Source: Bacteroidota bacterium (GTDB lineage Bacteria; Bacteroidota; Ignavibacteria; Ignavibacteriales; SURF-24). From it: DNA of 64,000 nucleotides. Where the stretch lies: NCBI GenBank assembly GCA_050258935.1, contig JBLMZS010000013.1, positions 141,190 through 205,189 of the forward strand. The letters are read 5' to 3'. The number at the start of each line of letters is the position of its first letter. Within the stretch, counting starts at the first letter, position 1. A model generated the notes under the pieces. That model was not told the DNA's origin. It made no database searches and saw only the letters and a program-made list of their open reading frames with translations. Of this stretch, positions 1 to 64,000 are shown one piece after another. Both the position numbers and the translations under genes were made by a program.

Positions 1-2
1 GG

Positions 3-131
3 GGCAACAAAGATGAATACTGGCAGAAATATGACAGTCTGGCGGCTCGTTTTATAGAAAATTTCAGGCTGTATTCAAAGGACTGTCCCGATGATGTGCT
101 GGCAGCAGCTCCGGTAAGGATGCGCATTTGA
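3..131 (+). CDS. pckA: 3' end of an upstream gene (start lies outside the window). The C-terminus resembles ATP-dependent phosphoenolpyruvate carboxykinase.
   Basis: Frame 3 reads GNKDEYWQKYDSLAARFIENFRLYSKDCPDDVLAAAPVRMRI*, with the stop at 129-131. The Y..A..LA..F..NF......V.AA.P tail is how ATP-PEPCKs end. This is recognised from memory only. Confidence 0.5.
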   Translation, partial: GNKDEYWQKYDSLAARFIENFRLYSKDCPDDVLAAAPVRMRI

Positions 132-244
132 TAGAAAAATACATACAGTCTTCCAAAATTGAGATATTATTTCTATAGTTGTTGAAGAAAAGCAATTATA
201 TAAATATCTTTGTGACGTAAATTTTTATTTTCTAAGAGGAAGAC

Positions 245-2575
245 TTGATATCTGACCGAATAAACAGGGTAGGAATATCCCCTACCATGAAAATTGCCGC
301 GAAGGCGCTGGCAATGAAAGCTGAAGGAGTGGATATAATCGACTTCAGCGTTGGCGAGCCTGATCTGCCTACTCCCCCTAATATTAAGCAGGCAGCAATC
401 GAGGCAATAAACAACGACCTTACTAAATATACCGCCAACAGCGGCATGCCCTCCCTCAAAAAAGCAATTATAGAAAAACTGAAGACCGAAAATCACCTGG
501 AATATTTACCCGACGAAGTAATCGTATCGAACGGAGGCAAACAGGCCATATTCAATGTCATAATGGCGCTGATCGAAGAAGACGATGAAGTAATCATTCC
601 GGCACCCTACTACGTTTCATATCCGGAAATGATAAAGATTGCCGGCGGAAAGGAAGTGATAGTACAGACGAGGGAAAAAAACGGCTTCAGGCTTACACCG
701 GAACAGCTGGCCTCGGCGATTACTCCCAAAACAAAAGCCGTCATACTCAACAGTCCTTCTAATCCTACAGGCACCACATATACACGCCAGGAACTCGAAT
801 CTCTCGCACATATCATTGAGAACGAAGACATATTTGTTATCTCTGACGACATCTACGAGAAACTCATCTATGATGGAATTCCCTTTACCAGCATAGCTGA
901 AATAAGCGAAAAAATGAAGCATAAAACCATTGTGGTCAATGGCGTTTCGAAATCATATGCCATGACGGGATGGAGACTCGGTTATGCAGCCGGACCGCGC
1001 GAAATCATTGAGAGTGCAGCAAAGATACAGAGCCATAACACATCCAATGCTTCGACTATATCACAGTATGCAGCACTCGAAGCACTGACCGGCAACCAGG
1101 ACTTCCCTGCCATGATGCGCGACGAGTACCGCAAGCGGCGCGATCTCACTGTCGATAAACTCTCAGCCATAGAAGGCATCAGATGCTGCCGACCTTCAGG
1201 TGCTTTTTATGTGTTTGCCAATATTTCTTCGTTCTTCGGGAAGGAATTTCAGGGTACATTTATAAGAAACTCGTACGGTCTTGCACACTATCTGCTCGCT
1301 GAAGCTAAGGTAGCAGTTGTGCCGGGAGAGGCATTTGGAAACGACGACTACATCAGAATATCATACTCAACTTCTGAAACCAATATAATCAATGGAATCG
1401 AAAGGATCTCCGAAGCGCTGAAAAAGCTTCAGACGCCTCAGCACGTGAAAATATTCCAGATTTCCAATACTGCAACACGCATCCGGCGCCAGGTGGAACT
1501 CGAATCATCTATCGATAAGGAACAGCGCGATGCGCTCGTCGCCGAAGCAGAAGCATATCTGAAGAGCAGAAACCGATTCGAATGGGATGCTCTTATAAAC
1601 GGCGTGGTAGTAAGACTTAAAACCAATATTCCCCACCTGTATGATTTCTGGGTGGAGAACTGGTCGCCTGCACAACTGGGTAAAAATGAAAAACCCGGCG
1701 GTGTCATTTATGCCATTGACGGTGTGGTGGGCCGCGATGCCCTGGCATTCTACAACTCGCAAACCAAAACCGGACTGCTCTTCAATACCGATTTCTACGG
1801 TTCCTTAAGGAGTCTGGCCTTCGGACTGGTTACCGACTTCGGTGAAAAAGAAGGCGACTTCCACGCCATCAGAGGCATGTCCGCAATCTGCAGGGGGCGC
1901 GGATTCATAATGATTGGTCCCAAGGGCACAAAGAAAACTGAAATCTTCTACGGGCTTATCAACGATATCAGCGTAACAATGCATTCCAGTGATATCGTGT
2001 TTGTAAAATACGGAAAGACTCCGAAAGCGCTAAATCCGGAACGCAAACTGTATATCCCTACAAATGTCACGGCTGTAATTCCCAAATTCAACGAGCTGTT
2101 CGACTTAAGCAAGTGCGAGAATGTTGCTGTGCGCAGCACCGACTGCGAAGTGAAGGGATGCGTCAATAAGGATGACTGTCAGATGGATAAAGGTTTTCCA
2201 TATTGCTTCAAAGCGACTCAGGATTCCTATGCAATGCTAGATCCTTACTGGATAGGCGGCATGCACAGGCATGTAAAGAAAATGGACCTGAAAACAGTAT
2301 TCATACTGCAGAGCGAACATGATCAGCCGCTGATGAGAAAACTGGAGGCACAGGAAGCAATAGATATACTTGAAGCCGGTTTCCCTGCTGAAACAATATC
2401 TGCTCAGCCGACTCCGTTCTATAATAATCACCTGCTGTTCAATACACCGGAAAGATTTGAACTGCAGAAAAAATACTACAATCAGCTGTTTTCGAAAGCA
2501 GCAGCATATGCAGTAAACATTATGGATGCAAATGTTGATGAAGTGCGTAAGCAGATAGTCGAGTGCCTTAAATAA
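245..2575 (+). CDS. Class-I aspartate/aromatic aminotransferase fused to a C-terminal ~375-aa PEPCK/HprK-like P-loop domain
   Basis: TTG start at 245 follows an AGAGGAAG RBS. Residues 1-396 form a complete aminotransferase (GEPDLPTP, NSPSNPTG, PLP-Lys context NGVSKSYAMTGWRLGY). Residues ~400-776 form an extra domain with a degenerate Walker-A IGPKGTKKTE (nt 1916-1939) and a five-Cys patch. There is no stop or frameshift between the two halves. Confidence 0.85.
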   Translation: MISDRINRVGISPTMKIAAKALAMKAEGVDIIDFSVGEPDLPTPPNIKQAAIEAINNDLTKYTANSGMPSLKKAIIEKLKTENHLEYLPDEVIVSNGGKQAIFNVIMALIEEDDEVIIPAPYYVSYPEMIKIAGGKEVIVQTREKNGFRLTPEQLASAITPKTKAVILNSPSNPTGTTYTRQELESLAHIIENEDIFVISDDIYEKLIYDGIPFTSIAEISEKMKHKTIVVNGVSKSYAMTGWRLGYAAGPREIIESAAKIQSHNTSNASTISQYAALEALTGNQDFPAMMRDEYRKRRDLTVDKLSAIEGIRCCRPSGAFYVFANISSFFGKEFQGTFIRNSYGLAHYLLAEAKVAVVPGEAFGNDDYIRISYSTSETNIINGIERISEALKKLQTPQHVKIFQISNTATRIRRQVELESSIDKEQRDALVAEAEAYLKSRNRFEWDALINGVVVRLKTNIPHLYDFWVENWSPAQLGKNEKPGGVIYAIDGVVGRDALAFYNSQTKTGLLFNTDFYGSLRSLAFGLVTDFGEKEGDFHAIRGMSAICRGRGFIMIGPKGTKKTEIFYGLINDISVTMHSSDIVFVKYGKTPKALNPERKLYIPTNVTAVIPKFNELFDLSKCENVAVRSTDCEVKGCVNKDDCQMDKGFPYCFKATQDSYAMLDPYWIGGMHRHVKKMDLKTVFILQSEHDQPLMRKLEAQEAIDILEAGFPAETISAQPTPFYNNHLLFNTPERFELQKKYYNQLFSKAAAYAVNIMDANVDEVRKQIVECLK

Positions 2576-2630
2576 ATAACGGCTTAGCTCAAACTTATTT
2601 TGCCGGACAGCTTCCGGAATGTTAATCCTT

Positions 2631-2668
2631 CCCGGTCTGTGTCTATAGCAGACCGGGATTTTTATTTT
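2631..2668 (+). terminator. Rho-independent terminator of the aminotransferase fusion gene
   Basis: 9-bp GC-rich stem CCCGGTCTG / CAGACCGGG with a 9-nt loop, followed by ATTTTTATTTT. Confidence 0.7.
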
Positions 2669-2868
2669 ATATCCCGCAACTTGTTTCTGTTGTCCAACCG
2701 TCCTTACGCAGCTAAATGCTGATTGGGTACCGCCGCTATTGCGCATATCATATTTTCATCTCTTTTGCTTAAAGTCAGCTCTCATAAATAACTTATATTA
2801 AGAATCATACTTATGAACATAGGTGGGTTTCAATTCAGAATTCAGAATTTGCTCTGCTCCATTAGCCG

Positions 2869-4683
2869 CTATCTACGAAATACACTCCTGACAACTTCAT
2901 CGCTGTAGTTCGAATACTGTTTCTGACTGTCGAATGCTCTTATTCGGTAGCGAGTCATTTCACGCTGACTGCCTGGAACAAAACTGTACTGTTTGTCTGT
3001 AAAGTAATTATTTTTTGTCGTGCCGATTACCCGCCAGCCACCTTTTGCCATGCGTGAAATCTCATAGAGAATAATATCCGGTTCCAGGTTCGCTTCCCAT
3101 ATAAGTTCCACGCTGCTGTCAGCAGGATTCTTTTCAGCTCTCAGATTCTGAGGGCGGGCAGGAGGCAGTGCGGCAGCAGATGAGGCAGTGGAGAAAATTC
3201 TGACAGTTATCTGAGTTCCGGTCTGTGAGGTCAGTGCAATAGAGATATTCGTCGGTCCGTTCTTCTTTGACGTACCGGGATTGCTCCAGGGTGTAATGTA
3301 ACGGTTATAGTCAATATTAAATGCGTCGGTTTCGTCCCCCATCACCTCGCGTGTCAGCTCCCATTTGCCTGTAGTTTCGTTATAATCATGCCATCTGTGC
3401 CAGTTGCGTCCCTCGTAATTAAGTATATCGGGCTCTCTGTCGCCCAGTCCGGAGTCCATATTCCGGTCCGTCTGCTGTCTTCTGATCAATGCCAGTTTTT
3501 TAGGCCACCCTTCAGGCATATCCATCCAGCCGTCAAATTGCCACTTCCACAGACCGTCAGCCTGCAGTGATTTGATCCTGGGCGGAAAATTTCTGCCGCC
3601 CTGTATATACCAGACATAAATCCCCCTGCCTTCTTTTGAATCCGGATCAAGTGCTCCCTGAACGCCTCCGCCCCTGATTATCTGGTCATACGGACTTATC
3701 CTCTGGTGGTTCTCAATGATCAGATATTCATCGGAAGATGCTGAACTAAACGGAATATTTATTCTGACAGCATCACCTTCAGTAACATAATCCTTCAGTG
3801 TCCTGGTAAATCCATTTTTATCTGCTACCGGAATGGAGATGTATCCCAGCTTTTCCCGTTCCCAAGCGCTCATAGCTTTTGTATCGCCGTAATAGTCGTA
3901 TGGATCTCCTGCCATGAGTCCGCCAAGACGTATATGGCCGCCCCCGAACAGATAATGTCCGTATTCATGAGCAATATGGATAGCCATATCAAAGCCTGAC
4001 TTTTGTATCCCGCGGTTATTTGATGTAATGCCGGAACCATGTACATTCAGCGCGTATCCGGATATTCTGATGCCGTCGTGAGTAATGAATTCAGATGACA
4101 ATCCCAGCTCCGCAATACCTCCGGCAAGGCCGAATGATCCCGGACCATTGCGGTAGATAATTATCATCATGTCAAAATAACCATCGCCTTTTCCCTCAGA
4201 GAACACGTGTCTCTTTCCGTCGAATGACCAGTTATCATACCGTTTAAAATCGATGCGTTTTTTATTCAGCGACTCCATCACCAGTTGATTAGCACTTCGG
4301 TAATGCATATCGCCCTCAAGTGTAATGACCTCAGGATAGATATCACCAATAAAATCAAATCGTCCAACGGACATTTTTCGGAAATAGTCAGATATGGTAA
4401 GGCTTCTGTAGCTGGAGGACACTTTGTCGTCGATCAGTTTACCGGCCCAGTCGGGCAGTGAACCTTTCTTCCAGTTGGATATGGACGACTGATCGTCCTT
4501 GAACTGAGCGAATACAATGAGTGCGCGCATATATTCACCCGGTGCGGTCTGAGATGGTTTGTATAGACCGCCTTTCTGCGCCTCAGAGTGCGCAGGTTCA
4601 GCAGAGTGCAGATAATGGATGGTTCTGAATGGCGGAGATAGCAGTGCAAGGTATATACAAAGACAAATCGCCCGAAGTCTCAT
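2869..4683 (-). CDS. Secreted zinc metalloprotease, M6/immune-inhibitor-A-like, with a C-terminal FN3-like module
   Basis: Has a signal peptide and an HExxH site (IAHEYGHYLFGGGH). Has the N-terminal RALIVFAQFKDD block typical of M6-type proteases. The C-terminal PPARPQNLRAEKNPADSSVELIWEANLEPDIILYEISR looks like FN3. Confidence 0.55.
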   Translation of the reverse strand: MRLRAICLCIYLALLSPPFRTIHYLHSAEPAHSEAQKGGLYKPSQTAPGEYMRALIVFAQFKDDQSSISNWKKGSLPDWAGKLIDDKVSSSYRSLTISDYFRKMSVGRFDFIGDIYPEVITLEGDMHYRSANQLVMESLNKKRIDFKRYDNWSFDGKRHVFSEGKGDGYFDMMIIIYRNGPGSFGLAGGIAELGLSSEFITHDGIRISGYALNVHGSGITSNNRGIQKSGFDMAIHIAHEYGHYLFGGGHIRLGGLMAGDPYDYYGDTKAMSAWEREKLGYISIPVADKNGFTRTLKDYVTEGDAVRINIPFSSASSDEYLIIENHQRISPYDQIIRGGGVQGALDPDSKEGRGIYVWYIQGGRNFPPRIKSLQADGLWKWQFDGWMDMPEGWPKKLALIRRQQTDRNMDSGLGDREPDILNYEGRNWHRWHDYNETTGKWELTREVMGDETDAFNIDYNRYITPWSNPGTSKKNGPTNISIALTSQTGTQITVRIFSTASSAAALPPARPQNLRAEKNPADSSVELIWEANLEPDIILYEISRMAKGGWRVIGTTKNNYFTDKQYSFVPGSQREMTRYRIRAFDSQKQYSNYSDEVVRSVFRR

Positions 4684-4883
4684 TGTTCATCCTTTCATAG
4701 CAAAGTTTATTCATATTTGTCCATACCAGGTTTCACACACACCCGGGCACTACAAAGTAACCTTACACAAAAAGATATTCACAAGAATTGGAACCGCGGC
4801 TCCCTATTCACATTCAATTGCTTAAGGTCAGTAATTAAATATAAAGCAAAAGATGCATGTCAGACAAATCAGAAATTTTTCCG

Positions 4884-6707
4884 CTACAGGTTTTCTTTCT
4901 TCTTGTTTTTCCACTGCTTTATCCAGTTATAGCACGGAGTTGTATACGGTACAGCAGACAATGCACCGCCAAAACCTATATACCGGTATGTAAACATCTG
5001 AATATCGGTGGTCCTGACGTTTTTCAGCTCCGCATCGTCTATTTTCAGGTTGTATTTTTGGGCGAGTTCTGCTGTAAAGCCGTTATATTCTTTTTCCATT
5101 TTGCCGTTGATAAGTTTTGCTCTTATAGTCTCCTTTTCGTCCTCAAAATCACCACCAATTGATGAAAGAGTATCCTTCTTCGCGACGAGTTTAATTACGG
5201 CATATCCGTGCTCAGCCCTCATTGGACCGTAAATTTCTCCAGGTTTCATTTTTGCGGCAATATTCCCCACTTCTCCCAGTAAGGATACCGGAACCAGTCT
5301 GCCGGTATTTTCTGCCGGGTACCTGTTGTATTTTTTCTCCAGCTCCTCAAAACTGACCCCCTTATCCGTCTCTGAAAATATCTTTTCTACGACTTCAAGA
5401 CTGTCAGTTACAATCTGCATAACATGCACCTGCATTTCTGACACCGGAGAGGTTTTGATGTGAGTATAATACTCTCTGAGTTCTTCATCGCTAACAGATA
5501 CACCATGTGTTCTCTGGTTTCTGAGCAGCTGGGCCAGATAGCTGTCCTGCCATTGTTTCAGGTCTTTCCTGACTGCCGGCAGCTTATCCAGTCCTAATCT
5601 GTAGCCTTCACGTGCAAGTATATCATCCTCAATAAATCTGTCGGCTTTGTACTTCAGTGATGCAAATACCCTGCCTCTGTCTGCAACAGAAAATCCGTTC
5701 AGTATCAGGTAAGACAAAAATTCCCTGAATGTCAGTGGTTCAGGCTGCAGGTATGCAATAGGCATACTGAGTGTATCGGCCGAAATTGTTTTCTTTATGT
5801 CGAGTATATCATTTTCACTCAGATACAGATTTTTTTCTCCGCCCGCAGATTCCTTTGCCGAAAGATTTCTCAGTATCTTCTCTCCCAGGAGCTTGAACAG
5901 TTCCCTGTTGATCCTGACATTCTTACCTTCAAAGAGTTTGTCGAGGTATTTGATGCCGATTGCCTTAGCCCTTCTTTCCTTCAGGCGCATCTTTGCTTCG
6001 AGAGAACTCTTATGTGCCTCCTCCTTTCCAAAATTTGTTTTCGTCTTCTCCAGCATGTAGAAAACGAACCAGCCGTCTTTTGTCCCGACCGGCTGTGAAT
6101 ATGTACCCGGTTTCAGAGAAAAAATTATATTCTCCACTTTCTCATCGTCCATCTGTCCGTACCTGATGATATACATCGGAGCCTTACCGCTGCTGCTGTC
6201 TATGGTGATCAGAGAATCGATTTTCACTCCCCTGCGCAGATCAGACCACGCATTGCTGATTTTTGCCGAATCCCTGCTGCTCAGTATATACACTTTCAGC
6301 ACCCACTGGCTGCGCTGCTGTGCATTCCGGATATCATCTTTTGAAATGGATACCTTACTGCCGACCTCGCGGTCAAACAGCGCGTCTCTTATAAGCATTT
6401 TTTCCAGCGGTTTATAGTAAGACGTAAAACTCTCGTGACTGTCAAGTCCCATATTGCGCGCTTCCATTGCCCACAGTTTCTCGGATATCATGGACAACAG
6501 GAATTCTTTTTTCAGAGAATCCGGTCTGCCGGTAGTACCGGGGTGGGGTGAGAGTTCATAGCGGTTGACATATTCATCAGAGCTTATCGTTTCTTTTCCA
6601 AAATGTGCAAGGGCTTTTGATTTTTCCTGCGCTTCAGTTGACTGAGCCGTCATGGAAAGAATAAACAACACCGGGATGAATAAAGCTGAAAGATATTTTA
6701 TTTTCAT
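4884..6707 (-). CDS. Periplasmic SurA/PpiD-like chaperone with a parvulin-type peptidyl-prolyl isomerase segment
   Basis: Signal peptide (…LSMTAQS), then a long helical chaperone-like region, then a parvulin-like stretch LLGEVGNIAAKMKPGEIYGPMRAEHGYAVIKLV. Confidence 0.55.
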   Translation of the reverse strand: MKIKYLSALFIPVLFILSMTAQSTEAQEKSKALAHFGKETISSDEYVNRYELSPHPGTTGRPDSLKKEFLLSMISEKLWAMEARNMGLDSHESFTSYYKPLEKMLIRDALFDREVGSKVSISKDDIRNAQQRSQWVLKVYILSSRDSAKISNAWSDLRRGVKIDSLITIDSSSGKAPMYIIRYGQMDDEKVENIIFSLKPGTYSQPVGTKDGWFVFYMLEKTKTNFGKEEAHKSSLEAKMRLKERRAKAIGIKYLDKLFEGKNVRINRELFKLLGEKILRNLSAKESAGGEKNLYLSENDILDIKKTISADTLSMPIAYLQPEPLTFREFLSYLILNGFSVADRGRVFASLKYKADRFIEDDILAREGYRLGLDKLPAVRKDLKQWQDSYLAQLLRNQRTHGVSVSDEELREYYTHIKTSPVSEMQVHVMQIVTDSLEVVEKIFSETDKGVSFEELEKKYNRYPAENTGRLVPVSLLGEVGNIAAKMKPGEIYGPMRAEHGYAVIKLVAKKDTLSSIGGDFEDEKETIRAKLINGKMEKEYNGFTAELAQKYNLKIDDAELKNVRTTDIQMFTYRYIGFGGALSAVPYTTPCYNWIKQWKNKKKENL

Positions 6708-6725
6708 TTTTCTATAGTCTGGTTA

Positions 6726-6788
6726 ACAAAAAAGATTGCCGAAATTTATACAATAATATGTTCATATTAAATAATAAATTTCGGCAAT
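6726..6788 (-). terminator. Terminator closing the GH3-GH16 transcription unit
   Basis: 13-bp perfect stem ATTGCCGAAATTT / AAATTTCGGCAAT at 6735-6747 and 6776-6788. On the minus strand it is followed by CTTTTTTGTT. Confidence 0.6.
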
Positions 6789-6807
6789 TATTGAGGCAAT
6801 GCATTGA

Positions 6808-7635
6808 CTACTGTTTAGTATATACTCTCACATAATCCACAACCATCGACTGAGGGAAGAAGGTACTTTCTGAAGGGTTTCCCGGCCAGTTGCCTCCGAC
6901 AGCCACATTCAGCAGCAGGTGGAAGCGTTTGTCAAATGGTTTGGTGTGTATCTCGCGGTGATACACATTTCCATCCACGAACCATCTCATACCGACCTCA
7001 TCCCATTCAATCTGGAACACGTGAAATTCGTCCGCAAAGTTTCCCTTGGACAGTGCATATGTACCGCCGCCCTGCTGGTGATCCTGCGGAGAGCTTCCAA
7101 AGTGAATTGTACCATACACTTTATTGGTTTCGTGTCCCAGCAGTTCCATAATATCTATCTCGCCGCTGGCCGGCCATCCACCGTACTCCCAGTCACTGGG
7201 CAGCATCCATATTGCAGGCCACAGTCCTTTACCCTTAGGAAGCTTTGCTCTGATTTCAAAGCGGCCGTACTTCCAGTCACCCTTGAACCTTGTATTTATA
7301 CGGGCTGACGTATATTCCTTACCCTGATATTTTTCCCTGATGGCCTTTAGAATCAGGAATCCGTCCTGCAGATAAGAATTCGCTGCGGCATCTGTATAAT
7401 ACTGGAGTTCGTTATTGCCGCCGCCGTTACCGTTTACTTCGTGGGTCCATTTAGAAGTATCTATTGCAGTTCCTTTGAATTCATCGTTCCATACGAGTTT
7501 CCAGCCTGGGATATCCGGAATAGAGTCTGAAGTATCAGCAGGTACAGGTGGATCCACCGCCTTGTCCTCGCTTTTGCACGCGACGATCTGAGACAGAAAG
7601 ACGATATACAATATAAACGGGAATAATATTTTCAT
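6808..7635 (-). CDS. GH16 endo-beta-1,3(4)-glucanase (laminarinase-like) lipoprotein
   Basis: Lipobox …LSQIVAC. GH16 catalytic ExDxxE motif GEIDIMELLG. WPAIWMLP and a laminarinase-like sequence throughout. Confidence 0.9.
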   Translation of the reverse strand: MKILFPFILYIVFLSQIVACKSEDKAVDPPVPADTSDSIPDIPGWKLVWNDEFKGTAIDTSKWTHEVNGNGGGNNELQYYTDAAANSYLQDGFLILKAIREKYQGKEYTSARINTRFKGDWKYGRFEIRAKLPKGKGLWPAIWMLPSDWEYGGWPASGEIDIMELLGHETNKVYGTIHFGSSPQDHQQGGGTYALSKGNFADEFHVFQIEWDEVGMRWFVDGNVYHREIHTKPFDKRFHLLLNVAVGGNWPGNPSESTFFPQSMVVDYVRVYTKQ

Positions 7636-7647
7636 TTTGATATCCTG

Positions 7648-9912
7648 TTAGTTTTTGACTAGTTCGAATTCACCGGATTGCAGGTTCTGAGAATCAGTTC
7701 CGACAAAGACCCTGAATTTGCCCGGTTCGGAAACATATTCCATTTTGTCATTATAGAATCTTAGTTTCTTTTCATCAATTTCAAATTCGACACTAACCGA
7801 CTTGTTCTTCGGGATAAACACTTTTTTGAAATCTTTCAGTTCCTTTACAGGCCGTGTTACCGATGCAAATTCATCCTGCAGATACAGCTGAACTACTTCT
7901 TCTCCGTCGTACTCACTGTTGTTTTTCACTTCGACGGATATTTTAATCATAGAATTATTATCGAGTCTGCTGCTGCTCATATTCATTTTGCCGTAGCTGA
8001 AAGATGAATAACTCAGGCCGTATCCGAACGGATACAGCGGTGTAAGCGGCAGATCCAGATATTTAGAACTGTATGAGTTATTTACGTTGCCAGGTCTGCC
8101 GGTATTCTTGTGGTTATAATAGCACGGCACCTGTCCTACTGTCCTGGGGAATGTAACCGTCAGTTTGCCGGATGGATTGGTTTTTCCAAACAGAACATTT
8201 GCTATTGCGTCACCAGTTCTTATTCCCAGGAACCATGATTCAACTATGGCTGGTATATTTTCACTGATCCAGTTTATGGCAAGCGGCCTGCCGTTCATCA
8301 GAACAGTGACAATTGGCTTGCCTGTTCCGGCAATAGCTTTTGCCAGTTCATTCTGGACTCCGGGCAGTTCGAGAGAAGAGCGGCTGCGTGCCTCACCACT
8401 CATGCCCGCCTCCTCACCGACCACCAGTATTACGACATCAGCCATCTTTGCAGTGTTTACTGCTTCATCAAAACCTTTAACAGACGGATCTGTTATTGTA
8501 CAGCCTTTGCTGTAGAGAATTTCAGTACCCTTAGGAGCAGCATTCCTGATACCGGCAAGAACAGTTGTAACATTTTCCGCTTCACCTCTTTGTGCCCATG
8601 CGCCCAGCGGATTTGCAGAGTCATCAGCCAATGGTCCGATAAGAGCAATTTTGCGGGCATTGGATTTCAGAGGAAGCAGGTCTTTTTCGTTCTTCAGCAG
8701 CACTATTGATTTCTCTGCCACCTGGAGTGCAGCGTCTCTGATTTCGCGGCTGAGAACAGTTTTCTTTTCGTAACTGATGTTGCTGTATTTGTATGGATCA
8801 TCAAACAGTCCGAGCACAAACTTCAATTTCAATACTCTCCTTACTGCTTCGTCGATAGTTGACACATCAACTTTTTTATCCTTTACCAGAGATGGAAGTG
8901 ATTGGACATATGCACGTGACTCCATATCCATATCGAGTCCTGCGGTAATGGACAATTGTGCAGCTTCTGAGTTATCTGATGCATACCCGTGATTTATCAT
9001 TTCACCGATTGAATTCCAGTCGCTGACCACCATTCCTTTAAATCCCCATTCTTTTCTCAGCAGATCCGTCATCAGGAATCTGCTTGCTGATGAAGGTATT
9101 CCGGCTATTTCATTGAATGAGCACATGAATGTAGCAGCACCGGCGTCAACGGCAGCCTTAAACGGCGGGAGGTAAACCTCGCGCAGTGTTCTTTCTGACA
9201 TATCTACTGTATTATAATCCCTGCCGCCTTCTGCGGCTCCGTATGCCGCGAAATGTTTTGCGCATGCAAGAACAGATGTGTTGTCGGACATATTTCCCTG
9301 GTAACCCTTCACGCGCGATGCCGCGATCAGCGAGCCGAGATACTGGTCTTCGCCAGCACCTTCTACTATTCTGCCCCATCTGGGGTCGCGTGCAATATCC
9401 ACCATTGGCGAGAAAGTCCAGTGTATTCCGGCCGATGCAGCTTCAATTGCCTGCCAGCGTGCAGACATGCGGGTTATCGCCGTATCCCACGAGCACGCTT
9501 CAGCGAGTGGCACCGGGAAAGTTGCTTTATAGCCGTGAATTACATCGAGCCCGAAGAGCAGAGGTATTTTCAGGCGGCTCTCTTCCATTGCAGTTTTCTG
9601 CAGTTCTGTAGTCAGCTCGCTGCCCACTGCATTCAAGAAAGATCCGATCCTGCCTTCGCGCACAAGTTTTTTCTGATCGCTCAGTTTTTCATCCCTTACC
9701 AACGGTCCGAATCCAAGACCGCTGGAGAGCTGATTGAGCTGACCGATTTTTTCTTCGAGTGTCATCATTGAAATCAGTGAATCGATCTTATGGTCATATA
9801 CAGTGCTATTGATCAGCATTGGTGAAGAAACCTGCTGCTGCGGATACAAGTCAGTTTTGATTACAGATGCGAATAGTATCGCACCCAGAAATAGTATTTT
9901 TTTCATATTCAT
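7648..9912 (-). CDS. bglX: GH3 beta-glucosidase (BglX-like, three-domain)
   Basis: Has a signal peptide and KHFAAYGAAEGGRDYN. Nucleophile context is GFKGMVVSDWNSI. Has a C-terminal FnIII-like domain (VVQLYLQDEFASVTRPVKELKDF). Lies only 12 nt upstream of the GH16 gene. Confidence 0.9.
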   Translation of the reverse strand: MNMKKILFLGAILFASVIKTDLYPQQQVSSPMLINSTVYDHKIDSLISMMTLEEKIGQLNQLSSGLGFGPLVRDEKLSDQKKLVREGRIGSFLNAVGSELTTELQKTAMEESRLKIPLLFGLDVIHGYKATFPVPLAEACSWDTAITRMSARWQAIEAASAGIHWTFSPMVDIARDPRWGRIVEGAGEDQYLGSLIAASRVKGYQGNMSDNTSVLACAKHFAAYGAAEGGRDYNTVDMSERTLREVYLPPFKAAVDAGAATFMCSFNEIAGIPSSASRFLMTDLLRKEWGFKGMVVSDWNSIGEMINHGYASDNSEAAQLSITAGLDMDMESRAYVQSLPSLVKDKKVDVSTIDEAVRRVLKLKFVLGLFDDPYKYSNISYEKKTVLSREIRDAALQVAEKSIVLLKNEKDLLPLKSNARKIALIGPLADDSANPLGAWAQRGEAENVTTVLAGIRNAAPKGTEILYSKGCTITDPSVKGFDEAVNTAKMADVVILVVGEEAGMSGEARSRSSLELPGVQNELAKAIAGTGKPIVTVLMNGRPLAINWISENIPAIVESWFLGIRTGDAIANVLFGKTNPSGKLTVTFPRTVGQVPCYYNHKNTGRPGNVNNSYSSKYLDLPLTPLYPFGYGLSYSSFSYGKMNMSSSRLDNNSMIKISVEVKNNSEYDGEEVVQLYLQDEFASVTRPVKELKDFKKVFIPKNKSVSVEFEIDEKKLRFYNDKMEYVSEPGKFRVFVGTDSQNLQSGEFELVKN

Positions 9913-10022
9913 AATCGTATTAGTGTTGTAAAATATAAAAATGGACGAAACCCGCCCTCTGCCAGAGCAGATCCCGTCCGTGTGCGTAACATGAACGAGT
10001 AAGCTATGTTAAATTACAATAC

Positions 10023-11888
10023 TCAGTATGATAACCCGAATCCATATTTGAAAAGCGGTTCATAGGTCTTATCACCAATGTTAACCGGTATCTGATCCAT
10101 TGATGCAGGCCATGAAAACGAGAGTTTTCCCGACGGTTTGTAATCCCCGAACAGAACATCTGCCACTCCCTGTCCTTCGCTTCCGGGCAGCCATGCAGCA
10201 ATTAGCGCGTCGCTGTTTTCAAGCACGTTCCCGAGTATCATCGGTCTGCCTGAGAGCAGTATCACAACGCACGGAATTCCTTTGGCTTTTATGGATTCTA
10301 TCAGCTGCCTGTCTTTCTGCGGGATACTGAGATCTTTTCTGTCGCCTTCCATTTCGGCGTATGGTTCTTCGCCAATTACGACTATGGCAGCATCAGTTTT
10401 TTCTGCAGAGGCGATATCTTCCGCATATTTTACTGTGGTCTTATTTGAGACAGTATTTTTTATTGCTGACAGTATGCTTGTACCCTGAACGGTGTTACCG
10501 CTTTTCCCCTGCCAGCTGATAGTCCAGCCTCCGCACTGCATCCCGAGATTATCGGCGCCGCTGCCGGCAATAAGCAGACTGCCCATGTTTTTCTTCAATG
10601 GCAGCAGTTTGTCCTGATTTTTCAGAAGCACAAGCGACTGACGTACACAGTCTCTTGCTATCTGACGGTGTTCGGCAGAACCGACTGAAGTAAGCAGCGA
10701 CCTGTCCGTATACGGATGTTCAAACAGTCCCATCTGAAGCTTTATTTTCAGTATCCTTCTGACAGCATCATCGATCCTGGATACGGGCACTTTTCCTGCG
10801 GCAACGAGTTCCTTCAGATATGTGACAAACTCTATATAGTTATTCGGAGTGCCTGCTGCGAAAGGTATCATCACCATATCAAGTCCGGCATTTATGGATT
10901 CCTCAATATCGCTTTTATAATCGCCTGGCAATTGGTCAATGGCAGCCCAGTCAGATACCAGGAATCCTTCAAAGCCCAGTTCCTTTTTCAGTAGGTCTGT
11001 CAGCAGGTATTTATTCCCGTGCATCTTTTTACCGTTCCAGCTGCTGAAAGAAACCATAATAGAACCGGTACCTGCCTTTATAGCTTCTATATAGCCGGGC
11101 AGATATATTTCACGGAGTGTTTTTTCATCGCACCGCGTGTCCCCCTGGTCTTTTCCATTTACCGTTCCGCCATCACCCAGGAAATGTTTTGCACATGAAA
11201 GCACTGAAGTTTTGCCGTCAAGCTTTCTCCCCTGAAGTCCTTTGACGGCAGAAGCTCCAAGCTCTTTCACCAATTCGGGTGATTCGCCGAAGCTTTCGTA
11301 GCTGCGGCCCCAGCGTTCATCGCGCACGACAGCAACACACGGAGCAAATGTCCAGTCAATTCCGGTGGCGGCTATTTCTCTGGCGGTGATCATTGAAGCT
11401 TTTTCGACCAGTTTAGGATTCCTGGTGCAGCCCAGTCCTATATTATGCGGAAATATGACTGCGCCGGTTACATTATTGTGGCCGTGTACAGCATCGATAC
11501 CGTATATCATAGGTATTTTCAGTCTAGTCTTCAGAGCATACGACTGATATTTATCGTATGCGTCGGCCCAGCCTTTCGCTGAAATATCTGCAATTTCGCT
11601 GTTGCCGCCGCTGAGCAGTGAACCTATATAATACTTTGCAATATCCTCAGGTGATTTTACAATTGCATTCTCATCGACCTGAGTCATCTGTCCTATTTTT
11701 TCTTCGAGCGTCATTCCTGCCAGTATTTTTTCCGCCTGCTTTTCAATTGCATTCCTGTCTTTTTTATTTCCGGCGTAGCTGTCCGCGGGCAGTGCGGTAA
11801 TCAGGCAGGCGGACATCAGCAGCAGTGAAGCAATCGCAGGAGAAAAGTCCAGTCTTCCCGTACGAAAACCGAAAGGAAATAATTTCAT
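10023..11888 (-). CDS. GH3 exo-beta-glucosidase/glucan exohydrolase (ExoI-like, two-domain)
   Basis: [18 protein letters not shown] and the nucleophile context [14 protein letters not shown]. Has an N-terminal signal/anchor. Confidence 0.9.
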
Positions 11889-11929
11889 AGTATATCCTGA
11901 TGATAATGAATCATTTGAGAATTATAGAT

Positions 11930-11977
11930 ATAAAAAGAAGCTAGATGCGGCGGAGCTGCTAGAGTGTGCCGCATCTA
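11930..11977 (-). terminator. Terminator after the PorV-like gene
   Basis: 10-bp stem TAGATGCGGC / GCCGCATCTA at 11942-11951 and 11968-11977. On the minus strand it is followed by GCTTCTTTTTAT. Confidence 0.6.
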
Positions 11978-12017
11978 TTTCACCCTTCTAAGGAGTAGAG
12001 AGTTAAAAAGTAATGAA

Positions 12018-13043
12018 CTAAAAAGTAATACCTACAGAGAATTTCTGTATTTCCTCGAGTCTGCCGAAATCCGCATAAGAATAGTCAAATTTAACTGCGA
12101 CGTTTCCGAGCAGCATCTGTTTCAGACCGATACCGAGAGTAAATGATTCCTCGGAATCATCGAGGAACAGCGATTTGTAGCCGCCGCGCAGGAAGACAAC
12201 ATCGCTGAATGAATACTCGGCGCCGACGTTTACGGATTCATAGTTGTCGCTCGGATGAAGGGCATCGACTGCAATTGCAAGTTTATGGTCTTCAGTGAAC
12301 TTAGCCGTATATCCCAGACCTACTCTGAACATAAGCGGCAGCGACCATTCATCTGTCTGGAGGTTTGCGGGAATGTTTCCGTTATTTCCTGAATTTTCCG
12401 GATCGCTGTCGTATATAACCACATTGGAATTTCCGGTCATCTGCATTTTTGTACCGAAGTTTGAAATTGACATAGCGAGAATAATACCTTCAAAAGGAGT
12501 GCGGTATTTAACACCCATATCTATTGCAAATGCGGTAGCGCTCATTTTCCAGATCGACTGATGTACAAATTTCGGATTAAAGCCTATGGCAAAATTGTCG
12601 GTAAGGTTTATTCCGTAGCCGATACTGAATACTGCATCGCTGGCGCTGAATATTTCACCTGTGCCCAGTGGTTCGTCTACAGTAGTAACATTCATATCGC
12701 CATAGCTAGAAGATGTAAAGCTCACACCTATCGTTCCCATACCGCCCAGTCCGTAAGTCGCTGCCACATAGTTGTAAGTAACATCGGAAATCCAGTTAGT
12801 ATGATCAAACACAACCGCGCCATCTTCCATGCTGGCAAGTCCTGCCGGATTCCAGTACATAGAGCTTGGGTCATCGGCAATGGCAACAAAGGCACTGCCC
12901 ATTGCCGTAGCCCTCGCACCCTGTCCTATCAGAAGAAACGGAGCGGCGGATGTACCTCTTTTGGACACATCAGTAACGATGCTCTGTGCATGTCCAACTG
13001 TCACAATAGTCAACAGTAATATCACTAAAAATTTATTTCTCAT
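12018..13043 (-). CDS. PorV/PorQ-like (FadL-superfamily) outer-membrane beta-barrel
   Basis: Has a signal peptide. N-terminal motif GARATAMGSAFVAIADDPSSMYWNPAGLA. Amphipathic strand pattern. C-terminal …FSVGITF. Confidence 0.65.
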   Translation of the reverse strand: MRNKFLVILLLTIVTVGHAQSIVTDVSKRGTSAAPFLLIGQGARATAMGSAFVAIADDPSSMYWNPAGLASMEDGAVVFDHTNWISDVTYNYVAATYGLGGMGTIGVSFTSSSYGDMNVTTVDEPLGTGEIFSASDAVFSIGYGINLTDNFAIGFNPKFVHQSIWKMSATAFAIDMGVKYRTPFEGIILAMSISNFGTKMQMTGNSNVVIYDSDPENSGNNGNIPANLQTDEWSLPLMFRVGLGYTAKFTEDHKLAIAVDALHPSDNYESVNVGAEYSFSDVVFLRGGYKSLFLDDSEESFTLGIGLKQMLLGNVAVKFDYSYADFGRLEEIQKFSVGITF

Positions 13044-13057
13044 TTTTCCTATCTCCG

Positions 13058-16000
13058 TTATTTAATTACTGCAAATTTGCCGATATAAGTACCTATTCCC
13101 GGAGCGTCGACGTGATAGAAATAAACACCGTAGGCTATTTCCATTCCATCTTCTGAAACCAGGTTCCATGATATGGATCCGTCAGAAGGAGAGGAATCCT
13201 TTTCGAGCGTCTTAACCAGCGAACCGGCCATGTTATATATTCTGACCGTACATTTTGCAGGCAGGTTGATAATATCTATCTTACGTTCACCTCTGTCGTT
13301 AGTATTCAGAGTCCTCCTTTCCCATGAAGCCGCTCCGAGGTAAGGATTAGGTACGACGCTGATCTTTGACAATTCAGTTTTTGCCATTGAATTGTCGACC
13401 GACATAGCCTTAGGAGTAAATGTGAAATAGTCACCTGTTTTGAACTGTTTTGAAGTCTTTATCTCATACTTATCGCCGCCTGCAGGCATAACCGGATTTG
13501 CAAGAGGATCATCGGGAGCAGAATACAGAACTCTCCAGGCTATTCTTGAATTGCTTACAGACTGGCTGCCGACGAACTCAAGTATCTGAATCTCATCACC
13601 TATTGTAAGTGAGCCGGACAGGTCGTAATCCTTTGTAGCAAATTTGGAACGCTTGCCGGTAGTCTTATTGGTTATAGTGAAGTTAACCGGGAATTTTTTG
13701 TATCCCTGCGCAGCCGCTTCTATAAATGAAGTATCTGCCGGAGCGTCAGTAAACTGTATTTCATAATCTGACGGCCATGAAATTCCGCGGCTGGATGTTT
13801 CGGGCAGAACGTGTATGCCTAAGTTACTCTTGCTTGACAGCCATCCGGTTGCAGTATCTATCACTGCAATAGCAGTATCATTTTTCACAGACATTGTAAG
13901 TCCGTCAAACGGCGGGCTGTACTTGTCAACTCCAATGAATGATGTATCGAGTGCTGCCTGAAGAGTATCGGTAACTCCGTTCAGTATTCTTAGAATGGAG
14001 TAAGATGTAGTTTTGTATTTCGGTACATCACCGGCAGAAGTGAACTGGATCTTGTAGCTTGCACCAGCCTTTATAGCATCCGGGTTCAGTACGAAAACAT
14101 TCAGACCGCCGGTTCCGATACCCTGTGCGCTGTTAAGGTCACCTGTAATTTCGGGAGCCTTGTAGCCGGCCACCGGAGCGTTCGGAGTAATGACGGCGCA
14201 GTTAATGTCTACGAACTGCACGTTTCCGGCATAATCTTCAGAAATAATTTTAGTACATTCAGAAGGCTGGAGACCTTTAGTACCGTAACTCGGGTCACCC
14301 ATATCGTATGAAACGAGAGCATAGTAATAGCGCTGACCGTTCTTAACATCAGTATCGACGTAAGAATGCGATAGTCCCCTGTCGTCACCTCTCCAGAAGC
14401 TGGCGCCATTGATGCCAACCGGATCGGGACCGGTGATTTTATCTATCTTATCAAACTGAGCAATGGGTTTCCAGTATTTGGCTGCACCCTTTGAATCTGT
14501 AATAGTCTTGATATCATTGAATTCAGCTTCAGTACTTCTGTAAACGAGATATCCTTCAAAATCCTTCTTGTAGCCCTTAGTCATATCTCCGCCTTCAAAT
14601 CCTAAGAACGGATCGCGCGATTCTTCTGCAATTGAATCCCAGTAAAGGAATACTTTTCCATCACCCGGGACTGCAGTAAGAGTAGGCTTATAAGGTGGTT
14701 TTGAGAAGTTGTAGTTCGCATTGTAGATCTGCTGAACTGTTTCTTTATTGAACTTTATGTCGTCCAGATTATCTCCGAACAACAGAGCCATAGAGAATCT
14801 TTCTCTTTTCCCTTCGTTCAGCGGGAAACTTCCCGAGGCAAATACCATACTGATATTTGATTTCTGAAGAGATGTATCGAATTTGGTAGAACTCATTCTC
14901 TGCCACATAGCTTCGTCATCCTTCGGCCATCCGCCGCCAGTTCCGCCCTGGCCCAGTCTGTAAATAGAAACCGAAGTAAGGCCTATCTGATCAGATTCAT
15001 CCTTGTCAGTCTTATCGAAGTTAGGCTCGCCTGCAGTAGGAATTCCGTCACCTTCGCCAGGATCAGGACCGAGGTACTGAGGGTCAAAAGGACCAACGCC
15101 ATCTTCACCGACATCATCGTTGAGCGGTTCGTTCAGTTTTGAGTCCCATTTACCGTTACCATTTATATCGACATAACTTTTCCAGTCTTTATCGTTGTCG
15201 ATACCGTCATCGCGTTTTTCATCTACAATACCGTCCTCGTCATCATCCATTCCGTTTGTTGAATTTCCCGGACTTTCGAGGTATGCATATCCGTAGTAAC
15301 CAGTTTTCCAGTCATTCGGCACTCCCTTGCCGTTTGAGTCATAACAGTATGCAAGGTCGATTTTTTTATCGAAGCTGGCGTTATCATCTTCCGAGTCATC
15401 CTTTCCGCCCACACCGCAATCGGTATAGAAGCCGAAATAGGTATTCGGATACGGGTTATCGGAAATATTCACTATATCATAGTGCCAGAAAATGATATCC
15501 TCAGCCAGCACGTGCGACCACTGAAAGCCGCGTACTTCCACTCTGAGTCCGAGTCCGCCTCTGGAGGAATCGGAAGCCAGCGGGTAGTATTTATATGCAG
15601 GCTGCTGCCATTCTCCGTCCTTAGAATCGTCCATGACGAAAAATGTTTCGAAATCGGAGTTGTTGACTCCGCGGCCGAAGTATCCGTACCAGTAGCCGTT
15701 CCATTCTGAGGAAAGACCGAGAGCGGATGGCCATGTTGCAGGCCAGCTGTTTTTATTGGTATTCAGCGCCATATTTTCAGAGCTCTCATTGAAGTATCCA
15801 GGGACAGGTTCCAACCCCCAAATGGTACCTGTCTTCAGATCCTTATCCATCCATTCCCTGTAGGATGTCTCTAACGGGTGCTCTTTTTTGCCGGTTGCCG
15901 GAGCAGTAATCTCTGTGGTTACCAATACAGCAACACCGTCCAGGTACGAATGGCCGGAACCCTTTGGCCATTCACCCGAAGGCATATACGGCCACTGTCC

Positions 16001-16234
16001 TACTTCGCCGTTGTTGTAATACAGGGTTCTGACCAGGTTACCATCCATGACTCCTTCCCTGCGGTAGCGGACATCACCTTTCAGGTCATCCCTGTATTTC
16101 TGAATCTGAGGATCGACTACCTGCCCGTATAATGAAGGGCAGACGACCAGCAGCAGAAGCCAGAGTTTTTTCATATAAGATTTATTTGTATTCAATTTTT
16201 TAAGCATTATATTTCCTCCGGTATAGAAAAACAT
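13058..16234 (-). CDS. Large secreted protein of unknown function with Ca-binding acidic loops and a T9SS/FlgD-Ig-like C-terminal domain
   Basis: The annotated ATG overlaps the receptor stop (TAATG, 16232-16236). A more likely start is M21 at nt 16174, giving the signal peptide MKKLWLLLLVVCPSLYG. DxDxDG-type loops DDDEDGIVDE, DINGNGKWD and DDVGEDG lie at nt 14984-15253. The C-terminus reads …VVPNPYLGAASWE…YGVYFYHVDAPGIGTYIGKFAVIK. Confidence 0.8.
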   Translation of the reverse strand: MFFYTGGNIMLKKLNTNKSYMKKLWLLLLVVCPSLYGQVVDPQIQKYRDDLKGDVRYRREGVMDGNLVRTLYYNNGEVGQWPYMPSGEWPKGSGHSYLDGVAVLVTTEITAPATGKKEHPLETSYREWMDKDLKTGTIWGLEPVPGYFNESSENMALNTNKNSWPATWPSALGLSSEWNGYWYGYFGRGVNNSDFETFFVMDDSKDGEWQQPAYKYYPLASDSSRGGLGLRVEVRGFQWSHVLAEDIIFWHYDIVNISDNPYPNTYFGFYTDCGVGGKDDSEDDNASFDKKIDLAYCYDSNGKGVPNDWKTGYYGYAYLESPGNSTNGMDDDEDGIVDEKRDDGIDNDKDWKSYVDINGNGKWDSKLNEPLNDDVGEDGVGPFDPQYLGPDPGEGDGIPTAGEPNFDKTDKDESDQIGLTSVSIYRLGQGGTGGGWPKDDEAMWQRMSSTKFDTSLQKSNISMVFASGSFPLNEGKRERFSMALLFGDNLDDIKFNKETVQQIYNANYNFSKPPYKPTLTAVPGDGKVFLYWDSIAEESRDPFLGFEGGDMTKGYKKDFEGYLVYRSTEAEFNDIKTITDSKGAAKYWKPIAQFDKIDKITGPDPVGINGASFWRGDDRGLSHSYVDTDVKNGQRYYYALVSYDMGDPSYGTKGLQPSECTKIISEDYAGNVQFVDINCAVITPNAPVAGYKAPEITGDLNSAQGIGTGGLNVFVLNPDAIKAGASYKIQFTSAGDVPKYKTTSYSILRILNGVTDTLQAALDTSFIGVDKYSPPFDGLTMSVKNDTAIAVIDTATGWLSSKSNLGIHVLPETSSRGISWPSDYEIQFTDAPADTSFIEAAAQGYKKFPVNFTITNKTTGKRSKFATKDYDLSGSLTIGDEIQILEFVGSQSVSNSRIAWRVLYSAPDDPLANPVMPAGGDKYEIKTSKQFKTGDYFTFTPKAMSVDNSMAKTELSKISVVPNPYLGAASWERRTLNTNDRGERKIDIINLPAKCTVRIYNMAGSLVKTLEKDSSPSDGSISWNLVSEDGMEIAYGVYFYHVDAPGIGTYIGKFAVIK

Positions 16235-19011
16235 TAAAATCCAAATCCGAAACCAAGTCTGATCTCTCTCGGCGAGGAATACATGCTGGGATTTGAAGTA
16301 TATTCAGAAATTGTATTCATCCCGATAATATCCCCGGCATATTTAGTATTGAGATCTCTGTTGGCGCGTCCTGTTGTAGAATAAACACCATTTTCATTTT
16401 TTATATCGAGCAGGTTATAGACCAGCAGGAATGTATTCAGATTAACTCCGTAAATGTTGAATGTTTTCTCTGCACGGAAGTCTACATTATATGTCGCCGG
16501 TTTAATTCCGCCGTTCTGGAATCTTATACCGTTTGAGACCTTGATATCTTCGGTATATGGGAAGCCTGATCCATACTGGAATACTATGCCGGTCGTCCAG
16601 TCGCCCGGTTCACCCACCGTAAGTTCAAGGTTGAGTGTATTTCTCTGATCCCAGTCGAGGGGCAGCACTTTCTTTGTTTCAGGAATCGGGGGATCTGTCT
16701 GGTTGTTGTTGAAAACGGACATAGGATCAGATGCATTGCCTTCTGCGATCTGATATGTATAATCCACCTTGGCGCTGAAGTAGTCGGCAAATCTCTTTTC
16801 GAGGGTAACTATAAAACCTCTTACGTTACCATAGTCCCTGTTGATATACCTGGCGTATTTGAAACCTTCATATGTGTTGATGATTTCCATACCAAGAAGA
16901 TTTCTGATATCACGGTAGTAGGCAGTAAAGTTAAGAACGACGTTCGGGAACAATACCTGCTGAAGACCGATTTCATACATTACAGTTTTCTGCGGTTTCA
17001 GATCGGGATTACCGGTGATATATGAAAGCGATTCACCCGGATTAACTATGAAATCAGGGTTTGTATACAGGTTTTCATAATTCGGTATCTGGAAGAAGTG
17101 TCCGTAGGAAAATCTGATGATACCTTCATCGGTGATCGGGAACGAAGCTCCGAGTCTTGGGCTTATCTGAAATTTCGGATCAACTTTTCTCATCACTCCT
17201 GCATTGGGGAAATCGGGATTTCTTCTGGGATTCCTGAGATCTGCAAGCAGTTCTGAATTCGGATCGAAATAATCGAGCCTGATACCGGCATTTATGATCA
17301 TGATATCATATTCCATTTTATCCTGGATGTATGCCGAAAATTCGCGGGGCGTTTTGTTATAAAGTATATTTGAACCCTGGTCGGTCATAGTGCCCTGATC
17401 AGGATAGCCAGGTGTAAATATTACCTTGCCCGTCAGAGTGTCGACCTGCCCGTCTGTCAGATTTACGAGATCCAGATTGTGCTGAAACATCTTGTGGAGC
17501 CTGGCTTCTGCACCCATGCCGATCTTGTGTTCCTTGGTTATCTGTGAAGCAAGTGTCCACTGAATAATTTTTGTAATAGTTGTTCTGTAATATCTTCCGC
17601 CCTGATTGCCGCCTGACCTGAACACATAGTTTGTAAGGGCGACACCCTGGCGGGGACTTACGTATCTCTGGTCGAACATATCCTCATAAAGATAACCTTC
17701 ATAGTTATGTTCATTATATGAGAACTTAAGGCTCTGATAAGTGTTGGAACTGGGATAGTGGAAAATCTGAAAACTGTGGATGGCATTTTTCCTGTAATGA
17801 TTCATTATACCATCAGGAGTCCATGAATAGCCATGATCGTAGTATTTATTATAATTATCGTCCCACATCAGGCCGTATGTAAATTTAAGATAAGGAGTTG
17901 AATAACTGATCTTTCCATTTACGGAATATTTTCTGTCCGGATTCATAGGTACGTATGAGCTGTCGCCGGTATGGATATAATAATAAACATTGTCTCCAAA
18001 GGGCAGTTTGACCGGAGCGTCGTCATTTACGCTGTAGATCCTCCTGCCATAAAGGTGCCCCTTGTTATCATAATATCTGCCGGATACAAAATAAGTCAGA
18101 TTTTTTACGATAGGTCCGCTGAAACTGAACTGAAAATTTTTCGTAGCTATATTGTCAAGCTTGTCGAGGTTTTTGAAAAGATCGTCGTGTGTTGTAAAAT
18201 AGTTTCCGATATATCCCGAAGCTGTTCCCTCAAATTTTGCAGACCCCTCCTGAGTAACTATGTTTACTATACCAGACATAGCCTGTCCGTATTCAGCGTT
18301 GAAAGTACCGCTAATAACTTCCATCTGGCGAATCGAGTTATTATCCACCTCAAGGCTCATGCCGCCGTTATAAGCATCTGTAACGGACACTCCGTCGATC
18401 AGATATGCAACCTCGTTGGAACGTCCGCCGCGGAAGTGTCCGCCAACGACACCAGCCTGAAGGTTGATCACCTGGCCGACATCCTCAACCGGCATCATCT
18501 TCATATCCGAAGCGGAAATGGTGGCTGATGTGGATGTAAGATCCTTCTGAACCAGTGGTCTGTCTGCCTTTACAACGACTTCCTGCCCCAGTGTAAGCGT
18601 TGTCGACTTTATCTGTATATCTATTCGAGTAGTTAAATCTATTTTAACTAAAACATCTTCAACGGTCACTTTTGAATAGCCGACGGCACTGGCAATAATC
18701 TTATGAGTGCCGGGCTGAATGTTGCTAATACTATAATATCCATCTATATCCGTTGCGGCACCCAGGTAGGTACCTTCAACTATAACATTCACACCAAATA
18801 CCGGTTGTCCTGTTTCATCGGTCACTTTACCTGTAATCTTTCCAGTGGTTCCGGCAAATACTGCTCCGGAGGCCAGCACGGAAATTATGAACATGAGCAG
18901 GTACTGTTTTGCATTCGCAAATCTTATAGTAAACCGCTCCATGTTAGTGTTTTTTTCAGCAGAGGTTTCCAAATCCAAAGCCTCCTTATATTGTATATTC
19001 AGCATATTCAC
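16234..19011 (-). CDS. TonB-dependent outer-membrane receptor with an N-terminal CarboxypepD_reg-like domain
   Basis: The probable true start is M24 (MERFTIRF…, nt 18942), giving the signal peptide …ASGAVFA. Contains GKITGKVTDETGQPVFGVNVIVEGT, a plug and a long barrel. C-terminal …REIRLGFGFGF. Confidence 0.9.
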   Translation of the reverse strand: MNMLNIQYKEALDLETSAEKNTNMERFTIRFANAKQYLLMFIISVLASGAVFAGTTGKITGKVTDETGQPVFGVNVIVEGTYLGAATDIDGYYSISNIQPGTHKIIASAVGYSKVTVEDVLVKIDLTTRIDIQIKSTTLTLGQEVVVKADRPLVQKDLTSTSATISASDMKMMPVEDVGQVINLQAGVVGGHFRGGRSNEVAYLIDGVSVTDAYNGGMSLEVDNNSIRQMEVISGTFNAEYGQAMSGIVNIVTQEGSAKFEGTASGYIGNYFTTHDDLFKNLDKLDNIATKNFQFSFSGPIVKNLTYFVSGRYYDNKGHLYGRRIYSVNDDAPVKLPFGDNVYYYIHTGDSSYVPMNPDRKYSVNGKISYSTPYLKFTYGLMWDDNYNKYYDHGYSWTPDGIMNHYRKNAIHSFQIFHYPSSNTYQSLKFSYNEHNYEGYLYEDMFDQRYVSPRQGVALTNYVFRSGGNQGGRYYRTTITKIIQWTLASQITKEHKIGMGAEARLHKMFQHNLDLVNLTDGQVDTLTGKVIFTPGYPDQGTMTDQGSNILYNKTPREFSAYIQDKMEYDIMIINAGIRLDYFDPNSELLADLRNPRRNPDFPNAGVMRKVDPKFQISPRLGASFPITDEGIIRFSYGHFFQIPNYENLYTNPDFIVNPGESLSYITGNPDLKPQKTVMYEIGLQQVLFPNVVLNFTAYYRDIRNLLGMEIINTYEGFKYARYINRDYGNVRGFIVTLEKRFADYFSAKVDYTYQIAEGNASDPMSVFNNNQTDPPIPETKKVLPLDWDQRNTLNLELTVGEPGDWTTGIVFQYGSGFPYTEDIKVSNGIRFQNGGIKPATYNVDFRAEKTFNIYGVNLNTFLLVYNLLDIKNENGVYSTTGRANRDLNTKYAGDIIGMNTISEYTSNPSMYSSPREIRLGFGFGF

Positions 19012-19037
19012 AGTCTCATTATCTTTAAGGATTAGAA

Positions 19038-19068
19038 CAGGATATCTCCCGGTTCGGGAGATATCCTG
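19038..19068 (-). promoter_or_regulatory. Intercistronic stem-loop between the surface-protein gene and the TonB receptor gene; possibly an attenuator or processing site
   Basis: 14-bp perfect stem CAGGATATCTCCCG / CGGGAGATATCCTG with a 3-nt loop. On the minus strand only a weak T tract (TTCTAATCC) follows. Confidence 0.4.
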
Positions 19069-19077
19069 GAATGTGTA

Positions 19078-21588
19078 TTATTTAATTAACATCATTTTCT
19101 TTACGCTCTGGAAATCACCGGCCTTTATCTGATAGAGATATATACCGCTGGCCAGATGCGAAGCATTGAATGATACTGTATGTGAACCGGCATCCTGCTG
19201 CATATTAACAAGACTTGCCACTTCTCTTCCCAGTACATCATATACCTTCAGAGTCACTAATCCGGCCTGTCCGAGCGAATATTTGATCTGAGTAGACGGA
19301 TTGAACGGGTTAGGATAATTCTGATCGAGTGAGTATGTCGTAGCAACCATTGGTTTGTCATTTACTCCGACTGTCCACTGATCACCGATCCAGGTGTATA
19401 ACCATCTCCATACATCCTGATACGATTTATCATCGTTGAAAGGCGAGTAACTGAGGATACCTTCTCTTTGACCAGTAGCATCGGCATCATTAAGAGAGAT
19501 ATCAATTGGAATTCTCATGCCGTTTGCAGGAACGAACAGAGAGTCGAAATTGGTGGCGCCTGCATTTCTTTTTCTTGCAAAATCAGCCAGAGGAATTCTT
19601 GCTTCTACTACATATCCGGTCGGGAATTTTTCAGTCCATGAATAATTAGCTCCGGGAAGCAGCAGTGTATCAAGTGACTGTCCGTCAAAACGGGCTTTGT
19701 CCTTTGAGAATCTTGCATGATAATCGGGTGAAAGTCCTCTTCCATAACCGGCGTGAGGAACACCGTGCCAGTCATAGAGACCTATATAGAGATCTGCACA
19801 GTCATTCTTATAATCGTCAGTATTTGCAGGATTGACAGTTATCATATCGTCTTCGACGTCGTAAGCAACGTAAAGGTTTTCCTTGTCAATAGCGAGGTAA
19901 ACTTTTGCTGAGCAGTCTGCGTCATCATTGATAAGTGTATTAGGAGCAACAAATCCGGTACCCTGTGATCTTGCAACAGTAATCGGAGTGATTGCTGACC
20001 ATTCTTTCAGATCGCCGTCGGCAGCAAATGAAGTTGCCGGAGGATTGAGTGATATTGTCGGAACACCGAGAGCTGTGTTAGTAGCTGCACCTGCAGGAGC
20101 TGCTATTTCACTGGCATTACCGAATGCGTCTGTACAAACGATAGCATAATAGTATGTTACCTGCTGATCAGATACCGGTGCACGGAGAAGGTGCTCGACT
20201 ACCGAAACGTTCTCTCCTATTCCCTTCTTTACTACTTCTACGTCTGATGATTTGATGTCTGTAATCGGTGATTTTGAATAGTATACGTCGTATACTTCTT
20301 TTGATTCACCAGGTACATCTGTCCAGCTGATAAGGTTGCTGTTTGTGCTGGCATTGACCATTACGCCGTCAGGTTTATTCGGAGCGACAACGTCAAATAC
20401 AGGGTTGCCTGTCCAGATATCGTCCATATAGATATCGCATGCCTTGGATGAACCGTTTTCTGTGAGAATTTCGAATTTCTTCACCTTTGAAGAATCGAAT
20501 CCGGCTTTATTATCTGATACCACCCAGTTGCGCAGAGGTATTCTGATAGTTTTCCACGTGCCGTCCCAGTTGTAGTCTGCAGCTTTTGCAACATATTTAA
20601 TTGCTGCATCAGTACCTGCCTGGGTATTGCTCATGAACTGAATACGTATATCATCGCCGAATTCAGCGGGAACTTTCACTTTCATTTTCAGAGTATCGTT
20701 GGTGATCCAGTTTCCGGCCATGTTCTTTTCAGCAAAGTCAAAGTACATGCCCGACCAGCCGCCGCCGCCGCTCCACTTGATAGCCGATTTACCCTGTGCA
20801 GAGCCGGAATTTGGTTCAATAGCAACAGAACCGCCCCAGCCTCCCATTGTAAGGTCGCCGGTAACTACTTTTCCGTTGAATACTACGAACGGTACAGACC
20901 TGTAGCCAAACCTGGTGAAATTATCGTAGCTTACGACTATCGAGTCCATGGGAAGATTTCTCGGAGCCACATATCCGGTTGTAATTATACCGAGGTTAAA
21001 GCCGACTATTTTATCTCTGTCAAGCTTTTCATTGTTGTATGTTCCGCCGCCCCAGCTCTTCGGGAAAAGTACAAATCCCTCTGCATTCGGAGTTACAGAA
21101 CCATCGGTAGGACGTTCAACGAGCGGAACTCTCAGGTTAACCCAGCCATCTGCCTTGTCCAGTATGACGGTCTGTTCGTAAATGTATTCTTCGTTAGATA
21201 CATCGGCACTCGGTCTGTCGGCAATGTGAATCCTGAAGACCATGTTTTCAGGGAGCGTCGGGGCCTGATGAACTTTGATCCAGATGCTGAGTGAATCACT
21301 TCCGCTCCAGTCGAACGGAGCTGCATCACTGGGAACACTGTAAATTAACTGGGCATAGCTGCCCCAGGGATGTGCAGAATCAACAGTAGCTGTTACTTTT
21401 ACTGCACCGGTACCTTCGTGTTTGTCAGTCTGATCGATCACGTTGACCATCTTGGATTTTCCCTCGATGCTCACCTTGTACCTGGTACTCAGTGAATCGA
21501 AATTATCGATTTCGAATACCTGTGCGTATGACATAACAGGAAGAAACCACAACATCAACAGAAGTGATTGTAGCAAACGCTTTTTCAT
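19078..21588 (-). CDS. Secreted multi-module carbohydrate-binding surface protein (beta-sandwich modules, FN3, CBM9-like) with a T9SS C-terminal sorting domain
   Basis: Signal peptide MKKRLLQSLLLMLWFLPVMSYAQ. FN3-like PNKPDGVMVNASTNSNLISWTDVPGESKEVYDVYYS. CBM9-like block DGDLKEWSAITPI…AKVYLAIDKENLYVAYDVEDD…GYVVEARIPL…ISLNDAD. C-terminal domain QNYPNPFNPSTQIKYSL…SGIYLYQIKAGDFQSVKKMMLIK. Confidence 0.8.
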   Translation of the reverse strand: MKKRLLQSLLLMLWFLPVMSYAQVFEIDNFDSLSTRYKVSIEGKSKMVNVIDQTDKHEGTGAVKVTATVDSAHPWGSYAQLIYSVPSDAAPFDWSGSDSLSIWIKVHQAPTLPENMVFRIHIADRPSADVSNEEYIYEQTVILDKADGWVNLRVPLVERPTDGSVTPNAEGFVLFPKSWGGGTYNNEKLDRDKIVGFNLGIITTGYVAPRNLPMDSIVVSYDNFTRFGYRSVPFVVFNGKVVTGDLTMGGWGGSVAIEPNSGSAQGKSAIKWSGGGGWSGMYFDFAEKNMAGNWITNDTLKMKVKVPAEFGDDIRIQFMSNTQAGTDAAIKYVAKAADYNWDGTWKTIRIPLRNWVVSDNKAGFDSSKVKKFEILTENGSSKACDIYMDDIWTGNPVFDVVAPNKPDGVMVNASTNSNLISWTDVPGESKEVYDVYYSKSPITDIKSSDVEVVKKGIGENVSVVEHLLRAPVSDQQVTYYYAIVCTDAFGNASEIAAPAGAATNTALGVPTISLNPPATSFAADGDLKEWSAITPITVARSQGTGFVAPNTLINDDADCSAKVYLAIDKENLYVAYDVEDDMITVNPANTDDYKNDCADLYIGLYDWHGVPHAGYGRGLSPDYHARFSKDKARFDGQSLDTLLLPGANYSWTEKFPTGYVVEARIPLADFARKRNAGATNFDSLFVPANGMRIPIDISLNDADATGQREGILSYSPFNDDKSYQDVWRWLYTWIGDQWTVGVNDKPMVATTYSLDQNYPNPFNPSTQIKYSLGQAGLVTLKVYDVLGREVASLVNMQQDAGSHTVSFNASHLASGIYLYQIKAGDFQSVKKMMLIK

Positions 21589-21747
21589 ATTCTTACCTCC
21601 TGATAGTTTTTAAATAAACATTTTATAAGAGCAGCATTACCCTTATATGACTTACTTCACTTTTCTAACTCAACAGATAGAAACTCTATTTATTATATAT
21701 CCATTTGAGAAAATATTTTCAGGTAATAATATCCCTGAACCGGTCTG

Positions 21748-23286
21748 TCAGAATGGATACTTGCCCGCTGCAGTAGCCTTAATTTCGGCTTCACCGGGTA
21801 TTTCATTTAACTTCGCTACAGTCATTGGAACAGGAAACATTTTACTGATAGCAAATATCATAATAGTACAAATTGCAAATGAAAATATCGAGAAATGCAA
21901 AAAGTTAATATTTACTATTGATCCTACGAGACTCGCAGGACTGGCATCTGCGAAATAATTATCGAAGAGCAGTTTTGCCGATCCGAGGATTTCACCCAGC
22001 AGCAGCGTCCAGAAGGCACCGCGGGCATTTACTTTTTTGTTCATCAGTCCGAATAAAAAAACCACAGTAATCGGAGGAGCAAAAAGTCCCTGCAGATTCT
22101 GCAAAGAAAGATAGACCTGCGAATTAATTATCTTGATTATCGGGATGCATAGTATAGCCACAATAACCATTCCCATCGTCATAAGTCTTCCGACGAGCAC
22201 CAACTTTACATCTGATACATCCGGATGGTTAAGCTTGTAATAATCGTTGGTGAAAAGTGCTGCCGATACATTGAATACGCTGGCGAGTGAAGACATAATA
22301 GCCGAAAGCAGACCCACGACCACCAATCCTTTAATGCCGGCCGGAAGAATATTGCTGGCTATCAGTGTCGGATATGCCTCGTCACCCCTTATTTCCGGGA
22401 AAAGTGCGACAGCAATGAGTCCCGGCAGAACCAGAATGAAAATAGGTGTTATCTTCAGCAGTGATGCGAATATGGAACCCTTGCGCGCGTCGGCGATGCT
22501 GCGGGCGGATAAAAGCCGCTGGACAATATACTGGTCAGTACACCAGTACCAGAATGCCAGTATCGGAGCGCCGAACAGCATTCCGGTCCACGGGAAATCC
22601 GGATCGCCTGCAGGTTTAATAATATGGAAGTACTGGGGATCCAGCTTCTGATACAGCCCGGTAAATCCGCCAACATGATACAGGCCGAATACAGTCAGTA
22701 TGACCGCTCCAAGCAGCAGCAGCACTGCCTGCAGAACATGTGTTTTCATAATCGTATAGGAACCGCCGATAACGCTGTATATACCGGTTATAAGCACCAG
22801 TATTATTGCAGAAGTATATATGTTCAGTCCGAACATTTTCTGGAACAGAAAGCCTCCGGCCAGAAGGGATACAGAAATCTTAGTGACTATATATACAATA
22901 ATTGAAATCAGAGAGAACAGTTTTCTGCTTCGGCGGTCAAAGCGCTCTTCCAGAAATTCAGGAGTGCTCATTATGCCGGAGCGTATGAATACAGGAGCGA
23001 CAAAACGCCCGAGCAGTATCAGTATAAACACCGCGAGCAGTTCAAACTGCCCTACCGCCAGACCACGTGTTGCACCTGAACCGGCAAGTCCGATGAAGTG
23101 TTCACTTGATATATTCGTAGCAAATATTGATAGTCCGACGGTAATCCAGCCCATCTTTCTGCCTGCAAGAAAGTATCCGGCCATGTCTTTGGTTTCACGG
23201 CTGGAATAATAAAATGCCATGCTCAGCAGTACGATGAGATATGCAAAGAGTATCGAAAAATCTATTAGTGTAAATTGACCGTTCAT
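21748..23286 (-). CDS. Sodium:solute symporter family (SGLT-like) sugar transporter
   Basis: 512 aa with about 13-14 predicted TM helices. SSF-type N-terminus …YFLAGRKMGWITVGLSIFATNISSEHFIGLAGSGATRGLAV. Confidence 0.9.
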   Translation of the reverse strand: MNGQFTLIDFSILFAYLIVLLSMAFYYSSRETKDMAGYFLAGRKMGWITVGLSIFATNISSEHFIGLAGSGATRGLAVGQFELLAVFILILLGRFVAPVFIRSGIMSTPEFLEERFDRRSRKLFSLISIIVYIVTKISVSLLAGGFLFQKMFGLNIYTSAIILVLITGIYSVIGGSYTIMKTHVLQAVLLLLGAVILTVFGLYHVGGFTGLYQKLDPQYFHIIKPAGDPDFPWTGMLFGAPILAFWYWCTDQYIVQRLLSARSIADARKGSIFASLLKITPIFILVLPGLIAVALFPEIRGDEAYPTLIASNILPAGIKGLVVVGLLSAIMSSLASVFNVSAALFTNDYYKLNHPDVSDVKLVLVGRLMTMGMVIVAILCIPIIKIINSQVYLSLQNLQGLFAPPITVVFLFGLMNKKVNARGAFWTLLLGEILGSAKLLFDNYFADASPASLVGSIVNINFLHFSIFSFAICTIMIFAISKMFPVPMTVAKLNEIPGEAEIKATAAGKYPF

Positions 23287-23324
23287 CCGCCTACAATAAA
23301 AATGGTTATTAACATATTCTTTAT

Positions 23325-23340
23325 GTCATAAACAATGCCA
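23325..23340 (-). promoter_or_regulatory. Weak candidate sigma54 (-24/-12) promoter for the glycan-utilisation operon
   Basis: The minus strand reads TGGCATTGTTTATGAC about 50 nt upstream of the symporter ATG. The -24 TGGCA is perfect. The -12 is ATGA rather than TTGC, so the conserved C is missing. Confidence 0.2.
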
Positions 23341-23467
23341 GAGGTGAAAAGTCTTCAAATCCGTAAAATTTCGCGGTATTGTGTATCCAGTGGTATTTCC
23401 GGGCAGGGTTTTTATTTATTAAAATTATAATCGGTTTTATTATTTTAATAAGGGAGCATACAGTTTT

Positions 23468-23540
23468 CAGTTGTTAGTTCTCAGTTCTCAGTTAACTAAC
23501 AACTGAGAACTAATAACTGAGAACTAATAACTGATAACTA
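23468..23540. repeat. Array of direct and inverted copies of a 13-14-nt motif (AACTGAGAACTAA[T])
   Basis: Direct copies lie at 23501-23514 and 23515-23528, with a degenerate copy at 23529-23540. An inverted copy TTAGTTCTCAGTT lies at 23474-23486. A 12-bp perfect stem pairs 23468-23479 with 23494-23505. The last copy overlaps the regulator stop codon. Confidence 0.85.
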
Positions 23541-25001
23541 TTTAAGTCCCAGCTCTTTGGCCATGCGGTAATAGTTTGAAGGAGCGAGCCCCAGTTTCTG
23601 TGCTGCTTCAGTATCTGAAGAAGAGTTTTCCCTGATAAAAAGGAAATATTTCTGTCTGAAAATCCGCTCCATTTCCTTCAGTGGCAGCACTTCGCTTTCT
23701 GTATTGAACTCCACACAGTTGCTGTTGTTGCCGAAATTTTTCTGAAGGTCTATACTGTTTATGAGCATCTGTGCATGGTAATATGTAATCAGATTTTCAT
23801 CGGTAAAGAAAAACCGCTGAACTACATTGATCAGTTCCCGGACATTTCCGGGCCAGTCGTAATTCAATAGTACATCCCATGCACTCTGGTCGATTACGGG
23901 TTTTTCCCTGGTCATATCAATCGATATCTTGTTCAGGAAGTGTTCGGTCAGCAGTGGTATATCGCTTTTCCTCTGTTTCAATGGCGGGACGACTATCTGC
24001 ACGACATTCAGGCGGTAATAGAGGTCCTCGCGGAATCTCCTGGCCCGGACCTCCTCCTCGATATTTCTGTTTGTGGCGGCAATAATTCTGACATCCACTT
24101 TTACCTTTTCGGTCCTGCCGATTTTTTCGATCTCGCCTTCCTGAATAACTCTCAGCAGTTTCACCTGCGCAGAAAGAGGCAGTTCCGTGATTTCATCCAG
24201 AAATACCGTGCCCCTGTGCGCAATCTCAAACAGTCCGGGTTTTCTTTTATCTGCACCGGTAAATGCACCTTTCTCGTATCCGAACAGTTCGCTTTCGACA
24301 AGATCGTTCGGAAGGCTGCCGCAGTTGATCGGTACAAAGTTTTCCGAGCGGCGGCTGCTGTTATAGTGGAGGTTATATGCAACCACCTCTTTGCCAGTGC
24401 CTGAATCGCCCTTGATCAGTACATTTACGTTTGTCTTTGAATATTTCAGCAGATCCTCTTTTAGTTTCACCATGAGTGAAGATTCACCTATAATACGCTT
24501 GGCCTCCAGTATAGAATCTGCATTCCTGAGTAGTTTCTGGTTTGACCTGTTCCTCTCTTTTTCCAGTATCGATTTTTCATAGGCGTTGAATATACTTATA
24601 ATAAAGTCGGTCGGCTGATAGATAAAGTCCTCTATATCTCCGGGATATTTGGTGCAGTACCAGAAAGCGCCTGCCTTCAGCAGTTTATTCGCAAAGTCGT
24701 AGTCCGTAATGTTAATAGTCATCTTTGTAATCACTATTATCTGCAATGAACAGTTGATCTCCTTTATTCTCTGGATAAGTGCATCACCCATCAGTCCGCC
24801 TGCTATCTGGAAGTCCATAATCACCACATCGTAGGTCTCGCTTCCCGATTTGATGAGCTCAATAGCATCTCTCCCATTGGAAACAATTTTCGCTATCCTG
24901 ATTTTATCTTCAAATGGCTTGATAGTGTTTTCCACCCGTCTGACGTCAAAGTCTTCATCTTCAATCAGCAATACCTTAATGACTTTGTCAGTATTCATCA
25001 T
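23538..25001 (-). CDS. Sigma54-dependent response regulator (receiver + AAA+ EBP + C-terminal HTH)
   Basis: Receiver domain VLLIEDEDFD…DVVIMDFQI. Walker A GDSGTGKE. Sigma54-contact loop ESELFGYEKGAFTGA. C-terminal HTH AAQKLGLAPSNYYRMAKELGL. Confidence 0.9.
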   Translation of the reverse strand: MMNTDKVIKVLLIEDEDFDVRRVENTIKPFEDKIRIAKIVSNGRDAIELIKSGSETYDVVIMDFQIAGGLMGDALIQRIKEINCSLQIIVITKMTINITDYDFANKLLKAGAFWYCTKYPGDIEDFIYQPTDFIISIFNAYEKSILEKERNRSNQKLLRNADSILEAKRIIGESSLMVKLKEDLLKYSKTNVNVLIKGDSGTGKEVVAYNLHYNSSRRSENFVPINCGSLPNDLVESELFGYEKGAFTGADKRKPGLFEIAHRGTVFLDEITELPLSAQVKLLRVIQEGEIEKIGRTEKVKVDVRIIAATNRNIEEEVRARRFREDLYYRLNVVQIVVPPLKQRKSDIPLLTEHFLNKISIDMTREKPVIDQSAWDVLLNYDWPGNVRELINVVQRFFFTDENLITYYHAQMLINSIDLQKNFGNNSNCVEFNTESEVLPLKEMERIFRQKYFLFIRENSSSDTEAAQKLGLAPSNYYRMAKELGLK

Positions 25002-25009
25002 AACTCCGT

Positions 25010-26485
25010 TTATTGATTAATTGAAATAACAAACCGGCATCCTCCAGTCGCAATATTCTCCGCATCCAGTTCCCATCCGCACCGTTTACTCATCACATAT
25101 GCAATATAGCAACCGTATCCGTTATTTTTTATGCCGGACTGTTTTGTAGAACTGTGTTCCAGAAATATTTTTTTGAGTGCCTTGCTGTCATCTGTTTCGA
25201 GAAGACCGGGTGCGACTCCTTTGCCATTATCTTCAATACTGAGGACAATTTTGCGGTTATCACAGTCATACTTTGAACATATTTTTATAGTTACAAAATC
25301 CACCCCGCTGTGTTCGATGCAGTTCTGTATCAATGGTTCAATTATCTCCCACAGCACAAACTCATTTATCTGGAGTACCGGCAGATTTTCTTCCAGGTCC
25401 ATTTTTATTTCAAATGCCTGTGACTGGTATGAGATGCGCAGGAAAATATTCTGCACTATAAAGTTTATTACTTCGTTCAGGTTTGTCCTGAATATCTGAT
25501 TCCTGATAGTCTGCACCGGCGGATCAAACCATTTCATGTCATATATCACTCTGGAAATGAAATTGCTGTAGCGTGTAACGCGGTATTTGATTTCTTCTGT
25601 ATTATGCTGAGAAAGCTGTCTGAGATCATCCTTTATAAAACCCATGATCTTTTCTGCCTTGTGGTGCGTATGATAAATCCGCTTTGTAAAAGTCATTTCC
25701 TTTTCGTGGTTGATCTGCTTTTCAAGGTTGCTTTCATATTCCTGCAGGAGCATCTTCTGCGCCTCATTTCTCTCCTTTACGGTATAGGAGGATATAAAGA
25801 ACATGGCTAGGAGTCCCAGAAGTATAAGAGACATATATATCAGGGATGTTTCGTCGTAGCTGTATATGATCTGATCGGTTATTACCGAAAAGTCCGGTGT
25901 ATTCCTGATGTACAGGGCACCTATGTACTCTCCACGGAGCACAAGAGGTACAAATGTATGGAAAGTTCTCTTTTCAGTTATTATGCTTTTTATCTGTTCC
26001 TTTTCTATAAGAGTATTTTTAACCTGTCTGTACAGTGCAATAGTGGAATCATATTTTCTCTGTGCAGGGGCTATCTCCCTGTGCTCAAGGAACAGTGTAA
26101 AAAAGTTAGTACCATCATCAATTGCATATGTATGTCCGTTCCGTTCGACTATTATGCACAGCTCCCCGATATTATTCTGAAGTTTCTGCTGACTGAAGAC
26201 AATATCAAAAGACTGTATAATGTTTTTCAGCTCTTCATTGCTCATATGCTCTTTTCCGCTGATCGATTCGAGCAGCAGTTCAAGAGAAGTGGTAGTGAGA
26301 TTAGCCAGGTTTTCGGCCGAATCCTTCTGATACCATTCCTGAGTGCGCCCAAGAAGTCTGGTAATCGAGGACTTGTTCACCATTGACAGCACCAGCTGAA
26401 ATGCCAGCAATACTATGAACACTACCAGCAGGTGCTTGACCTCAAAATGATAGTAGCGAAGTTTGTCGCTGATTTTTTTGCTCAT
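25010..26485 (-). CDS. Membrane sensor histidine kinase (two TM helices flanking a ~180-aa periplasmic domain, atypical H-box)
   Basis: TM1 is LLVVFIVLLAFQLVLSMV and TM2 is LIYMSLILLGLLAMFFISSYTV. Candidate H-box RIYHTHHKAEKIMGF. GHKL N/G boxes EPLIQNCIEHSG, IEDNGKGV, NNGYGCYI. Lies 8 nt upstream of the response regulator. Confidence 0.75.
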   Translation of the reverse strand: MSKKISDKLRYYHFEVKHLLVVFIVLLAFQLVLSMVNKSSITRLLGRTQEWYQKDSAENLANLTTTSLELLLESISGKEHMSNEELKNIIQSFDIVFSQQKLQNNIGELCIIVERNGHTYAIDDGTNFFTLFLEHREIAPAQRKYDSTIALYRQVKNTLIEKEQIKSIITEKRTFHTFVPLVLRGEYIGALYIRNTPDFSVITDQIIYSYDETSLIYMSLILLGLLAMFFISSYTVKERNEAQKMLLQEYESNLEKQINHEKEMTFTKRIYHTHHKAEKIMGFIKDDLRQLSQHNTEEIKYRVTRYSNFISRVIYDMKWFDPPVQTIRNQIFRTNLNEVINFIVQNIFLRISYQSQAFEIKMDLEENLPVLQINEFVLWEIIEPLIQNCIEHSGVDFVTIKICSKYDCDNRKIVLSIEDNGKGVAPGLLETDDSKALKKIFLEHSSTKQSGIKNNGYGCYIAYVMSKRCGWELDAENIATGGCRFVISINQ

Positions 26486-26574
26486 GGCTTAACCTGTAGC
26501 ATGTGCTTAAAACAAATCTTTCTTTTGCATATAGTCATTCTTCATTCCTCATCCGGCAGTATCTTCAAAAACAC

Positions 26575-27924
26575 TTATTTCATAAAAATTCTTTTGGATT
26601 CAATAGCTTCTTCCGCCCTGCTGAGAGCTTCGCTTACAGACATTCTGTTCCTGATGGCCTGGTTCAGGTAATATGAAAGTTTGTCGGATATATTAGTATA
26701 ATTTTCCAGAAATGGCCTGTGAAATCCTGCAGACAGCAGCTTTTCATTAAACTTAAGTATTGGATGATTTTTCGCGTACTGCTTGTCGGCATAGACTTTA
26801 GTATTTACAGGAATATAACCGCCCTCCTCCAGCATTATTTTCTGGGCTTCCACGCTCTGGAAAAAGTTGATAAACATTACAGCCTCAGGTATCTTGGTAG
26901 AAAATGCAGAAACCATAAGGTTCCATCCCCCGAATACTGCTTTGGGTGGATAACCGCGGAAATGAGGGACCGGAGCTTGTCTGAGATTCGGATTGAATCC
27001 CTTTACATAGGGTTTATCCAGCAGGCCCGACCAGCCTCTGAGGAATACACCATTTTTTCTGAGGAAATAACTGTAACTGGGGTCTTCTCTGAAGCGGACT
27101 ATATCTGAAGGTGACATATTATATTTATTGACCAGATCAACCAGCAGCTGAAGCGCCCTATGTGCCTGTGGTGTATGCAGCTGCAGCTTTCCGTCTTTTA
27201 CCATAGGGCATGACAGACTTTCCATGAGTTCTGCAAATATACAGATCAGTCCCTCAAAATCATCGGCCTGGTAGATAAAGAACGGACTTCCGGCTTCGCC
27301 AAGCCGCTGATGCAGTGCAATAAAATCTTCCCAGGATATAGAACTGTCTATTTTTTTCTGTATTTCGGCGTAATCAGGGAGCTGTTTGAGTGCGTCAACA
27401 TTGTAATACATCTGTGCTATATCAATATATAACGGAGTGGCAATTAACCTGCCGTCATAATAACACGAACTGAGCGAGTAATGCAGCAGCTGCTCTTTCT
27501 GATTTCCGGCGATATATTCTTCCAGAGGCACCGCCCACCTGGCAAACCGGGGTACCCAGATAAGGTCAACAGCAAAAACGTCGATACGGCCGCTTTTACT
27601 GCGCAGGTATCTGACGAGAAGTTCTTTTCTTTCGTTCGTGCTGAATTTATCGAACGGCAGGTCGACCGCTTCAACCTCAATCTGCCCTTTGTAGCGCTGA
27701 TTGAACAGGTCAATGACGCGTCTGTGTGCCGGAGATATGCTGTCTACATAGTAAATCTTCTTGACCGAATTATTGTCCAGATCACTGGGACCGAACAGAG
27801 ATGAAATGAATACGAAGAATGCAAAGACCAGTATTATAGCAGTGCTGATCACTATATAGTATAGTTTTTCAGATCTGAATTCCTTCAGATATTCCTGAAT
27901 CTTCCTTATAAGATTTTCCCGCAT
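26575..27924 (-). CDS. Membrane-anchored family-1 extracellular solute-binding protein (sugar-binding type), orphan with no ABC permease or ATPase nearby
   Basis: N-terminal TM anchor YYIVISTAIILVFAFFVFISSLF. SBP_bac_1-like blocks DVFAVDLIWVPRFA, VFGGWNLMVSAFSTK, FINFFQSVEAQKIM. Confidence 0.8.
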   Translation of the reverse strand: MRENLIRKIQEYLKEFRSEKLYYIVISTAIILVFAFFVFISSLFGPSDLDNNSVKKIYYVDSISPAHRRVIDLFNQRYKGQIEVEAVDLPFDKFSTNERKELLVRYLRSKSGRIDVFAVDLIWVPRFARWAVPLEEYIAGNQKEQLLHYSLSSCYYDGRLIATPLYIDIAQMYYNVDALKQLPDYAEIQKKIDSSISWEDFIALHQRLGEAGSPFFIYQADDFEGLICIFAELMESLSCPMVKDGKLQLHTPQAHRALQLLVDLVNKYNMSPSDIVRFREDPSYSYFLRKNGVFLRGWSGLLDKPYVKGFNPNLRQAPVPHFRGYPPKAVFGGWNLMVSAFSTKIPEAVMFINFFQSVEAQKIMLEEGGYIPVNTKVYADKQYAKNHPILKFNEKLLSAGFHRPFLENYTNISDKLSYYLNQAIRNRMSVSEALSRAEEAIESKRIFMK

Positions 27925-28275
27925 AGTTCGCCATACCGGAATAATTTGTCAATCATTTTTCATTCTGGGTGATTAATATATGGAATATAAATTTTAAAAA
28001 GAAACAGCCCCTTCTGCAGAGAATCCCTGTGGGAGTATGTTTTAAGCACAAACTCCAATCTGAAAATTTTATTTTCCTGCTTCTGGCGGGCTTATGTTTT
28101 TGATAATCGAAAATTATTAAAATGATAATCAGTGCAAAAATCAGCGTACAAATTTGCATCGAATAGCACTAAAATGGCGCTTGATGAAGCCACAACCGGA
28201 AAGGCATAGAATTTGTCGCTGCAACACCGTAAATTGTATAATTACAAATAAAAGATACTTTGACAGGAGATCATA

Positions 28276-29595
28276 ATGGCAAGCTCAGCTACGGTTATGG
28301 AACCGGGAACAAAAAAACGAAACGGAGCAGGCGGTACCGCGGAGGATAAAAATTACTCCTTCCCTCTGACTGTTCTGACCTCACTGTTTTTCATGTGGGG
28401 ATTTCTTACGTGCTTAAACGACATTCTAATACCACATCTGAAAGCTGTGTTTGACCTGAACTATACACAGGCCATGCTGATTCAGTTTTGCTTTTTTGCG
28501 GCGTATTTTATAGTATCGCTGCCTTCAGGCATAATTGTGGAAAAGACAGGTTACAAGAAGGGAATCGTGATCGGACTGGTTACAGCAGGTATAGGCTGTC
28601 TGATTTTCTATCCCGCCGCCGGAATGCGTTCCTATCCGGTATTTCTGTTTGCATTTTTTATACTTGCCTCTGGAATAACATTGCTGCAGGTGGCGGCAAA
28701 TCCCTATGTTACAATTTTAGGCAAGTCCGAAACGGCTTCGAGCAGGCTGAATCTTACACAGGCGTTTAATTCACTGGGTACGACCATTGCGCCTTATCTG
28801 GGATCACTATTCATCCTTTCGGTTGCCGTCAAAACCGCCGCTGAACTGAAAGCCATGGATACACACCAGCTGGCAATGTATCAGGAGACCCAGGCCAATG
28901 CAGTTCAGGTACCATACCTCGGACTTGCCGCTGCACTGTTTGTAATTGCAGCTATATTTGCAATAATAAAACTTCCGGAAATTGAAGCACATACAGAACC
29001 CGCTTCAGGAAACGGGACAGCCGCAGTAGCCGGGAGTGCATGGGGCTACAGACACCTCGTGTTGGGTGCACTCGGAATATTTGTATACGTAGGAGCTGAA
29101 GTTTCCATAGGAAGTTTTCTTGTAAATTATATAGGCCAGCCGTTTATAGCTGGACTCAAGGAAGCCGATGCCGGCAAATTCGTGTCATTCTACTGGGGCG
29201 GTGCAATGGTCGGAAGGTTTGCAGGCTCGTATATTCAGCGCAAAATTAAACCCGGATATATGCTGGCATTCAATGCATTTGTTGCAGCAGCTCTCGTGGT
29301 CACCACGATGCTGACATCAGGTTATTTTGCCATGTGGGCTATATTGCTGGTAGGTTTATTTAATTCCATCATGTTCCCTACCATTTTCTCGCTGGGAATA
29401 GAGGGGCTGGGAAAACACACCGGTCAGGGCAGCGGAATCCTCTGCATGGCTATTGTTGGCGGAGCAATAATACCTGTAATTCAGGGGCTGTTTGCCGACC
29501 AGATCGGAATTCATCATGCTTTCATACTGCCCGCAATTTGCTACATCTATATTGCATACTACGGCCTGAAAGGACATATACCGGTCAGACAGTAA
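28276..29595 (+). CDS. MFS glucose/galactose (GluP) or L-fucose (FucP) type H+ symporter
   Basis: Signature [25 protein letters not shown]. 12-TM profile, 439 aa. Confidence 0.85.
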
Positions 29596-29620
29596 TTATT
29601 CCACATATGTGTGAGATTCA

Positions 29621-29648
29621 AAGGCGGATTTATCCGCCTTTTTTTTTG
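29621..29648 (+). terminator. Rho-independent terminator of the MFS transporter gene
   Basis: AAGGCGGATTTATCCGCCTT followed by a T9 run. Confidence 0.85.
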
Positions 29649-29765
29649 CTGTGGAGAATTTTTTGACGATTGAATAACAATATTTTTGTTATCTTTGGAA
29701 GTCAGTATTCTGATATCTATACTTTTAATTGCATCGGTTTCTTCACTGCAGCAGCAGGATAAACA

Positions 29766-31475
29766 ATGAAAGGGAAAAATAACAATACGGATATATATAT
29801 CGATGATGTAACAGAACGTTATCTCGCCCTGTATGACCGTTCATCAGAATGTATTTTCCTGATAGATACCAGCGGTAACTTCATAGAAGCCAATAAAACT
29901 TTCCTGACACTTACAGGTTATACACTTCCGGAGCTGCAAGACCTCAATATCTCCGATATTGTTATTTATAATACTGATAATTTCCTCGAAGACCTGAAAA
30001 GTGAAATATACTACAATAAATTCGAGGACACCGAGAACCTCGCACGGCAGGTAGAGCTGCGTGTAAAAAGCGGTAATGTTATTTATGTGGAAATCCGCTC
30101 GTCTTTTCTGGAACATGACGGTGAGCCGTATGCCATACAGACACTGGCCCGAAATATCACACAGCAAAAAATGGAAGAAAAGACTCAGAAGTGTCTTTTC
30201 AAAATTTCTGAATCTGTCAATTCGACCCGCGACCTGAATGAACTGTTTTCCAGCGTCCACCGCATTATCGGTGGACTAATGCCGGCAGAGAACTTTTATA
30301 TATCTCTTTACGATCCGGTCGGAGATGTGCTGACTTTTCCATACTGGGTGGATGAATTTGATAAGATGCCTCCGGGAGAACGGCATCCGGGACGCGGTCT
30401 TACTGAATATGTTCTGCGCACCGGACAGGACCTTCTTATTGATGAATCACTCGACGCAAAACTGCGGGCACAGGGTGAAATAGAACTCATCGGAGAGCCT
30501 TCAAAAATCTGGCTCGGTGTCGCTCTAAAGCTCATGGACAGAACCATAGGAGTGATGGTACTGCAGGACTATCATAACGAAAAAGCTTATGGCGAGAAAG
30601 AGAAACAAATTCTGATATTTGTTTCTGAACAGATAGCACTGGCAATCGACAAGAAACGCGCAGAAGAAGAACTTAGAAGGTATACAGAGGAAGTACAGTT
30701 CAGCCGTGACATGCTCGAAGAAAGAGCAGCCGAATTTGTAAGACTCAACGAACAGCTTGCGGCAAGCGAGGATGAACTGAAAGATCTGAACGCCAGCAAG
30801 GACAAATTTTTCTCAATAATTGCTCACGACCTCAGGAGCCCGTTCAGCGGACTGCTGGGTTTTTCCAATATGCTCCTGGATGATTTCGATAAGTTATCCA
30901 AAGAAGAGATAAAGAATTTCACTATACACATAAACTCATATACAAAAAACCTGTATAACCTTACGGAAAATCTGCTTCAGTGGTCCAGACTCCAGACCGG
31001 GAAACTGGACTATCAGCCAATAAGAGTGGACCTGCACGATATGGTGGCGGATGCACTGAACATACTGATGGCCAACGCCCTGAAAAAATCTATTACTCTA
31101 GAAAACAGCGTCCCCGAAGATACACTGGTTTGGGGAGATCAGAACATGCTGCGTTCGGTAATCCAGAATCTGGTTTCCAACGCCATCAAGTTCACCAACA
31201 CAGAAGGAACAGTTGCTATTTCGTGCTTCGAAAGTAACGAATTCTATGAGATATGGGTAAAAGATAATGGCATCGGCATCAGGACAGAAGACCAGGACAA
31301 AATTTTCAGAATAGATACAACCCATTCTACTTTGGGTACTGCACAGGAAAAAGGGACCGGTTTGGGACTGATTTTGTGCAGGGATCTGATAACCAAACAC
31401 GGCGGTAACATCTGGCTGGAGAGTGAACCAGGAGAGGGGAGCACGTTTAAGTTTACTCTGCAGAAATTCCGGTAA
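29766..31475 (+). CDS. Cytoplasmic PAS-GAF sensor histidine kinase
   Basis: PAS region (IFLIDTSGNFIEANKTFLTLTGYTLPEL), GAF region, HisKA H-box FFSIIAHDLRSPF, and HATPase (NAIKFT, DNGIGI, GTGLGL). Confidence 0.85.
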   Translation: MKGKNNNTDIYIDDVTERYLALYDRSSECIFLIDTSGNFIEANKTFLTLTGYTLPELQDLNISDIVIYNTDNFLEDLKSEIYYNKFEDTENLARQVELRVKSGNVIYVEIRSSFLEHDGEPYAIQTLARNITQQKMEEKTQKCLFKISESVNSTRDLNELFSSVHRIIGGLMPAENFYISLYDPVGDVLTFPYWVDEFDKMPPGERHPGRGLTEYVLRTGQDLLIDESLDAKLRAQGEIELIGEPSKIWLGVALKLMDRTIGVMVLQDYHNEKAYGEKEKQILIFVSEQIALAIDKKRAEEELRRYTEEVQFSRDMLEERAAEFVRLNEQLAASEDELKDLNASKDKFFSIIAHDLRSPFSGLLGFSNMLLDDFDKLSKEEIKNFTIHINSYTKNLYNLTENLLQWSRLQTGKLDYQPIRVDLHDMVADALNILMANALKKSITLENSVPEDTLVWGDQNMLRSVIQNLVSNAIKFTNTEGTVAISCFESNEFYEIWVKDNGIGIRTEDQDKIFRIDTTHSTLGTAQEKGTGLGLILCRDLITKHGGNIWLESEPGEGSTFKFTLQKFR

Positions 31476-31524
31476 CCCGCCCTGCCCTAATCAACTAATA
31501 CTCACTTTATTCTCAGGGGATAAC

Positions 31525-33960
31525 ATGAGAACTTTTTATATCCTTGCCTTGCTCTGTGCAATTCTTTCAGCTGATGTATTTTCCCAAACCCCCGTTGTCA
31601 AACCGCACTATTCACTATCCGGCTGCATAATAGATTCAGTCAGCGGTAATGCTATACCCGGAGTCAACGTAATAGCATATTCTCAAAAAGGTCAGAAACA
31701 GCTCGGCGGCTCCGCAACTGATATGAACGGGGCTTTCAGAATTCCTGCCCTGTACGATTCTGAGATCAGAATTAAATTCTCAATCATCGGATACAGGACA
31801 AAAGTGATTGATGCTGTACTGAACCCGGTGAAGAATATTGCAGTGCTGGATACAATCCGACTGTCTTCAACCGTTCTTACAATGGGCAGTGTCCAGATAA
31901 CAGCTGTCAAACCTATGATCGAATATCTGATAGATAAGCAGGTGGTGCACATGGATAAAGTACCTGGCGGCAGCGGCTCAGTGGCAGATGCGCTGAGAAG
32001 TACTGGTACTGTTGATATCGATCCGGTAAGCAATAAAGTAAGTCTCAGAGGCCGTTCAGAAGTTAACATAATGATTGACGGAAAACCAATGCCCGGAGCA
32101 GAAACACTGATATCGCAGATGCCCGCTTCCGGAGTCGAGAAAGTGGAAATTATTACTAACCCGGGAGCAAAGGAAGATGCGGAAGGAGACGCAGGAATAA
32201 TCAATATTATCACAAAGAAAAGCGAACGCAACAGCTATAACGGTTCTGTCAATCTTACATTCTCCACCAAGAAAATAAACCTCGGTACTGTCGCACTAAA
32301 CTACAGGAAAGACCGCCTGAATCTCTATTCAAGTTTTACCGGCGGACTGGGTACCGAGAATTTTGAAAACAAGGGGGAAAGGATCAACTTCAACAGCCAG
32401 AGCAATCATACTCTGTCGTCACTGGAAAATTCCGATATGCATGGTCATCTTGCTTATCTGAAACTTGGTGCAGATTATGACTTTAACGATAATAACAGCA
32501 TGTCTGTCACCGGATCTTTTCTTAACCTGAGCTTCGACAATAACCGTAACGGGAATCAGAATGTGGTAAGAAACAACAATATACTGAACTACAGCTATCT
32601 GCAAAAGAACAACAGCACCAACGCAAATATAAATTACAACTTTACAGCATTTTACAAACGGAAATTCAACACTCAGGGTCACGAAATTACAGCCGATGCA
32701 TATTATTCAAAAATTGATATGGATAACGATAACCGACAAAAGATAACTTATCAGTATGATCCGTTTTTCCCGTTCATGCAGAACAGTTTCAATAATATAG
32801 ATAACAAGACTCTTATACTGAAAACCGATTATGTCAATCCTTCCAAATCATTCGGCAAAATTGAAACCGGTTACCGTTTTACTTTCAGGGACAGAGGCAA
32901 CGACTATACTATAAGAAATTATGCATACGGTGATGAACAGTGGCATGATGACATGAATTATTGCAACAGATTCTACTATAAGGAAAACATACATGCGCTG
33001 TACCTTTCTTATACCAACAAGATACTCTTCCTTGATTATATTGCAGGACTCAGGTATGAAGCCACACTAACTGAAGGCAGACAGGTAATGAACGGCGGTT
33101 CATCATTCAGCCATGATTACTCGAGCTTCTTCCCGTCATTCAATATTGCATATAAGATCAACAATGAGTTTCAGATAATGTTCAATACAGCCAGAAGGAT
33201 TAACCGTCCCAGAATGGAATACATCAATCCATTTACCAGAGTGGACGGCCCGAACAGTTTCAGCCGCGGCAATCCCCAGCTCGACCCGGCATACGTCAAC
33301 CTCTACGAGCTGAAGTTCAGTCCTGTTCTCAACCTCTTCCATACAAATTCAACAGGCAGACCATACTGGCTGGATACTATAGAGCGCGACAGTATAAAAT
33401 ACAGTTCCGTCATTAATTGCGGCAGAACCAAGACATATGGTGTTGAGGTTTCGGTTCCTCTTATCAATGATAAAAGATCACCGGTAAAACTTCCTGCCTG
33501 GCTTAATATGATAAACCTGTTTTACTCATACACACATATGATCGATGAGGGCATATACCTGAATGAAGATTACTCAGCGACAAAAAATACATGGAGCCTG
33601 TCGGTCAATACGAGCCTGAATTTGTGGTATGACATTGGTTTGATGATCAATTTCAGATACCGGCCCAAAACCGAAGACCGGCGTACTATTACTTACGAGA
33701 ATAAAAATCTTACCTGCTCACTCAGCAGGGACTTTTTCAACGATAAACTCACTGTCAGCCTCATGCTGAATGATCTCCTGAATTCCAATACATACAGGAC
33801 AGAAAATATCGGATCCAATTACCACTCAGATTTCTCAAATACGAATATTCACAGCCGGGGTGCATTTCTTTCACTCACGTATATATTCAATGACTTCAAG
33901 GCAAAGCGTGACAGAAATATTGACGACGGCAGGGATAAAACCGAAGGCGGGTTATTCTGA
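31525..33960 (+). CDS. Outer-membrane beta-barrel/TonB-receptor-like protein with a CarboxypepD_reg-like N-terminal domain
   Basis: The start is moved to MRTFYILALLCAILSADVFSQ, which gives a signal peptide; the 31423 start would overlap the kinase gene. Contains GCIIDSVSGNAIPGVNVIAY and a plug-like region. The barrel ends …KTEGGLF. Confidence 0.75.
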   Translation: MRTFYILALLCAILSADVFSQTPVVKPHYSLSGCIIDSVSGNAIPGVNVIAYSQKGQKQLGGSATDMNGAFRIPALYDSEIRIKFSIIGYRTKVIDAVLNPVKNIAVLDTIRLSSTVLTMGSVQITAVKPMIEYLIDKQVVHMDKVPGGSGSVADALRSTGTVDIDPVSNKVSLRGRSEVNIMIDGKPMPGAETLISQMPASGVEKVEIITNPGAKEDAEGDAGIINIITKKSERNSYNGSVNLTFSTKKINLGTVALNYRKDRLNLYSSFTGGLGTENFENKGERINFNSQSNHTLSSLENSDMHGHLAYLKLGADYDFNDNNSMSVTGSFLNLSFDNNRNGNQNVVRNNNILNYSYLQKNNSTNANINYNFTAFYKRKFNTQGHEITADAYYSKIDMDNDNRQKITYQYDPFFPFMQNSFNNIDNKTLILKTDYVNPSKSFGKIETGYRFTFRDRGNDYTIRNYAYGDEQWHDDMNYCNRFYYKENIHALYLSYTNKILFLDYIAGLRYEATLTEGRQVMNGGSSFSHDYSSFFPSFNIAYKINNEFQIMFNTARRINRPRMEYINPFTRVDGPNSFSRGNPQLDPAYVNLYELKFSPVLNLFHTNSTGRPYWLDTIERDSIKYSSVINCGRTKTYGVEVSVPLINDKRSPVKLPAWLNMINLFYSYTHMIDEGIYLNEDYSATKNTWSLSVNTSLNLWYDIGLMINFRYRPKTEDRRTITYENKNLTCSLSRDFFNDKLTVSLMLNDLLNSNTYRTENIGSNYHSDFSNTNIHSRGAFLSLTYIFNDFKAKRDRNIDDGRDKTEGGLF

Positions 33961-34007
33961 TAATCGCTGTATTTATAGTTTAATCATGTAGAATCACAAT
34001 AATATAG

Positions 34008-34079
34008 TTGTGCTATGGGTTAAGGGACACTATGGGTCAAGGTACCCCACGGGTTAAGGTACCCGCGCCCATAGCACAA
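34008..34079. terminator. Structured element between convergent genes: a 12-bp inverted repeat enclosing three ~16-nt direct repeats. Probably a bidirectional terminator.
   Basis: TTGTGCTATGGG at 34008-34019 pairs with CCCATAGCACAA at 34068-34079. The interior holds three variant copies of a ~16-17-nt unit: CTATGGGTTAAGGGAC, ACTATGGGTCAAGGTAC and CCCACGGGTTAAGGTAC. Both sides are AT/T-rich. Confidence 0.55.
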
Positions 34080-34105
34080 TTTGCTATATTTATTGTTCAT
34101 TTTTT

Positions 34106-34786
34106 TCACTGTTCATCTTCTTCACTTTCCTGCAATTCATTTTTCAGATCCTGGTATTCCAGCGAACGAACGATAAGATAGTCATCATAAAATTCCGTAT
34201 ATTCACTCAGCAGTTCCATGTATCTGTCCATATGCATATTCAGTATTTCATCCGCCGCTGCAAACAGTGCATTGATCGATACCATGGCATCCGATGAAAT
34301 AAAAGTACTTATTTTTTCATCCAGTGAGTTCCTGAAAGAAATTATCCTGGAATAGATGATATCAGGATCGCAGATATTCATTTTCTGCAATTTTAATTCA
34401 TCCCTGTATGTCTGACAGAGTGCATGAAGCATAAGCGCCTTATCCAGAAGCTGGCTGTCGCGCAGACGTTCAAAACTGCTGTGAGACAAGCGCACTTTTT
34501 CTTTCAGCTGTATATCCTGAATTATTTTAGCATAATAAAATAACGATTGTGCCAGGGGAACGAGCATAATTATAAGTTCTTCCTTTGCTCTCGAAGAGAC
34601 TATTGTCTTCTCCAGTATATCTGATGACAATTCTTTCTCTTTAAGCTTAATGTCATCAATACGTTTTCTCAATCTGGTTACGGATGAATTAAACCCCCTG
34701 ACGGTAGAGGTGATATCCCTGTTTTCCTGCAAATATGAAATTACCGATTCGTACATACCCAGTTTAAGTTTTTGATTGTCTGTCAT
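34106..34786 (-). CDS. Hypothetical all-helical cytoplasmic protein with an acidic C-terminus
   Basis: 226-codon ORF with coding-like composition. I recognise no motif. Confidence 0.55.
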   Translation of the reverse strand: MTDNQKLKLGMYESVISYLQENRDITSTVRGFNSSVTRLRKRIDDIKLKEKELSSDILEKTIVSSRAKEELIIMLVPLAQSLFYYAKIIQDIQLKEKVRLSHSSFERLRDSQLLDKALMLHALCQTYRDELKLQKMNICDPDIIYSRIISFRNSLDEKISTFISSDAMVSINALFAAADEILNMHMDRYMELLSEYTEFYDDYLIVRSLEYQDLKNELQESEEDEQ

Positions 34787-34824
34787 TTCCGTGCCCTTCT
34801 ATTAGTTGAAATTCCACCACAGCT

Positions 34825-34874
34825 GTTACTTCTAAGACAGATACTCAGGACTTTGACTCTGTCTTAGAAGTAAC
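34825..34874. repeat. 16-bp perfect inverted repeat with an 18-nt loop in the intergenic region
   Basis: GTTACTTCTAAGACAG at 34825-34840 pairs with CTGTCTTAGAAGTAAC at 34859-34874. Neither strand has a flanking T-run. Confidence 0.7.
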
Positions 34875-34910
34875 CTGCCGCACTGACTGTTGTTGTTTTA
34901 TTTTTATTTA

Positions 34911-35585
34911 TTATCGGGTTCTTCTTGTTCCGGTAGTATCACTTCCGGTACCGGTCTTGTCCGGTCTGGCCTCATTGTCTCTCATTCCGGATCCCTTTTT
35001 CTTGTTCTTATCCTTTGTTGTACCCGGAGTAGTACTGTTGTTGTCATTATTCATCGGATTGTAATCCGGATGCGAAGCCTGAATGCTTTCACTTACCTGG
35101 CCGAACCACTCGCTCCGGAATTCTCTGAAATCATTTTGCTGTTTGGTATCCAGGACATTTTCAATTTGGTTTCCTATAGAAGTTTCCACGTCTGAGCCGA
35201 CCAGCGATTTATTATTATGTGTTCTGCCGGTATGGTCATTGACAGACTGATCTTTTGAGTTTACCATATCTCTCTGATAGCCTATCAGTATGTTACGGAT
35301 TTCCTCCTGCTGATTCGACTTCAGATCGAGTCTTGCCGACAGTCTGTTTGTCAGATCGTCAGCTGTTCTGTAGTAAGAGACTGAACTATTTGTAGTATCG
35401 TTCATCAGTCCCGAAGTTCCGCCCGGCTGAGTTGAGTCTGATCTGTTCATAGAAGAATCTGTGCCCCAGGTTGTCCCGGAAGGCATACCTGAAGGATTTG
35501 TCTGGGCAAAAATCAGTGTCTGCACAAATAACATTGTCATCAATACACTACCGGCTACCCATAGATTCTTATGTATTATTTTCAT
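34911..35585 (-). CDS. Secreted low-complexity protein, possibly a Spy/CpxP-like (LTxxQ-type) periplasmic protein
   Basis: The start is moved to MKIIHKNLWVAGSVLMTMLFVQTLIFAQ, which gives a signal peptide. Has S/T/N-rich tracts. Two LxxxQQ helices are present (LDLKSNQQEEI, LDTKQQNDF). Has a basic, T/G-rich tail. Confidence 0.5.
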   Translation of the reverse strand: MKIIHKNLWVAGSVLMTMLFVQTLIFAQTNPSGMPSGTTWGTDSSMNRSDSTQPGGTSGLMNDTTNSSVSYYRTADDLTNRLSARLDLKSNQQEEIRNILIGYQRDMVNSKDQSVNDHTGRTHNNKSLVGSDVETSIGNQIENVLDTKQQNDFREFRSEWFGQVSESIQASHPDYNPMNNDNNSTTPGTTKDKNKKKGSGMRDNEARPDKTGTGSDTTGTRRTR

Positions 35586-35726
35586 AATATCTCCGCTGTT
35601 TATATTTATAAATTTATCATTTATAACATAAACCATTATAAATTCCTGTGGTATAGGCCAATAACTGAATTTATTGTAAGAAATAATGAAGGATGTATGT
35701 AGGATAAAGACTACGGCCGTTTGAGA

Positions 35727-35782
35727 ATAGAAATAAAGGACAAATAGAAATAAAGGACAAAGGGAAAACCATTGTCCTTTAT
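35727..35782 (-). terminator. Terminator-like hairpin built on a 17-nt perfect tandem duplication
   Basis: ATAGAAATAAAGGACAA occurs twice, at 35727-35743 and 35744-35760. An 11-bp stem pairs ATAAAGGACAA with TTGTCCTTTAT (35750-35760 with 35772-35782). On the minus strand a T-rich tail follows. Confidence 0.45.
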
Positions 35783-35814
35783 GTGTTCAGGGGATGTATT
35801 ACAGTTGTAATATA

Positions 35815-36027
35815 TCAGGATCTGAAAGCCTTGCTCTTCAAAAAATCCTTGACAAGAAGATACAAGGAGATAAACATGCATATATAAATCAATCCCCCTA
35901 AATTAAACGATGACGTTACAATAATAATCAGAAACGTAAATACAAGAAGCAGATTCCATAACATAGTGACTCCGTTTATATAATTACCCTCTTCTTTCAT
36001 AAACGTATTTTTTTCGCTGAAAGTCAA
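35815..36027 (-). CDS. Possible small two-TM membrane protein (70 aa)
   Basis: Two hydrophobic helices (LWNLLLVFTFLIIIV, LIYICMFISLYLLV). The ORF is bracketed by hairpins on both sides. There is no homology evidence. Confidence 0.3.
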   Translation of the reverse strand: MTFSEKNTFMKEEGNYINGVTMLWNLLLVFTFLIIIVTSSFNLGGLIYICMFISLYLLVKDFLKSKAFRS

Positions 36028-36084
36028 TATATCTGCTTAAGTACTGAATAGACATTTTATGCAAGGAGATGCGAAAGGTGTTTG

Positions 36085-36114
36085 TACCGGCCGGAGCATA
36101 AACTCCGGCCGGTA
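36085..36114. terminator. GC-rich hairpin downstream of the acyltransferase gene
   Basis: 12-bp perfect stem TACCGGCCGGAG / CTCCGGCCGGTA with a 6-nt loop. The T-run (CATTTTTAG) occurs only on the plus strand. Confidence 0.45.
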
Positions 36115-36140
36115 TAACATTTTTAGGGTGAAGGCGGATT

Positions 36141-37379
36141 TTAAAGGTGAAGCCTGACGTTCTTTTTTGTAAACCAGGCGGTGATCAGCACCATAAGAAA
36201 GGAAAACACAACCGATCTGACTATACCGGTTATGCCCTCTCCGAAATATACCGAAAGAACATTTATGTGGAACAGTGTAAGCAGCATATAAAAAATATCA
36301 GGCAGTATGTATGCTAGAAGCGGATTGCTGCCGGCCGGTTTAATAAGCGAGGTCCATGCTGTATATTTTTTTACATCTGTCAGCCAGTAGAGCAGCATAT
36401 ATATAATGCAGCTTATTGCAGATGAATACAGACACCATGTTGGAGTAGCCATATTTTTGTCAATACCGTACAGCGGCCTCAGCATAAGTCCGGACAGAAA
36501 AAGTATAAGAACAAAGCCGGAAAGCCAGAACATTTTTGCCCTGTGTGTTTTCTCTTTCGATGTTATAACCAGTACAGTGATCATTCCTGCCAGTGCTATT
36601 GAAGAGTGCCCTCCGATATGAGCTCCTATAGACAGGTAGTTTTGAATGAAAGGTATGTTTATCGCATGAGCATTGTCGCCGATGTAAAGCAGTATAAAGA
36701 ATGCCATCACTCCGACAAGTGCCGCAAGCTCACCTTTGAAAATGAAATATACGGCGCAGCACGTCAGGTATGCCCAGCCTATTAGTCCCAGTATTCCCCA
36801 CCACGCTGTATGCATCCAGGCGGGATTTTCAGGTGTACCGCTCCTGTAGATCAGCAGCAGTATTCCAAGAAGTATAAATCCTGCTATTCTGAGCCCCGGA
36901 TATAGATACCTGAATTTTATATCCTCATTATTCTGACGCCCGGGATATTGATTCCATACCAGCGCCACACCGAGGAACATCAGGAGACCCCATAAATGTC
37001 TGTTCATACCGGTCAGTGTTTCATTCAGCCGGCCTATGTTCAGCATCATCAGTCCCAGAGCCAACAGTCCCGCACCTCTGATGAATATATGTCCCCATAA
37101 TTTCGCAGGCGTATCGCCTTTTTTCAGTCTGTTCTGAATTGCAAGAGGGATTGCCATGCCGACAATGAAAAGGAATGCCGGAAATACAACATCAACAAAC
37201 GTCATTCCGTCTGTATTCGGCAGCTGGTGTTTCATCCAGGCAGGAATATTCCTGATACCGGCCAGATCATTAACAAAGATCATAGCCAATATTGTCAGGC
37301 CCCTGAAGGCATCAATCGACAGAAGTCTCGAAGATTTTTGTATTTCCGGAGCCGATTCCTTATTGCGCAGATTATCCAT
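36141..37379 (-). CDS. Polytopic membrane acyltransferase, DUF5009/DUF1624 (heparan-alpha-glucosaminide N-acetyltransferase-like)
   Basis: N-terminal signature RLLSIDAFRGLTILAMIFVNDLAG. About 11 TM helices. Confidence 0.65.
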   Translation of the reverse strand: MDNLRNKESAPEIQKSSRLLSIDAFRGLTILAMIFVNDLAGIRNIPAWMKHQLPNTDGMTFVDVVFPAFLFIVGMAIPLAIQNRLKKGDTPAKLWGHIFIRGAGLLALGLMMLNIGRLNETLTGMNRHLWGLLMFLGVALVWNQYPGRQNNEDIKFRYLYPGLRIAGFILLGILLLIYRSGTPENPAWMHTAWWGILGLIGWAYLTCCAVYFIFKGELAALVGVMAFFILLYIGDNAHAINIPFIQNYLSIGAHIGGHSSIALAGMITVLVITSKEKTHRAKMFWLSGFVLILFLSGLMLRPLYGIDKNMATPTWCLYSSAISCIIYMLLYWLTDVKKYTAWTSLIKPAGSNPLLAYILPDIFYMLLTLFHINVLSVYFGEGITGIVRSVVFSFLMVLITAWFTKKNVRLHL

Positions 37380-37615
37380 AAAGTTTCCGATTATTATTTA
37401 GGGTGAGTCAAATTTAGACAGATCAAAATAATAAATTTACACACAAAATTACACCGTGTATTTATTGTACCAGAACTTTTATATGCGCATAGGTTTTTAT
37501 TTGCGGATTAGTAATTCAAGCGTGTGAGAATTTCACGTATAAAATGTGAGTGATCAGTTTCAATTTAACCGATAAATAATTATAATTACTAAAAACATTA
37601 TCAGAGAGGGGCAAA

Positions 37616-38728
37616 ATGGACTATGATTTTGCAGTCATAGGCAGTGGTGTAGTAGGTCTTGCGGTCGCAGAACTGCTCTCTCGCAGGCACTATTCCGTTA
37701 TAGTCATTGAAAAGGAACAACGTATTGGTACCGGTATCTCCAGCCGAAACAGCGAAGTGATACACGCTGGTATATATTATCCGGCCGGATCATTAAAGTC
37801 ACGCCTGTGTATAAAGGGCAAGTACATGCTGTATGACTGGTGCGAGAAGAATAATGTCCCTCATAGACGGATAGGTAAATACATAGTAGCCACTGATGAT
37901 CAGGAACTCGGGCGCCTTGAGGCTATAAAGTCCCGTGCAGCAGAGGCAGGTATGACTGAACTGTATTTCCTGAGCGCCGGCGAAGTAAAGAAAAATGAGC
38001 CCGCTATTACCGTCTGCGGTGCGCTGCACTCACCTACTACAGGCATAATATCAGCACACGGACTGATGGATTCGCTAAAAGCGCACGCCGGTGAAAACGG
38101 TGCCGATTTCGTATTCAACTCCTTCGTTAAGACATGCCGGAAAAATTCCTCAAATTCCGGATATGAACTGGAAATCGAGGACAGCCGCAATGAAACCGTT
38201 CAGGTGGAAGTCAACGGTATAGTCAATGCAGCCGGTCTGAATTCGCAGAAAGTTGCTTCAGTACTGGGCGTTGACGATGAAGGCTACAGTATGTCATTTA
38301 CAAAAGGTAATTATTTCAGACTGCGGGGACACAACGGCATATTTAAAAAACTGATATACCCGGTTCCCATGCCAAAGCTGCACGGGCTGGGTGTTCACAT
38401 TACGGTTGACCTGGCCGGATCGGTGCGTTTCGGACCGGATGTTGAGCCATTGCAGGACGGTCTGGAGAATTATGATGTCGATGAAAGCCGCAGAATGGAC
38501 TTTTATACTGCTGTCAGGAAATATTTTCCGGCCGTGAGTCCTGATGATCTGCTGCCGGATATGGCAGGCATAAGGCCGCGCCTGGCGGCGAACAAAGATT
38601 TCAATGATTTCATTATCAATGAAGAAAGTCCCCGCGGACTCAATAAGGTCGTTAATTGTATCGGCATTGAGTCGCCTGGACTGACTGCATCGCTTGCAAT
38701 AGCCGAATATATAGAATCGCTGCTCTGA
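37616..38728 (+). CDS. FAD-dependent oxidoreductase, L-2-hydroxyglutarate oxidase-like (COG0579-type)
   Basis: Dinucleotide fold MDYDFAVIGSGVVGLAVAELL. SSRNSEVIHAGIYY. C-terminal GIESPGLTASLAIA. Confidence 0.65.
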   Translation: MDYDFAVIGSGVVGLAVAELLSRRHYSVIVIEKEQRIGTGISSRNSEVIHAGIYYPAGSLKSRLCIKGKYMLYDWCEKNNVPHRRIGKYIVATDDQELGRLEAIKSRAAEAGMTELYFLSAGEVKKNEPAITVCGALHSPTTGIISAHGLMDSLKAHAGENGADFVFNSFVKTCRKNSSNSGYELEIEDSRNETVQVEVNGIVNAAGLNSQKVASVLGVDDEGYSMSFTKGNYFRLRGHNGIFKKLIYPVPMPKLHGLGVHITVDLAGSVRFGPDVEPLQDGLENYDVDESRRMDFYTAVRKYFPAVSPDDLLPDMAGIRPRLAANKDFNDFIINEESPRGLNKVVNCIGIESPGLTASLAIAEYIESLL

Positions 38729-38793
38729 GGGCATGGAATCTGTTATTTTTCAACGCTGATTTTAGTATTTCCTTTTTTTTTCGATTATATTTC

Positions 38794-40335
38794 GTGTGTC
38801 AGTATAGTAAGTGTACTTCAATAATAACGGATGACTTAATGCAGCATAACGAAAGAGAAGCATTACTCGAAATTTACCGGGATATAACGCATAACATCGA
38901 TGAATTCCTGTACAGTATAAACCGCGAAAACGAAAAGGAAGATGTTTTTTTTACAGATGGCATCAAAATAATTACCGGTTATACATCTGAAGAAATTATC
39001 AGCCTTCCGGGCAGAATCTTCTCTCTCATTCATGCCGAGGATGCATTTGCGGTCAGGAAACAGTATTCTGATTTCGAAAATGACCCTCAGCGCAGTTCGT
39101 TGACGCTGATTTACCGCATAATTCACAAGTCGGGTAAAACTCTGTGGCTCAGGGATACAAGAAAGGCAGAGCGCTGCCACAACGGGAATATACTGCGTAT
39201 CTATGGTATTGCCTCAGATGTAACCGATCTGAAGGAAACTGAACTGGAACTTAAGAAATCGAGTGATCACCTCAAACAACTGAATGCAGCCAAGGACAGG
39301 TTCATATCAATCGTATCTCACGACCTGCGGGCCCCGTTTACAAGCATACTCGGATTCGCAGAAATCCTCCTCAATGAACCCATGCTGCCTGAAGAAGAGA
39401 AAAAAGAATATCTGAACTATATATACGAATCATCAAATACCCAGCTTCAGCTGGTAAAATATCTGCTCGACTGGTCGCGGCTGCAGCTCGGGAAGATCAG
39501 GATTGAACCGCAAAGAATAAAGGCAGCCAGCATAATAGAAAACTGCATTGCCGCTCTCAGCGGAAACGCCAGAAAGAAAGGCATAACCGTTAGCTGCAGT
39601 ATTAAAGATGATATTTATCTGAACGCGGACGAAAAACTCCTGAACCAGGTAATTAGCAACCTGCTGAACAACGCTATAAAATTTACGCAGGAAAACAAAT
39701 CTGTGGATATTTCAGTCAACCACTTCAAGGAAGGTTTCGTAGAAGTCGTGGTTCGTGATGAAGGCATAGGAATCCCGGAAGCCAATCAGGCCAAAATATT
39801 CAGATTTGACGAAAAATTCTCTACAGACGGCACAAACGGCGAAAAAGGCAGCGGACTGGGACTTACACTCGTAAAAGAAATTGTGGAAAAGCACGGCGGT
39901 GATATCTGGTTCTATTCTGAGGAATTCAAGGGGAGTGAATTTCACTTTACCGTCCCGGAAGCTTCCAGACTGGTCATTATTGTAGAAGACGACAGTTCAA
40001 CATTATCGCTGCTTTCAAGACTTGTCCGCAAAGCCATGCCTGGCTTTAATATTGTTGAAGCACAAAATGGTTATGAAGCAATCAACCTGATCATGCGTGA
40101 AATGCCGTCGCTTATTATTACGGATCACTACATGCCGCTTATGAACGGCACACAGCTTATAGAATCCGTACGGAAACTGGATTCCGGAGCAAACGTCCCT
40201 GTAATAGTCGTAGCAGGAATACTATCAGATGATATAAAAAGCAGGTACATCGATATGTGCGTCAGCATTTTCCTGAACAAACCCATCGAAGTCGGTACTT
40301 TTTCGCAGGCCATTGAAGAAGCTATTTCACTATGA
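38794..40335 (+). CDS. Hybrid PAS sensor histidine kinase with a C-terminal receiver domain
   Basis: PAS region, H-box FISIVSHDLRAPF, HATPase (NAIKFT, DEGIGI, GSGLGL), and receiver VIIVEDDSST…LIITDHYMPLMNG. An alternative ATG start lies at 38839 (MQHNE…). Confidence 0.85.
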   Translation: MCQYSKCTSIITDDLMQHNEREALLEIYRDITHNIDEFLYSINRENEKEDVFFTDGIKIITGYTSEEIISLPGRIFSLIHAEDAFAVRKQYSDFENDPQRSSLTLIYRIIHKSGKTLWLRDTRKAERCHNGNILRIYGIASDVTDLKETELELKKSSDHLKQLNAAKDRFISIVSHDLRAPFTSILGFAEILLNEPMLPEEEKKEYLNYIYESSNTQLQLVKYLLDWSRLQLGKIRIEPQRIKAASIIENCIAALSGNARKKGITVSCSIKDDIYLNADEKLLNQVISNLLNNAIKFTQENKSVDISVNHFKEGFVEVVVRDEGIGIPEANQAKIFRFDEKFSTDGTNGEKGSGLGLTLVKEIVEKHGGDIWFYSEEFKGSEFHFTVPEASRLVIIVEDDSSTLSLLSRLVRKAMPGFNIVEAQNGYEAINLIMREMPSLIITDHYMPLMNGTQLIESVRKLDSGANVPVIVVAGILSDDIKSRYIDMCVSIFLNKPIEVGTFSQAIEEAISL

Positions 40336-40442
40336 TAGCCGTTATTTCTGATCATTAAAACGGCTTAGACTGTGATTTGATTTTGAATTTTTATTTCTGA
40401 ACTTTATATTTATTACTGTTTATTTTAAAAACGGAAAAAGTA

Positions 40443-40979
40443 TTGTCTTTTACTAACTCAAATGAGAGCAGCATCCGGAAAGAAAAGCAATGGTATGCAT
40501 TCTATACTAGGCCCAGACATGAATTTGTGGCTGCTCAGCAAATCGGAGAAGCGGGCATTGAGTATTATCTCCCCACTGTTGTAAAAACCAGACAGTGGAG
40601 CGACCGGAAAAAACGCGTCACACTGCCATTGATCAGCGGATATATATTCATTCATGCCGATGAAAAAGACAGGCTTCTGGCTTTGCAGATCAGCAGCATA
40701 ATACACTGCATTACGTTCGAAGGCAGACCGGCTTCTATTCCTGAATGGCAGATAGATAATCTCAGGAGAATGCTCGAGAATCAGGGAGATTTCTTTATTA
40801 CTGATGACATTTCTGCCGGAACTACTGTGAAAATAATCTCAGGACCTTTTGAGGGTGTCATCGGAAAAGTTACTGATTCGGCAAACGGCAAAGTTATTTC
40901 TGTTTCCATAGAACTGCTGAAACGTTCGGTTACTGCTTTTCTGCCCAAAGAAAGCGTTGTCAAACATCTTGATACATAA
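40443..40979 (+). CDS. UpxY-family (NusG paralogue) transcription antiterminator
   Basis: NGN domain WYAFYTRPRHEFVAAQQIGEAGIEYYLPTVVKTRQWSDRKKRVTLPLISGYIFIHAD. KOW-like GTTVKIISGPFEGVIGKV. TTG start. Confidence 0.75.
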   Translation: MSFTNSNESSIRKEKQWYAFYTRPRHEFVAAQQIGEAGIEYYLPTVVKTRQWSDRKKRVTLPLISGYIFIHADEKDRLLALQISSIIHCITFEGRPASIPEWQIDNLRRMLENQGDFFITDDISAGTTVKIISGPFEGVIGKVTDSANGKVISVSIELLKRSVTAFLPKESVVKHLDT

Positions 40980-40989
40980 CACTAATGCT

Positions 40990-41988
40990 ATGAACCCTCA
41001 GAAAGAATTGTCCAAACTTATCAGAGGAGATTTCCTCGATCACTACCTGCTGGTCAGAAAGTGCGAGCCAAAGACCACGCAGCATAACAAGCCATACATT
41101 GTGCTTGAACTGTGCGATCAGAGTGCAGCGCTGACTGCATACCTGTGGGATATTCCGGATGAATTTGACTTGTCATCTATGTCAGGGGCTGTAGTCAAGG
41201 TATCCGGAGTAATTGAGGAATATAAAAGCCAGCTGCAAATCAGGATATCCGGCATTCGTCCTGCCTGCGGGGATGATGATGTCAGCCCGGAGGATTTCCT
41301 CGCAAAATCCAGAAGAGATTTTGTGGTGATGAAACGGGAGCTGGAAAACCGAATTTCCAGGTTCAGAAATGTATTTCTAAAACAGCTGCTTAAACAGATA
41401 CTCTCCGGAGAATTTTATGAACGGTTCCTGCGCGCCCCGGCCGGAAAATCATGGCACCATTCTTATATACACGGACTGCTCGAACATACACTTGAGATAA
41501 TAAAGATATGCGATTTCATGTGCGATATCCATCCGGAGCTCAACCGCGACCTGTTGATCAGCGGCGCCATACTGCACGATTCCGGTAAGGTCGAAGAACT
41601 CGTGTTTAATTCAGCATTCGACTACTCGGATAAGGGAAAACTGCTGGGACATATTATTATCGGAGCTCTCGAGATAAATGAAAAGGCAAACAAAGTTTCC
41701 GGTTTTCCTGAAGACCTCAAGGTCCAGCTTATTCATCTTGTACTCAGCCACCAGGGCAAGCTCGAATATGCCTCGCCTGTTGTCCCGAAAACACTCGAGT
41801 CAATAGTCCTTTATCAGGCAGATGAGCTCAGCGCCAAGACCAATGCGTATAAGAGTGCAATTATGGCTGAATCCGGCAGCAGCAGCAAGTGGACGAAACA
41901 CCTCAGTCTGATATCCACTGCATTATATATCCCCGACAACTTCGGTCAGGAAGATCCACAGATTGTGAAAACACTGTTTGATTCATAA
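40990..41988 (+). CDS. YhaM-like 3'-5' exoribonuclease (N-terminal OB fold + HD domain)
   Basis: The start is moved to MNPQKEL, 11 nt after the UpxY stop. OB-fold region YIVLELCDQSAALTAYLWD…VVKVSGVIEEYKSQLQIRI. HD domain HHSYIHGLLEHTLEI…GAILHDSGK. Confidence 0.75.
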   Translation: MNPQKELSKLIRGDFLDHYLLVRKCEPKTTQHNKPYIVLELCDQSAALTAYLWDIPDEFDLSSMSGAVVKVSGVIEEYKSQLQIRISGIRPACGDDDVSPEDFLAKSRRDFVVMKRELENRISRFRNVFLKQLLKQILSGEFYERFLRAPAGKSWHHSYIHGLLEHTLEIIKICDFMCDIHPELNRDLLISGAILHDSGKVEELVFNSAFDYSDKGKLLGHIIIGALEINEKANKVSGFPEDLKVQLIHLVLSHQGKLEYASPVVPKTLESIVLYQADELSAKTNAYKSAIMAESGSSSKWTKHLSLISTALYIPDNFGQEDPQIVKTLFDS

Positions 41989-42100
41989 GACTCAGAAAAG
42001 TAATATCAAAGGATATCAAAAAAGTTACAGTATAATATTGACATAGAAGGCGTAAATATTTATATTTAGGATTCTTAATAAAACATTTTTAAGGTAGGAA

Positions 42101-42352
42101 ATGGCGCATCATAAGTCGGCAAAAAAAAGAATTAAAACAACCGAAAGAAGAACCGCAGACAATAAATCTGCAATATCAAAAATAAAAACTTTGACAAAAG
42201 GCGTATATAACTCTGAAGACAAGGCCGGAGCTGAAGTCTTATATAAAGCTGCCGTATCTTCTATCGATAAAAATGCAGTAAAAGGGCGCCTGCACAAGAA
42301 TACAGCTGCCAGACAGAAAGCTGCCTTGACGAAATATATAAACAGCTTATAA
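42101..42352 (+). CDS. rpsT: 30S ribosomal protein S20
   Basis: MAHHKSAKKRIKTTERRTADNKSAISKIKT… 83 aa, strongly basic. Confidence 0.9.
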   Translation: MAHHKSAKKRIKTTERRTADNKSAISKIKTLTKGVYNSEDKAGAEVLYKAAVSSIDKNAVKGRLHKNTAARQKAALTKYINSL

Positions 42353-42420
42353 CAGCATTTTTTCCGTCCCCTCCTTTCTGCACGTTAGCCGAATAAGGGC
42401 CGGTTTGTATTCAAAAGTTT

Positions 42421-42478
42421 AAAAAGTCAAAAAGTCCACGCAGTAACCATGCTGCATGAACTTTCTTGACTTTTTTTA
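42421..42478 (+). terminator. Long imperfect hairpin plus T-run after rpsT
   Basis: AAAAAGTCAA (42421-42430) pairs with TTGACTTTTT (42466-42475). Inner pairings are AAAGT/ACTTT and GCAG/CTGC. Ends in T7. Confidence 0.55.
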
Positions 42479-42508
42479 TGCCCTAATGTGTATATTCAGG
42501 GCCCTGTA

Positions 42509-44023
42509 TCAAAGATCCTCTACCGTATCGATTCCTTCCGGCATCGGCAGGTAGAACTTCACCGGCTGTATGCTGCCGTCGCGCTTAATGATCTTTTCGA
42601 TATGTTTTTTTATCAGTACGCTGTGTTCGATGAAAAGATCATCTTCTATGACTGACCCGAATATATAACTGGTTCCTTTTATAAGTACATTTTTTCCGAT
42701 TATAAGCGGATATTCATCGCTGCCGGTCATATTGACACTGGACTCTATCCTGGAATTCTCCCCTATTTTGATACTCCCCTTTATTATGTCTCCCCAGAGA
42801 ATTTCCACATTATCACCTATGCTGAATTCCTGGTTCGGCAGACAGGACAGATGCACATTTTCCCACACAGTCACATTGCGCCCGAAACGTACATTGCTGT
42901 CTACGAATACATTCTTCTTCAAAGTAAGGTTATAGTTCAGTTTGACACCCTTTCCAATGTAGACGCCCTTGCCGATTTTTATATCCAGCGGCACACCGTT
43001 GCCATCGACATTCAGTATTTCCTCGATGATGCTTTCGTGTATGAAGAAATCCTCCGGATCTGCAATCTCTATAATATCCTTCAGTTTCTCGTAGGCATTG
43101 TTGCGGGCGATTGATTCCATTTCGCGCAGCACGGACTTGTTGTTGAATCCCATAATAACATACTGATCTTTCGGGCTGACGGCACCTACGCTGTAGTTTC
43201 TGGAATTAAACAGAGAGATCAGATCGGTTATATAGATTTCCTTCTGTACGTTGTTGCTTTTCAGTTCCGGTATAAGCTCTATCAGTTTTTTATAATTAAA
43301 GGCATAAACTCCCGAGTTGAACTCGTTATTTCTTATAAGTTCATCGCGCGTATAACAGTAGCGCCTGCCGTTGAACATGAGTTCATACGGCTTTTCAGCA
43401 TCGAGATGCAGTATATCCTTATGCTCCATGATCTCAATTACCTTGCCGGCGTCGCTGCCCGAAGGATTTCCGTCGGCATCAAACTGCTTTACCCTGATTA
43501 TTCTGCCGTAGCTGTTCAGAGCCGGATCACCCTCATATATGCCGGTAAGCACCATCATATCATCTCCGGATGATATGAACTTTTCCCTGAACATGTCCAT
43601 CGTCTCCCTGTCGATCAGCCCCATGTCTCCGGGCAGGACGTAAATGGTTCCGCTGAACCTGGCCGGATCGATCTGCTCGAGCGCAACCTGTACCGCATGT
43701 CCGGTACCGTTCTGTTCGGCCTGCAGTGCAAATACGGTCCTTTCTTTTTTCCCGATCACATCCATTACATCGCAGGCCTTTATGCCCACGACCATCACCA
43801 CATTTATATTTTCGCTGGCTTTTCTGCACGCATTAAACACTCTTTCTACAGTAGGTACTTCCCAGATTTTGTGCAGCATTTTGGAAGTCTGTGACTTTAT
43901 CCTTTTCCCGTGTCCGGCAGCCAGAATTATTGCAGCTTCACCGGAATTGTAATCGATACCGGAAGACAATTGTTCTATCATTTCCTGAGCAGGATTCTGA
44001 ACAGTTTCCTTAATTTCCATCAT
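42509..44023 (-). CDS. GlmU-like sugar-1-phosphate nucleotidyltransferase with a left-handed beta-helix C-terminal domain (long variant)
   Basis: AAIILAAGHGKRIKSQTSKMLHKI and QAEQNGTGHAV match uridyltransferase motifs. The C-terminal half has hexapeptide-like repeats (IGKGVYIGKGVKL…VRFGRNVTV…). At 504 aa it is longer than typical GlmU. Confidence 0.6.
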   Translation of the reverse strand: MMEIKETVQNPAQEMIEQLSSGIDYNSGEAAIILAAGHGKRIKSQTSKMLHKIWEVPTVERVFNACRKASENINVVMVVGIKACDVMDVIGKKERTVFALQAEQNGTGHAVQVALEQIDPARFSGTIYVLPGDMGLIDRETMDMFREKFISSGDDMMVLTGIYEGDPALNSYGRIIRVKQFDADGNPSGSDAGKVIEIMEHKDILHLDAEKPYELMFNGRRYCYTRDELIRNNEFNSGVYAFNYKKLIELIPELKSNNVQKEIYITDLISLFNSRNYSVGAVSPKDQYVIMGFNNKSVLREMESIARNNAYEKLKDIIEIADPEDFFIHESIIEEILNVDGNGVPLDIKIGKGVYIGKGVKLNYNLTLKKNVFVDSNVRFGRNVTVWENVHLSCLPNQEFSIGDNVEILWGDIIKGSIKIGENSRIESSVNMTGSDEYPLIIGKNVLIKGTSYIFGSVIEDDLFIEHSVLIKKHIEKIIKRDGSIQPVKFYLPMPEGIDTVEDL

Positions 44024-44187
44024 ACCCTCTATATTCTTTGTGTGTAATTATATACTGCCTATGCATGTTTTGCGGAACTTTTTGTTTAAATAATATATAT
44101 AAAATATTTAAGAATTGTATTTTAAATACAGCATAAAAAATCTATTTTTATGTGTTTAAACTTATAAAATAATATCTTGGAAATACT

Positions 44188-44655
44188 ATGATTCGGAAAA
44201 TTCTGTTACTGACGATGTTAATTCTATCATTCACGGGTTATACACCGGCACAGAACAGCGGCTTCGGTGCAGGGTTAAAGTTTGGACAACCTACAGGCAT
44301 TACCGCAAAATACTGGCTGGGCGGCAATAATGCACTGAGCGGATCGCTCGGATATTCGCTGCTTGCAGACGGCAAGTTCTACCTGAGTGTCGATTACCTA
44401 TATCATTCTTTTGGGCTGGTCAAGTCGACCGAAGAGTTTCCGGTTTTCTACGGATTTGGCGCCAGATTTATCGCTCAGGAAAACGACGGCGGTTCTTTCG
44501 GAATAAGGGGCGTAGGCGGAATATCATGGCATTCAAAGCAGTACCCGCTGGAATTATTTGTGGAGTTCGCACCGGTATTCAGACTGCTGCCTACAGCAGG
44601 ACTCGATCTCGATGCTGCGCTGGGCGGAAGATACTACTTCAGCATTTCCCAGTAA
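44188..44655 (+). CDS. Small outer-membrane beta-barrel protein (hypothetical)
   Basis: Has a signal peptide, Gly/aromatic-rich alternating strands, and 155 aa. Confidence 0.5.
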   Translation: MIRKILLLTMLILSFTGYTPAQNSGFGAGLKFGQPTGITAKYWLGGNNALSGSLGYSLLADGKFYLSVDYLYHSFGLVKSTEEFPVFYGFGARFIAQENDGGSFGIRGVGGISWHSKQYPLELFVEFAPVFRLLPTAGLDLDAALGGRYYFSISQ

Positions 44656-44668
44656 TTATCCCGGTCAT

Positions 44669-44700
44669 AACCACCGGTTTCTGGCCGGTGGTTCCATTTT
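44669..44700 (+). terminator. Rho-independent terminator
   Basis: AACCACCGG / CCGGTGGTT stem with a 7-nt loop, then CCATTTTGT. Confidence 0.6.
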
Positions 44701-44914
44701 GTCCCCCACAGAAGAATCCGGGGTTAATATATTCTGTTCTTTCAGATCCCCTGTTCATACCTTTCACCTCTTATCAGTTTTAATCGGAATTTTCTGGTAG
44801 TCGCCGGGAATATTCTGCTGAAAATATCTTCGTATTTTTAGTATATTTTTCTTTAAAATATTTTTTATACAGGACAAAAAAAGAATCAGTTATTATACTA
44901 AATACGGAAACAAA

Positions 44915-46207
44915 ATGAATTATTTGACAAAATATTTACTTCTGATTACTACGACGGGCATTGTTTTTCTGTTGTTATCATGCAACAATTCAGCTTTGAA
45001 TGCTCCAATCAATAATCCAAATTATGGGCCGAAAACCAGAGAACTGATCAGCATTGTTGATAGCAATCCATACATTAAATCATTATTGGAAAAATCCATT
45101 GCTCAGGCAAAGCTTGTCAATCCCGATAAAAATACAAATCCTGCTCAGACACTCGAAGAATATTACCAGTTCGTTACATGGGCAGAAACCTGCATGCCCT
45201 GGAGTATTCTGCCTAAGACGCCGTATTCTTCTTTATACGATAAGATAGACCAGAGTTTGAACTATTTCTACTTCATCAACGATCAGCCGCTGAAAGAGCT
45301 GGAGGGACAGGGATTCTACAATAACTCCCTGCAATATGTCAAACCATACAGCGACTGGCTCGTAAGCTTTGTAAAAGCATGGGGTCTGTATCTGGACAGT
45401 CCCGAATCATGGAATGATGAATACTATAAACTGGCTATGACCGATAGCAAGTTTGGCCTGTCGGCCGGCTGGTACGAAGATCCCTCTAACTGGAAATCGT
45501 TCAACCAGTTCTTCGCCAGATATCTGGCCTCTCCGGATAAACGCCCGATTACATCGCCGGATGACAACTCCGTTGTTATATCCCCGGCAGACGCCGTACC
45601 TCAGGGCATGTGGTCAATAGATTCAAAATCGCAGATTGTTCAGCAGGATGGCGTACCTGTAAAATCAGGGACTTTAACCTCAATTGAAAAACTGATCGGC
45701 GAAGACAGCCAGTATGAAAAAGAATTTGCGGACGGTATAATGACTCACACTTTTCTTGATGTGCAGGACTATCACCGTTTCCATTTTCCGGTCAGCGGAA
45801 CAGTCAGGGAGGTAAGGAATATTGCCGGACAGGACGCGGTAGGCGGAATCATTACATGGAACCCGGCAATACGGCGATATATGTTCGATCCCACAGTTCC
45901 CGGATGGCAGTCAATCGAAACGAGAGGCTGTGTAATAGTTGAGACAAAAGATTTTGGCCTGGTTGCAATACTTCCTATCGGCATGTCTCAGGTCTCTTCT
46001 GTAAAATTTGAAGATAATATTAAAGCAGGCCTCCGGGTAAATAAGGGAGATATGCTGGGATGCTTCCTGTTCGGAGGCTCGGATATTGTAATGATATTTC
46101 AGAAGAAGGCCGGATTTGCGCTGCAGCCTGCAACTGGAGTGTCTGCTGGTCAGTCCTATAATCATATGCTTATGGGTGAAAAGTACGGCGTTATGAAGGG
46201 TGAATGA
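44915..46207 (+). CDS. Lipoprotein of the phosphatidylserine-decarboxylase (pyruvoyl) family, long form with an N-terminal PSD-associated domain
   Basis: Lipobox …FLLLSC. The C-terminal PSD fold carries the self-cleavage-type motif GCFLFGGSDIVMIFQ and HRFHFPVSG. A ~200-aa N-terminal extension precedes it. Confidence 0.65.
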   Translation: MNYLTKYLLLITTTGIVFLLLSCNNSALNAPINNPNYGPKTRELISIVDSNPYIKSLLEKSIAQAKLVNPDKNTNPAQTLEEYYQFVTWAETCMPWSILPKTPYSSLYDKIDQSLNYFYFINDQPLKELEGQGFYNNSLQYVKPYSDWLVSFVKAWGLYLDSPESWNDEYYKLAMTDSKFGLSAGWYEDPSNWKSFNQFFARYLASPDKRPITSPDDNSVVISPADAVPQGMWSIDSKSQIVQQDGVPVKSGTLTSIEKLIGEDSQYEKEFADGIMTHTFLDVQDYHRFHFPVSGTVREVRNIAGQDAVGGIITWNPAIRRYMFDPTVPGWQSIETRGCVIVETKDFGLVAILPIGMSQVSSVKFEDNIKAGLRVNKGDMLGCFLFGGSDIVMIFQKKAGFALQPATGVSAGQSYNHMLMGEKYGVMKGE

Positions 46208-46393
46208 TCCTACTGAAACCCTTATTTACGATTCTGAATTGACTCAGGTATGTAGAATGCATTTATGGAAACCGATTTATTGCTGATGAAAAACCATCGT
46301 TATTCGGTTCAGCAACCATTGAATTGTAATTTGATTTTAATTAAGTTATGTGTGTGAACTTTATCAGTTTATTCTAACCTACGGAGGAGTTTA

Positions 46394-47818
46394 ATGAGAG
46401 TATTTTCTACAAAACTATTGACGGGCATATTATTGTTTACAGCCTGTATTTCTTCCGGTTCATTTGCACAGCAGACTGAGTCATGGAAATACGAGAGAAA
46501 AATAACATTTCCGGTGGCCGATTCAGTCACCGCTAATCCTTACTTATGTTCTCTTGATTCAAAGGGACGCCTATACGTAATATCATCGGTCGTAACAAAC
46601 CTCAAAGCTCACAACGCTATTTATTACGCCGATCCCACTGACACTGAATTCAAAGTCCTGGTTGACTACACAGCCAAGAACGATACTATAAATGTCAATC
46701 AGCTGATAGGCATCACTACTATAGATGATGACGTTCTTGTTACTACTAAAGCTCATAAATCCGTTAACGCCGGCGGAGTTTCAAGAGGCTATTACATCAC
46801 TGACGGTGATACAGCCAAAGCACAGCTTATTGGATTTGGTGCGGGAGCTTTTTCAGGCTGGGGTACACTGGTTTACGGATGGGCATCCACCAAGGATTCA
46901 ATACTGTTCTCAGGACTTGCTTACGGCGGAACCTCAGTAAGAGCTTATAACTTCAGCCATAACTTTACCGGTTCCGGCTGGGGTTCATTTATTGCTATGG
47001 ACGGACTGACTCCTGCCGAACCAGGCGGACCGCAGATCGTGCCGGGATTCGATATTATACGTGACTGCGCAGTCAACCCGGTTGCTGATTATTCAAAACC
47101 TGAAACCAAATGGTATACATCCAGAAACGCCGGAGACAACCAGGCGGCTAACGGTGGTATTGCTGTATGGACAGGCGGAACACAGACATCTCCGAAAACT
47201 TACGTCGGACAGAGAGTCTCTGACCCCAACAAAGACGTTGAATTCGGTCCTTCACTCCCCTATGGCATTACAGTCGACAAACTCGGCAGATTATGGGTCG
47301 CCGGTATAGACACGCTCAGAAGATGGGTCAAATGCTTTGAAGTTGACGATATGAACTCTGCAAGTGAAGTTCTCGAACTTCCCAACCAGAACAGTATGTC
47401 TGCTCCTGATCCGAACGGAGCTGCATTTACATATCCGTGCGACGTGGCGGTGGATAATGATCTGACAAAGGCATATGTTGTCGATGCCGGTACTCGTGCT
47501 GCTTATGTATTTATAAACGGTACCAGCGATGTAGCTGACGGCAAAAACATTCCCGTGGAATTTGCTCTCGAACAGAATTATCCAAATCCTTTCAATCCTT
47601 CTACGACAATAAGCTATTCGCTTCCGAAGGCCATGAATGTCAGGCTGACTGTTACAAACAGCCTCGGCCAGGTGATTTCGACCCTTGAAGACGGATTCAG
47701 ATCTGCAGGCAAACACGTTGTTTCATTCAACGCTTCAAATCTTGCAAGCGGCATCTACTTCTATTCACTCAAAGCTGAGAACCTGAATATTAGCAGGAAA
47801 ATGCTGCTCATGAAGTAA
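46394..47818 (+). CDS. Secreted beta-propeller-like protein with a T9SS C-terminal sorting domain
   Basis: GGAGG RBS and a signal peptide. Has repeated GRLYV/GRLWVAG-type blades. C-terminal domain EQNYPNPFNPSTTISYSLP…SGIYFYSLKAENLNISRKMLLMK. Confidence 0.7.
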   Translation: MRVFSTKLLTGILLFTACISSGSFAQQTESWKYERKITFPVADSVTANPYLCSLDSKGRLYVISSVVTNLKAHNAIYYADPTDTEFKVLVDYTAKNDTINVNQLIGITTIDDDVLVTTKAHKSVNAGGVSRGYYITDGDTAKAQLIGFGAGAFSGWGTLVYGWASTKDSILFSGLAYGGTSVRAYNFSHNFTGSGWGSFIAMDGLTPAEPGGPQIVPGFDIIRDCAVNPVADYSKPETKWYTSRNAGDNQAANGGIAVWTGGTQTSPKTYVGQRVSDPNKDVEFGPSLPYGITVDKLGRLWVAGIDTLRRWVKCFEVDDMNSASEVLELPNQNSMSAPDPNGAAFTYPCDVAVDNDLTKAYVVDAGTRAAYVFINGTSDVADGKNIPVEFALEQNYPNPFNPSTTISYSLPKAMNVRLTVTNSLGQVISTLEDGFRSAGKHVVSFNASNLASGIYFYSLKAENLNISRKMLLMK

Positions 47819-47853
47819 TTCATTTCTGAAGCAAATAACAGTTACTTTATAAA

Positions 47854-47888
47854 AGCGGATCTGATTTTCTCAGATCCGCTTTTTTTAT
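47854..47888 (+). terminator. Rho-independent terminator between convergent genes
   Basis: 11-bp stem AGCGGATCTGA / TCAGATCCGCT with a 5-nt loop, followed by T7. Confidence 0.85.
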
Positions 47889-47916
47889 TTTAGTTTCAGC
47901 AATTTACTTACCTCTT

Positions 47917-49107
47917 CTACCTTGTGTGTCTTATAAGAAATGGTATGCTCCGGCTGATATATGGCAGAAGATCAGGGATCAGACCCGATATGAGCCTGCT
48001 AAAAATCATCCGCTGAACCGCTCCTGCATATAACAGTCTTTTCGAATATCTTTTCATCCATAGCTCCCCGTACCTGTTCTCATACCATTCACAGGATTTG
48101 CCATACCTGCCTGTAAGCTTTTCCTCAATAACCATTGCGGCAAGCAGTCCGCTGCTGAGTGCCATGGAAATGCCGTCGCCGGCCAGAGGTGCGATCACCC
48201 TTGCAGCATCTCCTGCCACAAACATACCACTGCTGATCAGTTCGCGTCTGCCGAAATATATATTGCCTGTGCCGTATCTGTGCAATCCCGCAACTGCTGC
48301 AGCATCGCTGAATGTATGCCTGAATACCGGAAACGATTCATACAGTTCATGAAGTACATCACCCGCCTGAACCTGACGCGTCAGGCGCTGATCTATCAGC
48401 ATGCACACGTTTATTATCCTTTTGGAGACATAATTGATCCCGCAGTAAATTCCGCGCGACAGAAGTATGTGTATCTCATTTTTTCTCACAGCACCGTATG
48501 CTGCCCCTTCATCATACAGGCATTCAGTACAGGCAACAGGCACATGGTATTTAATGCCGATAAAACCGGATTTCACACCATCAGGCTTGCGTGAGAAACT
48601 GCTGTCAAGCGAACTGTACTTGCCATATGCAAGTATGATCTCACTGCATGAGAATTTCTGCCCAGACTGAGCATCCTGTACACTCACGACATACTTCCCG
48701 TTATTGTGTGTCACCGATTTTAATTCTGCAGGCATCAGTATTGTACTGCCTGAACGTCTTGCAGACTGCATGAGCATATCATCGAACTCACCTCTCTTGA
48801 GTCCATATGCAGTAAAGCCCAGCGGGATGCGGTACGGCAGTGATTTGACTGCAGAAACTGCAAATGTGTCTATAGGATTTGGATCAAGCGCAAAATAATT
48901 GTTTTTCAATTCCAGTTCATCCAGCACATCTAACGACTCTGGCGAATAGAATTCACCGCAGACCGTTTCTCTGGGAAACATTTTCTTCTCAAGGAGCAGT
49001 ACACTGAAACCCGCCCGGCTGAGGTATAGCGCCGCCGCTGATCCCGCAGGCCCCGCCCCGGCAATTGTTATATCATAGTGCTGCATCAAATTACCTGTCT
49101 GATTCAA
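47917..49107 (-). CDS. FAD-dependent oxidoreductase/monooxygenase (geranylgeranyl-reductase-like fold), third gene of the type III PKS operon
   Basis: YDITIAGAGPAGSAAALYLSRAGFSVLLLEKK (GxGxxG…E) and GDAARVIAPLAGDGI. Lies 18 nt downstream of the methyltransferase gene. Confidence 0.75.
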   Translation of the reverse strand: MNQTGNLMQHYDITIAGAGPAGSAAALYLSRAGFSVLLLEKKMFPRETVCGEFYSPESLDVLDELELKNNYFALDPNPIDTFAVSAVKSLPYRIPLGFTAYGLKRGEFDDMLMQSARRSGSTILMPAELKSVTHNNGKYVVSVQDAQSGQKFSCSEIILAYGKYSSLDSSFSRKPDGVKSGFIGIKYHVPVACTECLYDEGAAYGAVRKNEIHILLSRGIYCGINYVSKRIINVCMLIDQRLTRQVQAGDVLHELYESFPVFRHTFSDAAAVAGLHRYGTGNIYFGRRELISSGMFVAGDAARVIAPLAGDGISMALSSGLLAAMVIEEKLTGRYGKSCEWYENRYGELWMKRYSKRLLYAGAVQRMIFSRLISGLIPDLLPYISRSIPFLIRHTR

Positions 49108-49125
49108 TTGGGCAATTCACTGTCG

Positions 49126-49761
49126 TTACAGATAAATTGTGACCAGCCATCTGAATGCCCAGCGGTGGCTGATATCATAATTTCTTATACCTGCCCGCTC
49201 AATTATCAGTATCAGTTCGCGCTTAGTAAAGCCGCGCAGCACGGACAGCGGTGCATCGTGTTTTACCATACGGCTTTTTGACAAAAGTGCTGTCAGTATT
49301 CTGATCCCTGCCAGAGCAGTTCTGCTCCTGTGCAGGTCATTGATTATAATAGCAGTACGTGCGACGTTCTTAAAATTGCTGAGAAGTTCCGCAATACTGT
49401 TTTCGTGGAAATGGTGCAGGAAGAGCGAACAGTGTATTATCTCCACACTCTTTTCCCTGAAAGGCAGAAATAGGGCATCTGCACAGATAACATGGAGTCC
49501 GGGAGATCTCATCTTGCTGAACCTGCAGGCAGCTGGATTCCTGTCCACTGACAAATTGTCGCCGGTAATATTACCGGCTCCGGCACCTATATCGAGCAGG
49601 GAGCTTCCAGCAGGAAAATTTTTCAGTGCGCGGCGGCTCGAACTGTCGCCTCCGAGGTATTTGTTGATAACCAGAAGTTCTTTCAGGGCAACCGTAAGAG
49701 TCCCGTTCTGAATGGCAAAATCGTCCATCAGTTCTGTCTGATAGCTGCGCCGGAGTTTCAT
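49126..49761 (-). CDS. SAM-dependent methyltransferase
   Basis: The start is moved to MKLRRSYQTELMDD. Its ATG overlaps the PKS stop (ATGA at 49758-49761). SAM motif I is LLDIGAGAGNITG. Confidence 0.75.
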   Translation of the reverse strand: MKLRRSYQTELMDDFAIQNGTLTVALKELLVINKYLGGDSSSRRALKNFPAGSSLLDIGAGAGNITGDNLSVDRNPAACRFSKMRSPGLHVICADALFLPFREKSVEIIHCSLFLHHFHENSIAELLSNFKNVARTAIIINDLHRSRTALAGIRILTALLSKSRMVKHDAPLSVLRGFTKRELILIIERAGIRNYDISHRWAFRWLVTIYL

Positions 49762-50846
49762 CGGCTGCTTCCGGCAGTTCCTCTGAAAATGGCAACTTCC
49801 ATCGTAAGTCCTGGCCCGAAAGCTGCAGCGCACAGGTATTCATCCTCTTTCGGTTGTACCTCATCCAGCAATTCTTTCAGGACAAACATTATTGAAGCCG
49901 ATGACATATTGCCATACTGCCTGAGCACACTGCGTGAATAGCTCATCTGTTCATCACTCAGTTCCAGTCCCTGCTGGAGCGCATCAAGTATTGCCCGTCC
50001 CCCCGGATGAAGCGCCCAGTATTTTATTTTATCAATTCCTCTGTCCTTCAGAATTTTCCTCAGGGCCGGTGCAGCAGCCGAGACAATAATCTTTGGTATT
50101 TCAGAAGACAGTTTCATCTCGAAGCCGGTATTCCCTATTGCCCAGCCCATCAGCTCGCTGGAATTGTCGAACAGTATGGTTGCTGTATCGAGGAGTTTAA
50201 GGCGTCCCTGCCTGCCAGTGTCATTTGTAAACAGAGCGGCTGCACACCCATCAGAAAAGATAGTATTTGCCAGCAGGTTATCGCGTGTGGGTTCAAACTG
50301 AATATGCAGGCTGCACAATTCAACAGACACCATCAGTATTGAAGTCGGGTCTTTTGCTCTGGACAGGGCTTCCAGAACCGAAGTAAATCCGGTAATTGCA
50401 GCTGCGCACCCCATAAATCCTACATTAGTTCTTTGAATACTGCGGGGCAGTCCAAACTGTCTGATGAGATAATAATCGGGTCCCGGCGCATAAAACCCGG
50501 TACAGGTGACAGTAATGAGGCGTTTGATCTGTTCAGGTGTCATGCCGGTATTGTTCAGCAGTGTGGCGACTGCCTGGCAGCTAAGGCTGCGCGAAGCCTC
50601 CTCGTATTTTTTCATCCTCTCTTTTGTAGTAGGAGTGGAATTGTCGCCGAAAAGGAACTTATCGGGCGTATCGTCGCTTTCCAGTACGATAATATTTCTG
50701 GATTGGATACCCGAGTGATTTATAGCGGCATCCAGGATTCTGGCAGCAGCCGGTTTTTCAGCTGTCATCCGATTCTTCAGCTCCGCGCATGCGGTCTGCT
50801 GAGACACCCGGAATGGAGGCAGGGATGTAGCAATATCTAAAAGCAT
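49758..50846 (-). CDS. Type III polyketide synthase (chalcone/stilbene-synthase family)
   Basis: Cys-His-Asn triad contexts VTCTGFYAPG, WALHPGGRAIL and YGNMSSASIMF. Also GFMGCAAA and FGPGLT. 362 aa. Confidence 0.9.
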   Translation of the reverse strand: MLLDIATSLPPFRVSQQTACAELKNRMTAEKPAAARILDAAINHSGIQSRNIIVLESDDTPDKFLFGDNSTPTTKERMKKYEEASRSLSCQAVATLLNNTGMTPEQIKRLITVTCTGFYAPGPDYYLIRQFGLPRSIQRTNVGFMGCAAAITGFTSVLEALSRAKDPTSILMVSVELCSLHIQFEPTRDNLLANTIFSDGCAAALFTNDTGRQGRLKLLDTATILFDNSSELMGWAIGNTGFEMKLSSEIPKIIVSAAAPALRKILKDRGIDKIKYWALHPGGRAILDALQQGLELSDEQMSYSRSVLRQYGNMSSASIMFVLKELLDEVQPKEDEYLCAAAFGPGLTMEVAIFRGTAGSSR

Positions 50847-50867
50847 AAGGTACCTTTATATTTAAAA

Positions 50868-50898
50868 TAATTAAGGGCATATAAGATGCCCTTAATTA
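50868..50898 (-). promoter_or_regulatory. 13-bp perfect inverted repeat overlapping the predicted +1 of the PKS operon; an operator or a 5' mRNA stem-loop
   Basis: TAATTAAGGGCAT (50868-50880) and ATGCCCTTAATTA (50886-50898) with a 5-nt loop. It starts 1-2 nt downstream of the -10 and ends 21 nt before the PKS ATG. Confidence 0.65.
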
Positions 50899-50899
50899 C

Positions 50900-50927
50900 A
50901 ATATAAACGATACGTTCACATTGTCAA
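50900..50927 (-). promoter_or_regulatory. Sigma70-type promoter candidate for the PKS operon
   Basis: The minus strand reads TTGACA (50927-50922), a 16-nt spacer, then TATATT (50905-50900). Confidence 0.5.
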
Positions 50928-50932
50928 TCCAG

Positions 50933-51017
50933 AAACGCCGCAGAGTCTTAAACGCCGCAGAGTCTTAAACGCCGCAGAGTCTTAAACACCGCAGCATTTT
51001 AAGCACCGCAACGTTTT
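50933..51017. repeat. Five head-to-tail 17-nt direct repeats abutting the -35 of the PKS promoter
   Basis: AAACGCCGCAGAGTCTT occurs three times identically (50933-50983). Two degenerate copies follow: AAACACCGCAGCATTTT and AAGCACCGCAACGTTTT (50984-51017). Confidence 0.9.
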
Positions 51018-51044
51018 TGAAATGCCGGATATTTTATCGGTCCA

Positions 51045-51791
51045 TTATTTCTCGCGCTGCTGAGACCTTCTCATAGAATCCATACGGCTTCTCAGTATTT
51101 CATCCAGCACGGGATTTTCATCGCGTATGATGTCAAATCCCTGGAAATTGACATTCTGTGTGCCATCCTGGTATCCCGAGCCATAAGTCTGCGGTTTTGC
51201 CTGCAGGCTTTGATCAACGTCATTTTCGCGGCCCATGAATCTGAATTCCCGGATACGTTTCTTCAGCTGTTCAGAAGATGCAAATTCCGCTTTATTATCT
51301 TTTTCTGCTGCAGCAGCCCTGCCTGGTGACGCCTGAAGACCGGTTTCTGGAAGCAGGCGGCTGGAACCGGAAGGTTTTTCTGCCGTCAGTTCGCGAGACG
51401 CTGAATGTTCTTTTAATATTTCAGTTCTGCGGGCTGCAGCACCCGGATCCTCTTTTATAACCTGCTGTGAATCTGCTGCACGCCTTGCTATCTGGTTCTG
51501 CTGATCGTCCGCAGTATTTATGGGCAGCAGGAAGAACAGAAGCACTGCTGTAATCATTATAGCAGCCGGATACAGTATTTTTGCCAGCGGCAGCGATGCA
51601 AATACAGACCATCTCTCCGGCGATTTCTTCTTCATTTTTTCAGGACTGCTCTCGAGCAGATTTATGCGCCTTTTAAGATCGGCTTCAAAATCCTCAGGAG
51701 CAGCAATACGCGGAAGGCCGCGGAGAGAGCTGATTACGTTCTTAAATTTCTGATCATCTTCATTATTGTAACTTTTAATCATAGGCGTCAC
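51045..51791 (-). CDS. Single-pass membrane protein; putative anti-sigma factor partner of the ECF sigma
   Basis: Its GTG start overlaps the sigma stop (GTGA); an alternative ATG lies at 51782. Has one TM helix (ILYPAAIMITAVLLFFLL). No zinc-finger anti-sigma motif is seen, so the role is inferred from position only. Confidence 0.4.
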   Translation of the reverse strand: MTPMIKSYNNEDDQKFKNVISSLRGLPRIAAPEDFEADLKRRINLLESSPEKMKKKSPERWSVFASLPLAKILYPAAIMITAVLLFFLLPINTADDQQNQIARRAADSQQVIKEDPGAAARRTEILKEHSASRELTAEKPSGSSRLLPETGLQASPGRAAAAEKDNKAEFASSEQLKKRIREFRFMGRENDVDQSLQAKPQTYGSGYQDGTQNVNFQGFDIIRDENPVLDEILRSRMDSMRRSQQREK

Positions 51792-52369
51792 TCGTAATAA
51801 ATATGTTTCAACAGTTTTTGTAACTGAGCCCTTCCACGGTTTATACGGGACTTAACCGTCCCTATAGAAAGTCCTGTAATTTCGGCAATTTCCTCGTAGG
51901 ACATCTCCTGTATATCGCGCAGTATCACTACCTCACGGTACACGGGTTTAACTTTAGAAAGGGCATTTTCAATTATTGTATTCTTGATACCGCTGTCCGT
52001 AATAACATCCGGCAGGGCAGCTTTATCCTTGATATCAATCGTACCTTCATCATCATCGCTATGAATTGAAATGAATTTTTTTCTTTTCCGCCTCTTCAAT
52101 TCATTTTTCGCCAGATTGCCGGCAATAGTATATATCCACGTCGAAAACCTGGCGAATGATTTATATGATTCTTTGTTCAGGTAGAACCTAATCATAGTAT
52201 CCTGAACAATATCAACAGCAGCATCTTTATCGCCTACGAAACGAAAAACGAAATTCGTCAGCGGGTCTTTATACCTTTTAACGAGAATTTCGTATGCTTC
52301 TATTGTATTATTGGCCTGAAATTCGCCGATCAGTTCTTCGTCGCTGAGATCTTGTAAGTTGCCCGACAA
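51788..52369 (-). CDS. ECF-type RNA polymerase sigma-70 family factor
   Basis: Region 2 (…ILVKRYKDPLTNFVFRFVGDKDAAVDIVQDTMIRFY) and region 4 HTH (MSYEEIAEITGLSIGTVKSRINRGR). The only in-frame start near the N-terminus is TTG. Confidence 0.85.
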   Translation of the reverse strand: MSGNLQDLSDEELIGEFQANNTIEAYEILVKRYKDPLTNFVFRFVGDKDAAVDIVQDTMIRFYLNKESYKSFARFSTWIYTIAGNLAKNELKRRKRKKFISIHSDDDEGTIDIKDKAALPDVITDSGIKNTIIENALSKVKPVYREVVILRDIQEMSYEEIAEITGLSIGTVKSRINRGRAQLQKLLKHIYYE

Positions 52370-52451
52370 TTATATTATACTCGATTTTTGAAAAAATGTT
52401 TCAATTAGTATGAATAATTTAAATGAAAATACCTGTCAAAATCAATTTATT

Positions 52452-53474
52452 TCAGGCCAAAATTTCGGCCAACAGTACCGTTATGACGGTAGAAGGATCG
52501 GAAGCGGATGTTTTGATGCTCAGGTCGGCATTAAAGAGTGCTCCGGCCGCTCTGAACAGCCTGGTATCCCTGAAGTAGCGGCTGGCATTTTTGTAGCTGT
52601 CGAAGTATTTATAGTAAATTCCGAGTCTCTGCGCCACATCCCTTTCTGACGGAAGTGATTTTTCCAGTTCCGGGACCTGGGCCACTATAGTAAAAAACCT
52701 GGTCAGCATGGATATAATGAACAATGCTTCCTTTCCCTGTTCAAGCAGGTTAATGGCTGCCTCGTAAGATTTGACGCGGTTTCTCTGCGCTATTGCATTC
52801 TGAAGGTCAAATATTGTAAGTTCCTTCAGATTGCTGGAAATACTGTTGACCACCTCACCGGTAATTTCAGCAGTATTCTCGCCGCCCATAAAGGACAGTA
52901 TCTTCTGGAGCTGCATTTCAATCAGGCTGCGGTTTTCGCCCGCAATGGTAACCAGCAGCGAGGCATTCTCGGATGTAATTTTTTTGCCCCGTCTTGCAGC
53001 GTATTTTACCACCCAGTTTATCAGTTCCTCGCCCTTGGGTTCCCTCGCTTCAAAAATATAGTTGTCCCTGGAAAGCGATAAATATGGTTCTGCCTCAAGA
53101 TTTGAGATATTTCCGTGCTTAGTCATGATCAGTATCGTGGAAGGATTCGGGCTCTGGATATAGTGCACCAGCTTTTTCTTATCCCCTTTTACCTCATCGA
53201 AATCCTTTATGATCAGCAACTTTTTGCCGTCGCCGAACGGATACGATGAAGCCATATCTATCAGTTCGACAATGTTCTTTTCCTTGCCTGTAATTACTTC
53301 CTTGTCGAGTTCACTGGAAAGAAGCGGTGAGATATTGTCCTCGAGCAGCTTTACAGCTGCATCTATACTGTAGGAATCGTCTCCGAAAAAAAAATATACC
53401 GGCAAAAAGGTTTCCGGCTTCAGGAACCGGGCAAGCATCTGTATAGACTGGACGGCAATTTTGCTTTTGGACAT
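52452..53474 (-). CDS. holA: DNA polymerase III delta subunit
   Basis: N-terminal PVYFFFGDDSYSIDAAVKLLED. 340 aa with a HolA-like three-domain length. Confidence 0.65.
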   Translation of the reverse strand: MSKSKIAVQSIQMLARFLKPETFLPVYFFFGDDSYSIDAAVKLLEDNISPLLSSELDKEVITGKEKNIVELIDMASSYPFGDGKKLLIIKDFDEVKGDKKKLVHYIQSPNPSTILIMTKHGNISNLEAEPYLSLSRDNYIFEAREPKGEELINWVVKYAARRGKKITSENASLLVTIAGENRSLIEMQLQKILSFMGGENTAEITGEVVNSISSNLKELTIFDLQNAIAQRNRVKSYEAAINLLEQGKEALFIISMLTRFFTIVAQVPELEKSLPSERDVAQRLGIYYKYFDSYKNASRYFRDTRLFRAAGALFNADLSIKTSASDPSTVITVLLAEILA

Positions 53475-53506
53475 ATCTGCAGACTGTTTTTATAGGTTTT
53501 GTGCGT

Positions 53507-54172
53507 TTATTTAATATCGAATATGCTGTTTATATTGCGTGCTCTTTTTTCTATTATAACTTTATCCATAACGACAGGATTTACCGGTTTGCCGTCACCC
53601 GGATTCATTCCCGGCAATATCTCCCCTTCTGCAATTTTATCCACTGTATCCATTCCGGATATGACGCGTCCGAATATGGTATAGTTTTTAGGAAGCTGCA
53701 GAAGGTCGTTTAGTGCAACAAAAAACTGGGACGTATTTGTATTGGGACCGCTGTTTGCCATAGCTACTGCACCCCGGACATAACCGTCCTGGTAGCTGTA
53801 GGTTTTAGGGTCCAGTTCATCTTCAAAGTCACCACCATATATGCTGGTTCCTCCTGATCCTATACCAGTCGGATCGCCTCCCTGAATTACAAACCCTTTG
53901 GCAACGCGGTGGAATATGATGCCGTTATAGTAGCCGCGTCTGCTCAACTCAATAAAATTAGCCGTTGTTTTGGGAGCATCTTTCGTATAAAGTTCGATCT
54001 CAATATCACCCAGTTTCGTAGAGATTACTGCAACGAACACGGAATCTTCAGATATTTTTACTATTTTTGCCACGTCTGGTTTTGAGACATTTAAGGAATC
54101 CTCGCTGAGCGGTGCGGCACTAATGCATCCGGCCGCGGCAAGAGTAAATAAAAATAAAAAAATTCTTCTCAT
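53507..54172 (-). CDS. Cyclophilin-type peptidyl-prolyl isomerase (secreted)
   Basis: Has a signal peptide. FHRVAKGFVIQGGDPTGIGSGGTSIYG… and MANSGPNTNTSQFF. Confidence 0.9.
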   Translation of the reverse strand: MRRIFLFLFTLAAAGCISAAPLSEDSLNVSKPDVAKIVKISEDSVFVAVISTKLGDIEIELYTKDAPKTTANFIELSRRGYYNGIIFHRVAKGFVIQGGDPTGIGSGGTSIYGGDFEDELDPKTYSYQDGYVRGAVAMANSGPNTNTSQFFVALNDLLQLPKNYTIFGRVISGMDTVDKIAEGEILPGMNPGDGKPVNPVVMDKVIIEKRARNINSIFDIK

Positions 54173-54260
54173 CTGTAAATCTCCCTCGTTGTGATATCAC
54201 AATGGTTCGTTATATATTGCACAGCTCCTTTTCGGCAGTGCGTCTTTCAGATTTTATATA

Positions 54261-55109
54261 TCAGGGCTGCAGTATTCCCCTGTATATGAGAAACAACAGT
54301 ACTGCCCCGAGTATAACCCTGTAATATACAAAAATAAAACTGCTATTTCTTTTCAAATATTTCAGAAGAAAATCGATTGCCAGGTATCCGCTTATAGCCG
54401 ATGCTATTGTTGCAACGGCGAGGTTCAGCGCCATATCTGCATCAATGTATTCGAGAGAATGATAAAATTCGAGCAGTCCGCTGGCCATAACTGCAGGTAT
54501 GCTGAGCAGGAATGAAAATCTTGCAATCGCCTCTCTTTTATACCCCAGGAATAATCCTGCTGTAATAGTAGTTCCTGAGCGGGAAGATCCCGGTATAAGC
54601 GACACAGCCTGAGCACAGCCAATCAGGAAGGCATCCAGCCATCTGATTCCGGTAATTTCTTTCTTGAAACTGCCGGTTTTTTCGGCCAGAGCCAGCAGAA
54701 GTCCCAGTATGATAAGGCTGAAAGAAATCACCTGCAGATTTTTCGTAAATGCACCCTCTATAAAATCCTTGAACAGCAGTCCTATTATTCCGACCGGCAC
54801 AGAGCCTATTATAATATACCAGCCCAGCCTTGAATTTTCCGACTGAGCGCTGAATGCCTTTCTTTTAATAAGATTATCCCTGAGAAAATCAGTTGCAATG
54901 TTCCACAGATCCTTCCAGAAATAATATATCACAGCGACCAGAGTCCCCATCTGTATTACAGCAATAAATGCTGTCCAGTGTTCCGGATTTGTTTCAGATA
55001 TCAGGTTCATCAGACGGCCGGCAAGAGTGAGGTGACCGGTACTGCTTATAGGAAGGAATTCAGTAAGCCCCTGAATAAGTCCCAGAATAATTGCTTCAAA
55101 AATATTCAA
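54261..55109 (-). CDS. uppP: Undecaprenyl-diphosphate phosphatase
   Basis: GLIQGLTEFLPISSTGHL and PGSSRSGTTI motifs. Confidence 0.9.
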   Translation of the reverse strand: MNIFEAIILGLIQGLTEFLPISSTGHLTLAGRLMNLISETNPEHWTAFIAVIQMGTLVAVIYYFWKDLWNIATDFLRDNLIKRKAFSAQSENSRLGWYIIIGSVPVGIIGLLFKDFIEGAFTKNLQVISFSLIILGLLLALAEKTGSFKKEITGIRWLDAFLIGCAQAVSLIPGSSRSGTTITAGLFLGYKREAIARFSFLLSIPAVMASGLLEFYHSLEYIDADMALNLAVATIASAISGYLAIDFLLKYLKRNSSFIFVYYRVILGAVLLFLIYRGILQP

Positions 55110-55118
55110 AACGTGCTC

Positions 55119-55748
55119 CTAGAATGTGTATGTTAGTCCCAGCCTGATCCCGGCAGAGAATGAATTTGCGTCAGTATCCGTAAGCCGGAAATGCAGCTGT
55201 GCTGATGCATCATCCGCACTGATGTCGCCGGATATGTCATAGTTGAGAAGCAATGAAATATCAGCGTACAAATTTCTGCTGAGTGCGGTATTGCCGTCTG
55301 CCTTGAGTTCAAAACCTAATCCCGTGGCAGAATATCCGTTAGACGCAATAAATCCGGGCAGAGTTTCATCTATCGCAAAAAATCTGGGACCTGCTCCACC
55401 CCCGAACTTAAATCTGTAACCGATGCCCTCAATGATATAATAAGCCATAAGCGAGGGTTTGTGTGTTATCTGAGAATATTTGTACCCGCCTGCGACATCC
55501 TGCGAGTATATCGCATGGGCATATTCTATTGCAGTGACAAAATGCGGAGTGATCTTATATCCGGCTTCAGCGAAGAATACCGCGCCGGTATTGAAATCGT
55601 TCAGTTTTGCACCCGAAGGAGCATAGGAATTTATATGATCAATAACATTATTTCTGACATAATCTATCCCCATACCCGCTGATACATCCAGCTGTGCAAA
55701 GGCAGGAATCGTAGCAAATAGAAATATTATTATTACTTTCAGCTTCAT
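55119..55748 (-). CDS. Outer-membrane beta-barrel protein (hypothetical)
   Basis: Has a signal peptide and an alternating strand pattern. C-terminal …RLGLTYTF. Confidence 0.5.
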   Translation of the reverse strand: MKLKVIIIFLFATIPAFAQLDVSAGMGIDYVRNNVIDHINSYAPSGAKLNDFNTGAVFFAEAGYKITPHFVTAIEYAHAIYSQDVAGGYKYSQITHKPSLMAYYIIEGIGYRFKFGGGAGPRFFAIDETLPGFIASNGYSATGLGFELKADGNTALSRNLYADISLLLNYDISGDISADDASAQLHFRLTDTDANSFSAGIRLGLTYTF

Positions 55749-55839
55749 AGCCAGTAAATTATTGGAAGTATTTTATTTTTTTCAAAAAAGCCCGCTCTGC
55801 TGAGAGAGACGTAACTTTATTATCCGCCGGGAGAAAGCA

Positions 55840-56913
55840 TCACATCCCTTTTTCCATATTCGTTTCCAGAAAATCCACCAGATTTTCGCTCCTGCCCGTT
55901 CCTCTGGAGTACTTTTTATTGAGGTAAAAGAAAAAGAAAAGTGCGGCAGCAATGAATATCACGTAGGATATTATATGCGTAAGCACAGCGTATGCAACCG
56001 ATATCTCCTCTGACAAACCAAACAGGAGGACGAGTACAGAACGCGCTATCGTATGATATGAACCCGTTCCGCCCGGTGTAGGAATTACCACACCTATGGA
56101 ACTTATTGCCATCATGACCCAGCCCATCGCAAACGTAACGGTTGAGATCTTTTCTATTCCAAGAGTGAAAAAGCCGACATACGAGTTCACCGCGTACATT
56201 ACCATAATTGCAATTGTAAAAAGAAAAGTATATATATAATTTCTGGTACCCTTGAGAGAAGAGAACCCGTCAACCAGCATCTCGAACATATGCTGAAGTT
56301 TTTCCGAGACAGCAGGCGATATGCGTCCAGCAGTAAGTACAATGATCCTGTAGAACCGGTCTTTGAACCTTATTACCAGCAGCAGCAGTATAATGAACGC
56401 CGACAGGCCGAATGCAGCAAGATACAGTGTTATTCTGAGCCAGGGGAACTCTTTGTAGATGTTGCCGTCCCATATGAGTATGCCGATCAGCAGTGCTGCA
56501 GCAAATGCCATCATATCGATGACGCGTTCGACTATCACAGTACCGAACATTGCAGTGCGCGATAGTTTCTCCCATTTGCCCAGCAATACTGCACGCGATA
56601 TTTCTCCAAGGCGGGGAATGACGCAGTTGACTCCGTAACCTACCATCAGAGCACCGAACAGATTTGTCACCGAAACCCCGGGCTTAACCGATTTCAGCAT
56701 CACCTTCCACCGGATAGCGCGCAGGTAATGCGACACGAGGTTAGTAAAGCACAAAACAGCAATCCAGAAAAAGGATGCCCTTTTCAGGATTGCTGCCACG
56801 CCTTTAAATTCAACTCCATACAGCGCGTAAAACAGGAATACTGCGGCCAGCAGGAATGAAAAAACAATTACTGTAAGTTCTCTGACCCTGTTATATTTCT
56901 TATCTGAGGTCAA
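55840..56913 (-). CDS. UPF0104/lysyl-phosphatidylglycerol-synthase-TM-domain-like (flippase-like) membrane protein
   Basis: About 8 TM helices. Conserved-looking HYLRAIRWKVML near TM2. Confidence 0.5.
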   Translation of the reverse strand: MTSDKKYNRVRELTVIVFSFLLAAVFLFYALYGVEFKGVAAILKRASFFWIAVLCFTNLVSHYLRAIRWKVMLKSVKPGVSVTNLFGALMVGYGVNCVIPRLGEISRAVLLGKWEKLSRTAMFGTVIVERVIDMMAFAAALLIGILIWDGNIYKEFPWLRITLYLAAFGLSAFIILLLLVIRFKDRFYRIIVLTAGRISPAVSEKLQHMFEMLVDGFSSLKGTRNYIYTFLFTIAIMVMYAVNSYVGFFTLGIEKISTVTFAMGWVMMAISSIGVVIPTPGGTGSYHTIARSVLVLLFGLSEEISVAYAVLTHIISYVIFIAAALFFFFYLNKKYSRGTGRSENLVDFLETNMEKGM

Positions 56914-57529
56914 TTACTTTTATACCCTCCGGCGCCTGGAAAGAGAACCTGTTTGAATTCAGGTTCTTGTTGATCTGAATGTCCGAAAGCTCAAAACCGT
57001 ACCTGCCTCCCTGAGCATCCACTAATTCAACTTTCTTTACAAAATTGGCCGCTGAGAACCAGATTTTGGCTGTCCTGAAGCTGCGGTCGTTTTTTGATGC
57101 AAATGAAAGCACTGAATATTCTGAGCCGTCAATTTTTTCCGTGCCCATACTTTTGACCGTGCTTCTCTTGGGATAATTGACAATAATATTCTCGAGAGAA
57201 AACGGCGAGTTTTCGCCGGTCACATTATTGATAACAACTTTTTTATCTTTTTTATTGTAGTTCCATACGCTCTCTCCGTTGGAAACAATAGTCATGTTTT
57301 TCAATTCTATACGGTATTTATTGCCTTTCTGGTAATATATTTTTCCGTCAGATATCTTTGAAGAATTGCCCAACTGAGTAAAGTCAGCTGACAGGTCATT
57401 TATCTTATAAAAATGATCCTGCAGGTTCTTCAGTAATTTATCGGCTGGCTGGGCAAAGACAGAAGCCGAAGCTAAAAACAGCACGAGCAAAAATGCCAGT
57501 CTTTTCATTGTATAACTCCATTCTTTCAC
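56900..57529 (-). CDS. lolA: Outer-membrane lipoprotein carrier protein LolA-like
   Basis: Signal peptide (likely start MKRLAFLLVLF, nt 57508). LSADFTQ…GKIYYQKGNKYRIEL pattern. Overlaps the next gene by 14 nt. Confidence 0.6.
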   Translation of the reverse strand: MKEWSYTMKRLAFLLVLFLASASVFAQPADKLLKNLQDHFYKINDLSADFTQLGNSSKISDGKIYYQKGNKYRIELKNMTIVSNGESVWNYNKKDKKVVINNVTGENSPFSLENIIVNYPKRSTVKSMGTEKIDGSEYSVLSFASKNDRSFRTAKIWFSAANFVKKVELVDAQGGRYGFELSDIQINKNLNSNRFSFQAPEGIKVIDLR

Positions 57530-57616
57530 ATTAGTTTCTATAGTTTATGCACATACAAATAAATATAGCGCTAAACATATCTTTTACAACCGGTGTGCAA
57601 AAAAGTTCTCCAGAAG

Positions 57617-60208
57617 CTAGAGTGCTCTGAGAATTGTCTCGAGCTGCTCTTCGTCCTCTACGAGTACGGCGCGTACTTTGCTGCCGTCGGCAGAGCCCAC
57701 TATACCGGCCTCCTCGAGCTGATCGACGATCCTTGCGGCTCTGGAGTATCCCAGTTTGAGTCTCCTCTGGAGCAGAGAAACCGACCCCTGCTGATGCCTT
57801 ACGATAACGCGTGCAGCATCCTCGAACATCGCATCCTTATCTGCCAGGAATTCTCCCCCTGCTTCCTTTTTCTTGTCGTAGAGCGACGGCAGGAAGTAAC
57901 GTTTTGAGTAGCCTTTCTGTGAATATATAAAATCCGTAACCGCTTCCACCTCATCGGTCGAAATAAAAGCGTTCTGAATTCTTATCGGTTTCGGAGTGCC
58001 GCTCGGAAGAAACAGCATATCACCGCGTCCCAGCAGCTGTTCAGCTCCGTTCATATCCAGAATCGTGCGCGAGTCTATTTTCGTTGCCACCTGATAGGCT
58101 ACACGCGCACTGAAATTGGCCTTGATAACACCGGTGATCACGTTGACCGAAGGGCGCTGTGTGGCAAGCACGAGGTGAATTCCGACTGCACGGGCAAGCT
58201 GTGCAAGGCGTGCTATCGGTTCTTCCACTTCCTTGGAGGCAGTGATCATAAGATCTGCAAGTTCATCAATTATGACCACGATATACGGCATCTTGTAGTG
58301 CTGCATATCATCGGTATCTTTCGGCTTCTTTTTCGGATCAGCTACCTTAATGTTGTAATCAACAATATTCCTTACGCCGGCTTTTGCCAGCTTGTTGTAC
58401 CGTTTCTCCATTTCATACTCAACCGATTTCAGCACCAGCACCGCGTTCTGCGGGTTTGTAATGATTTCTTCTTCCAGATCGGGTGAGACGGCAAGAAAAT
58501 GTTTATTGAGTTTTCTGTAGAATGAAAGTTCTATTTTCTTCGGATCTATAATCACGAACTTCACATCCGAAGGATGCTTGGCGTACAGTATGCTGGAGAT
58601 GATCATATTGATGCCGACGCTCTTTCCCGAACCGGTTGAGCCGGCGATGAGCATATGGGGCATTTTTGCCAGATCGGTCACATATATTTCCCCTGATATA
58701 GTTTTGCCAAGTGCCAGAGGCAGCTCGGCTTTCTCCTCCGAGATCTTTGCAAGCACTGAACGGGCGTGTATCATTGCAGCCTCGGCATTCGGGATCTCCA
58801 CACCAATTGCACTCTTGCCAGGAATAGGAGCAATAATACGGATACCTCTGGCAGCAAGTGCAAGTGCAATATCGTGTTCAAGACTTACGATTCTGCTGAT
58901 CTTTACGCCGGGCGAAGGAACTATTTCATAGAGAGTAACGACGGGTCCGGGTGTAACAGCTATATCCTCTATTTTTATGTCGAAAAGCGCCAGCTTTTCC
59001 TTCAGCAATTCCGCATTGCGCTTGAGTTCTTCTTCAGCAACAGTGAAGTTCTCCTCCGGAGCAGGCTGAAGCAGCGTAAGCGGAGGCTGGTTGTATTCGA
59101 TCTCTTCGTTCCACTGTTCAGGATACAGATTTTCAGCAGCCTTGTCAATTACCGGTATGTCAAATTCATCGCGTATTTCAGGCTTTTTATCTGCCGTCTC
59201 TGACATACCTGTTTCAGGCTGTGCACCGTCTGCTGCAGGACTATCCATACTGTCATCAGCAGTCGCTTTATTCTTAAGAGACTTGAGAGAAAATGTTTTG
59301 GGTTTTGCCGGATTGTTTTTTCCGCCTGCAGTTTCCATCGCAGGCGCTTCATCCTTGCGGACTATACGGATAGTGGTTTCATCAGTATCTTCAGTCTCCG
59401 CTGCAGCCTCGGTTTCTGCAGGTGTTACTCGGAGTTTCTTACTCCTTTCTTCCTTGAGCTCCTTAACTTTGCTAAGGTTGTCGGATACAGTTTTTGCTTT
59501 TTCCTTCTGTTTGTTCTCATCAGCTATTCTGCTGTTTTCGCGCATCTCTTCAAACCATTCGACCAGACGCTGAAATATATTGTTCAGCAGCGACACAACT
59601 TTGCCAAGTTTTATATCAAAGGCAATGATGAGAACAGCCAGCACGAGTGTAGTAAGGAAAAACAGGCTGCCGAGTCCGCCGAAAAGTCTTCCCAGTGCCA
59701 TACCTATGGCATTGCCGGCGTTGCCCGACAGTTCGTTAATATCGCTTAATATCTGGAGTTTGAATCTTAACACTCCGAAGAATGAAGCTACCAGGACACC
59801 GATGGCGAGCAGGAAATTGGATACGTCTAGTGCGAGTTTATACTTTTCCTGGCGAATAATTACATATCCCCAGAGGAACAGCATAACGGGGAAAATAATG
59901 GATGAATATCCGAGGGTTTTGTTTATGAAGAAACCTGAGACATAGGCTCCAAATACACCCAGCCAGTTATTTGTGCTCTCCACCTTATGGACAAACGCAG
60001 GGTCGGAAGAAAATACACGGAACAGATCAGAAAACTGGTATGTCAGATTTGCTTCATCGGTTCTGGAATAGGATATGATGCTGAGGAAAAGAAACCCGGA
60101 GAACAGCAGCATGAACAGTCCCAGCAATTTTTTTTTCTTCTCGATCGATATATCAAACAGCTTTCCGTATGTATTTGTGGTTTTTGTTTTCTTTTTAGAC
60201 GTTCTCAT
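57617..60208 (-). CDS. ftsK: DNA translocase FtsK
   Basis: N-terminal TM helices, an acidic/Pro linker, Walker A LIAGSTGSGKSVGIN, VVIIDELADLM, and a C-terminal gamma winged helix (LLQRRLKLGYSRAARIVDQLE). Confidence 0.9.
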   Translation of the reverse strand: MRTSKKKTKTTNTYGKLFDISIEKKKKLLGLFMLLFSGFLFLSIISYSRTDEANLTYQFSDLFRVFSSDPAFVHKVESTNNWLGVFGAYVSGFFINKTLGYSSIIFPVMLFLWGYVIIRQEKYKLALDVSNFLLAIGVLVASFFGVLRFKLQILSDINELSGNAGNAIGMALGRLFGGLGSLFFLTTLVLAVLIIAFDIKLGKVVSLLNNIFQRLVEWFEEMRENSRIADENKQKEKAKTVSDNLSKVKELKEERSKKLRVTPAETEAAAETEDTDETTIRIVRKDEAPAMETAGGKNNPAKPKTFSLKSLKNKATADDSMDSPAADGAQPETGMSETADKKPEIRDEFDIPVIDKAAENLYPEQWNEEIEYNQPPLTLLQPAPEENFTVAEEELKRNAELLKEKLALFDIKIEDIAVTPGPVVTLYEIVPSPGVKISRIVSLEHDIALALAARGIRIIAPIPGKSAIGVEIPNAEAAMIHARSVLAKISEEKAELPLALGKTISGEIYVTDLAKMPHMLIAGSTGSGKSVGINMIISSILYAKHPSDVKFVIIDPKKIELSFYRKLNKHFLAVSPDLEEEIITNPQNAVLVLKSVEYEMEKRYNKLAKAGVRNIVDYNIKVADPKKKPKDTDDMQHYKMPYIVVIIDELADLMITASKEVEEPIARLAQLARAVGIHLVLATQRPSVNVITGVIKANFSARVAYQVATKIDSRTILDMNGAEQLLGRGDMLFLPSGTPKPIRIQNAFISTDEVEAVTDFIYSQKGYSKRYFLPSLYDKKKEAGGEFLADKDAMFEDAARVIVRHQQGSVSLLQRRLKLGYSRAARIVDQLEEAGIVGSADGSKVRAVLVEDEEQLETILRAL

Positions 60209-60276
60209 CCAGACTGAATTTTACTTTATATCTTACAGAATTATTTTACTTAGATCGGTGAACCGAAAAATACCGG

Positions 60277-61029
60277 CTATTTTTCTTCCTGAAGCTGGGC
60301 TTCCTGTGGATGAATAGCCTTTATGATGCCATTGGCAAAATACGGAAGTATTTCGGTCGTATTGATTTTGGAGCAATAACTGATATCTGCATCAAACCCG
60401 TTTTCAGACAGTGTCCTGCCGTGCTCGCATTCAAGAAGCATACGGTTGATGTTCTTGCCGAATGACTTGGCCAGTATTACGCTTGCTTTTGCAGCGTCTG
60501 ACAGCTCGGCAGATTCGTTCAGTTTCTGCACCTCTGCGACTACCTTGCCGGCACAGACAGAATCTTCAATACAGAATGCACCCTGTACACCTGCACACAA
60601 TACGACAACATCCTTATCGAGTGCGACTATCTGCCTGGCAACAGCGTGAATATTGGCGAAAGCACATATATAGAGATTTTCAGAAAACTTTGCCTTTACG
60701 ACGGCCTTGGAACCATTTGTAGTAAACAGTATCAGCGATTTACCGCTGACAGTCTCGCGTGTATATTCCAGGGGCGAATTACCGAGGTGAAAGCCCTCGA
60801 TCTTTTTTGTATTGCGCTCACCGCCCAGCAGTGTCTGACCACCGAAAGCATTCCCGGAAACCTTCATGGCAAATTCGACTGAATTCACCGGTATCACCTC
60901 GCGCGCACCGTTATTCAGTGCAGTTATAATAGTAGATGAAGCCCTCAGTACGTCGATTACCACGGTCGTCTTAGAAGTAAAAAACAATTCATCGGTTGTA
61001 AGAGGAGAAAAAAGTACGTTAATTTTCAT
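60277..61029 (-). CDS. comB: 2-phosphosulfolactate phosphatase family protein (ComB-like)
   Basis: N-terminal …VVIDVLRASSTIITALNNGAREVIP and 250 aa; family recognised from memory. Confidence 0.55.
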   Translation of the reverse strand: MKINVLFSPLTTDELFFTSKTTVVIDVLRASSTIITALNNGAREVIPVNSVEFAMKVSGNAFGGQTLLGGERNTKKIEGFHLGNSPLEYTRETVSGKSLILFTTNGSKAVVKAKFSENLYICAFANIHAVARQIVALDKDVVVLCAGVQGAFCIEDSVCAGKVVAEVQKLNESAELSDAAKASVILAKSFGKNINRMLLECEHGRTLSENGFDADISYCSKINTTEILPYFANGIIKAIHPQEAQLQEEK

Positions 61030-61116
61030 AATAATCTAGTTGTTAATAAGTCGTTAAATTCCATATAATCTTTAATTATCTTCCCATCAGATGTCAAAAC
61101 AAGTTTAATGCCTGAA

Positions 61117-62211
61117 CTACTTTAATGCATTATTTTCCACAAACGGCAGTTTTACCACCGTCGCAGGAATTTCTTTTCCTCTTATCAGGAAATTCACAGA
61201 TGTACCGGCTGCTGCGAATTCAGTATCCACATATCCCATTGCTATGGGTTTATCGAGTACAGGACTAACGGTTCCGCTGGTAATCACACCGATCTTTTTT
61301 CCGCCGGCAGTAATGTCGTAACCGTGGCGCGGAAACGCCTTTTCTTCCGAGGTAATAGCTACCAGTTTTCTTTTCAGTCCATCACTTTTTGCTTTCAGCA
61401 GGCTGTCCTTACCGATAAAATTCTCTTTATTCAGTTTTGTAATCCAGCCCAGTGAAGCTTCCAGAGGATTTGTAGTCTGATCGATATCATTCCCGTAGAG
61501 GCAGAAGCCCATTTCAAGTCTCAAAGAATCACGTGCACCGAGTCCTACAGGTTTTATTCCGAATTCTTTTCCGGCCTCAAATACTTTATTCCAGACAACG
61601 GCTGCTGCAGATTCATCAGCCTTGAAATACAGTTCAAAACCCAGTTCTCCCGTATAGCCGGTTCTGGATATGAGCATATCTATACCGGCACATCTGGTCA
61701 TAACGAAATGGTAATATTCCATGGTAAGCGGATCATCGCAGATCTTCCTGAGTACTTCTGCTGAAGCAGGACCCTGCACTGCCAGAAGCGTATAGTCGTC
61801 GCTCAGGTCGGTCAGTTCGGCACCGAAAGGATTATTCTGTTTCATCCAGTCGTAGTCCTTATCCTTGTTTGAGGCATTGACCACCAGCATAAATTCTTCC
61901 TGACTTATCCTATAGACCAGAAGATCGTCCACTATGCCGCCGTCATTATAGCACATAGCCGAATACTGAACTCTGCCGTCAGTAAGTTTAGACGCATCGT
62001 TTACCGTAATGTGCTGAACGAAATCCAGCGCCCTGGGGCCCCTGACAAATATTTCACCCATGTGTGAAACGTCAAATACTCCCACACCTGCACGCACAGC
62101 CTTATGTTCAAGAATTATGGAATCGTACTGAACCGGCATCATATAACCCGCAAAATCGATCAGTTTTGCGCCCAGTGATTTGTGTAATTCGTAAAGCGAT
62201 GTCTTTTTCAT
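61117..62211 (-). CDS. gcvT: Glycine cleavage system aminomethyltransferase T
   Basis: MKKTSLYELHKSLGAKLIDFAGYMMPVQY…, DVSHMGE, RTGYTGELGFE. Confidence 0.9.
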   Translation of the reverse strand: MKKTSLYELHKSLGAKLIDFAGYMMPVQYDSIILEHKAVRAGVGVFDVSHMGEIFVRGPRALDFVQHITVNDASKLTDGRVQYSAMCYNDGGIVDDLLVYRISQEEFMLVVNASNKDKDYDWMKQNNPFGAELTDLSDDYTLLAVQGPASAEVLRKICDDPLTMEYYHFVMTRCAGIDMLISRTGYTGELGFELYFKADESAAAVVWNKVFEAGKEFGIKPVGLGARDSLRLEMGFCLYGNDIDQTTNPLEASLGWITKLNKENFIGKDSLLKAKSDGLKRKLVAITSEEKAFPRHGYDITAGGKKIGVITSGTVSPVLDKPIAMGYVDTEFAAAGTSVNFLIRGKEIPATVVKLPFVENNALK

Positions 62212-62400
62212 ATCAGTTTTTGTTTATTTAAAAATTTCTTGAGTTTCCAGGTATCATATGAATCAAACGCATTCCTGCCTTGAAAGGCTGGCGGTGTACA
62301 GCACGATTATATCATGCAGCTAAAGCATATGCTCAACAGTATGCACAATGAATAACCTGTTCTGCAAGTGCATCATTCTGCGGAACCTGTTTTATATCAT

Positions 62401-63045
62401 CTATTTATCGAGCTTTTTCCAGTCCTTCAGAAAAGCTTCGAGTCCGCTGTCTGTAAGCGGATGCTTGAATAATTTTTCTATTACATTAAATGGCATTGTA
62501 GCAACGTCGGCACCCATGAGAGCAGCGTCGCGCAGATGCAGGGGGTGACGGATACTGGCAACCAGCACCTGTGTGGCAAATCCGTAGTTCTCGTATATTT
62601 GAACGATCTGTCCGATCAACTCCATACCGTCGTGGCTGATGTCATCGAGGCGGCCGACGAACGGACTGATGTAAGTAGCTCCTGCTTTAGCAGCCAGGAG
62701 CGCCTGAGCAGGTGAAAAGCAAAGAGTGACGTTTGTCTTAATATTTTTTTCGCTGAGTGATTTAACGGCTTTCAGGCCTTCCTTTATCAGCGGTATCTTC
62801 ACAACAATATTCTTATGAATGGCCGCATATTCTTCGGCTTCGTTCATTATTCCGTCGTAGTCGGTGGCAATAACCTCTGCACTTACTGGTCCATCCACTA
62901 TCTGCAGTATTTCGTCCAGCAGGCTGCGGAAGTTCCTGCCTTCGCGCGCAACGAGTGAAGGATTGGTTGTAACGCCGTCCAGAATACCCAGAGCCGCTGC
63001 TTCCCTGATTTCTTCAATATTAGCCGTATCTATAAAAAATTTCAT
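62401..63045 (-). CDS. tal: Short-type transaldolase/fructose-6-phosphate aldolase
   Basis: [31 protein letters not shown]… and VVKIP (Schiff-base Lys context). 214 aa. Confidence 0.85.
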
Positions 63046-63162
63046 CTAAAAATATCTCCGATATATTTGTCGTAAATTTAAAATTATCACCAGTGAAATT
63101 ACGAAAATATTTATACAGTGGAAAGTGGAATAAAAGAATTTCAGAGACAGCGGTGTACACCT

Positions 63163-63196
63163 CTAAAAACAAACGGCGCTCATAAGGAGCGCCGTT
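63163..63196 (-). terminator. Rho-independent terminator after the RNase G gene
   Basis: 10-bp stem AACGGCGCTC / GAGCGCCGTT with a 5-nt loop. On the minus strand it is followed by TGTTTTTAG. Confidence 0.75.
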
Positions 63197-63211
63197 CAGC
63201 AAATTCATTTT

Positions 63212-64000
63212 TCATACTACAATTTCACCGGTCAGGTCTTTCTGTGTTTTTGCCGAGTGAAACATAAATGTCGTGGGTTTTACGTTCTCATCCTCTATCA
63301 ATTTTATGCGAATAAGATATTTGAACTGCAGCCGGGTAATTGCCCTGATGTTGCCCTCTTTGAGTTTTTCACCCAGGGAGGGATGCACATACAGTACGAG
63401 AAATCTCTCTTTGGAATGCCGTTTAAATCGTTTTATCCATTCCTCTATTTCGTGCAGCAGGTTAGAACGTTTTGTCAGCAGTCCGGTTCCAAGACAGAAC
63501 GGGCATACTTCGTTCATTGTATGCAGTATATTTTCACGTATTCGCTGTCTGGTAATCTGGATTATGCCGAAATCGGTCATGGGCAGCACCGATACTTTTG
63601 CTCTGTCCTTGCGGAACTCCTTCTTGAGTTCGTCGTATATCTTCTTACGGTTCTTATCGTCTTCCAGGTCGATAAAGTCGCAGACTATAAGTCCGCCTAT
63701 ATCTCTCAGTCGCAGCTGGCGTGCTACTTCACGAGCCGCTTCGAGGTCAGTTTTGAGTGAATTGAGTTCCTGTTCTTTTTTGGCCGCATACCTTCCGCTA
63801 TTGACGTCTACGACGACCATAGCCTCGGTATGTTCAATTATCAGATATCCGCCGCTGGGCAGGGGTACCCTGCGTCCCATAAGCGTCTTTATCTGTTCTT
63901 CGATCTTGAATGCTTCAAAAACCGAAGTATCTTCCTTAAACAGTTCAATCTTATCTATGAGTGCAGGCTGGACCAGATGCACATAGCTCTTGATCTGCTT
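63212..64000 (-). CDS. rng: Ribonuclease E/G family (RNase G-like), C-terminal part; the 5' end lies outside the window
   Basis: …VVVDVNSGRYAAKK…ARQLRLRDIGGLIVCDFIDL…MTDFGIIQITRQR. The reading frame stays open to the window edge. Confidence 0.8.
   Translation of the reverse strand, partial: KQIKSYVHLVQPALIDKIELFKEDTSVFEAFKIEEQIKTLMGRRVPLPSGGYLIIEHTEAMVVVDVNSGRYAAKKEQELNSLKTDLEAAREVARQLRLRDIGGLIVCDFIDLEDDKNRKKIYDELKKEFRKDRAKVSVLPMTDFGIIQITRQRIRENILHTMNEVCPFCLGTGLLTKRSNLLHEIEEWIKRFKRHSKERFLVLYVHPSLGEKLKEGNIRAITRLQFKYLIRIKLIEDENVKPTTFMFHSAKTQKDLTGEIVV

Follow-up and report, generated by a model that had tools for sequence, protein, structure and literature searches.

The stretch of DNA analyzed here (the window, 64,000 nt from an Ignavibacteria member of the Bacteroidota) opens with the 3' end of a canonical gene for ATP-dependent PEPCK, pckA, itself preceded by another aminotransferase gene. 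Immediately downstream of pckA lies a single uninterrupted open reading frame (ORF) in which an aminotransferase (AT) half is fused to a C-terminal domain (CTD) (Table 1). The pckA stop codon (129 to 131) and the fusion start are exactly 114 nt apart. The reading of the upstream gene as a canonical ATP-PEPCK, originally made from its C terminus, was borne out by an independent Logan assembly (L001), in which the identical 776-aa protein follows a full 550-aa PF01293 gene that scores 778 bits on NCBIfam NF006820, above the cut-off, and matches T. thermophilus PEPCK at E = 3e-187. The TTG start of the fusion is backed by the N termini of homologs (MISDRIKRIG...) and by alignment to solved aspartate aminotransferases (AspATs) from residue 2 to 4. 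A sigma-70 scan gave no promoter match in the pckA-fusion spacer, whose TAnnTTTG-like element resembles what we take to be the Bacteroidetes -7 box, and an Rfam search of the 64-kb window gave no match.

Table 1. Features of the fusion locus, with nucleotide positions counted from the start of the window
Feature	Position	Strand	Description
pckA 3' end (canonical ATP-dependent PEPCK)	3..131	+	Last 42 codons and stop, from translation
pckA-fusion spacer, 114 nt	132..244	+	Shine-Dalgarno-like AAGAGGA at 234-240; TAnnTTTG-like TATCTTTG at 205-212; by direct reading
AT-CTD fusion gene	245..2575	+	One uninterrupted 776-codon ORF, 776 aa, TTG start
Aminotransferase half, aa 1-396	245..1432	+	PLP lysine K236 at nt 950-952
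Linker and first CTD strand, aa 397-425	1433..1519	+	L406, N408, T411 conserved; mean identity 50%
CTD, aa 397-776	1433..2572	+	Compact PEPCK-fold domain spanning PEPCK N- and C-terminal domains
Variant P-loop G558-P-K-G-T-K-K-T565	1916..1939	+	Equivalent of PEPCK G248LSGTGKT255
H580-S-S-D583	1982..1993	+	Equivalent of PEPCK G-D268-D269 and HprK "DD"; second Asp alone retained
E599-R600-K601 motif	2039..2047	+	E599 equivalent to PEPCK E282
Family signature S622-K-C-E-N626	2108..2122	+	E625, N626 equivalent to PEPCK E311, N312
Cys patch C624, C634, C639, C645, C654	2114..2206	+	Two insertions relative to PEPCK; probable metal site
Intrinsic-terminator-like hairpin and T-tract	2630..2668	+	11 bp, 7 GC; starts 55 nt past the fusion stop

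The first 396 residues, which close with ISEALKKLQ, are an intact class-Ib aspartate-type aminotransferase, in agreement with the original prediction of a complete class-I enzyme. The match to PF00155 is full length (E = 1.1e-76, profile positions 2 to 361 of 361), and the closest PDB structures are AspAT B 6f35 (383 bits), 1j32, and T. thermophilus 1bkg. The PLP lysine, K236, lies in the context NGVSKSYAMTGWRLGY, and in alignments of 31 and 46 sequences it is invariant across orthologs together with N173, D201, Y204, S235, R244, R371, and K99. In the order of the chain we take N173, D201, Y204, S235, K236, R244, and R371 to be the AspAT residues N194, D222, Y225, S255, K258, R266, and R386; K99, found within a G-[GA]-K-Q motif that aligns in sequence with 6f35 GAKQ, is presumably the distal-carboxylate lysine of the Ib type (T. 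thermophilus K109). Since the top NCBIfam model, the aspartate transaminase PRK06107, scores 469 bits and does not reach its cut-off of 617, the aspartate specificity is putative and the exact substrate range unproven. CobD/threonine-phosphate decarboxylase was rejected as the identity of this half because AspAT models score far higher.

Residues 397 to 776 matched no Pfam or NCBIfam model at E ≤ 1, including PF01293, TIGR00224, and the HprK models, and a single-sequence search of the PDB returned merely a chance ABC-ATPase P-loop match (E = 0.27). The domain is a true PEPCK homolog. Its AF2 model (pLDDT 90.6, pTM 0.89) retrieved ATP-PEPCKs as all of the top 35 Foldseek matches in the PDB (E of about 1e-15, TMq 0.65 to 0.74), and hhalign aligned its profile to PEPCK over 347 columns (99.7%, E = 2.6e-24). 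The original prediction had recognized by eye a P-loop domain of PEPCK/HprK type, and the parallels it drew between GPKGTKKT (aa 558 to 565), SSDIVFV, and CENVAV and the PEPCK motifs MHCSA, GLSGTGKT, GDDEH, and LLENV are essentially those that hhalign finds. Missing from the CTD are the first ~65 and last ~85 residues of PEPCK. At the junction, aa 400 to 404 have low pLDDT in the full-length model and aa 406 to 421 are ordered in the CTD model. Both halves are well folded in the full-length monomer model, whose pTM of 0.50 is uninformative on the AT-CTD interface, argues against a rigid intramolecular tunnel between the halves, and fits a tethered module working through partners. To PDB structures of HprK/P, the family profile aligns over ~60 to 75 residues only (E = 0.016 to 0.06), and stand-alone relatives of the CTD match HprK-type models weakly (E = 1e-8 to 1e-3), far below family cut-offs. 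Within the PEPCK/HprK P-loop superfamily, the CTD defines a branch that lacks annotation.

An alignment of 73 orthologs shows which parts of a carboxykinase active site this branch has kept. In the P-loop, which departs from the kinase-1a pattern G-x-x-G-x-G-K-[ST] at the Gly before the Lys, K564 is invariant, as are G558, P559, G561, and T562 (73/73 each), and position 565 is Thr or Ser in 72; position 563, the equivalent of PEPCK G253, is Lys (53), Arg (6), Ser (5), or His (3) in the fused clade and Gly in more distant relatives. D583 is Asp in 67 and Glu in 6 sequences, and the residue before it, which corresponds to PEPCK D268, is Asn (55) or Ser (5) in the fused clade and Asp (49) in the distant relatives. 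All five residues of SKCEN are invariant, as are R600 and K601 of the ERK motif (E599, 72/73), and N758 is invariant or nearly so. Of the Mn2+ ligands K213, H232, and D269, the Asp alone is retained, their equivalents being S523 (Ser in 70/73), R543 (Arg in 73/73), and D583. The segment bearing R65 is absent, the nearest column, 412, holding Arg (37), His (14), Val (9), or Lys (7); the R333 column, which is unconserved, falls at Tyr or Pro according to the alignment used, alignment being uncertain near the insertions; and at the adenine-binding segment (R449, I450, I452, T455) the CTD ends, with variable aligned columns. R543 also takes the place of the HprK-type His before the P-loop, and the DD pair reads N/S-D in the fused clade. 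Since the distant, mostly stand-alone relatives keep K, H, G-K-[ST], and D-D, the fused clade represents a derived, altered state. Many invariant polar and basic residues lie in the cleft (R522, R543, R588, R600, K601, K623, and K678). Because the Mn and oxaloacetate ligands of PEPCK are replaced, it is very unlikely, judged from these residues, that the CTD is itself a PEPCK.

The five-Cys patch noted in the original prediction, together with its suggested metal binding, is a family trait. C624, C634, and C645 are invariant (73/73), C639 is Cys in 61 and His in 12, and C654 is Cys in 61 and Ser in 12, the latter change being accompanied in 12 sequences by a compensating A657-to-C replacement. 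These Cys/His and Cys-position swaps lend support to binding, and the patch is probably a metal site. The model has lower pLDDT here, as would be expected of a model without metal.

The fusion recurs well beyond the window. The SKCEN pattern recovered about 300 genomes at species level, and in all 80 loci fetched from these the fusion is one ORF of ~780 to 808 codons unless cut by a contig end; the hosts are Calditrichia, Ignavibacteria/Bacteroidota MAGs, Aminicenantes, and Fischerbacteria. Intact ~780-aa ORFs are also found in more than 100 database clusters. Several assemblies contribute to the 90% cluster of the window protein, which counts 7 members, NCBI MGE5362886.1 among them. The window protein is 51 to 59% identical to orthologs and 74% identical to one relative (P0199), and it has all family marks: SKCEN, the GPxGTxKT loop, ERK, the patch of four to five Cys, and the single ~780-aa ORF. 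Mean pairwise identity among the 73 orthologs, which come from several phyla, is 62% for the CTD versus 68% for the AT half, and 83 CTD positions are conserved at ≥97%; the CTD is under purifying selection nearly as strong as that on the enzyme half. A CTD specifically decayed in the window copy was considered and rejected, as deviations from near-invariant positions are even (18 in the AT half versus 19 in the CTD). In keeping with the original impression that this is not a described family, a literature search found no paper on the architecture, and the family appears undescribed, databases labeling it just "aminotransferase."

In most genomes, the neighbor is not canonical pckA but a divergent PEPCK clade, key context that is invisible in the window alone. 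A divergent PEPCK gene lies within 6 kb of the fusion in 66 of 80 loci (in 60, as the very next same-strand gene), and a flotillin gene lies upstream in 73, counts that overstate independent events since the synteny sample is dominated by Aminicenantes and holds many related lineages. The PEPCK linkage spans Calditrichia, Ignavibacteria, Aminicenantes, Fischerbacteria, and others, and is also seen in an assembly labeled Caldithrix abyssi. The divergent PEPCK downstream of the fusion aligns to canonical PEPCK at 100% in hhalign and keeps every catalytic residue (R60 for R65, Y, KK, H, K-S, DD, E, K, R331 for R333, and R481 for R449). Neither this gene nor flotillin was found within the 64-kb window. 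Canonical pckA adjoins the fusion in one lineage only and in none of the 80 other loci, and the 200 nt available upstream of the P0199 gene are unlike a pckA 3' end; adjacency to the PEPCK family thus persists in the window though the paralog differs. About 10 of 76 testable loci have no PEPCK within 6 kb, and one stand-alone relative of the CTD (P0043) lacks both an AT and a PEPCK in its vicinity. In one lineage, an 899-aa protein found on three contigs (P0069) joins a CTD that is degenerate and has lost its P-loop (29% identity, E = 9e-51) directly to the divergent PEPCK (41% identity, E = 2e-132), with no aminotransferase within the protein or nearby.

Considering these data, we tentatively propose, with a confidence that stops a little short of even, that the CTD is a PEPCK-derived nucleotide- or anion-binding adaptor or regulatory domain linking AspAT with PEPCK at the level of oxaloacetate (OAA). 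From the observed architecture, homology, residue pattern, purifying selection, and gene linkage, we infer ligand binding by the CTD, its contact with PEPCK, channeling or regulation, and the direction of the pathway. AspAT interconverts Asp plus 2-oxoglutarate and oxaloacetate plus Glu, a reaction for which the AT half would be fully competent while covalently tethered to a compact ATP-PEPCK paralog. The CTD would use a phosphate- or nucleotide-binding P-loop (Lys-Thr), one Mg-type Asp, E-R-K, S-K-C-E-N, clustered basic residues that are invariant, and a metal site formed by Cys/His; without the Mn2+ and oxaloacetate/PEP ligands of a carboxykinase, it would not make PEP. As an adaptor or sensor, it would couple the aminotransferase to the true PEPCK next door, either by physical pairing with the PEPCK paralog or through nucleotide or anionic metabolites that both sense, and labile oxaloacetate, as the shared intermediate, would be handed over between the transamination reaction and PEP<->OAA interconversion (Asp <-> OAA <-> PEP). 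The CTD-PEPCK fusion in P0069, a Rosetta stone, supports such coupling, as does the PEPCK linkage in most loci. Against it stand the loci without PEPCK and the lone P0043, the pckA adjacency confined to one lineage, the relatedness of the lineages in the synteny sample, and the conserved upstream flotillin, which it leaves unexplained.

The strong conservation of the polar cleft and of the P-loop Lys/Thr also argues against a mere adaptor, being more typical of an active enzyme. In another reading, on the whole unlikely, the CTD is an active phosphotransferase with new chemistry: a metal-cluster "mini-PEPCK" acting on a substrate other than OAA/PEP, a PPi/Pi user like HprK/P, or a protein kinase/phosphorylase acting on the neighboring PEPCK or aminotransferase. 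D583 and E599 are kept along with the P-loop Lys/Thr and many polar or basic cleft residues, C624 lies inside SKCEN, around the P-loop the sequence comes closest to HPr kinase/phosphorylases, and stand-alone relatives have fully canonical kinase motifs, one of them with an intein directly after the P-loop, a typical intein position in active ATPases. However, three core positions are altered together in the fused clade (His to Arg, Walker Gly to Lys/Arg/Ser/His, and first Asp to Asn/Ser), the C-terminal segment with which PEPCK binds adenine has no counterpart, and the context nominates no substrate beyond OAA/PEP.

An allosteric sensor of ATP/ADP, PEP, or OAA that serves the aminotransferase only, the PEPCK linkage then reflecting pathway co-regulation instead of physical coupling, is improbable. 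Retention of the phosphate-binding loop and basic cleft despite loss of the catalytic metal ligands, the flexible tether suggested by the pTM of 0.50, and the genomes lacking an adjacent PEPCK would all suit such a sensor, but P0069, with its CTD-PEPCK fusion and no aminotransferase, suggests that the primary partner of the CTD is PEPCK rather than the AT. We give very little weight to the fusion alone being an Asp->OAA->PEP channeling enzyme with the CTD as a working PEPCK. The PEPCK fold and the equivalents of the P-loop Lys/Thr, D269, E282, and E311/N312 are those of a carboxykinase, but K213 has become Ser and H232 Arg, D268 is not retained, neither R65 nor R333 has a conserved equivalent, about 150 PEPCK residues, with the R65 and adenine-binding segments, are missing, PF01293 and TIGR00224 are unmatched, and the complete PEPCK encoded alongside would make a second one redundant. 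The original interpretation held in its fold assignment and gained no support for its self-contained channeling enzyme; the other alternative it had offered, an aminotransferase carrying a PEPCK-derived regulatory or pseudoenzyme domain, is the better fit. That the fusion is an assembly chimera or frameshift artifact is next to inconceivable, since the gene comes in pieces on some long-read contigs (L002, L007, L008, and L009) through frameshifts within an otherwise continuous reading frame (hence our rejection of a split AT and stand-alone CTD as the natural state in L002), whereas the short-read MAG loci and database clusters are intact and the exact window protein recurs in independent assemblies.

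How cells transfer oxaloacetate, a scarce and chemically unstable compound, from one enzyme to the next has long been asked. Here a natural gene fusion links an enzyme making oxaloacetate from aspartate with a module of PEPCK type, and a real PEPCK gene adjoins it, an adjacency that suggests a built-in link of amino-acid breakdown to sugar synthesis via oxaloacetate. Hundreds of uncultured protein-degrading bacteria carry the fusion, as does at least one assembly attributed to the cultured species Caldithrix abyssi. We have also flagged a divergent PEPCK clade that falls below NCBI naming thresholds, and both this clade and the CTD branch, at present concealed by the annotation "PLP-dependent aminotransferase," bear on how the metabolism of Aminicenantes, Calditrichia, and Ignavibacteria is reconstructed. 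More speculatively, and with considerable doubt, the AT-CTD protein, the divergent PEPCK, and possibly flotillin may form an unrecognized metabolic module, widespread in the FCB group and Acidobacteriota, in which a PEPCK paralog turned metal-bearing adaptor or new-chemistry phosphotransferase hard-wires aspartate transamination to the PEP/oxaloacetate node. If so, it would be the first AspAT-PEPCK metabolon of prokaryotes to have been built by gene fusion, and a new branch of the PEPCK/HprK superfamily would form its core.

Among known systems, ATP-PEPCK (PckA; PF01293; E. coli 1AQ2, T. thermophilus 1J3B/2PC9) shares its two-lobed fold with the CTD (TMq up to 0.74), which retains the equivalents of K254/T255 of the P-loop, D269, E282, T289, E311-N312, and N440. 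Unlike PckA, the CTD is fused to an aminotransferase, has two added Cys-rich insertions, is ~150 residues shorter at 13 to 17% identity with no Pfam match, and lacks both the R65-bearing N terminus and the adenine-binding C terminus. The divergent ~612-aa PEPCK clade, whose nearest model is NCBIfam NF006821/PRK09344.1-3, below cut-off, belongs to the same superfamily and is only a distant relative of the CTD (hhalign 52%, E = 1e-4), but has the full catalytic set and length of a PEPCK. The best sequence-level resemblance, around the P-loop, is to HprK/P (PF07475, TIGR00679), HprK-related kinases A/B, and ScmC (TIGR04352, TIGR04355, TIGR04249), with which the CTD shares the pattern h-x-x-[HR]-G-x-x-x-x-x-x-G-x-G-x-x-x-x-G-x-x-G-x-x-K-[ST]-E followed by x-D; it differs from HprK/P in its PEPCK-type N-terminal lobe, in an Arg for the conserved His, and in having one Asp of the DD pair, and no HPr or PTS genes were found in any neighborhood examined. 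Finally, the class-Ib AspATs and aspartate-prephenate aminotransferases (T. thermophilus AspAT 1BKG, Rhizobium AspAT A/B 6F77/6F35, Arabidopsis PAT 5WMH) align end to end with the AT half, in which all of their PLP- and carboxylate-binding residues are likewise invariant. The known members are stand-alone proteins of ~385 to 410 aa (or with a transit peptide), none with a C-terminal PEPCK-like domain, whereas the fusion described here carries one.

Our data showed that the 776-aa protein of the window joins an intact AspAT-type enzyme (aa 1 to 396) to a conserved paralog of ATP-dependent phosphoenolpyruvate carboxykinase (PEPCK), which forms its C-terminal domain (CTD; aa 397 to 776). Every one of the strings quoted in the original prediction was found in this ORF. 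With respect to the first half, the class I aminotransferase (AT) recognized there was borne out by a full-length PF00155 domain over aa 1 to 396 (Pfam, E=1e-76). Its top NCBIfam match was the aspartate transaminase PRK06107 (469 bits, under the equivalog cut-off of 617), and the nearest solved structures were 6f35 (383 bits), followed by 6f77, 1j32, and 1bkg, which are class Ib AspATs or aspartate-prephenate aminotransferases that it resembles. The AT half is a class Ib AspAT-like enzyme. Since the residues that bind PLP and carboxylate (N173, D201, Y204, S235-K236, R244, and R371) are, like K99, invariant across orthologs, we expect it to be catalytically active.

The CTD gave no match at E<=1 against Pfam and NCBIfam and nothing meaningful against PDB sequences, and a plain-HMM search returned only weak matches to P-loop regions of HPr kinase/phosphorylase (E=0.016 to 0.06). 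When an AF2 model built from 45 homologs (pLDDT 90.6, pTM 0.89) was compared with the PDB using Foldseek, the best 35 matches were all ATP-dependent PEPCKs (E~1e-15, TMq 0.65 to 0.74, 13% to 17% identity, about 390 to 440 aligned columns), followed by GTP-PEPCKs. Alignment of a 140-sequence CTD family profile with a small ATP-PEPCK alignment by hhalign gave a probability of 99.7% (E=2.6e-24, 347 columns). These matches establish that the PEPCK/HprK P-loop fold, at first assigned by eye, was correct.

Reconstructed E. coli PEPCK numbers were mapped onto 73 full-length fusion orthologs. Within the P-loop, G558, P559, G561, T562, and K564 (PEPCK K254) are each found in 73/73 orthologs, and T/S565 corresponds to T255. 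D583, which matches both PEPCK D269 and the second Asp in the HprK pair, is Asp in 67 and Glu in 6; E599 (E282) is directly followed by invariant R600 and K601; T606 (T289) and N758 (N440) are kept; and E625-N626 (E311-N312) lie within an invariant S-K-C-E-N motif. Elsewhere, PEPCK H232 is replaced by R543 (73/73), D268 by N/S582, and G253 by K/R/S/H563. Near Y207-K213, where the register is ambiguous by one residue, K213 is replaced by S523 and invariant R522 falls at or beside K212. Neither the R65 segment, if present at all, nor the R333 column is conserved, and no adenine-binding segment was seen in this mapping. In the Cys patch, C624, C634, and C645 are each present in 73/73 orthologs, C639 alternates with His (61/12), and C654 becomes Ser precisely where A657 becomes Cys (12 cases), a substitution pattern by which the patch behaves like a putative metal site. 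By these alignments, the CTD has no Mn/oxaloacetate machinery but retains a basic cleft, one Mg-type Asp, the phosphate-binding loop, and the putative metal site.

At 522 and 543, distant, mostly stand-alone relatives of the CTD retain Lys and His, respectively, and they also keep D-D and a canonical G-K-[ST] loop. The AT-fused clade is therefore derived, several of its core catalytic positions having been altered together and then fixed. A genuinely stand-alone relative, the Deltaproteobacteria-labelled P0043 (357 aa), has SKCEN and ERK motifs; its gene is flanked by small unknown ORFs on one side and an NfeD/S49 peptidase gene on the other, with no aminotransferase or PEPCK within 8 kb. A further relative, P0133 (754 aa; 2.5-kb Logan contig), carries an intein (PF14890, aa 216 to 393) straight after the P-loop position, the usual placement for inteins in essential ATPase motifs.

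Of 185,579 species genomes scanned for a motif, about 300 contained a relative; 80 loci were fetched from these, all from MAGs (Calditrichaceae, Ignavibacteria, Bacteroidota-labelled MAGs, Aminicenantes/Acidobacteriota, Fischerbacteria, Desulfaltia, and some evidently mislabelled bins). Neighbor clustering across these loci revealed a conserved same-strand trio of flotillin, fusion, and a PEPCK-like protein of ~612 aa. By tblastn, a FloT-like flotillin (Band_7/SPFH, ~468 aa) lies directly upstream of the fusion, on the same strand, in 73/80 loci, which span several phyla. The gene for the PEPCK-like protein directly follows the fusion in 60/80 loci and is no more than 6 kb away in 66/80, with four of the remaining 14 having no downstream sequence. 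The protein passes PF01293 (79.6 bits), scores 281 bits on NF006821, under the cut-off of 369, and shares just 25% identity over 157 aa with canonical PckA (BLASTP); hhalign matches it to canonical PEPCK at 100% (E=7e-58). Its catalytic set is nevertheless complete: R60 (equivalent to R65), Y186, K191, K192, H211, K242, S243, D265, D266, E280, K286, T287, E309, N310, R331, and R481 are all present in 57/57 sequences. Annotation of this divergent PEPCK clade may be incomplete in Aminicenantes, Calditrichia, and Ignavibacteria. The trio was present in Calditrichia (9/11), Ignavibacteria (4/4), Aminicenantes (15/20), Fischerbacteria, and others, as well as in a Caldithrix abyssi-labelled assembly and contig L007.

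Across the 64 kb of the window, neither flotillin nor divergent PEPCK was found. The fusion there lies beside a canonical pckA, as predicted: the independent Logan assembly L001 encodes an identical 776-aa protein 114 nt past a complete 550-aa PEPCK_ATP gene, whose product is canonical PckA (E=3e-187 against T. thermophilus PEPCK; 778 bits on NCBIfam NF006820). Since canonical pckA occurs within 6 kb of the fusion in 0/80 other loci, this adjacency is lineage-specific, and it repeats a family-wide theme of lying next to a PEPCK. The fusion is linked to genuine PEPCK genomically and, through the Rosetta-stone protein P0069 (899 aa; contigs L092, L093, and L094), physically. P0069 joins a degenerate CTD that has lost both P-loop and Cys patch (29% identity, E=9e-51) to a PEPCK belonging to the divergent clade (41% identity, E=2e-132). 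Its neighborhood contains no aminotransferase, and the genes there (Roadblock/LC7, V4R, TFIIE-like HTH, and a weak gelsolin match) suggest an archaeal, possibly Asgard, origin.

We tentatively favor, at a little under an even chance, a model in which the PEPCK-derived CTD is an adaptor or regulator that couples AT to PEPCK around oxaloacetate. In this scenario, the CTD itself would make no PEP; it would join the two enzymes either by binding the PEPCK paralog or as a sensor of nucleotide or anionic metabolites, and the route Asp <-> oxaloacetate <-> PEP may be gluconeogenic from amino acids or anaplerotic towards aspartate. The flotillin linkage is not explained by this model. In the main rival model, which we consider rather unlikely, the CTD works as an active phosphotransferase, either through new chemistry or on a protein substrate; its residues are conserved in the manner of an enzyme, and the stand-alone relatives resemble real kinases, one hosting an intein right past the P-loop. 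That the CTD is a sensor for the AT alone seems more doubtful still. We regard a self-contained Asp->PEP enzyme as highly improbable. The full-length monomer model (pLDDT 82, pTM 0.50) has a low-confidence linker at 400 to 404 and no fixed AT-CTD arrangement, which argues against a rigid intramolecular tunnel.

An artifactual fusion can be dismissed almost entirely: the junction, flagged for checking from the outset, is intact at 80/80 loci, with AT and CTD in one ORF of about 780 to 808 codons unless a contig end intervenes. A full-length protein search yielded >100 clusters at 97% to 100% coverage, one labelled Caldithrix abyssi. Long-read-style 'contig_' sequences (L002, L007, L008, and L009; ENA ERZ250394xx/ERZ250395xx) contain fragmented fusion and PEPCK neighbor genes; we rejected these splits as a natural state because they are frameshifts, which underlie misleading database entries for a 'stand-alone CTD', e.g., P0022, P0036, and P0050. 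The fusion is old and constrained. Its AT half averages 68% pairwise identity and its CTD 62%, with 83 CTD positions at least 97% conserved; the CTD is functional, with no decay. The window copy is a deep branch, with 51% to 59% identity to most orthologs and 74% to its closest relative, P0199; it departs from 37 near-invariant positions, evenly divided between the halves.

The NCBI record MGE5362886.1 ('Bacteroidota bacterium' MAG), in the same cluster as the window protein, has 762 aa, 14 codons short of the TTG-initiated ORF (window 245-286); homolog N termini and AspAT alignments favor the longer form. As TATCTTTG at window 205-212, 33 nt 5' of the start codon, matches the Bacteroidetes-type -7 promoter motif TAnnTTTG, the fusion may be transcribed from a promoter of its own even though pckA precedes it. 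The second aminotransferase on L001 is 37% identical to the AT half and its stop overlaps the pckA start, giving the local order AT - pckA - AT::CTD. The 604-aa ORF possibly encodes a novel secreted metalloprotease.

Coordinates of features in the window and in fetched contigs and loci (L-numbers)
Feature	Location	Strand	Remarks
3' end of PEPCK gene	window 3..131	+	reading frame upstream of fusion
AT-CTD fusion ORF	window 245..2575	+	776 codons, uninterrupted, TTG start
Strong terminator-like hairpin	window 2630-2658		after fusion ORF
604-aa ORF	window 2869-4683	-	no Pfam match; signal-peptide-like N terminus, HEYGH (HExxH) motif
SurA/PPIase-like gene	window 4884-6707	-	after 604-aa ORF, with GH16/GH3 glycosidases
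Second class I/II aminotransferase gene	L001:2-505		window's organism; upstream of pckA
Flotillin, examples	L050:3382-4788; L091:6567-7967
Divergent PEPCK, examples	L018:4014-5852; L091:10379-12220		also about 60 other loci
P0069	L092:8001-10700
P0043	L003-L005:8001-9074

Fusion sequences are already plentiful in public data and carry generic names, those of the >100 clusters being only 'PLP-dependent aminotransferase' or 'aspartate aminotransferase'. The view that this is not a described family held up: neither a Pfam or NCBIfam model for the CTD family or the AT-PEPCK-like architecture nor a published description of either, or of the conserved trio, was found. What is new is a branch of the PEPCK/HprK superfamily within a conserved fusion and operon context. 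Compared with PEPCK, the CTD covers both lobes but is shorter by about 65 residues at the N terminus and about 85 at the C terminus, and has two Cys-rich insertions. We classify it as a new branch built on the PEPCK/HprK scaffold, lying outside both families by HMM thresholds, by the Mn and oxaloacetate ligands, and by the His/DD pair.

Follow-up and report, generated by a model that had tools for sequence, protein, structure and literature searches.

The gene cluster at positions 6808-23286 of the DNA analysed here (64,000 nt from an Ignavibacteria MAG, hereafter the window) is, together with the regulators upstream of it, a genuine beta-1,3(4)-glucan (laminarin-type) utilisation cluster. Three of its genes, coding for a TonB-dependent receptor, a large protein here called X and a PorV-like outer-membrane barrel, form a single conserved module, and the CAZymes, binding proteins, importers and regulators around this module vary from genome to genome. 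We consider it rather probable that the locus is a sigma54-regulated glucan system built on an outer-membrane uptake module that is typical of the lineage and replaces SusC/SusD.

Glycan uptake in the FCB group has so far been understood almost wholly through SusC/SusD. SusD is mostly missing in abundant sister lineages, namely Ignavibacteria (sediments, reactors), Marinimicrobia/Fidelibacterota (ocean interior), Calditrichota and KSB1. The trio would give a testable model of polysaccharide capture in these SusD-poor lineages and a genomic marker by which their PUL-like loci can be detected and classified; present PUL predictors rely on susCD.

Organization, enzymes and regulators of the glucan locus

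Eight co-directional ORFs span 6808-23286, and all features described below lie on the minus strand of the window. The ORF coordinates were checked, and all eight genes listed in the initial annotation were present. They encode an SSF symporter, a CBM9/T9SS surface protein, the TonB receptor, X, a PorV/PorQ-family barrel, two GH3 enzymes and a GH16 lipoprotein. The identical gene order was found in other genomes, among them Ignavibacterium sp. (AP026678.1) and in the fetched loci L008-L015, L038, L040 and L073, so the arrangement is not due to chance. The receptor, X and PorV-like genes lie close together; no overlap or gap between them exceeds about 27 nt. Hairpin and U-run terminators lie 3' of the PorV-like gene (11940-11975, z -3.0) and of the GH16 gene (6735-6790, z -4.4). 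This pair had been noted before; the count of two was too low, as a third, stronger terminator separating the two GH3 genes (9943-9979, z -6.0) had been overlooked. Genes for a TonB receptor, CAZymes, a sugar transporter of the inner membrane and a regulator lie together here in the same direction, as in PULs in the broad sense and CUT loci. The co-localised CAZymes (GH16 and two GH3) have a dedicated regulator immediately upstream (an SBP, a histidine kinase and a sigma54-dependent response regulator), which is likewise a PUL trait.

The GH16 protein (6808-7635; PF00722) is predicted to be a lipoprotein and a laminarinase-type endo-beta-1,3(4)-glucanase. The motif GEIDIME and an N-terminal lipobox (IVAC, followed by KSEDK) were both seen in the sequence, in agreement with the EIDIME motif and lipoprotein nature reported initially. 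The best solved relatives in a PDB sequence search were the laminarinases 4dfs, 3azx and 3iln (E ~1e-64). By their deposited names, the top 20 PDB relatives were laminarinases or beta-1,3(4)-glucanases, or else GH16 proteins without a name; no agarase, porphyranase or carrageenase was among these 20, and the score against the kappa-carrageenase model was 35 bits (cut-off 350). The protein shares a single GH16 domain of ~30 kDa and the ExDxME motif with the Thermotoga and Rhodothermus laminarinases (the three structures above) and with Jermuk-LamM; unlike them, it is a predicted lipoprotein. Jermuk-LamM, from Fidelibacterota, hydrolyses beta-1,3 and beta-1,3-1,4 glucans (PMC12296878).

Both GH3 proteins have the GH3 N- and C-terminal domains. 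GH3-621 (10023-11888) resembled barley ExoI and ExoP in Pfam and PDB searches (3wli, E 4e-175; 3rrx, an exo-1,3/1,4-beta-glucanase, E 6e-155) and is a predicted exo-beta-glucanase. GH3-754 (7648-9912), which has an Fn3-like domain, passed the BglX model NF011678 (835 bits, cut-off 666), as expected of a BglX-type periplasmic beta-glucosidase. The enzyme set points to a beta-1,3(4)-glucan substrate and bears out the earlier assignment of the GH16 and GH3 genes to laminarin or mixed-linkage glucan.

The SSF sodium:solute symporter (21748-23286; PF00474, E 8e-82; TIGR00813, 342 bits, cut-off 184) is the predicted inner-membrane sugar importer. Import by a Na+ symporter, as first proposed, fits this locus and is not a rule, as sister cassettes have ABC or MFS importers.

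The neighbouring 836-aa protein (19078-21588) had been described as a CBM/FN3/T9SS-tagged surface protein. This was supported by Pfam and NCBIfam searches, in which a CBM11/30-like and SGBP_B_XBD-like region (20422-20778), an FN3-like domain, a CBM9 domain (19405-19932) and a type-A CTD (19090-19317) were found. The CTD scored above the cut-offs of TIGR04183 (48 bits, cut-off 23) and PF18962 (46 bits, cut-off 27), by which the protein is classed as T9SS type-A cargo. The AlphaFold model (pLDDT 87) is all-beta, and Foldseek matched it to CBM9 (1i82, TMt 0.80), CBM11 (6r31, TMt 0.74) and CBM30 (TMt 0.71). Homologues carry the source name 'sugar-binding protein'. From the model and the domains, a T9SS-anchored, multi-CBM surface glycan-binding protein is predicted. 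CBM11 is a binder of mixed-linkage glucan.

Directly upstream, where sensor genes had been placed, three regulatory genes were identified. They encode a membrane-anchored periplasmic SBP (SBP_bac_1/8; 26575-27924) with an N-terminal TM segment, a sensor histidine kinase with two TM segments and HATPase_c (25010-26485), and an NtrC-type sigma54-dependent response regulator (Response_reg, Sigma54_activat and AAA lid; 23538-25001; Pfam E 2e-69). The SBP is probably the oligosaccharide sensor partner of the kinase. The same three genes were also found upstream of cassettes L015, L073 and L082. A candidate sigma54 -24/-12 element (TGGCAT-N5-ATGAC; 23325-23340) lies 54 nt ahead of the SSF start codon. 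It is a predicted element with a weak match to the consensus; sigma54-like elements were present at comparable distances in L001, L015 and L018, and its position is in this sense conserved. Across the window, matches to the strict sigma54 consensus were not enriched (20, against 31.6 expected).

The TonB receptor, X and the PorV-like barrel

The receptor (16234-19011) has a CarboxypepD_reg N-terminal domain, a TonB-box-like motif (EVVVKA), a plug and a barrel, as judged from Pfam, NCBIfam and the sequence. With the SusC/RagA model TIGR04056 it scored 63 bits (cut-off 368), the match being limited to residues 58-257 (N-terminal domain and plug), and PDB SusC homologues aligned with it over the 60-aa N-terminal domain only. 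These scores place the receptor outside the SusC/RagA family. Myxococcus Oar is a CarboxypepD_reg-type TonB-dependent barrel used in secretion. A trio acting as an export device, in which the receptor secretes and X is cargo or accessory, would be in keeping with the N-terminal domain and with faint OMP_b-brl_4 matches among relatives. We regard it as highly improbable, given that the cassettes lie consistently within catabolic loci, with periplasmic exo-glycosidases, SSF/MFS/ABC importers and sugar-type regulators.

No SusD/RagB family match was obtained with Pfam for the 836-aa, 1058-aa and 604-aa proteins at E<=10, and no SusD match in the other locus genes or the nine flanking proteins scanned. 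The possibility of a SusD hidden in the 836-aa or 1058-aa protein was rejected on this result and on the AlphaFold models of both, which are confident and almost entirely beta; the SusD fold is helical/TPR-like. The locus is thus without SusD, as the initial annotation had claimed. Since susCD is reported to be scarce in CAZyme clusters of Ignavibacteria and Ignavibacteriales (PMC10576277), the absence of SusD is the expected state of the lineage and no anomaly. A SusC/RagA transporter with an adjacent SusD/RagB lipoprotein, the pair that defines canonical PULs, is not found here. What had been proposed was a functional PUL equivalent in which SusD is absent or its role taken over by other proteins; that part holds. 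The treatment of the 1058-aa protein and the barrel as incidental does not: they are the receptor's conserved partners and the best candidates for any proteins that may have taken over the role.

X (13058-16234) is 1058 aa long as called, the mature ORF being probably 1038-1049 aa, and is a predicted secreted, beta-rich protein. No Pfam or NCBIfam model matched it above threshold, and none of the 4415 clusters of the X family in a public protein library (50% identity, E<=1e-3) has a Pfam family. Three regions were distinguished: an N-terminal region (14135-16084) that is conserved and contains acidic loops resembling Ca-binding ones, a variable region (13385-14137) and a highly conserved T9SS-like CTD (13061-13282), which is the most conserved portion in the conservation profile. 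The AlphaFold model (pLDDT 81.5) is all-beta. Phmmer and profile searches of PDB sequences gave matches to the CTD only, and no relatives of the N-terminal ~650 aa were detected in them.

With a profile of the CTD alone, the single-stretch PDB matches at E<0.001 were the CTDs of PorZ (5m11, residues 690-758, E 4e-4) and PorU (6za2, residues 1085-1142, E 5e-4) and no others. Both reappeared, with weaker E-values, when the whole-X profile was used, and the C-termini of PorZ and PorU in NCBIfam matched at E 2e-4 and 4e-4, respectively. The CTD fell under the thresholds of the T9SS type-A models TIGR04183 and PF18962 (CHU_C, E 0.015; FlgD_ig, E 0.016); its sequence contains the motifs VVPNPY, GVYFYHV and GKFAVIK. 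As the type-A models are missed, it is this weak similarity and the motifs that suggest secretion of X by T9SS and retention of its CTD. The top Foldseek match of X was PorZ (E 1e-6), the likeness to PorZ and PorU being limited to the CTD (TM 0.07-0.13). Local matches of low TM for whole X were to the PorZ/PorU CTDs, FN3 arrays and GH94/GH149 phosphorylases, the last of which probably reflect the beta-sandwich.

The barrel (12018-13043) was assigned to the PorV/PorQ family by NF033709 (231 bits, cut-off 90) and matched PorV in the PDB (6h3i, E 4e-11). It scored below the cut-offs of both the PorV (NF033710, 89 bits, cut-off 250) and PorQ (NF033711, 108 bits, cut-off 220) equivalogs; it belongs to a distinct paralogue class and is neither PorV nor PorQ itself. 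PorV and PorQ bind the retained CTDs of PorU and PorZ, and cognate PorV-like barrels have been proposed to shield CTDs from cleavage (PMC10202324). By analogy, the PorV-like barrel is proposed to be the cognate barrel in which X is anchored by its CTD. The two proteins share with PorZ-PorQ and PorU-PorV of Porphyromonas gingivalis the combination of a large CTD-bearing surface protein and a PorV-family barrel, and the CTD of X is closest to those retained CTDs. Unlike the P. gingivalis pairs, they occur in many copies per genome, within catabolic loci and in constant linkage with a TonB receptor. The barrel does not reach the equivalog cut-offs, and the N-terminal 950 aa of X show no relationship to the PorZ propellers or the PorU peptidase.

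The same comparison raises the alternative that X and the barrel are a locus-dedicated T9SS sorting or attachment module (PorZ/PorQ- or PorU/PorV-like) that fixes CTD-bearing cargo, such as CBM proteins and CTD-tagged glycoside hydrolases, near the receptor, with X neither binding glycan nor functionally contacting the transporter. The exclusive similarity of the CTD of X to those of PorZ and PorU speaks for it. So does the near-constant presence of CTD-bearing proteins beside the cassettes; in a flank census, T9SS-CTD proteins made up 17/87 and 25/83 of the flank genes. X also shows stronger conservation than the substrate-binding protein (65-70% identity, against 45-55% for the CBM protein in the same comparison), as a machinery part would, and its high conservation argues against X as a substrate-specific element. 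On the other side, the likeness to PorZ and PorU does not extend beyond the CTD, only one locus gene in the window has a standard CTD, the GH16 enzyme is a lipoprotein, and sorting alone would leave the adjacency to a TonB receptor in 57/57 testable loci unexplained. The invariant Cys and His needed for a PorU-type catalytic dyad are missing from the diverse alignment A1. We therefore consider a sorting module unlikely. X as a PorU-like cysteine peptidase was rejected on the same alignment.

Conservation of the trio across genomes

In a genome scan, 174 relatives were obtained, and 80 loci were fetched. The testable ones among them came from Ignavibacteria, Calditrichota, KSB1, Neomarinimicrobiota, Kryptoniota and Rhodothermales, and in every one (57/57) the genes for the receptor, X and the PorV-like barrel were clustered. 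The receptor was immediately upstream of X in 57 of 64 loci and the barrel immediately downstream in 65 of 71. Both sides could be tested in 57 loci, of which 8 were exceptions, due to ORF-call overlaps, one frameshifted copy or a permuted order inside the cluster. The similarity scores of the three proteins co-varied (Spearman 0.67-0.74, n=55).

Synteny of the trio was retained at phylum-level distances (30-40% identity), with all neighbouring genes replaced. The neighbours differed by locus (GH16/GH3, GH13/CBM20, GH130/GH38, GH94 and various inner-membrane importers), and different CAZymes and importers surrounded the trio in Ignavibacterium, Calditrichota, KSB1 and one JGI metagenome. The flank census also recorded GH16, GH3, GH94, PF10091, GH13/CBM20/CBM48, LacI regulators, ABC permeases and SSF, and some Rhodothermales cassettes adjoin Amidase_2 and FG-GAP proteins instead of classical CAZymes. 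Several paralogous cassettes are present per genome, as for L042 and L083 on one contig and L038 and L043 in one MAG.

These data bear on a further explanation, in which the locus is an ordinary TonB-receptor CAZyme cluster of the kind known from Xanthomonas (CUT loci) and from gammaproteobacterial PULs. The receptor would then act without partners, and X and the PorV-like protein would be bystander surface or structural proteins kept in synteny by shared ancestry. TonB-receptor glycan loci without SusD are well known (PMC13543919), and the scarcity of susCD in Ignavibacteriales CAZyme clusters (PMC10576277) is compatible with it. Bystanders would hardly keep a three-gene synteny across phyla at such low identity while all neighbours are replaced, be duplicated as paralogous cassettes within genomes, or co-diverge with the receptor, and we judge this explanation improbable.

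Proposed mechanism and comparison with known systems

Under the reading that we favour, a sigma54-regulated glucan locus with a lineage-typical uptake module in place of SusC/SusD, the 836-aa multi-CBM protein would be exported by T9SS, tethered to the surface and used to capture glucan, which the GH16 lipoprotein would cleave to oligosaccharides. X would be a T9SS substrate that keeps its CTD, as PorZ and PorU do, and uses it to dock into a PorV-like barrel of its own, the product of the adjacent gene. Docked in this way, X may be held beside the TonB receptor as a surface partner (a lid, a binding subunit or a hand-over subunit), in a role parallel to that of SusD, which in Bacteroidia rests on lipid anchoring. 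The oligosaccharides would pass through the receptor into the periplasm, where the two GH3 enzymes would trim them to glucose for import by the SSF symporter. Periplasmic oligosaccharide would be sensed by the SBP-kinase pair, and the NtrC-type regulator would switch on the sigma54 promoter ahead of the SSF gene.

More tentatively, the trio may be a widespread nutrient-capture machine of the non-Bacteroidia FCB lineages (Ignavibacteria, Calditrichota, KSB1, Fidelibacterota/Marinimicrobia, Kryptoniota, Rhodothermales and others), in which a T9SS-secreted protein of ~1000 aa, held by its retained CTD in a private PorQ-like barrel, works as surface subunit of a TonB-dependent importer. If true, PorV-family barrels would serve as permanent anchors of nutrient-uptake subunits, beyond their use as secretion shuttles. 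This would be a second physiological use of a CTD retained in a PorV-like barrel, outside the T9SS attachment complex, and an independent evolutionary answer to the task that falls to SusD in Bacteroidia.

The SusC/SusD PULs of Bacteroidota (laminarin in marine Flavobacteriia, beta-glucan in gut Bacteroides) resemble the locus in several respects. Glycanases of the endo and exo type are co-localised with a protein that binds glycan at the surface, import across the outer membrane is TonB-dependent and the importer has an N-terminal extension domain, and a sugar transporter of the inner membrane and a dedicated sensor/regulator are present. The overall scheme is also the same: capture at the surface, endo-cleavage, import powered by TonB and trimming in the periplasm. 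In contrast to those PULs, the receptor of the locus fails the SusC/RagA model and SusD is lacking; the fixed partners of the receptor are a beta-rich protein of ~1050 aa and a PorV-like barrel. The surface proteins are predicted to be delivered by T9SS and not as lipoproteins, GH16 excepted. An SBP, a histidine kinase and a sigma54 activator stand in place of a hybrid two-component or ECF/anti-sigma system, and the importer is SSF, not MFS.

Xanthomonas CUT loci and gammaproteobacterial PULs have in common with the locus a TonB receptor, CAZymes, an inner-membrane transporter, a regulator and the lack of SusD (PMC13543919). The receptors of those loci are not described with obligatory co-encoded surface partners, whereas in the present system the receptor gene is firmly tied to two further genes. 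This system is also predicted to depend on T9SS, which is not known from Proteobacteria.

No description of the trio was found in the open-access literature, the genome papers on Melioribacter and Caldithrix and a transporter review of 2026 included, and it is apparently undescribed so far. Cultured carriers exist (Ignavibacterium album, Rosettibacter firmus and Melioribacteraceae isolates such as strain 4301-Me), so the function of the trio can be tested directly. Rmar_1070-1072 of Rhodothermus marinus is a possible further cultured example.

Gene content and predicted substrate

Proteins of the locus were assigned by profile searches (Pfam, NCBIfam). All eight co-directional genes that the initial annotation had described at 6808-23286 were present as ORFs on the minus strand, with exact coordinates. 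The first encodes a sodium:solute symporter (SSF; 21748-23286, 512 aa, by profile match) and is followed by genes for an 836-aa multi-CBM protein (19078-21588) with SGBP_B_XBD-like and CBM9 domains and a T9SS sorting domain of type A that passes the NCBIfam cut-off, a 925-aa TonB-dependent receptor (16234-19011) with CarboxypepD_reg, plug and barrel, a 1058-aa protein without a Pfam family (13058-16234; hereafter X), and a 341-aa barrel of the PorV/PorQ family (12018-13043; NF033709, 231 bits versus 90). Then come two GH3 proteins, GH3-621 (10023-11888, 621 aa) and the BglX-type GH3-754 (7648-9912, 754 aa, with an Fn3-like domain), and a 275-aa GH16 protein (6808-7635) with GEIDIME and an N-terminal lipobox in its sequence. 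The sensor genes said to lie upstream were found there, as a membrane-anchored solute-binding protein (SBP), a histidine kinase and an NtrC-type sigma54 activator.

The longest form of the X ORF shares one base with the receptor stop codon (16207-16234 / 13058-16234). The true start of X is probably downstream of the listed one, since the database copy (1049 aa) starts 9 codons downstream of the longest ORF's start and the signal peptide starts at Met21 (MKKLWLLLLVV…). The receptor ORF is GTG-initiated, and its signal peptide starts near Met24. A MAG labelled 'Bacteroidota bacterium' encodes a protein with 100% identity to X; the host is an Ignavibacteria bacterium, because X was 65-70% identical to proteins from Ignavibacterium album and many other Ignavibacteria.

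The best solved relatives of the GH16 protein were laminarinases of Thermotoga and Rhodothermus and other beta-1,3(4)-glucanases (E 1e-64 to 1e-40); agarase- and carrageenase-type relatives were absent or far under threshold among PDB relatives and NCBIfam models. The nearest relatives of GH3-621 were plant ExoI-type beta-glucan exohydrolases and the exo-1,3/1,4-glucanase ExoP, and GH3-754 passed the BglX equivalog cut-off. For the 836-aa protein, the AlphaFold model (pLDDT 87) superposed on CBM9, CBM11 and CBM30 (TMt 0.71-0.80), of which CBM11 is a beta-1,3-1,4-glucan binder. A beta-1,3 or mixed-linkage beta-glucan is thus a well-supported predicted substrate, and to that extent the laminarin-type locus of the initial annotation stands on its GH16, GH3 and CBM relatives; laminarin in particular is a presumptive substrate.

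The conserved receptor-X-barrel trio

SusD/RagB searches of the 836-aa protein and X returned no match even at E≤10, in line with the earlier claim that SusD is absent. The SusD fold is helical and TPR-like; the models of both proteins were confident and almost wholly beta. Against the SusC/RagA model the receptor scored 63 bits (cut-off, 368), with the match limited to the N-terminal domain and plug. SusD is genuinely absent, yet such absence is usual for the lineage, and a paddy-soil metagenome study reported susCD genes to be scarce in the CAZyme clusters of Ignavibacteriales (PMC10576277). The locus is functionally PUL-like, but it fails both defining tests (SusC and SusD); by membership it belongs among the TBDT-linked CAZyme clusters, a broader class.

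Relatives of X were collected from one genome per GTDB species, 174 in all, and the best 80 loci were used, with MAG taxon names as deposited. They came from Ignavibacteria, Melioribacteraceae, Kryptoniota, Calditrichota, KSB1, Neomarinimicrobiota, Krumholzibacteriia, Stahlbacteria and Rhodothermales. When these loci were searched with the window's own proteins, a receptor immediately preceded X in 57 of the 64 cases where this could be scored, and a PorV-like barrel immediately followed it in 65 of 71. Both sides could be scored in 57 loci. The standard order was present in 49, and the other eight were accounted for by ORF-call overlaps (3), a frameshifted copy (1) and permuted order inside the same cluster (4). 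From locus to locus, the similarity scores of receptor, X and barrel covaried (Spearman 0.67-0.74, n=55). A receptor that acts on its own, next to a bystander X, is an alternative reading, but this phylum-spanning synteny and co-divergence speak against it. Some genomes had more than one cassette (loci L042 and L083; L038 and L043). Two X genes stood in tandem before the receptor in L020, two cassettes lay back to back in L058, and permuted orders, e.g. receptor-PorV-like-X, were seen in L027 and L086.

All neighbourhoods of divergent X members (42-44% identity) shared one core, in the order T9SS-CTD protein (CTD, C-terminal domain), CarboxypepD_reg TonB receptor, X and PorV/UPF0164-like barrel. 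Around it lay SBP, ABC permeases and GH130 in Calditrichota, SBP, ABC and a GH2 mannosidase in KSB1, GH130, two GH38, MFS and a ROK kinase in a JGI metagenome, and GH2, GH16-malectin, GH3 and GH5-CBM6 in Ignavibacterium sp. A Pfam census of 170 genes flanking divergent loci, from simple ORF calls, found T9SS sorting domains in 42 of them, as well as GH16, GH3, GH94, PF10091 'glycoamylase' and GH13 with CBM20/CBM48, and among non-enzyme genes LacI regulators, ABC permeases and SSF. Since it is constant amid differing neighbours, the trio behaves as a substrate-independent outer-membrane module and, like SusC/SusD of Bacteroidia, gains substrate-specific binding proteins, enzymes, importers and regulators. 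The same catabolic and import gene context contradicts a reading of the trio as an Oar-type export device.

In a Rhodothermales subgroup the flanks were instead FG-GAP and Amidase_2 proteins, and the module may therefore reach beyond plant and algal glycans; a peptidoglycan-derived substrate may apply there. In these MAGs an FG-GAP protein with a CTD lay upstream of the cassette in L048, L052, L054 and L087, and an Amidase_2 (N-acetylmuramoyl-L-alanine amidase) protein downstream in the first three. An AAA ATPase was 3' of the cassette in L087 and, further along, in L052, and one locus of the subgroup had a GHL10 protein. In a xylan locus of Rhodothermus marinus, which also has a SusC/SusD pair, Rmar_1070-1072 comprise a TonB receptor and, after it, two hypothetical proteins, of which the first has a Por C-terminal domain (PMC6987092, Table 1). 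These may be the same trio, unrecognised, in a cultured and genetically tractable organism whose enzymes include characterised ones.

A full-text search of open-access papers found no description of the receptor-X-PorV-like trio. It was not in the Melioribacter and Caldithrix genome papers, nor in a 2026 review of bacterial glycoside transporters, where Ignavibacteria, T9SS, Calditrichota and Fidelibacterota were unmentioned. The beta-glucan locus is ordinary for the lineage; what is apparently undescribed is the conserved module.

Family X and the proposed mechanism

Family X is a very large uncharacterised family, with 4415 clusters at 50% identity (E≤1e-3), 643 of these at E≤1e-30; a Pfam domain was found in none of the 4415. 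The model of X, built from a 61-sequence alignment (pLDDT 81.5, pTM 0.71), was a chain of beta-sandwich domains in four recognisable parts: an N-terminal sandwich into which long acidic loops are inserted (with patterns such as DNDxDGxxDE / DGIDNDGDW / GEGDGxPTxGEPNFD), an FN3-like domain, more sandwiches and, after a low-confidence linker, a C-terminal Ig-like domain. Conservation was high over residues 51-700, low over 700-950 and highest in the C-terminal 100 residues. In the same organisms X was 65-70% identical as against 45-55% for the 836-aa CBM protein, which by sequence would fit a machinery role for X, with specificity in the CBM protein and perhaps in the variable region of X too.

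The CTD of X has type-A-like motifs (VVPNPY, GVYFYHV, GKFAVIK) and a conserved WE…GRGER insertion; it scored under type-A models, and CHU_C and FlgD_ig matches were weak. Run against all PDB sequences, its profile matched just two proteins besides additive WD40 noise, in both cases at the CTD: PorZ (5m11, residues 690-758; E 4e-4) and PorU (6za2, residues 1085-1142; E 5e-4). The same two CTDs were found by a whole-X profile, with weaker E-values and beside two short unrelated matches, and the same pair by an NCBIfam search. In a Foldseek search with the X model, PorZ was the top match (E 1e-6) and PorU the fifth, at TM values worth one small domain. Among T9SS proteins it is PorZ and PorU that have uncleaved CTDs, kept bound to PorQ and PorV, and shielding of such CTDs from cleavage by cognate PorV-like barrels has been proposed (PMC10202324). 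The barrel adjoining X belongs to the PorV/PorQ family and was neither PorV nor PorQ by equivalog cut-offs.

The likeness to PorZ and PorU would also suit a pair of X and barrel dedicated to sorting or attaching the adjoining CTD cargo of the locus. Such a pair could exist, but it leaves the fixed linkage to the receptor unexplained, and no Cys or His is invariant in the alignment of X, as a PorU-type dyad would require. We favour X as a surface subunit of the receptor, in a scheme whose first four steps, and the module mechanism as a whole, we infer, and whose last two follow established family functions. T9SS would display the multi-CBM protein, which captures glucan (1), and the GH16 lipoprotein would cut it to oligosaccharides (2). 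X would be exported by T9SS with its CTD kept, and held beside the receptor by its private PorV-like barrel (3), there to act as the receptor's surface subunit (4). Oligosaccharide import would be TonB-energised, with trimming by the GH3 enzymes and glucose uptake by the SSF symporter (5), and the SBP-kinase pair would detect periplasmic oligosaccharide, the sigma54 activator turning on a promoter 5' of the SSF gene (6). Of the earlier proposal that the SusD role is absent or taken over by other proteins, the conserved trio at the locus gives the observed part; X may take SusD's place.

Hairpins, promoter elements and neighbouring genes

Folding supported both terminators of the initial annotation, after the PorV-like gene (z -3.0) and after GH16 (z -4.4); a third, stronger hairpin (z -6.0) was found between the two GH3 genes. 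A weak -24/-12-like (sigma54) element lies 54 nt 5' of the SSF start codon, and three related loci had similar elements at similar distances; a strict sigma54 consensus search over the window gave no enrichment. The gap separating the SSF gene from the gene of the sigma54 regulator contains a near-perfect 98-nt hairpin (23440-23537, minus strand; MFE -36.8 kcal/mol, z -9.1) without a clear U-tail, whose arms are TTAGTTCTCAG-like direct repeats. This hairpin may act as a terminator/insulator or may be a repeat element.

Directly 3' of the GH16 terminator is a gene for a 607-aa PPIC-type peptidyl-prolyl isomerase (4884-6707, minus strand), which may be a periplasmic chaperone tied to assembly of outer-membrane modules; rotamase genes made up 5 of 83 genes flanking other cassettes. 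A 604-aa ORF (2869-4683, minus strand), with no Pfam match even at E≤10, is also present behind this locus in L002, a near-identical contig. A divergent plus-strand group (28276-33960) encodes an MFS transporter, a PAS/GAF histidine kinase and an 845-aa TonB-like barrel (CarboxypepD_reg and OMP_b-brl_3), a second, different outer-membrane receptor without an X or PorV-like partner. Wide use of T9SS by the organism is confirmed by a 474-aa protein with a T9SS type-A CTD as its only recognised domain (46394-47818, plus strand).

What the first reader, a model, noticed from the sequence alone, without database searches (positions are those of the whole stretch)
12018..19011. Tightly coupled TonB receptor / 1058-aa unknown protein / PorV-like barrel cassette as a candidate non-SusD glycan capture machine
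Seen: the receptor stop and the annotated ATG of the 1058-codon ORF overlap (TAATG, 16232-16236). The PorV-like barrel gene follows 14 nt after the 1058-aa gene, and the unit ends in a terminator. I can name only two features in the 1058-aa protein. One is an acidic segment with DxDxDG-type calcium loops (DDDEDGIVDE, DINGNGKWD, DDVGEDG). The other is a C-terminal beta-sandwich resembling a T9SS/FlgD-Ig sorting domain. The small barrel carries the GARATAMGSAF…DDPSSMYWNPAGLA motif of the PorV/PorQ/FadL family. Established: PorV is the T9SS outer-membrane shuttle that binds C-terminal-domain cargo, and SusC-like receptors normally need a SusD lid. Inference: the PorV paralogue may act as a dedicated anchor or shuttle that holds the CTD-bearing 1058-aa protein next to the TonB receptor. 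That would give a three-part surface complex replacing SusCD. I am not aware of a functional description of such a cassette.
Basis: partly seen in the sequence, partly recalled or inferred. Interest (0 to 1): 0.75.

Follow-up and report, generated by a model that had tools for sequence, protein, structure and literature searches.

The report
SusD-free glycan-uptake outer-membrane gene cassette
A TonB-dependent receptor, an unannotated ~1040-aa all-beta protein with a secretion-type tail and a PorV/PorQ-family barrel form a cassette found next to different sugar-degrading genes in many phyla related to Bacteroidota, which suggests an undescribed, SusD-free way of equipping a glycan importer, though no physical complex has been shown.

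Summary
Three tightly packed minus-strand genes encode a TonB-dependent receptor (TBDR), a ~1040-aa protein with no Pfam family ("X"), and a PorV/PorQ-family barrel. They sit in a beta-glucan locus and are followed by a hairpin with a U tail. The TAATG overlap exists, but X more likely starts 27 or 60 nt downstream.

The proposed synteny test came out positive. Across 162 related loci, a TBDR lies directly upstream of X in 134/137 and a PorV-like barrel directly downstream in 144/144, with median gaps of 24 and 15 nt. A fourth gene, a CBM-bearing T9SS-tailed surface protein, precedes the TBDR in 100/105.

The cassette occurs in Ignavibacteria, Rhodothermia, Calditrichota, KSB1, Marinimicrobia and Delongbacteria. 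Its neighbours vary: GH16/GH3, GH130 plus ABC transporter, GH9/GH5, GH2, GH20.

X is not SusD and has no catalytic domain. Its modelled order is a beta-supersandwich with acidic loops, FN3, a variable beta region, then a divergent T9SS-type C-terminal domain (CTD). That CTD is closest to the uncleaved CTDs of PorZ and PorU.

Best reading: X is exported by the T9SS, docks on its cognate barrel and serves the TBDR. The docking and the complex are inferred, not shown. I found no published description.

The parts
19078..21588 (-). 836-aa surface glycan-binding-type protein (SGBP_B_XBD-like domain, CBM9, canonical T9SS type-A CTD). This is the fourth conserved member of the cassette.
   Evidence: Pfam CBM9_1 57 bits, Por_Secre_tail 46 bits, SGBP_B_XBD 31 bits. 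TIGR04183 48 bits. A homologue lies upstream of the TBDR in 100/105 loci. Distant loci carry CBM4_9- or other CTD proteins in the same position.
19038..19068 (-). Perfect 14-bp hairpin between the CBM9-CTD gene and the receptor gene, with no U tract.
   Evidence: RNA fold dG -24.9 kcal/mol, z -5.7, 0/200 shuffles fold as well.
16234..19011 (-). TonB-dependent receptor (N-terminal CarboxypepD_reg domain, plug, barrel). The probable true start is the ATG at 18942. It is not SusC/RagA family.
   Evidence: Pfam. TIGR04056 63 bits against a cut-off of 368. Directly upstream of X in 134/137 loci, median gap 24 nt.
13058..16234 (-). Protein X, an unannotated family of ~1040-1100 aa. The probable start is at 16207 or 16174. 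It has a signal peptide and no lipobox.
   Evidence: No Pfam family. 3431 homologues, all unnamed or 'hypothetical'. 645 clusters at 50% identity with E<=1e-30. AF2 model pLDDT 83.6, pTM 0.73, almost all beta. A lipobox-like motif occurs in only 29/431 family members.
14690..16120 (-). X residues 19-495: the conserved N-terminal beta-supersandwich. Acidic, loop-only DxDxDG-type segments are inserted at residues ~301-398 (14981-15274).
   Evidence: Domain model pLDDT 88.6, pTM 0.87. Foldseek matches the N-terminal beta-sandwich of GH94/GH149/GH161/GH116 enzymes at probability 1.0, TMq 0.3-0.4, 6-10% identity. This is the most conserved part of X.
14105..14689 (-). X residues 496-690: conserved FN3-type beta domains.
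   Evidence: Secondary structure, FN3 arrays among the Foldseek hits, conservation 0.53-0.79.
13385..14104 (-). X residues 691-930: variable beta-sandwich region, a candidate for the substrate-specific part.
   Evidence: Lowest conservation in X: 0.29-0.49 across phyla and 45% among orthologues, against 72% for the N-terminal part. The specificity role is an inference.
13061..13384 (-). X residues 931-1038: divergent T9SS-type C-terminal Ig domain (VVPNPY ... KFAVIK). It carries a conserved insertion at residues 944-962 that is modelled as disordered.
   Evidence: NCBIfam best hits are the PorZ CTD (4.7e-6) and the PorU CTD (7.8e-6); TIGR04183 scores 20.1 bits, below its cut-off of 23. The Foldseek top hit is PorZ 5m11, with PorU 6za2 also listed. 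Conservation is 0.65-0.80 across phyla. The insertion has pLDDT 37-46 yet holds invariant Y945, E952 and R961. The motif occurs in 101/118 cluster representatives.
12018..13043 (-). 341-aa PorV/PorQ-family outer-membrane barrel. It is a paralogue, not the PorV or PorQ orthologue.
   Evidence: NF033709 231 bits (cut-off 90); PorQ equivalog 108 (cut-off 220); PorV equivalog 88.8 (cut-off 250). Directly downstream of X in 144/144 loci, median gap 15 nt.
11931..11990 (-). Stem-loop with a U-rich tail after the barrel gene; a moderate intrinsic terminator.
   Evidence: Sequence. Fold dG -21.3, z -2.4. Not listed by the simple scan because its loop is 16 nt.
6808..11888 (-). Downstream enzymes: GH3 (10023-11888), a strong terminator at 9943-9979, GH3 (7648-9912), GH16 (6808-7635).
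   Evidence: Pfam; terminator.
21748..27924 (-). Upstream transport and regulation genes: SSF sugar symporter (21748-23286), sigma-54 response regulator (23538-25001), histidine kinase (25010-26485), solute-binding protein (26575-27924).
   Evidence: Pfam. This gene order is conserved in the orthologous Ignavibacteria loci.

Best explanation
This is the outer-membrane module of a SusD-free, PUL-like glycan-utilisation locus (here for beta-glucan). The same four-gene module is shared by many non-Bacteroidia lineages of the FCB group.

Shown:
- A CBM-bearing T9SS-CTD surface protein, a non-SusC TonB-dependent receptor, protein X and a PorV/PorQ-family barrel are encoded in that order with very short gaps.
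- The unit travels intact between loci for different polysaccharides and between phyla.

Inferred mechanism:
1. X is exported by Sec and then by the type IX secretion system through its divergent C-terminal domain.
2. That domain is not cleaved. It docks on the cognate PorV/PorQ paralogue encoded 14 nt downstream, as the PorZ CTD docks on PorQ and the PorU CTD on PorV. The conserved but unstructured insertion in the CTD is the likely contact.
3. This fixes X in the outer membrane beside the receptor.
4. The substrate-independent N-terminal supersandwich and FN3 core of X serve the receptor or the module.
5. The variable beta region of X and the upstream CBM protein capture the glycan and hand oligosaccharides, cut by the T9SS-anchored GH16 and similar enzymes, to the receptor.
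6. The periplasmic GH3 enzymes and the SSF symporter (an ABC transporter in other loci) complete uptake.

In function X would be a T9SS-anchored counterpart of the SusD/SGBP surface lipoproteins. It is not homologous to them.
For: Synteny:
- TBDR directly upstream of X in 134/137 loci, PorV-like barrel directly downstream in 144/144, CBM/CTD protein upstream in 100/105.
- Median gaps of 24 and 15 nt.

Same cassette, different neighbours and phyla:
- GH16/GH3/SSF in Ignavibacteria.
- LacI/ABC/GH130 in Rhodothermaceae, Calditrichota, Marinimicrobia and others.
- GH2 mannosidase in KSB1.
- GH9/GH16/GH5 in Melioribacteraceae.
- A GH94-like gene in an Ignavibacteriales paralogue.
- Delongbacteria.
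- GH20, GH2 and GH5 in the neighbour census.
- Two cassettes in tandem in L072.

The barrel is PorV/PorQ family.

X's C-terminal domain:
- Its best sequence and fold matches are the PorZ and PorU CTDs, the two CTDs known to stay uncleaved on PorQ and PorV (PMC10202324).
- It is as conserved as the core of the protein across phyla.
- It is present in 101/118 cluster representatives.
- It holds a conserved insertion with pLDDT below 50.

Other properties of X:
- It lacks a lipobox, so it needs an anchoring route other than SusD's lipid anchor.
- It has no catalytic domain and is all-beta.
- Its N-terminal core is conserved whatever the substrate, while residues 691-930 vary.

Many neighbouring genes carry Por_Secre_tail (16/39), so a T9SS is in use in these organisms.
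Against: - No physical interaction was tested.
- X's CTD falls below the curated cut-offs of every T9SS sorting-domain model, so T9SS export is itself an inference.
- Among orthologues the CTD of X (70% identity) is only modestly more conserved than the ordinary, presumably cleaved CTD of the neighbouring CBM9 protein (61.5%).
- The receptor is not SusC-like. Many non-SusC TBDRs work without any lid, so X may not touch it at all.
- No glycan-binding site was identified in X.
- The fold match of the N-domain is to an accessory domain, with low TM-scores.
- Conserved gene order proves functional linkage, not a complex.
Confidence: 0.5

Rival explanations
1. X and the PorV-like barrel form a locus-specific T9SS sorting or attachment scaffold rather than a glycan binder. 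They would collect or anchor the locus's other CTD-bearing proteins (the CBM protein, GH16-CTD, GH9-CTD) next to the receptor, as a local counterpart of the PorQ-PorZ / PorV-PorU attachment complex.
For: The best CTD matches are PorZ and PorU. Por_Secre_tail proteins are the commonest neighbours (16/39). The conserved core of X does not depend on the substrate.
Against: Outside the CTD, X shows no sequence match to PorU or PorZ, and the Foldseek matches to them have TM-scores of only 0.07-0.09. The window's own locus has only one other CTD protein. The cassette always sits with a TBDR, which a pure sorting device would not require.
Confidence: 0.15
2. X is a new carbohydrate-active enzyme with a calcium-dependent beta-sandwich catalytic domain, and the barrel simply anchors or exports it.
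For: There are many invariant Asp, Glu and Trp residues in residues 30-500, together with DxDxDG-type loops. The fold neighbours all come from glycoside hydrolases or phosphorylases.
Against: The matched part of those enzymes is their non-catalytic N-terminal sandwich, and X lacks their (alpha/alpha)6 catalytic domain. The same conserved N-domain occurs in beta-glucan, mannan-type and cellulose-type loci, and by table in the xylan locus of R. marinus (not checked by sequence). That spread does not fit a substrate-specific enzyme. No CAZyme Pfam was hit.
Confidence: 0.1
3. The barrel works on its own as a FadL-type diffusion channel, or as a general T9SS PorV/PorQ component. X is an ordinary secreted or A-LPS-anchored glycan-binding protein whose CTD is cleaved. 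The adjacency reflects co-regulation only, and there is no three- or four-part complex.
For: The barrel gives weak Toluene_X and UPF0164 hits. The ordinary CTD of the CBM9 protein is also well conserved (61.5%). No interaction data exist.
Against: The barrel is directly downstream of X in 144/144 loci, with a median gap of 15 nt, across phyla and changing neighbours. The barrel misses the PorV and PorQ equivalog cut-offs, so it is not the housekeeping copy. The cassette duplicates as a unit. Toluene_X is below its cut-off.
Confidence: 0.15

Closest known systems
SusC/SusD (RagA/RagB) pairs and the 'utilisome' surface lipoproteins (SGBPs) of Bacteroidota polysaccharide utilisation loci
   Same: A TonB-dependent importer is encoded next to surface accessory proteins and CAZymes, a regulator and an inner-membrane transporter. 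The receptor has the same N-terminal CarboxypepD_reg-type domain. The upstream protein has an SGBP_B_XBD-like domain and a CBM.
   Different: The receptor fails the SusC/RagA model (63 bits against a cut-off of 368). There is no SusD homologue. The accessory proteins are not lipoproteins; they carry T9SS-type C-terminal domains. A PorV/PorQ-family barrel is an obligatory member of the unit.
PorZ-PorQ and PorU-PorV pairs of the T9SS attachment complex (Porphyromonas gingivalis)
   Same: A surface protein has a T9SS CTD that is retained and bound by a PorV/PorQ-family barrel. X's CTD matches the PorZ and PorU CTDs best, and the barrel is a member of the PorV/PorQ family.
   Different: X has no PorZ beta-propellers and no PorU peptidase domain. 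The barrel is not the PorV or PorQ orthologue. The pair is encoded inside sugar-utilisation loci next to a TBDR, and can occur in two copies side by side in one genome (L072). Retention of the CTD has not been shown.
Type-B CTD cargo with cognate PorP/SprF barrels (for example SprB-SprF in Flavobacterium johnsoniae)
   Same: The cargo gene and its dedicated PorV-like barrel gene are adjacent. The barrel is proposed to be needed for secretion and anchoring, and the CTD is not cleaved.
   Different: The barrel gives no PorP_SprF hit. X's CTD scores below the type-B (CHU_C) cut-off and looks more like type A or PorZ. The functional context is nutrient uptake, not gliding adhesins.
Other TBDT-plus-surface-partner systems: BtuB-BtuG, TbpA-TbpB, HmuR-HmuY, and the SusD-free CUT loci of Proteobacteria (named from my own knowledge, not checked in the paper library)
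   Same: A TonB-dependent transporter is assisted by a dedicated surface protein that captures the ligand, or, in CUT loci, works with CAZymes and without SusD.
   Different: Those partners are lipoproteins of unrelated folds. None uses a T9SS CTD or a FadL/PorV-type barrel as its anchor.
BamG-BamH of the Bacteroidota BAM complex (PMC12578637)
   Same: A 14-stranded FadL-family barrel serves as the attachment platform for a surface protein and sits against another large barrel.
   Different: The barrel scores far below the BamG model (20 bits against a cut-off of 250). BamH is a lipoprotein. The function there is OMP assembly.

Membership tests
TonB-dependent receptor | Plug domain plus 22-strand barrel domain (Pfam PF07715 and PF00593 above their cut-offs) | tested here: met
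   PF00593 83.9 bits (cut-off 27); PF07715 32 bits (cut-off 23.9).
SusC/RagA family TBDT | Full-length match to TIGR04056 above the curated cut-off of 368 bits | tested here: not met
   63 bits, covering residues 58-257 only.
Canonical PUL | An adjacent susC-susD gene pair | tested here: not met
   No SusD-family hit in any gene between 2869 and 27924. The gene after the receptor is X.
SusD/RagB family (for X) | SusD Pfam domains, an alpha-helical TPR fold and an N-terminal lipobox | tested here: not met
   No Pfam hit. The model is almost all beta. A lipobox-like motif is found in only 29/431 members.
PorV/PorQ family (for the 341-aa barrel) | NCBIfam NF033709 above its cut-off of 90 bits | tested here: met
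   231.2 bits over the full length; Pfam PorV 41.4 bits (cut-off 27).
PorV proper / PorQ proper | Equivalog models NF033710 (cut-off 250) and NF033711 (cut-off 220) | tested here: not met
   88.8 and 108 bits, so the barrel is a paralogue.
PorP/SprF family | Match to the Pfam PorP_SprF model | tested here: not met
   Not among the hits at E<=0.01.
FadL/Toluene_X transporter | PF03349 above its cut-off of 29.7 bits | tested here: not met
   20.6 bits, N-terminal 130 residues only.
T9SS type-A CTD (for the X C-terminus) | TIGR04183 or PF18962 above the cut-off, an Ig-like seven-strand fold, and a position at the extreme C-terminus | tested here: inconclusive
   TIGR04183 20.1 bits (cut-off 23); PF18962 16.1 bits (cut-off 27). 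The fold and position fit: the Foldseek top hit is PorZ and the VVPNPY...KFAVIK motifs are present. The positive control, the CBM9 protein's CTD, scores 52 bits.
T9SS type-B CTD | PF13585 (CHU_C) above its cut-off of 27 bits | tested here: not met
   19.6 bits.
T9SS cargo with a retained CTD (PorZ/PorU-like) | The CTD is uncleaved and bound to a PorV/PorQ barrel | not testable with these tools
   Indirect evidence only: best matches to the PorZ and PorU CTDs, an obligatory adjacent barrel, and a conserved disordered insertion.
Calcium-binding DxDxDG / thrombospondin type-3-like loops | Repeated DxDxDG motifs that bind calcium | tested here: inconclusive
   Two strict motifs (residues 310 and 336) lie in a conserved, acidic, loop-only segment. 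No Pfam TSP_3 hit. Metal binding was not tested.

The most novel reading that the evidence does not exclude
A previously undescribed class of TonB-dependent glycan import machine is widespread outside the Bacteroidia (Ignavibacteriota, Rhodothermia/Balneolia, Calditrichota, KSB1, Marinimicrobia, Delongbacteria and probably others). In it the accessory surface proteins are delivered by the type IX secretion system instead of being lipoproteins. A new ~1000-1100-aa protein family (X) is held beside the transporter by a dedicated PorV/PorQ-paralogue barrel through an uncleaved C-terminal domain. This would be a functional analogue of the SusCD 'utilisome', and the PorV-like barrel would have a role as a structural subunit of a nutrient transporter complex.
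Probability: 0.35. Interest if true: 0.8.

Novelty: new variant of a known kind. Interest (0 to 1): 0.68.

Why it matters
SusCD pairs are the accepted hallmark of glycan foraging in Bacteroidota, and they are how PULs are found in genomes. This cassette would mark glycan-uptake loci that SusD-based searches miss. The phyla involved matter for carbon turnover in soils, sediments, hot springs and the ocean, for example Ignavibacteria, Rhodothermia, Calditrichota and Marinimicrobia.

It would give a first functional context to a large unannotated protein family, with thousands of sequences and 645 clusters at 50% identity with E<=1e-30.

It would also widen the role of PorV/PorQ-type barrels from secretion shuttles to fixed anchors inside nutrient-uptake machines.

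The idea can be tested directly, because cultured organisms carry the cassette: Roseithermus sacchariphilus RA (L080), Rosettibacter primus (L057), and probably Rhodothermus marinus (Rmar_1070-1072).

Tried and rejected
- Divergent SusD: rejected. X has no Pfam hit and an all-beta model.
- Known enzyme: rejected. There are no CAZyme hits and no PDB sequence relative (best E 0.17). Fold matches are limited to the accessory N-domains of GH94/GH116-type enzymes.
- FadL orthologue: rejected.
- Sigma-54 promoter: a search for TGGCAC-N5-TTGC with up to 1 mismatch found nothing in the window. Reading the intergenic regions gave no convincing site.
- CTD conservation as proof that the CTD is retained: only weakly discriminating, because the neighbouring ordinary CTD is also 61.5% conserved.
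- The conserved 470-aa gene of the mannan-type loci is not related to the window's PPIase.
- The 604-aa ORF at 2869-4683 is not related to the FG-GAP CTD protein of L072.
- Literature: nine full-text searches found no functional description of the cassette. The only trace is a table that lists Rmar_1070-1072 as a TBDR plus two hypothetical proteins (PMC6987092). I could not confirm by sequence that these are cassette members.

Full report
**1. What is in the window**

All the relevant genes lie on the minus strand. Pfam and NCBIfam give this order, from upstream to downstream:
- solute-binding protein (26575-27924)
- histidine kinase (25010-26485)
- sigma-54 response regulator (23538-25001)
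- SSF sugar symporter (21748-23286)
- an 836-aa protein with an SGBP_B_XBD-like domain, CBM9 and a canonical T9SS type-A C-terminal domain (CTD) (19078-21588)
- a TonB-dependent receptor (TBDR) (16234-19011)
- the 1058-codon ORF, called X here (13058-16234)
- a 341-aa PorV/PorQ-family barrel (12018-13043)
- GH3 (10023-11888), GH3 (7648-9912) and GH16 (6808-7635)

This is a beta-glucan utilisation locus with no SusD gene.

**2. Checking the observation**

The barrel ATG follows 14 nt after the X stop codon.

The TAATG overlap exists, but it is probably not the start that is used. A GGAGGA Shine-Dalgarno sequence precedes the ATG at 16207. NCBI's model of the identical protein is 1049 aa, which equals that start. 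Most homologues begin at the MKK that corresponds to 16174.

After the barrel gene there is a 10-bp stem with a 16-nt loop and a U-rich tail (dG -21.3, z -2.4). The simple terminator scan missed it because of the long loop. A much stronger terminator follows the first GH3 gene at 9943-9979.

**3. Is the cassette conserved?**

I collected 79 loci from genomes and 80 from metagenomes, plus contigs that encode distant homologues.

Synteny across the 162 loci held at that point:
- A TBDR homologue lies directly upstream of X in 134 of the 137 loci with enough flank. The three exceptions are split X genes or contig ends.
- A PorV-like homologue lies directly downstream in 144 of 144.
- A CBM/CTD protein lies upstream of the receptor in 100 of 105.

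The median gaps are 24 nt between receptor and X and 15 nt between X and barrel.

The close relatives (58-71% identity) are orthologous beta-glucan loci of Ignavibacteriaceae and Melioribacteraceae. Distant members (38-50% identity) carry the same four genes beside other functions:
- LacI, an ABC transporter and GH130 in Roseithermus (Rhodothermaceae RA), a Calditrichota MAG, Marinimicrobia and another large genome
- a GH2 mannosidase in KSB1
- GH9, GH16-malectin, GH3 and GH5 in a Melioribacteraceae isolate
- a GH94-like gene in an Ignavibacteriales paralogue
- an ABC transporter in Delongbacteria

A Pfam census of 39 neighbours in divergent loci added GH20, GH2, GH5, Laminin_G_3 and a Reg_prop regulator. 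It also showed Por_Secre_tail on 16 of the 39.

Locus L072 carries two cassettes in tandem.

The cassette is also better described as having four parts than three.

**4. The receptor**

It has the CarboxypepD_reg-plug-barrel layout. It scores 63 bits against the SusC/RagA model, whose cut-off is 368, and matches only at the N-terminus. It is a TBDR but not a SusC, so the premise that it 'needs' a SusD lid does not apply.

**5. The barrel**

NF033709 (PorV/PorQ family) scores 231 bits against a cut-off of 90. The PorQ (108 against 220), PorV (88.8 against 250), PorV2 and BamG equivalog models are all missed. Toluene_X/FadL is below its cut-off, and PorP/SprF is not hit. The barrel is a dedicated paralogue within the PorV/PorQ family.

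**6. Protein X**

*Family.* No Pfam family matches, whether X is searched whole or in three pieces. No PDB sequence relative was found. Every one of the 469 homologues retrieved is either unnamed or called 'hypothetical', and none has a Pfam domain. The family is large: 4411 representatives of 50%-identity clusters at E<=1e-3 and 645 at E<=1e-30, with lengths of 1000-1600 aa. Source names include Ignavibacteria, Rhodothermia, Balneolaceae, Cyclonatronaceae, Rubricoccaceae, Calditrichaeota, KSB1, Latescibacterota, Marinimicrobia, Fidelibacterota and Delongbacteria.

*Model.* An AF2 model built from a 74-sequence alignment has pLDDT 83.6 and pTM 0.73, and is almost entirely beta. Its layout is:
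- signal peptide
- a beta-sandwich at residues ~30-300 and 399-485, interrupted by a loop-only acidic segment (301-398) that holds the DxDxDG-type motifs
- FN3-like domains (~496-690)
- further beta-sandwiches (691-930)
- a C-terminal Ig domain (931-1038)

*N-terminal domain.* Modelled alone, residues 19-495 reach pLDDT 88.6 and pTM 0.87. Foldseek matches the N-terminal beta-supersandwich of several enzymes at probability 1.0, TMq 0.3-0.4 and 6-10% identity: GH94, GH149 and GH161 phosphorylases, GH116 glucosidase, dextran dextrinase and cyclic glucan synthase. X has nothing that corresponds to their (alpha/alpha)6 catalytic domains. X therefore looks like a non-catalytic, carbohydrate-associated surface protein.

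*Conservation.* The pattern is informative. Residues 30-690 and the CTD are conserved across phyla (0.55-0.80), whereas residues 691-930 are variable (0.29-0.49). Among 81 orthologous loci the values are 72%, 70% and 45% identity. X as a whole (65%) is more conserved than the receptor (61%), the barrel (61%) or the CBM9 protein (43%). A core that does not change with the substrate fits a role inside a conserved machine. The variable region is the obvious candidate for substrate specificity, although that is an inference.

**7. The C-terminal domain of X**

It has the VVPNPY start and the K-F-A-V-I-K end typical of T9SS CTDs, but it scores below every curated cut-off:
- TIGR04183: 20.1 bits (cut-off 23)
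- PF18962: 16.1 bits (cut-off 27)
- CHU_C: 19.6 bits (cut-off 27)

As a control, the neighbouring CBM9 protein's CTD scores 52 bits.

The best NCBIfam matches to X's CTD are the C-termini of PorZ (E 4.7e-6) and PorU (E 7.8e-6). The best Foldseek hit of the whole model is PorZ (5m11, probability 1.0), and PorU (6za2) is also listed. According to the review PMC10202324, these are exactly the two T9SS proteins whose CTDs are not cleaved and remain bound to PorQ and PorV. The same review notes that type-B cargo need a cognate PorP/SprF barrel encoded next door, and suggests that cognate PorV-like barrels protect CTDs from cleavage.

Three further observations:
- The X CTD contains an insertion (residues 944-962) with pLDDT 37-46 that nevertheless holds invariant Y945, E952 and R961 and near-invariant G960 and G962. 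This is the signature of a segment that becomes ordered on a partner.
- The CTD motif is present in 101 of 118 long cluster representatives, including 25 of the 26 that are 1250 aa or longer.
- Only 29 of 431 family members have a lipobox-like signal. X therefore has no lipid anchor.

**8. Most likely mechanism**

Shown:
- There is a conserved, tightly packed four-gene outer-membrane module inside PUL-like loci.
- X is a secreted, all-beta, non-SusD protein with no catalytic domain and a T9SS-like tail.
- The barrel is a PorV/PorQ paralogue.

Inferred:
1. X is exported by the T9SS.
2. Its CTD stays on and docks on the cognate barrel.
3. This holds X next to the receptor.
4. There, X and the CBM-bearing CTD protein capture glycan and present oligosaccharides for TonB-dependent import.

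I give this 0.5.

Rivals:
- X and the barrel are a local sorting or attachment scaffold for the locus's CTD enzymes (0.15).
- X is a new enzyme (0.1).
- There is no complex; the barrel and X work independently and are merely co-regulated (0.15).

**9. Comparison with known systems**

The module works like a SusCD/SGBP utilisome, but it fails the SusC, SusD and canonical-PUL membership tests. The X-barrel pair resembles PorZ-PorQ, PorU-PorV and SprB-SprF, but it is not orthologous to any of them.

FadL-family barrels serving as platforms for surface proteins also have a precedent in BamG-BamH (PMC12578637).

Nine full-text searches found no functional description of the cassette. The only trace is Table 1 of PMC6987092. 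It lists Rmar_1070 (TBDR), Rmar_1071 (hypothetical, with a Por CTD) and Rmar_1072 (hypothetical) in the xylan locus of Rhodothermus marinus. I did not verify these by sequence. Papers in subscription journals are outside the searchable library.

**10. Verdict**

The cassette and the 'dedicated PorV paralogue' idea stand up to every test available here. The 'replaces SusCD' framing, the three-part count and the TAATG coupling need correction, and the physical complex remains hypothetical.

- Novelty: a new variant of known kinds (TBDR-based glycan loci, and CTD-barrel cognate pairs).
- Interest: 0.68.

Noticed in passing
window 19038-19068 (minus strand): A perfect 14-bp hairpin (dG -24.9, z -5.7) lies between the CBM9-CTD gene and the receptor gene, and it has no U tract. 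It could be an RNA processing or stability element, or an attenuator that sets the ratio of the upstream protein to the receptor operon.
   Followed up: partly
window 4884-6707 (minus strand); L072 5944-7608: A 607-aa SurA/PpiD-like PPIase lies at the far end of the locus. A full-length homologue (E 5e-13) sits immediately after the PorV-like barrel in L072. PPIase homologues also recur near the cassette in L059, L089, L093, L148, L152, L159 and L166. It may be a fifth, chaperone component.
   Followed up: partly
window 2869-4683 (minus strand): A 604-aa ORF with no Pfam family carries an HEYGH (HExxH) motif, and its C-terminal sequence reads like an FN3-type domain. It may be an unannotated metallopeptidase. 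It is not conserved in the related loci.
   Followed up: no
L072 7801-14814: A second cassette lies in tandem with the first: an FG-GAP/CTD protein, a 1031-aa TBDR and a second X homologue (34-38% identity) that runs off the contig end. The module therefore duplicates as a unit within a genome.
   Followed up: partly
L002 14237-16045 and the same position in most Ignavibacteria loci: In L002 a ~600-aa GH16-malectin-T9SS-CTD gene lies between the barrel and GH3, and L082 has the same kind of gene. Most orthologous loci show a gap of similar size there. The window lacks this gene; it goes straight from the barrel to GH3 and has only a short 275-aa GH16 without a CTD.
   Followed up: partly
L080 17747-19159; also L081, L164, L165: A conserved gene of ~470-480 aa with no Pfam family follows the ABC permeases in the GH130 (mannan-type) loci. 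It is unrelated to the window's PPIase.
   Followed up: partly
window ~23450-23545 (minus strand): A long repetitive inverted repeat (TTCTCAGTTATTAGTTCTCAGTTGTTAGTTAACTGAGAACTGAGAACTAACAACTG) sits just after the response-regulator gene and upstream of the SSF gene. It is probably a terminator or a regulatory hairpin. No sigma-54 consensus promoter was found in the window.
   Followed up: no
window 31423-33960 (plus strand): A second CarboxypepD_reg-plus-barrel outer-membrane protein (OMP_b-brl_3, 257 bits) has no Plug hit and no X or PorV-like partner. It shows that the partner genes go with one receptor subfamily only.
   Followed up: no
Rhodothermus marinus Rmar_1070-1072 (literature, PMC6987092 Table 1): The published xylan locus of R. 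marinus lists a TBDR followed by a hypothetical protein with a Por CTD and then another hypothetical protein, all downstream of CTD-bearing Xyn10A. It is very likely the same cassette in a cultured organism, but I did not verify it by sequence.
   Followed up: partly
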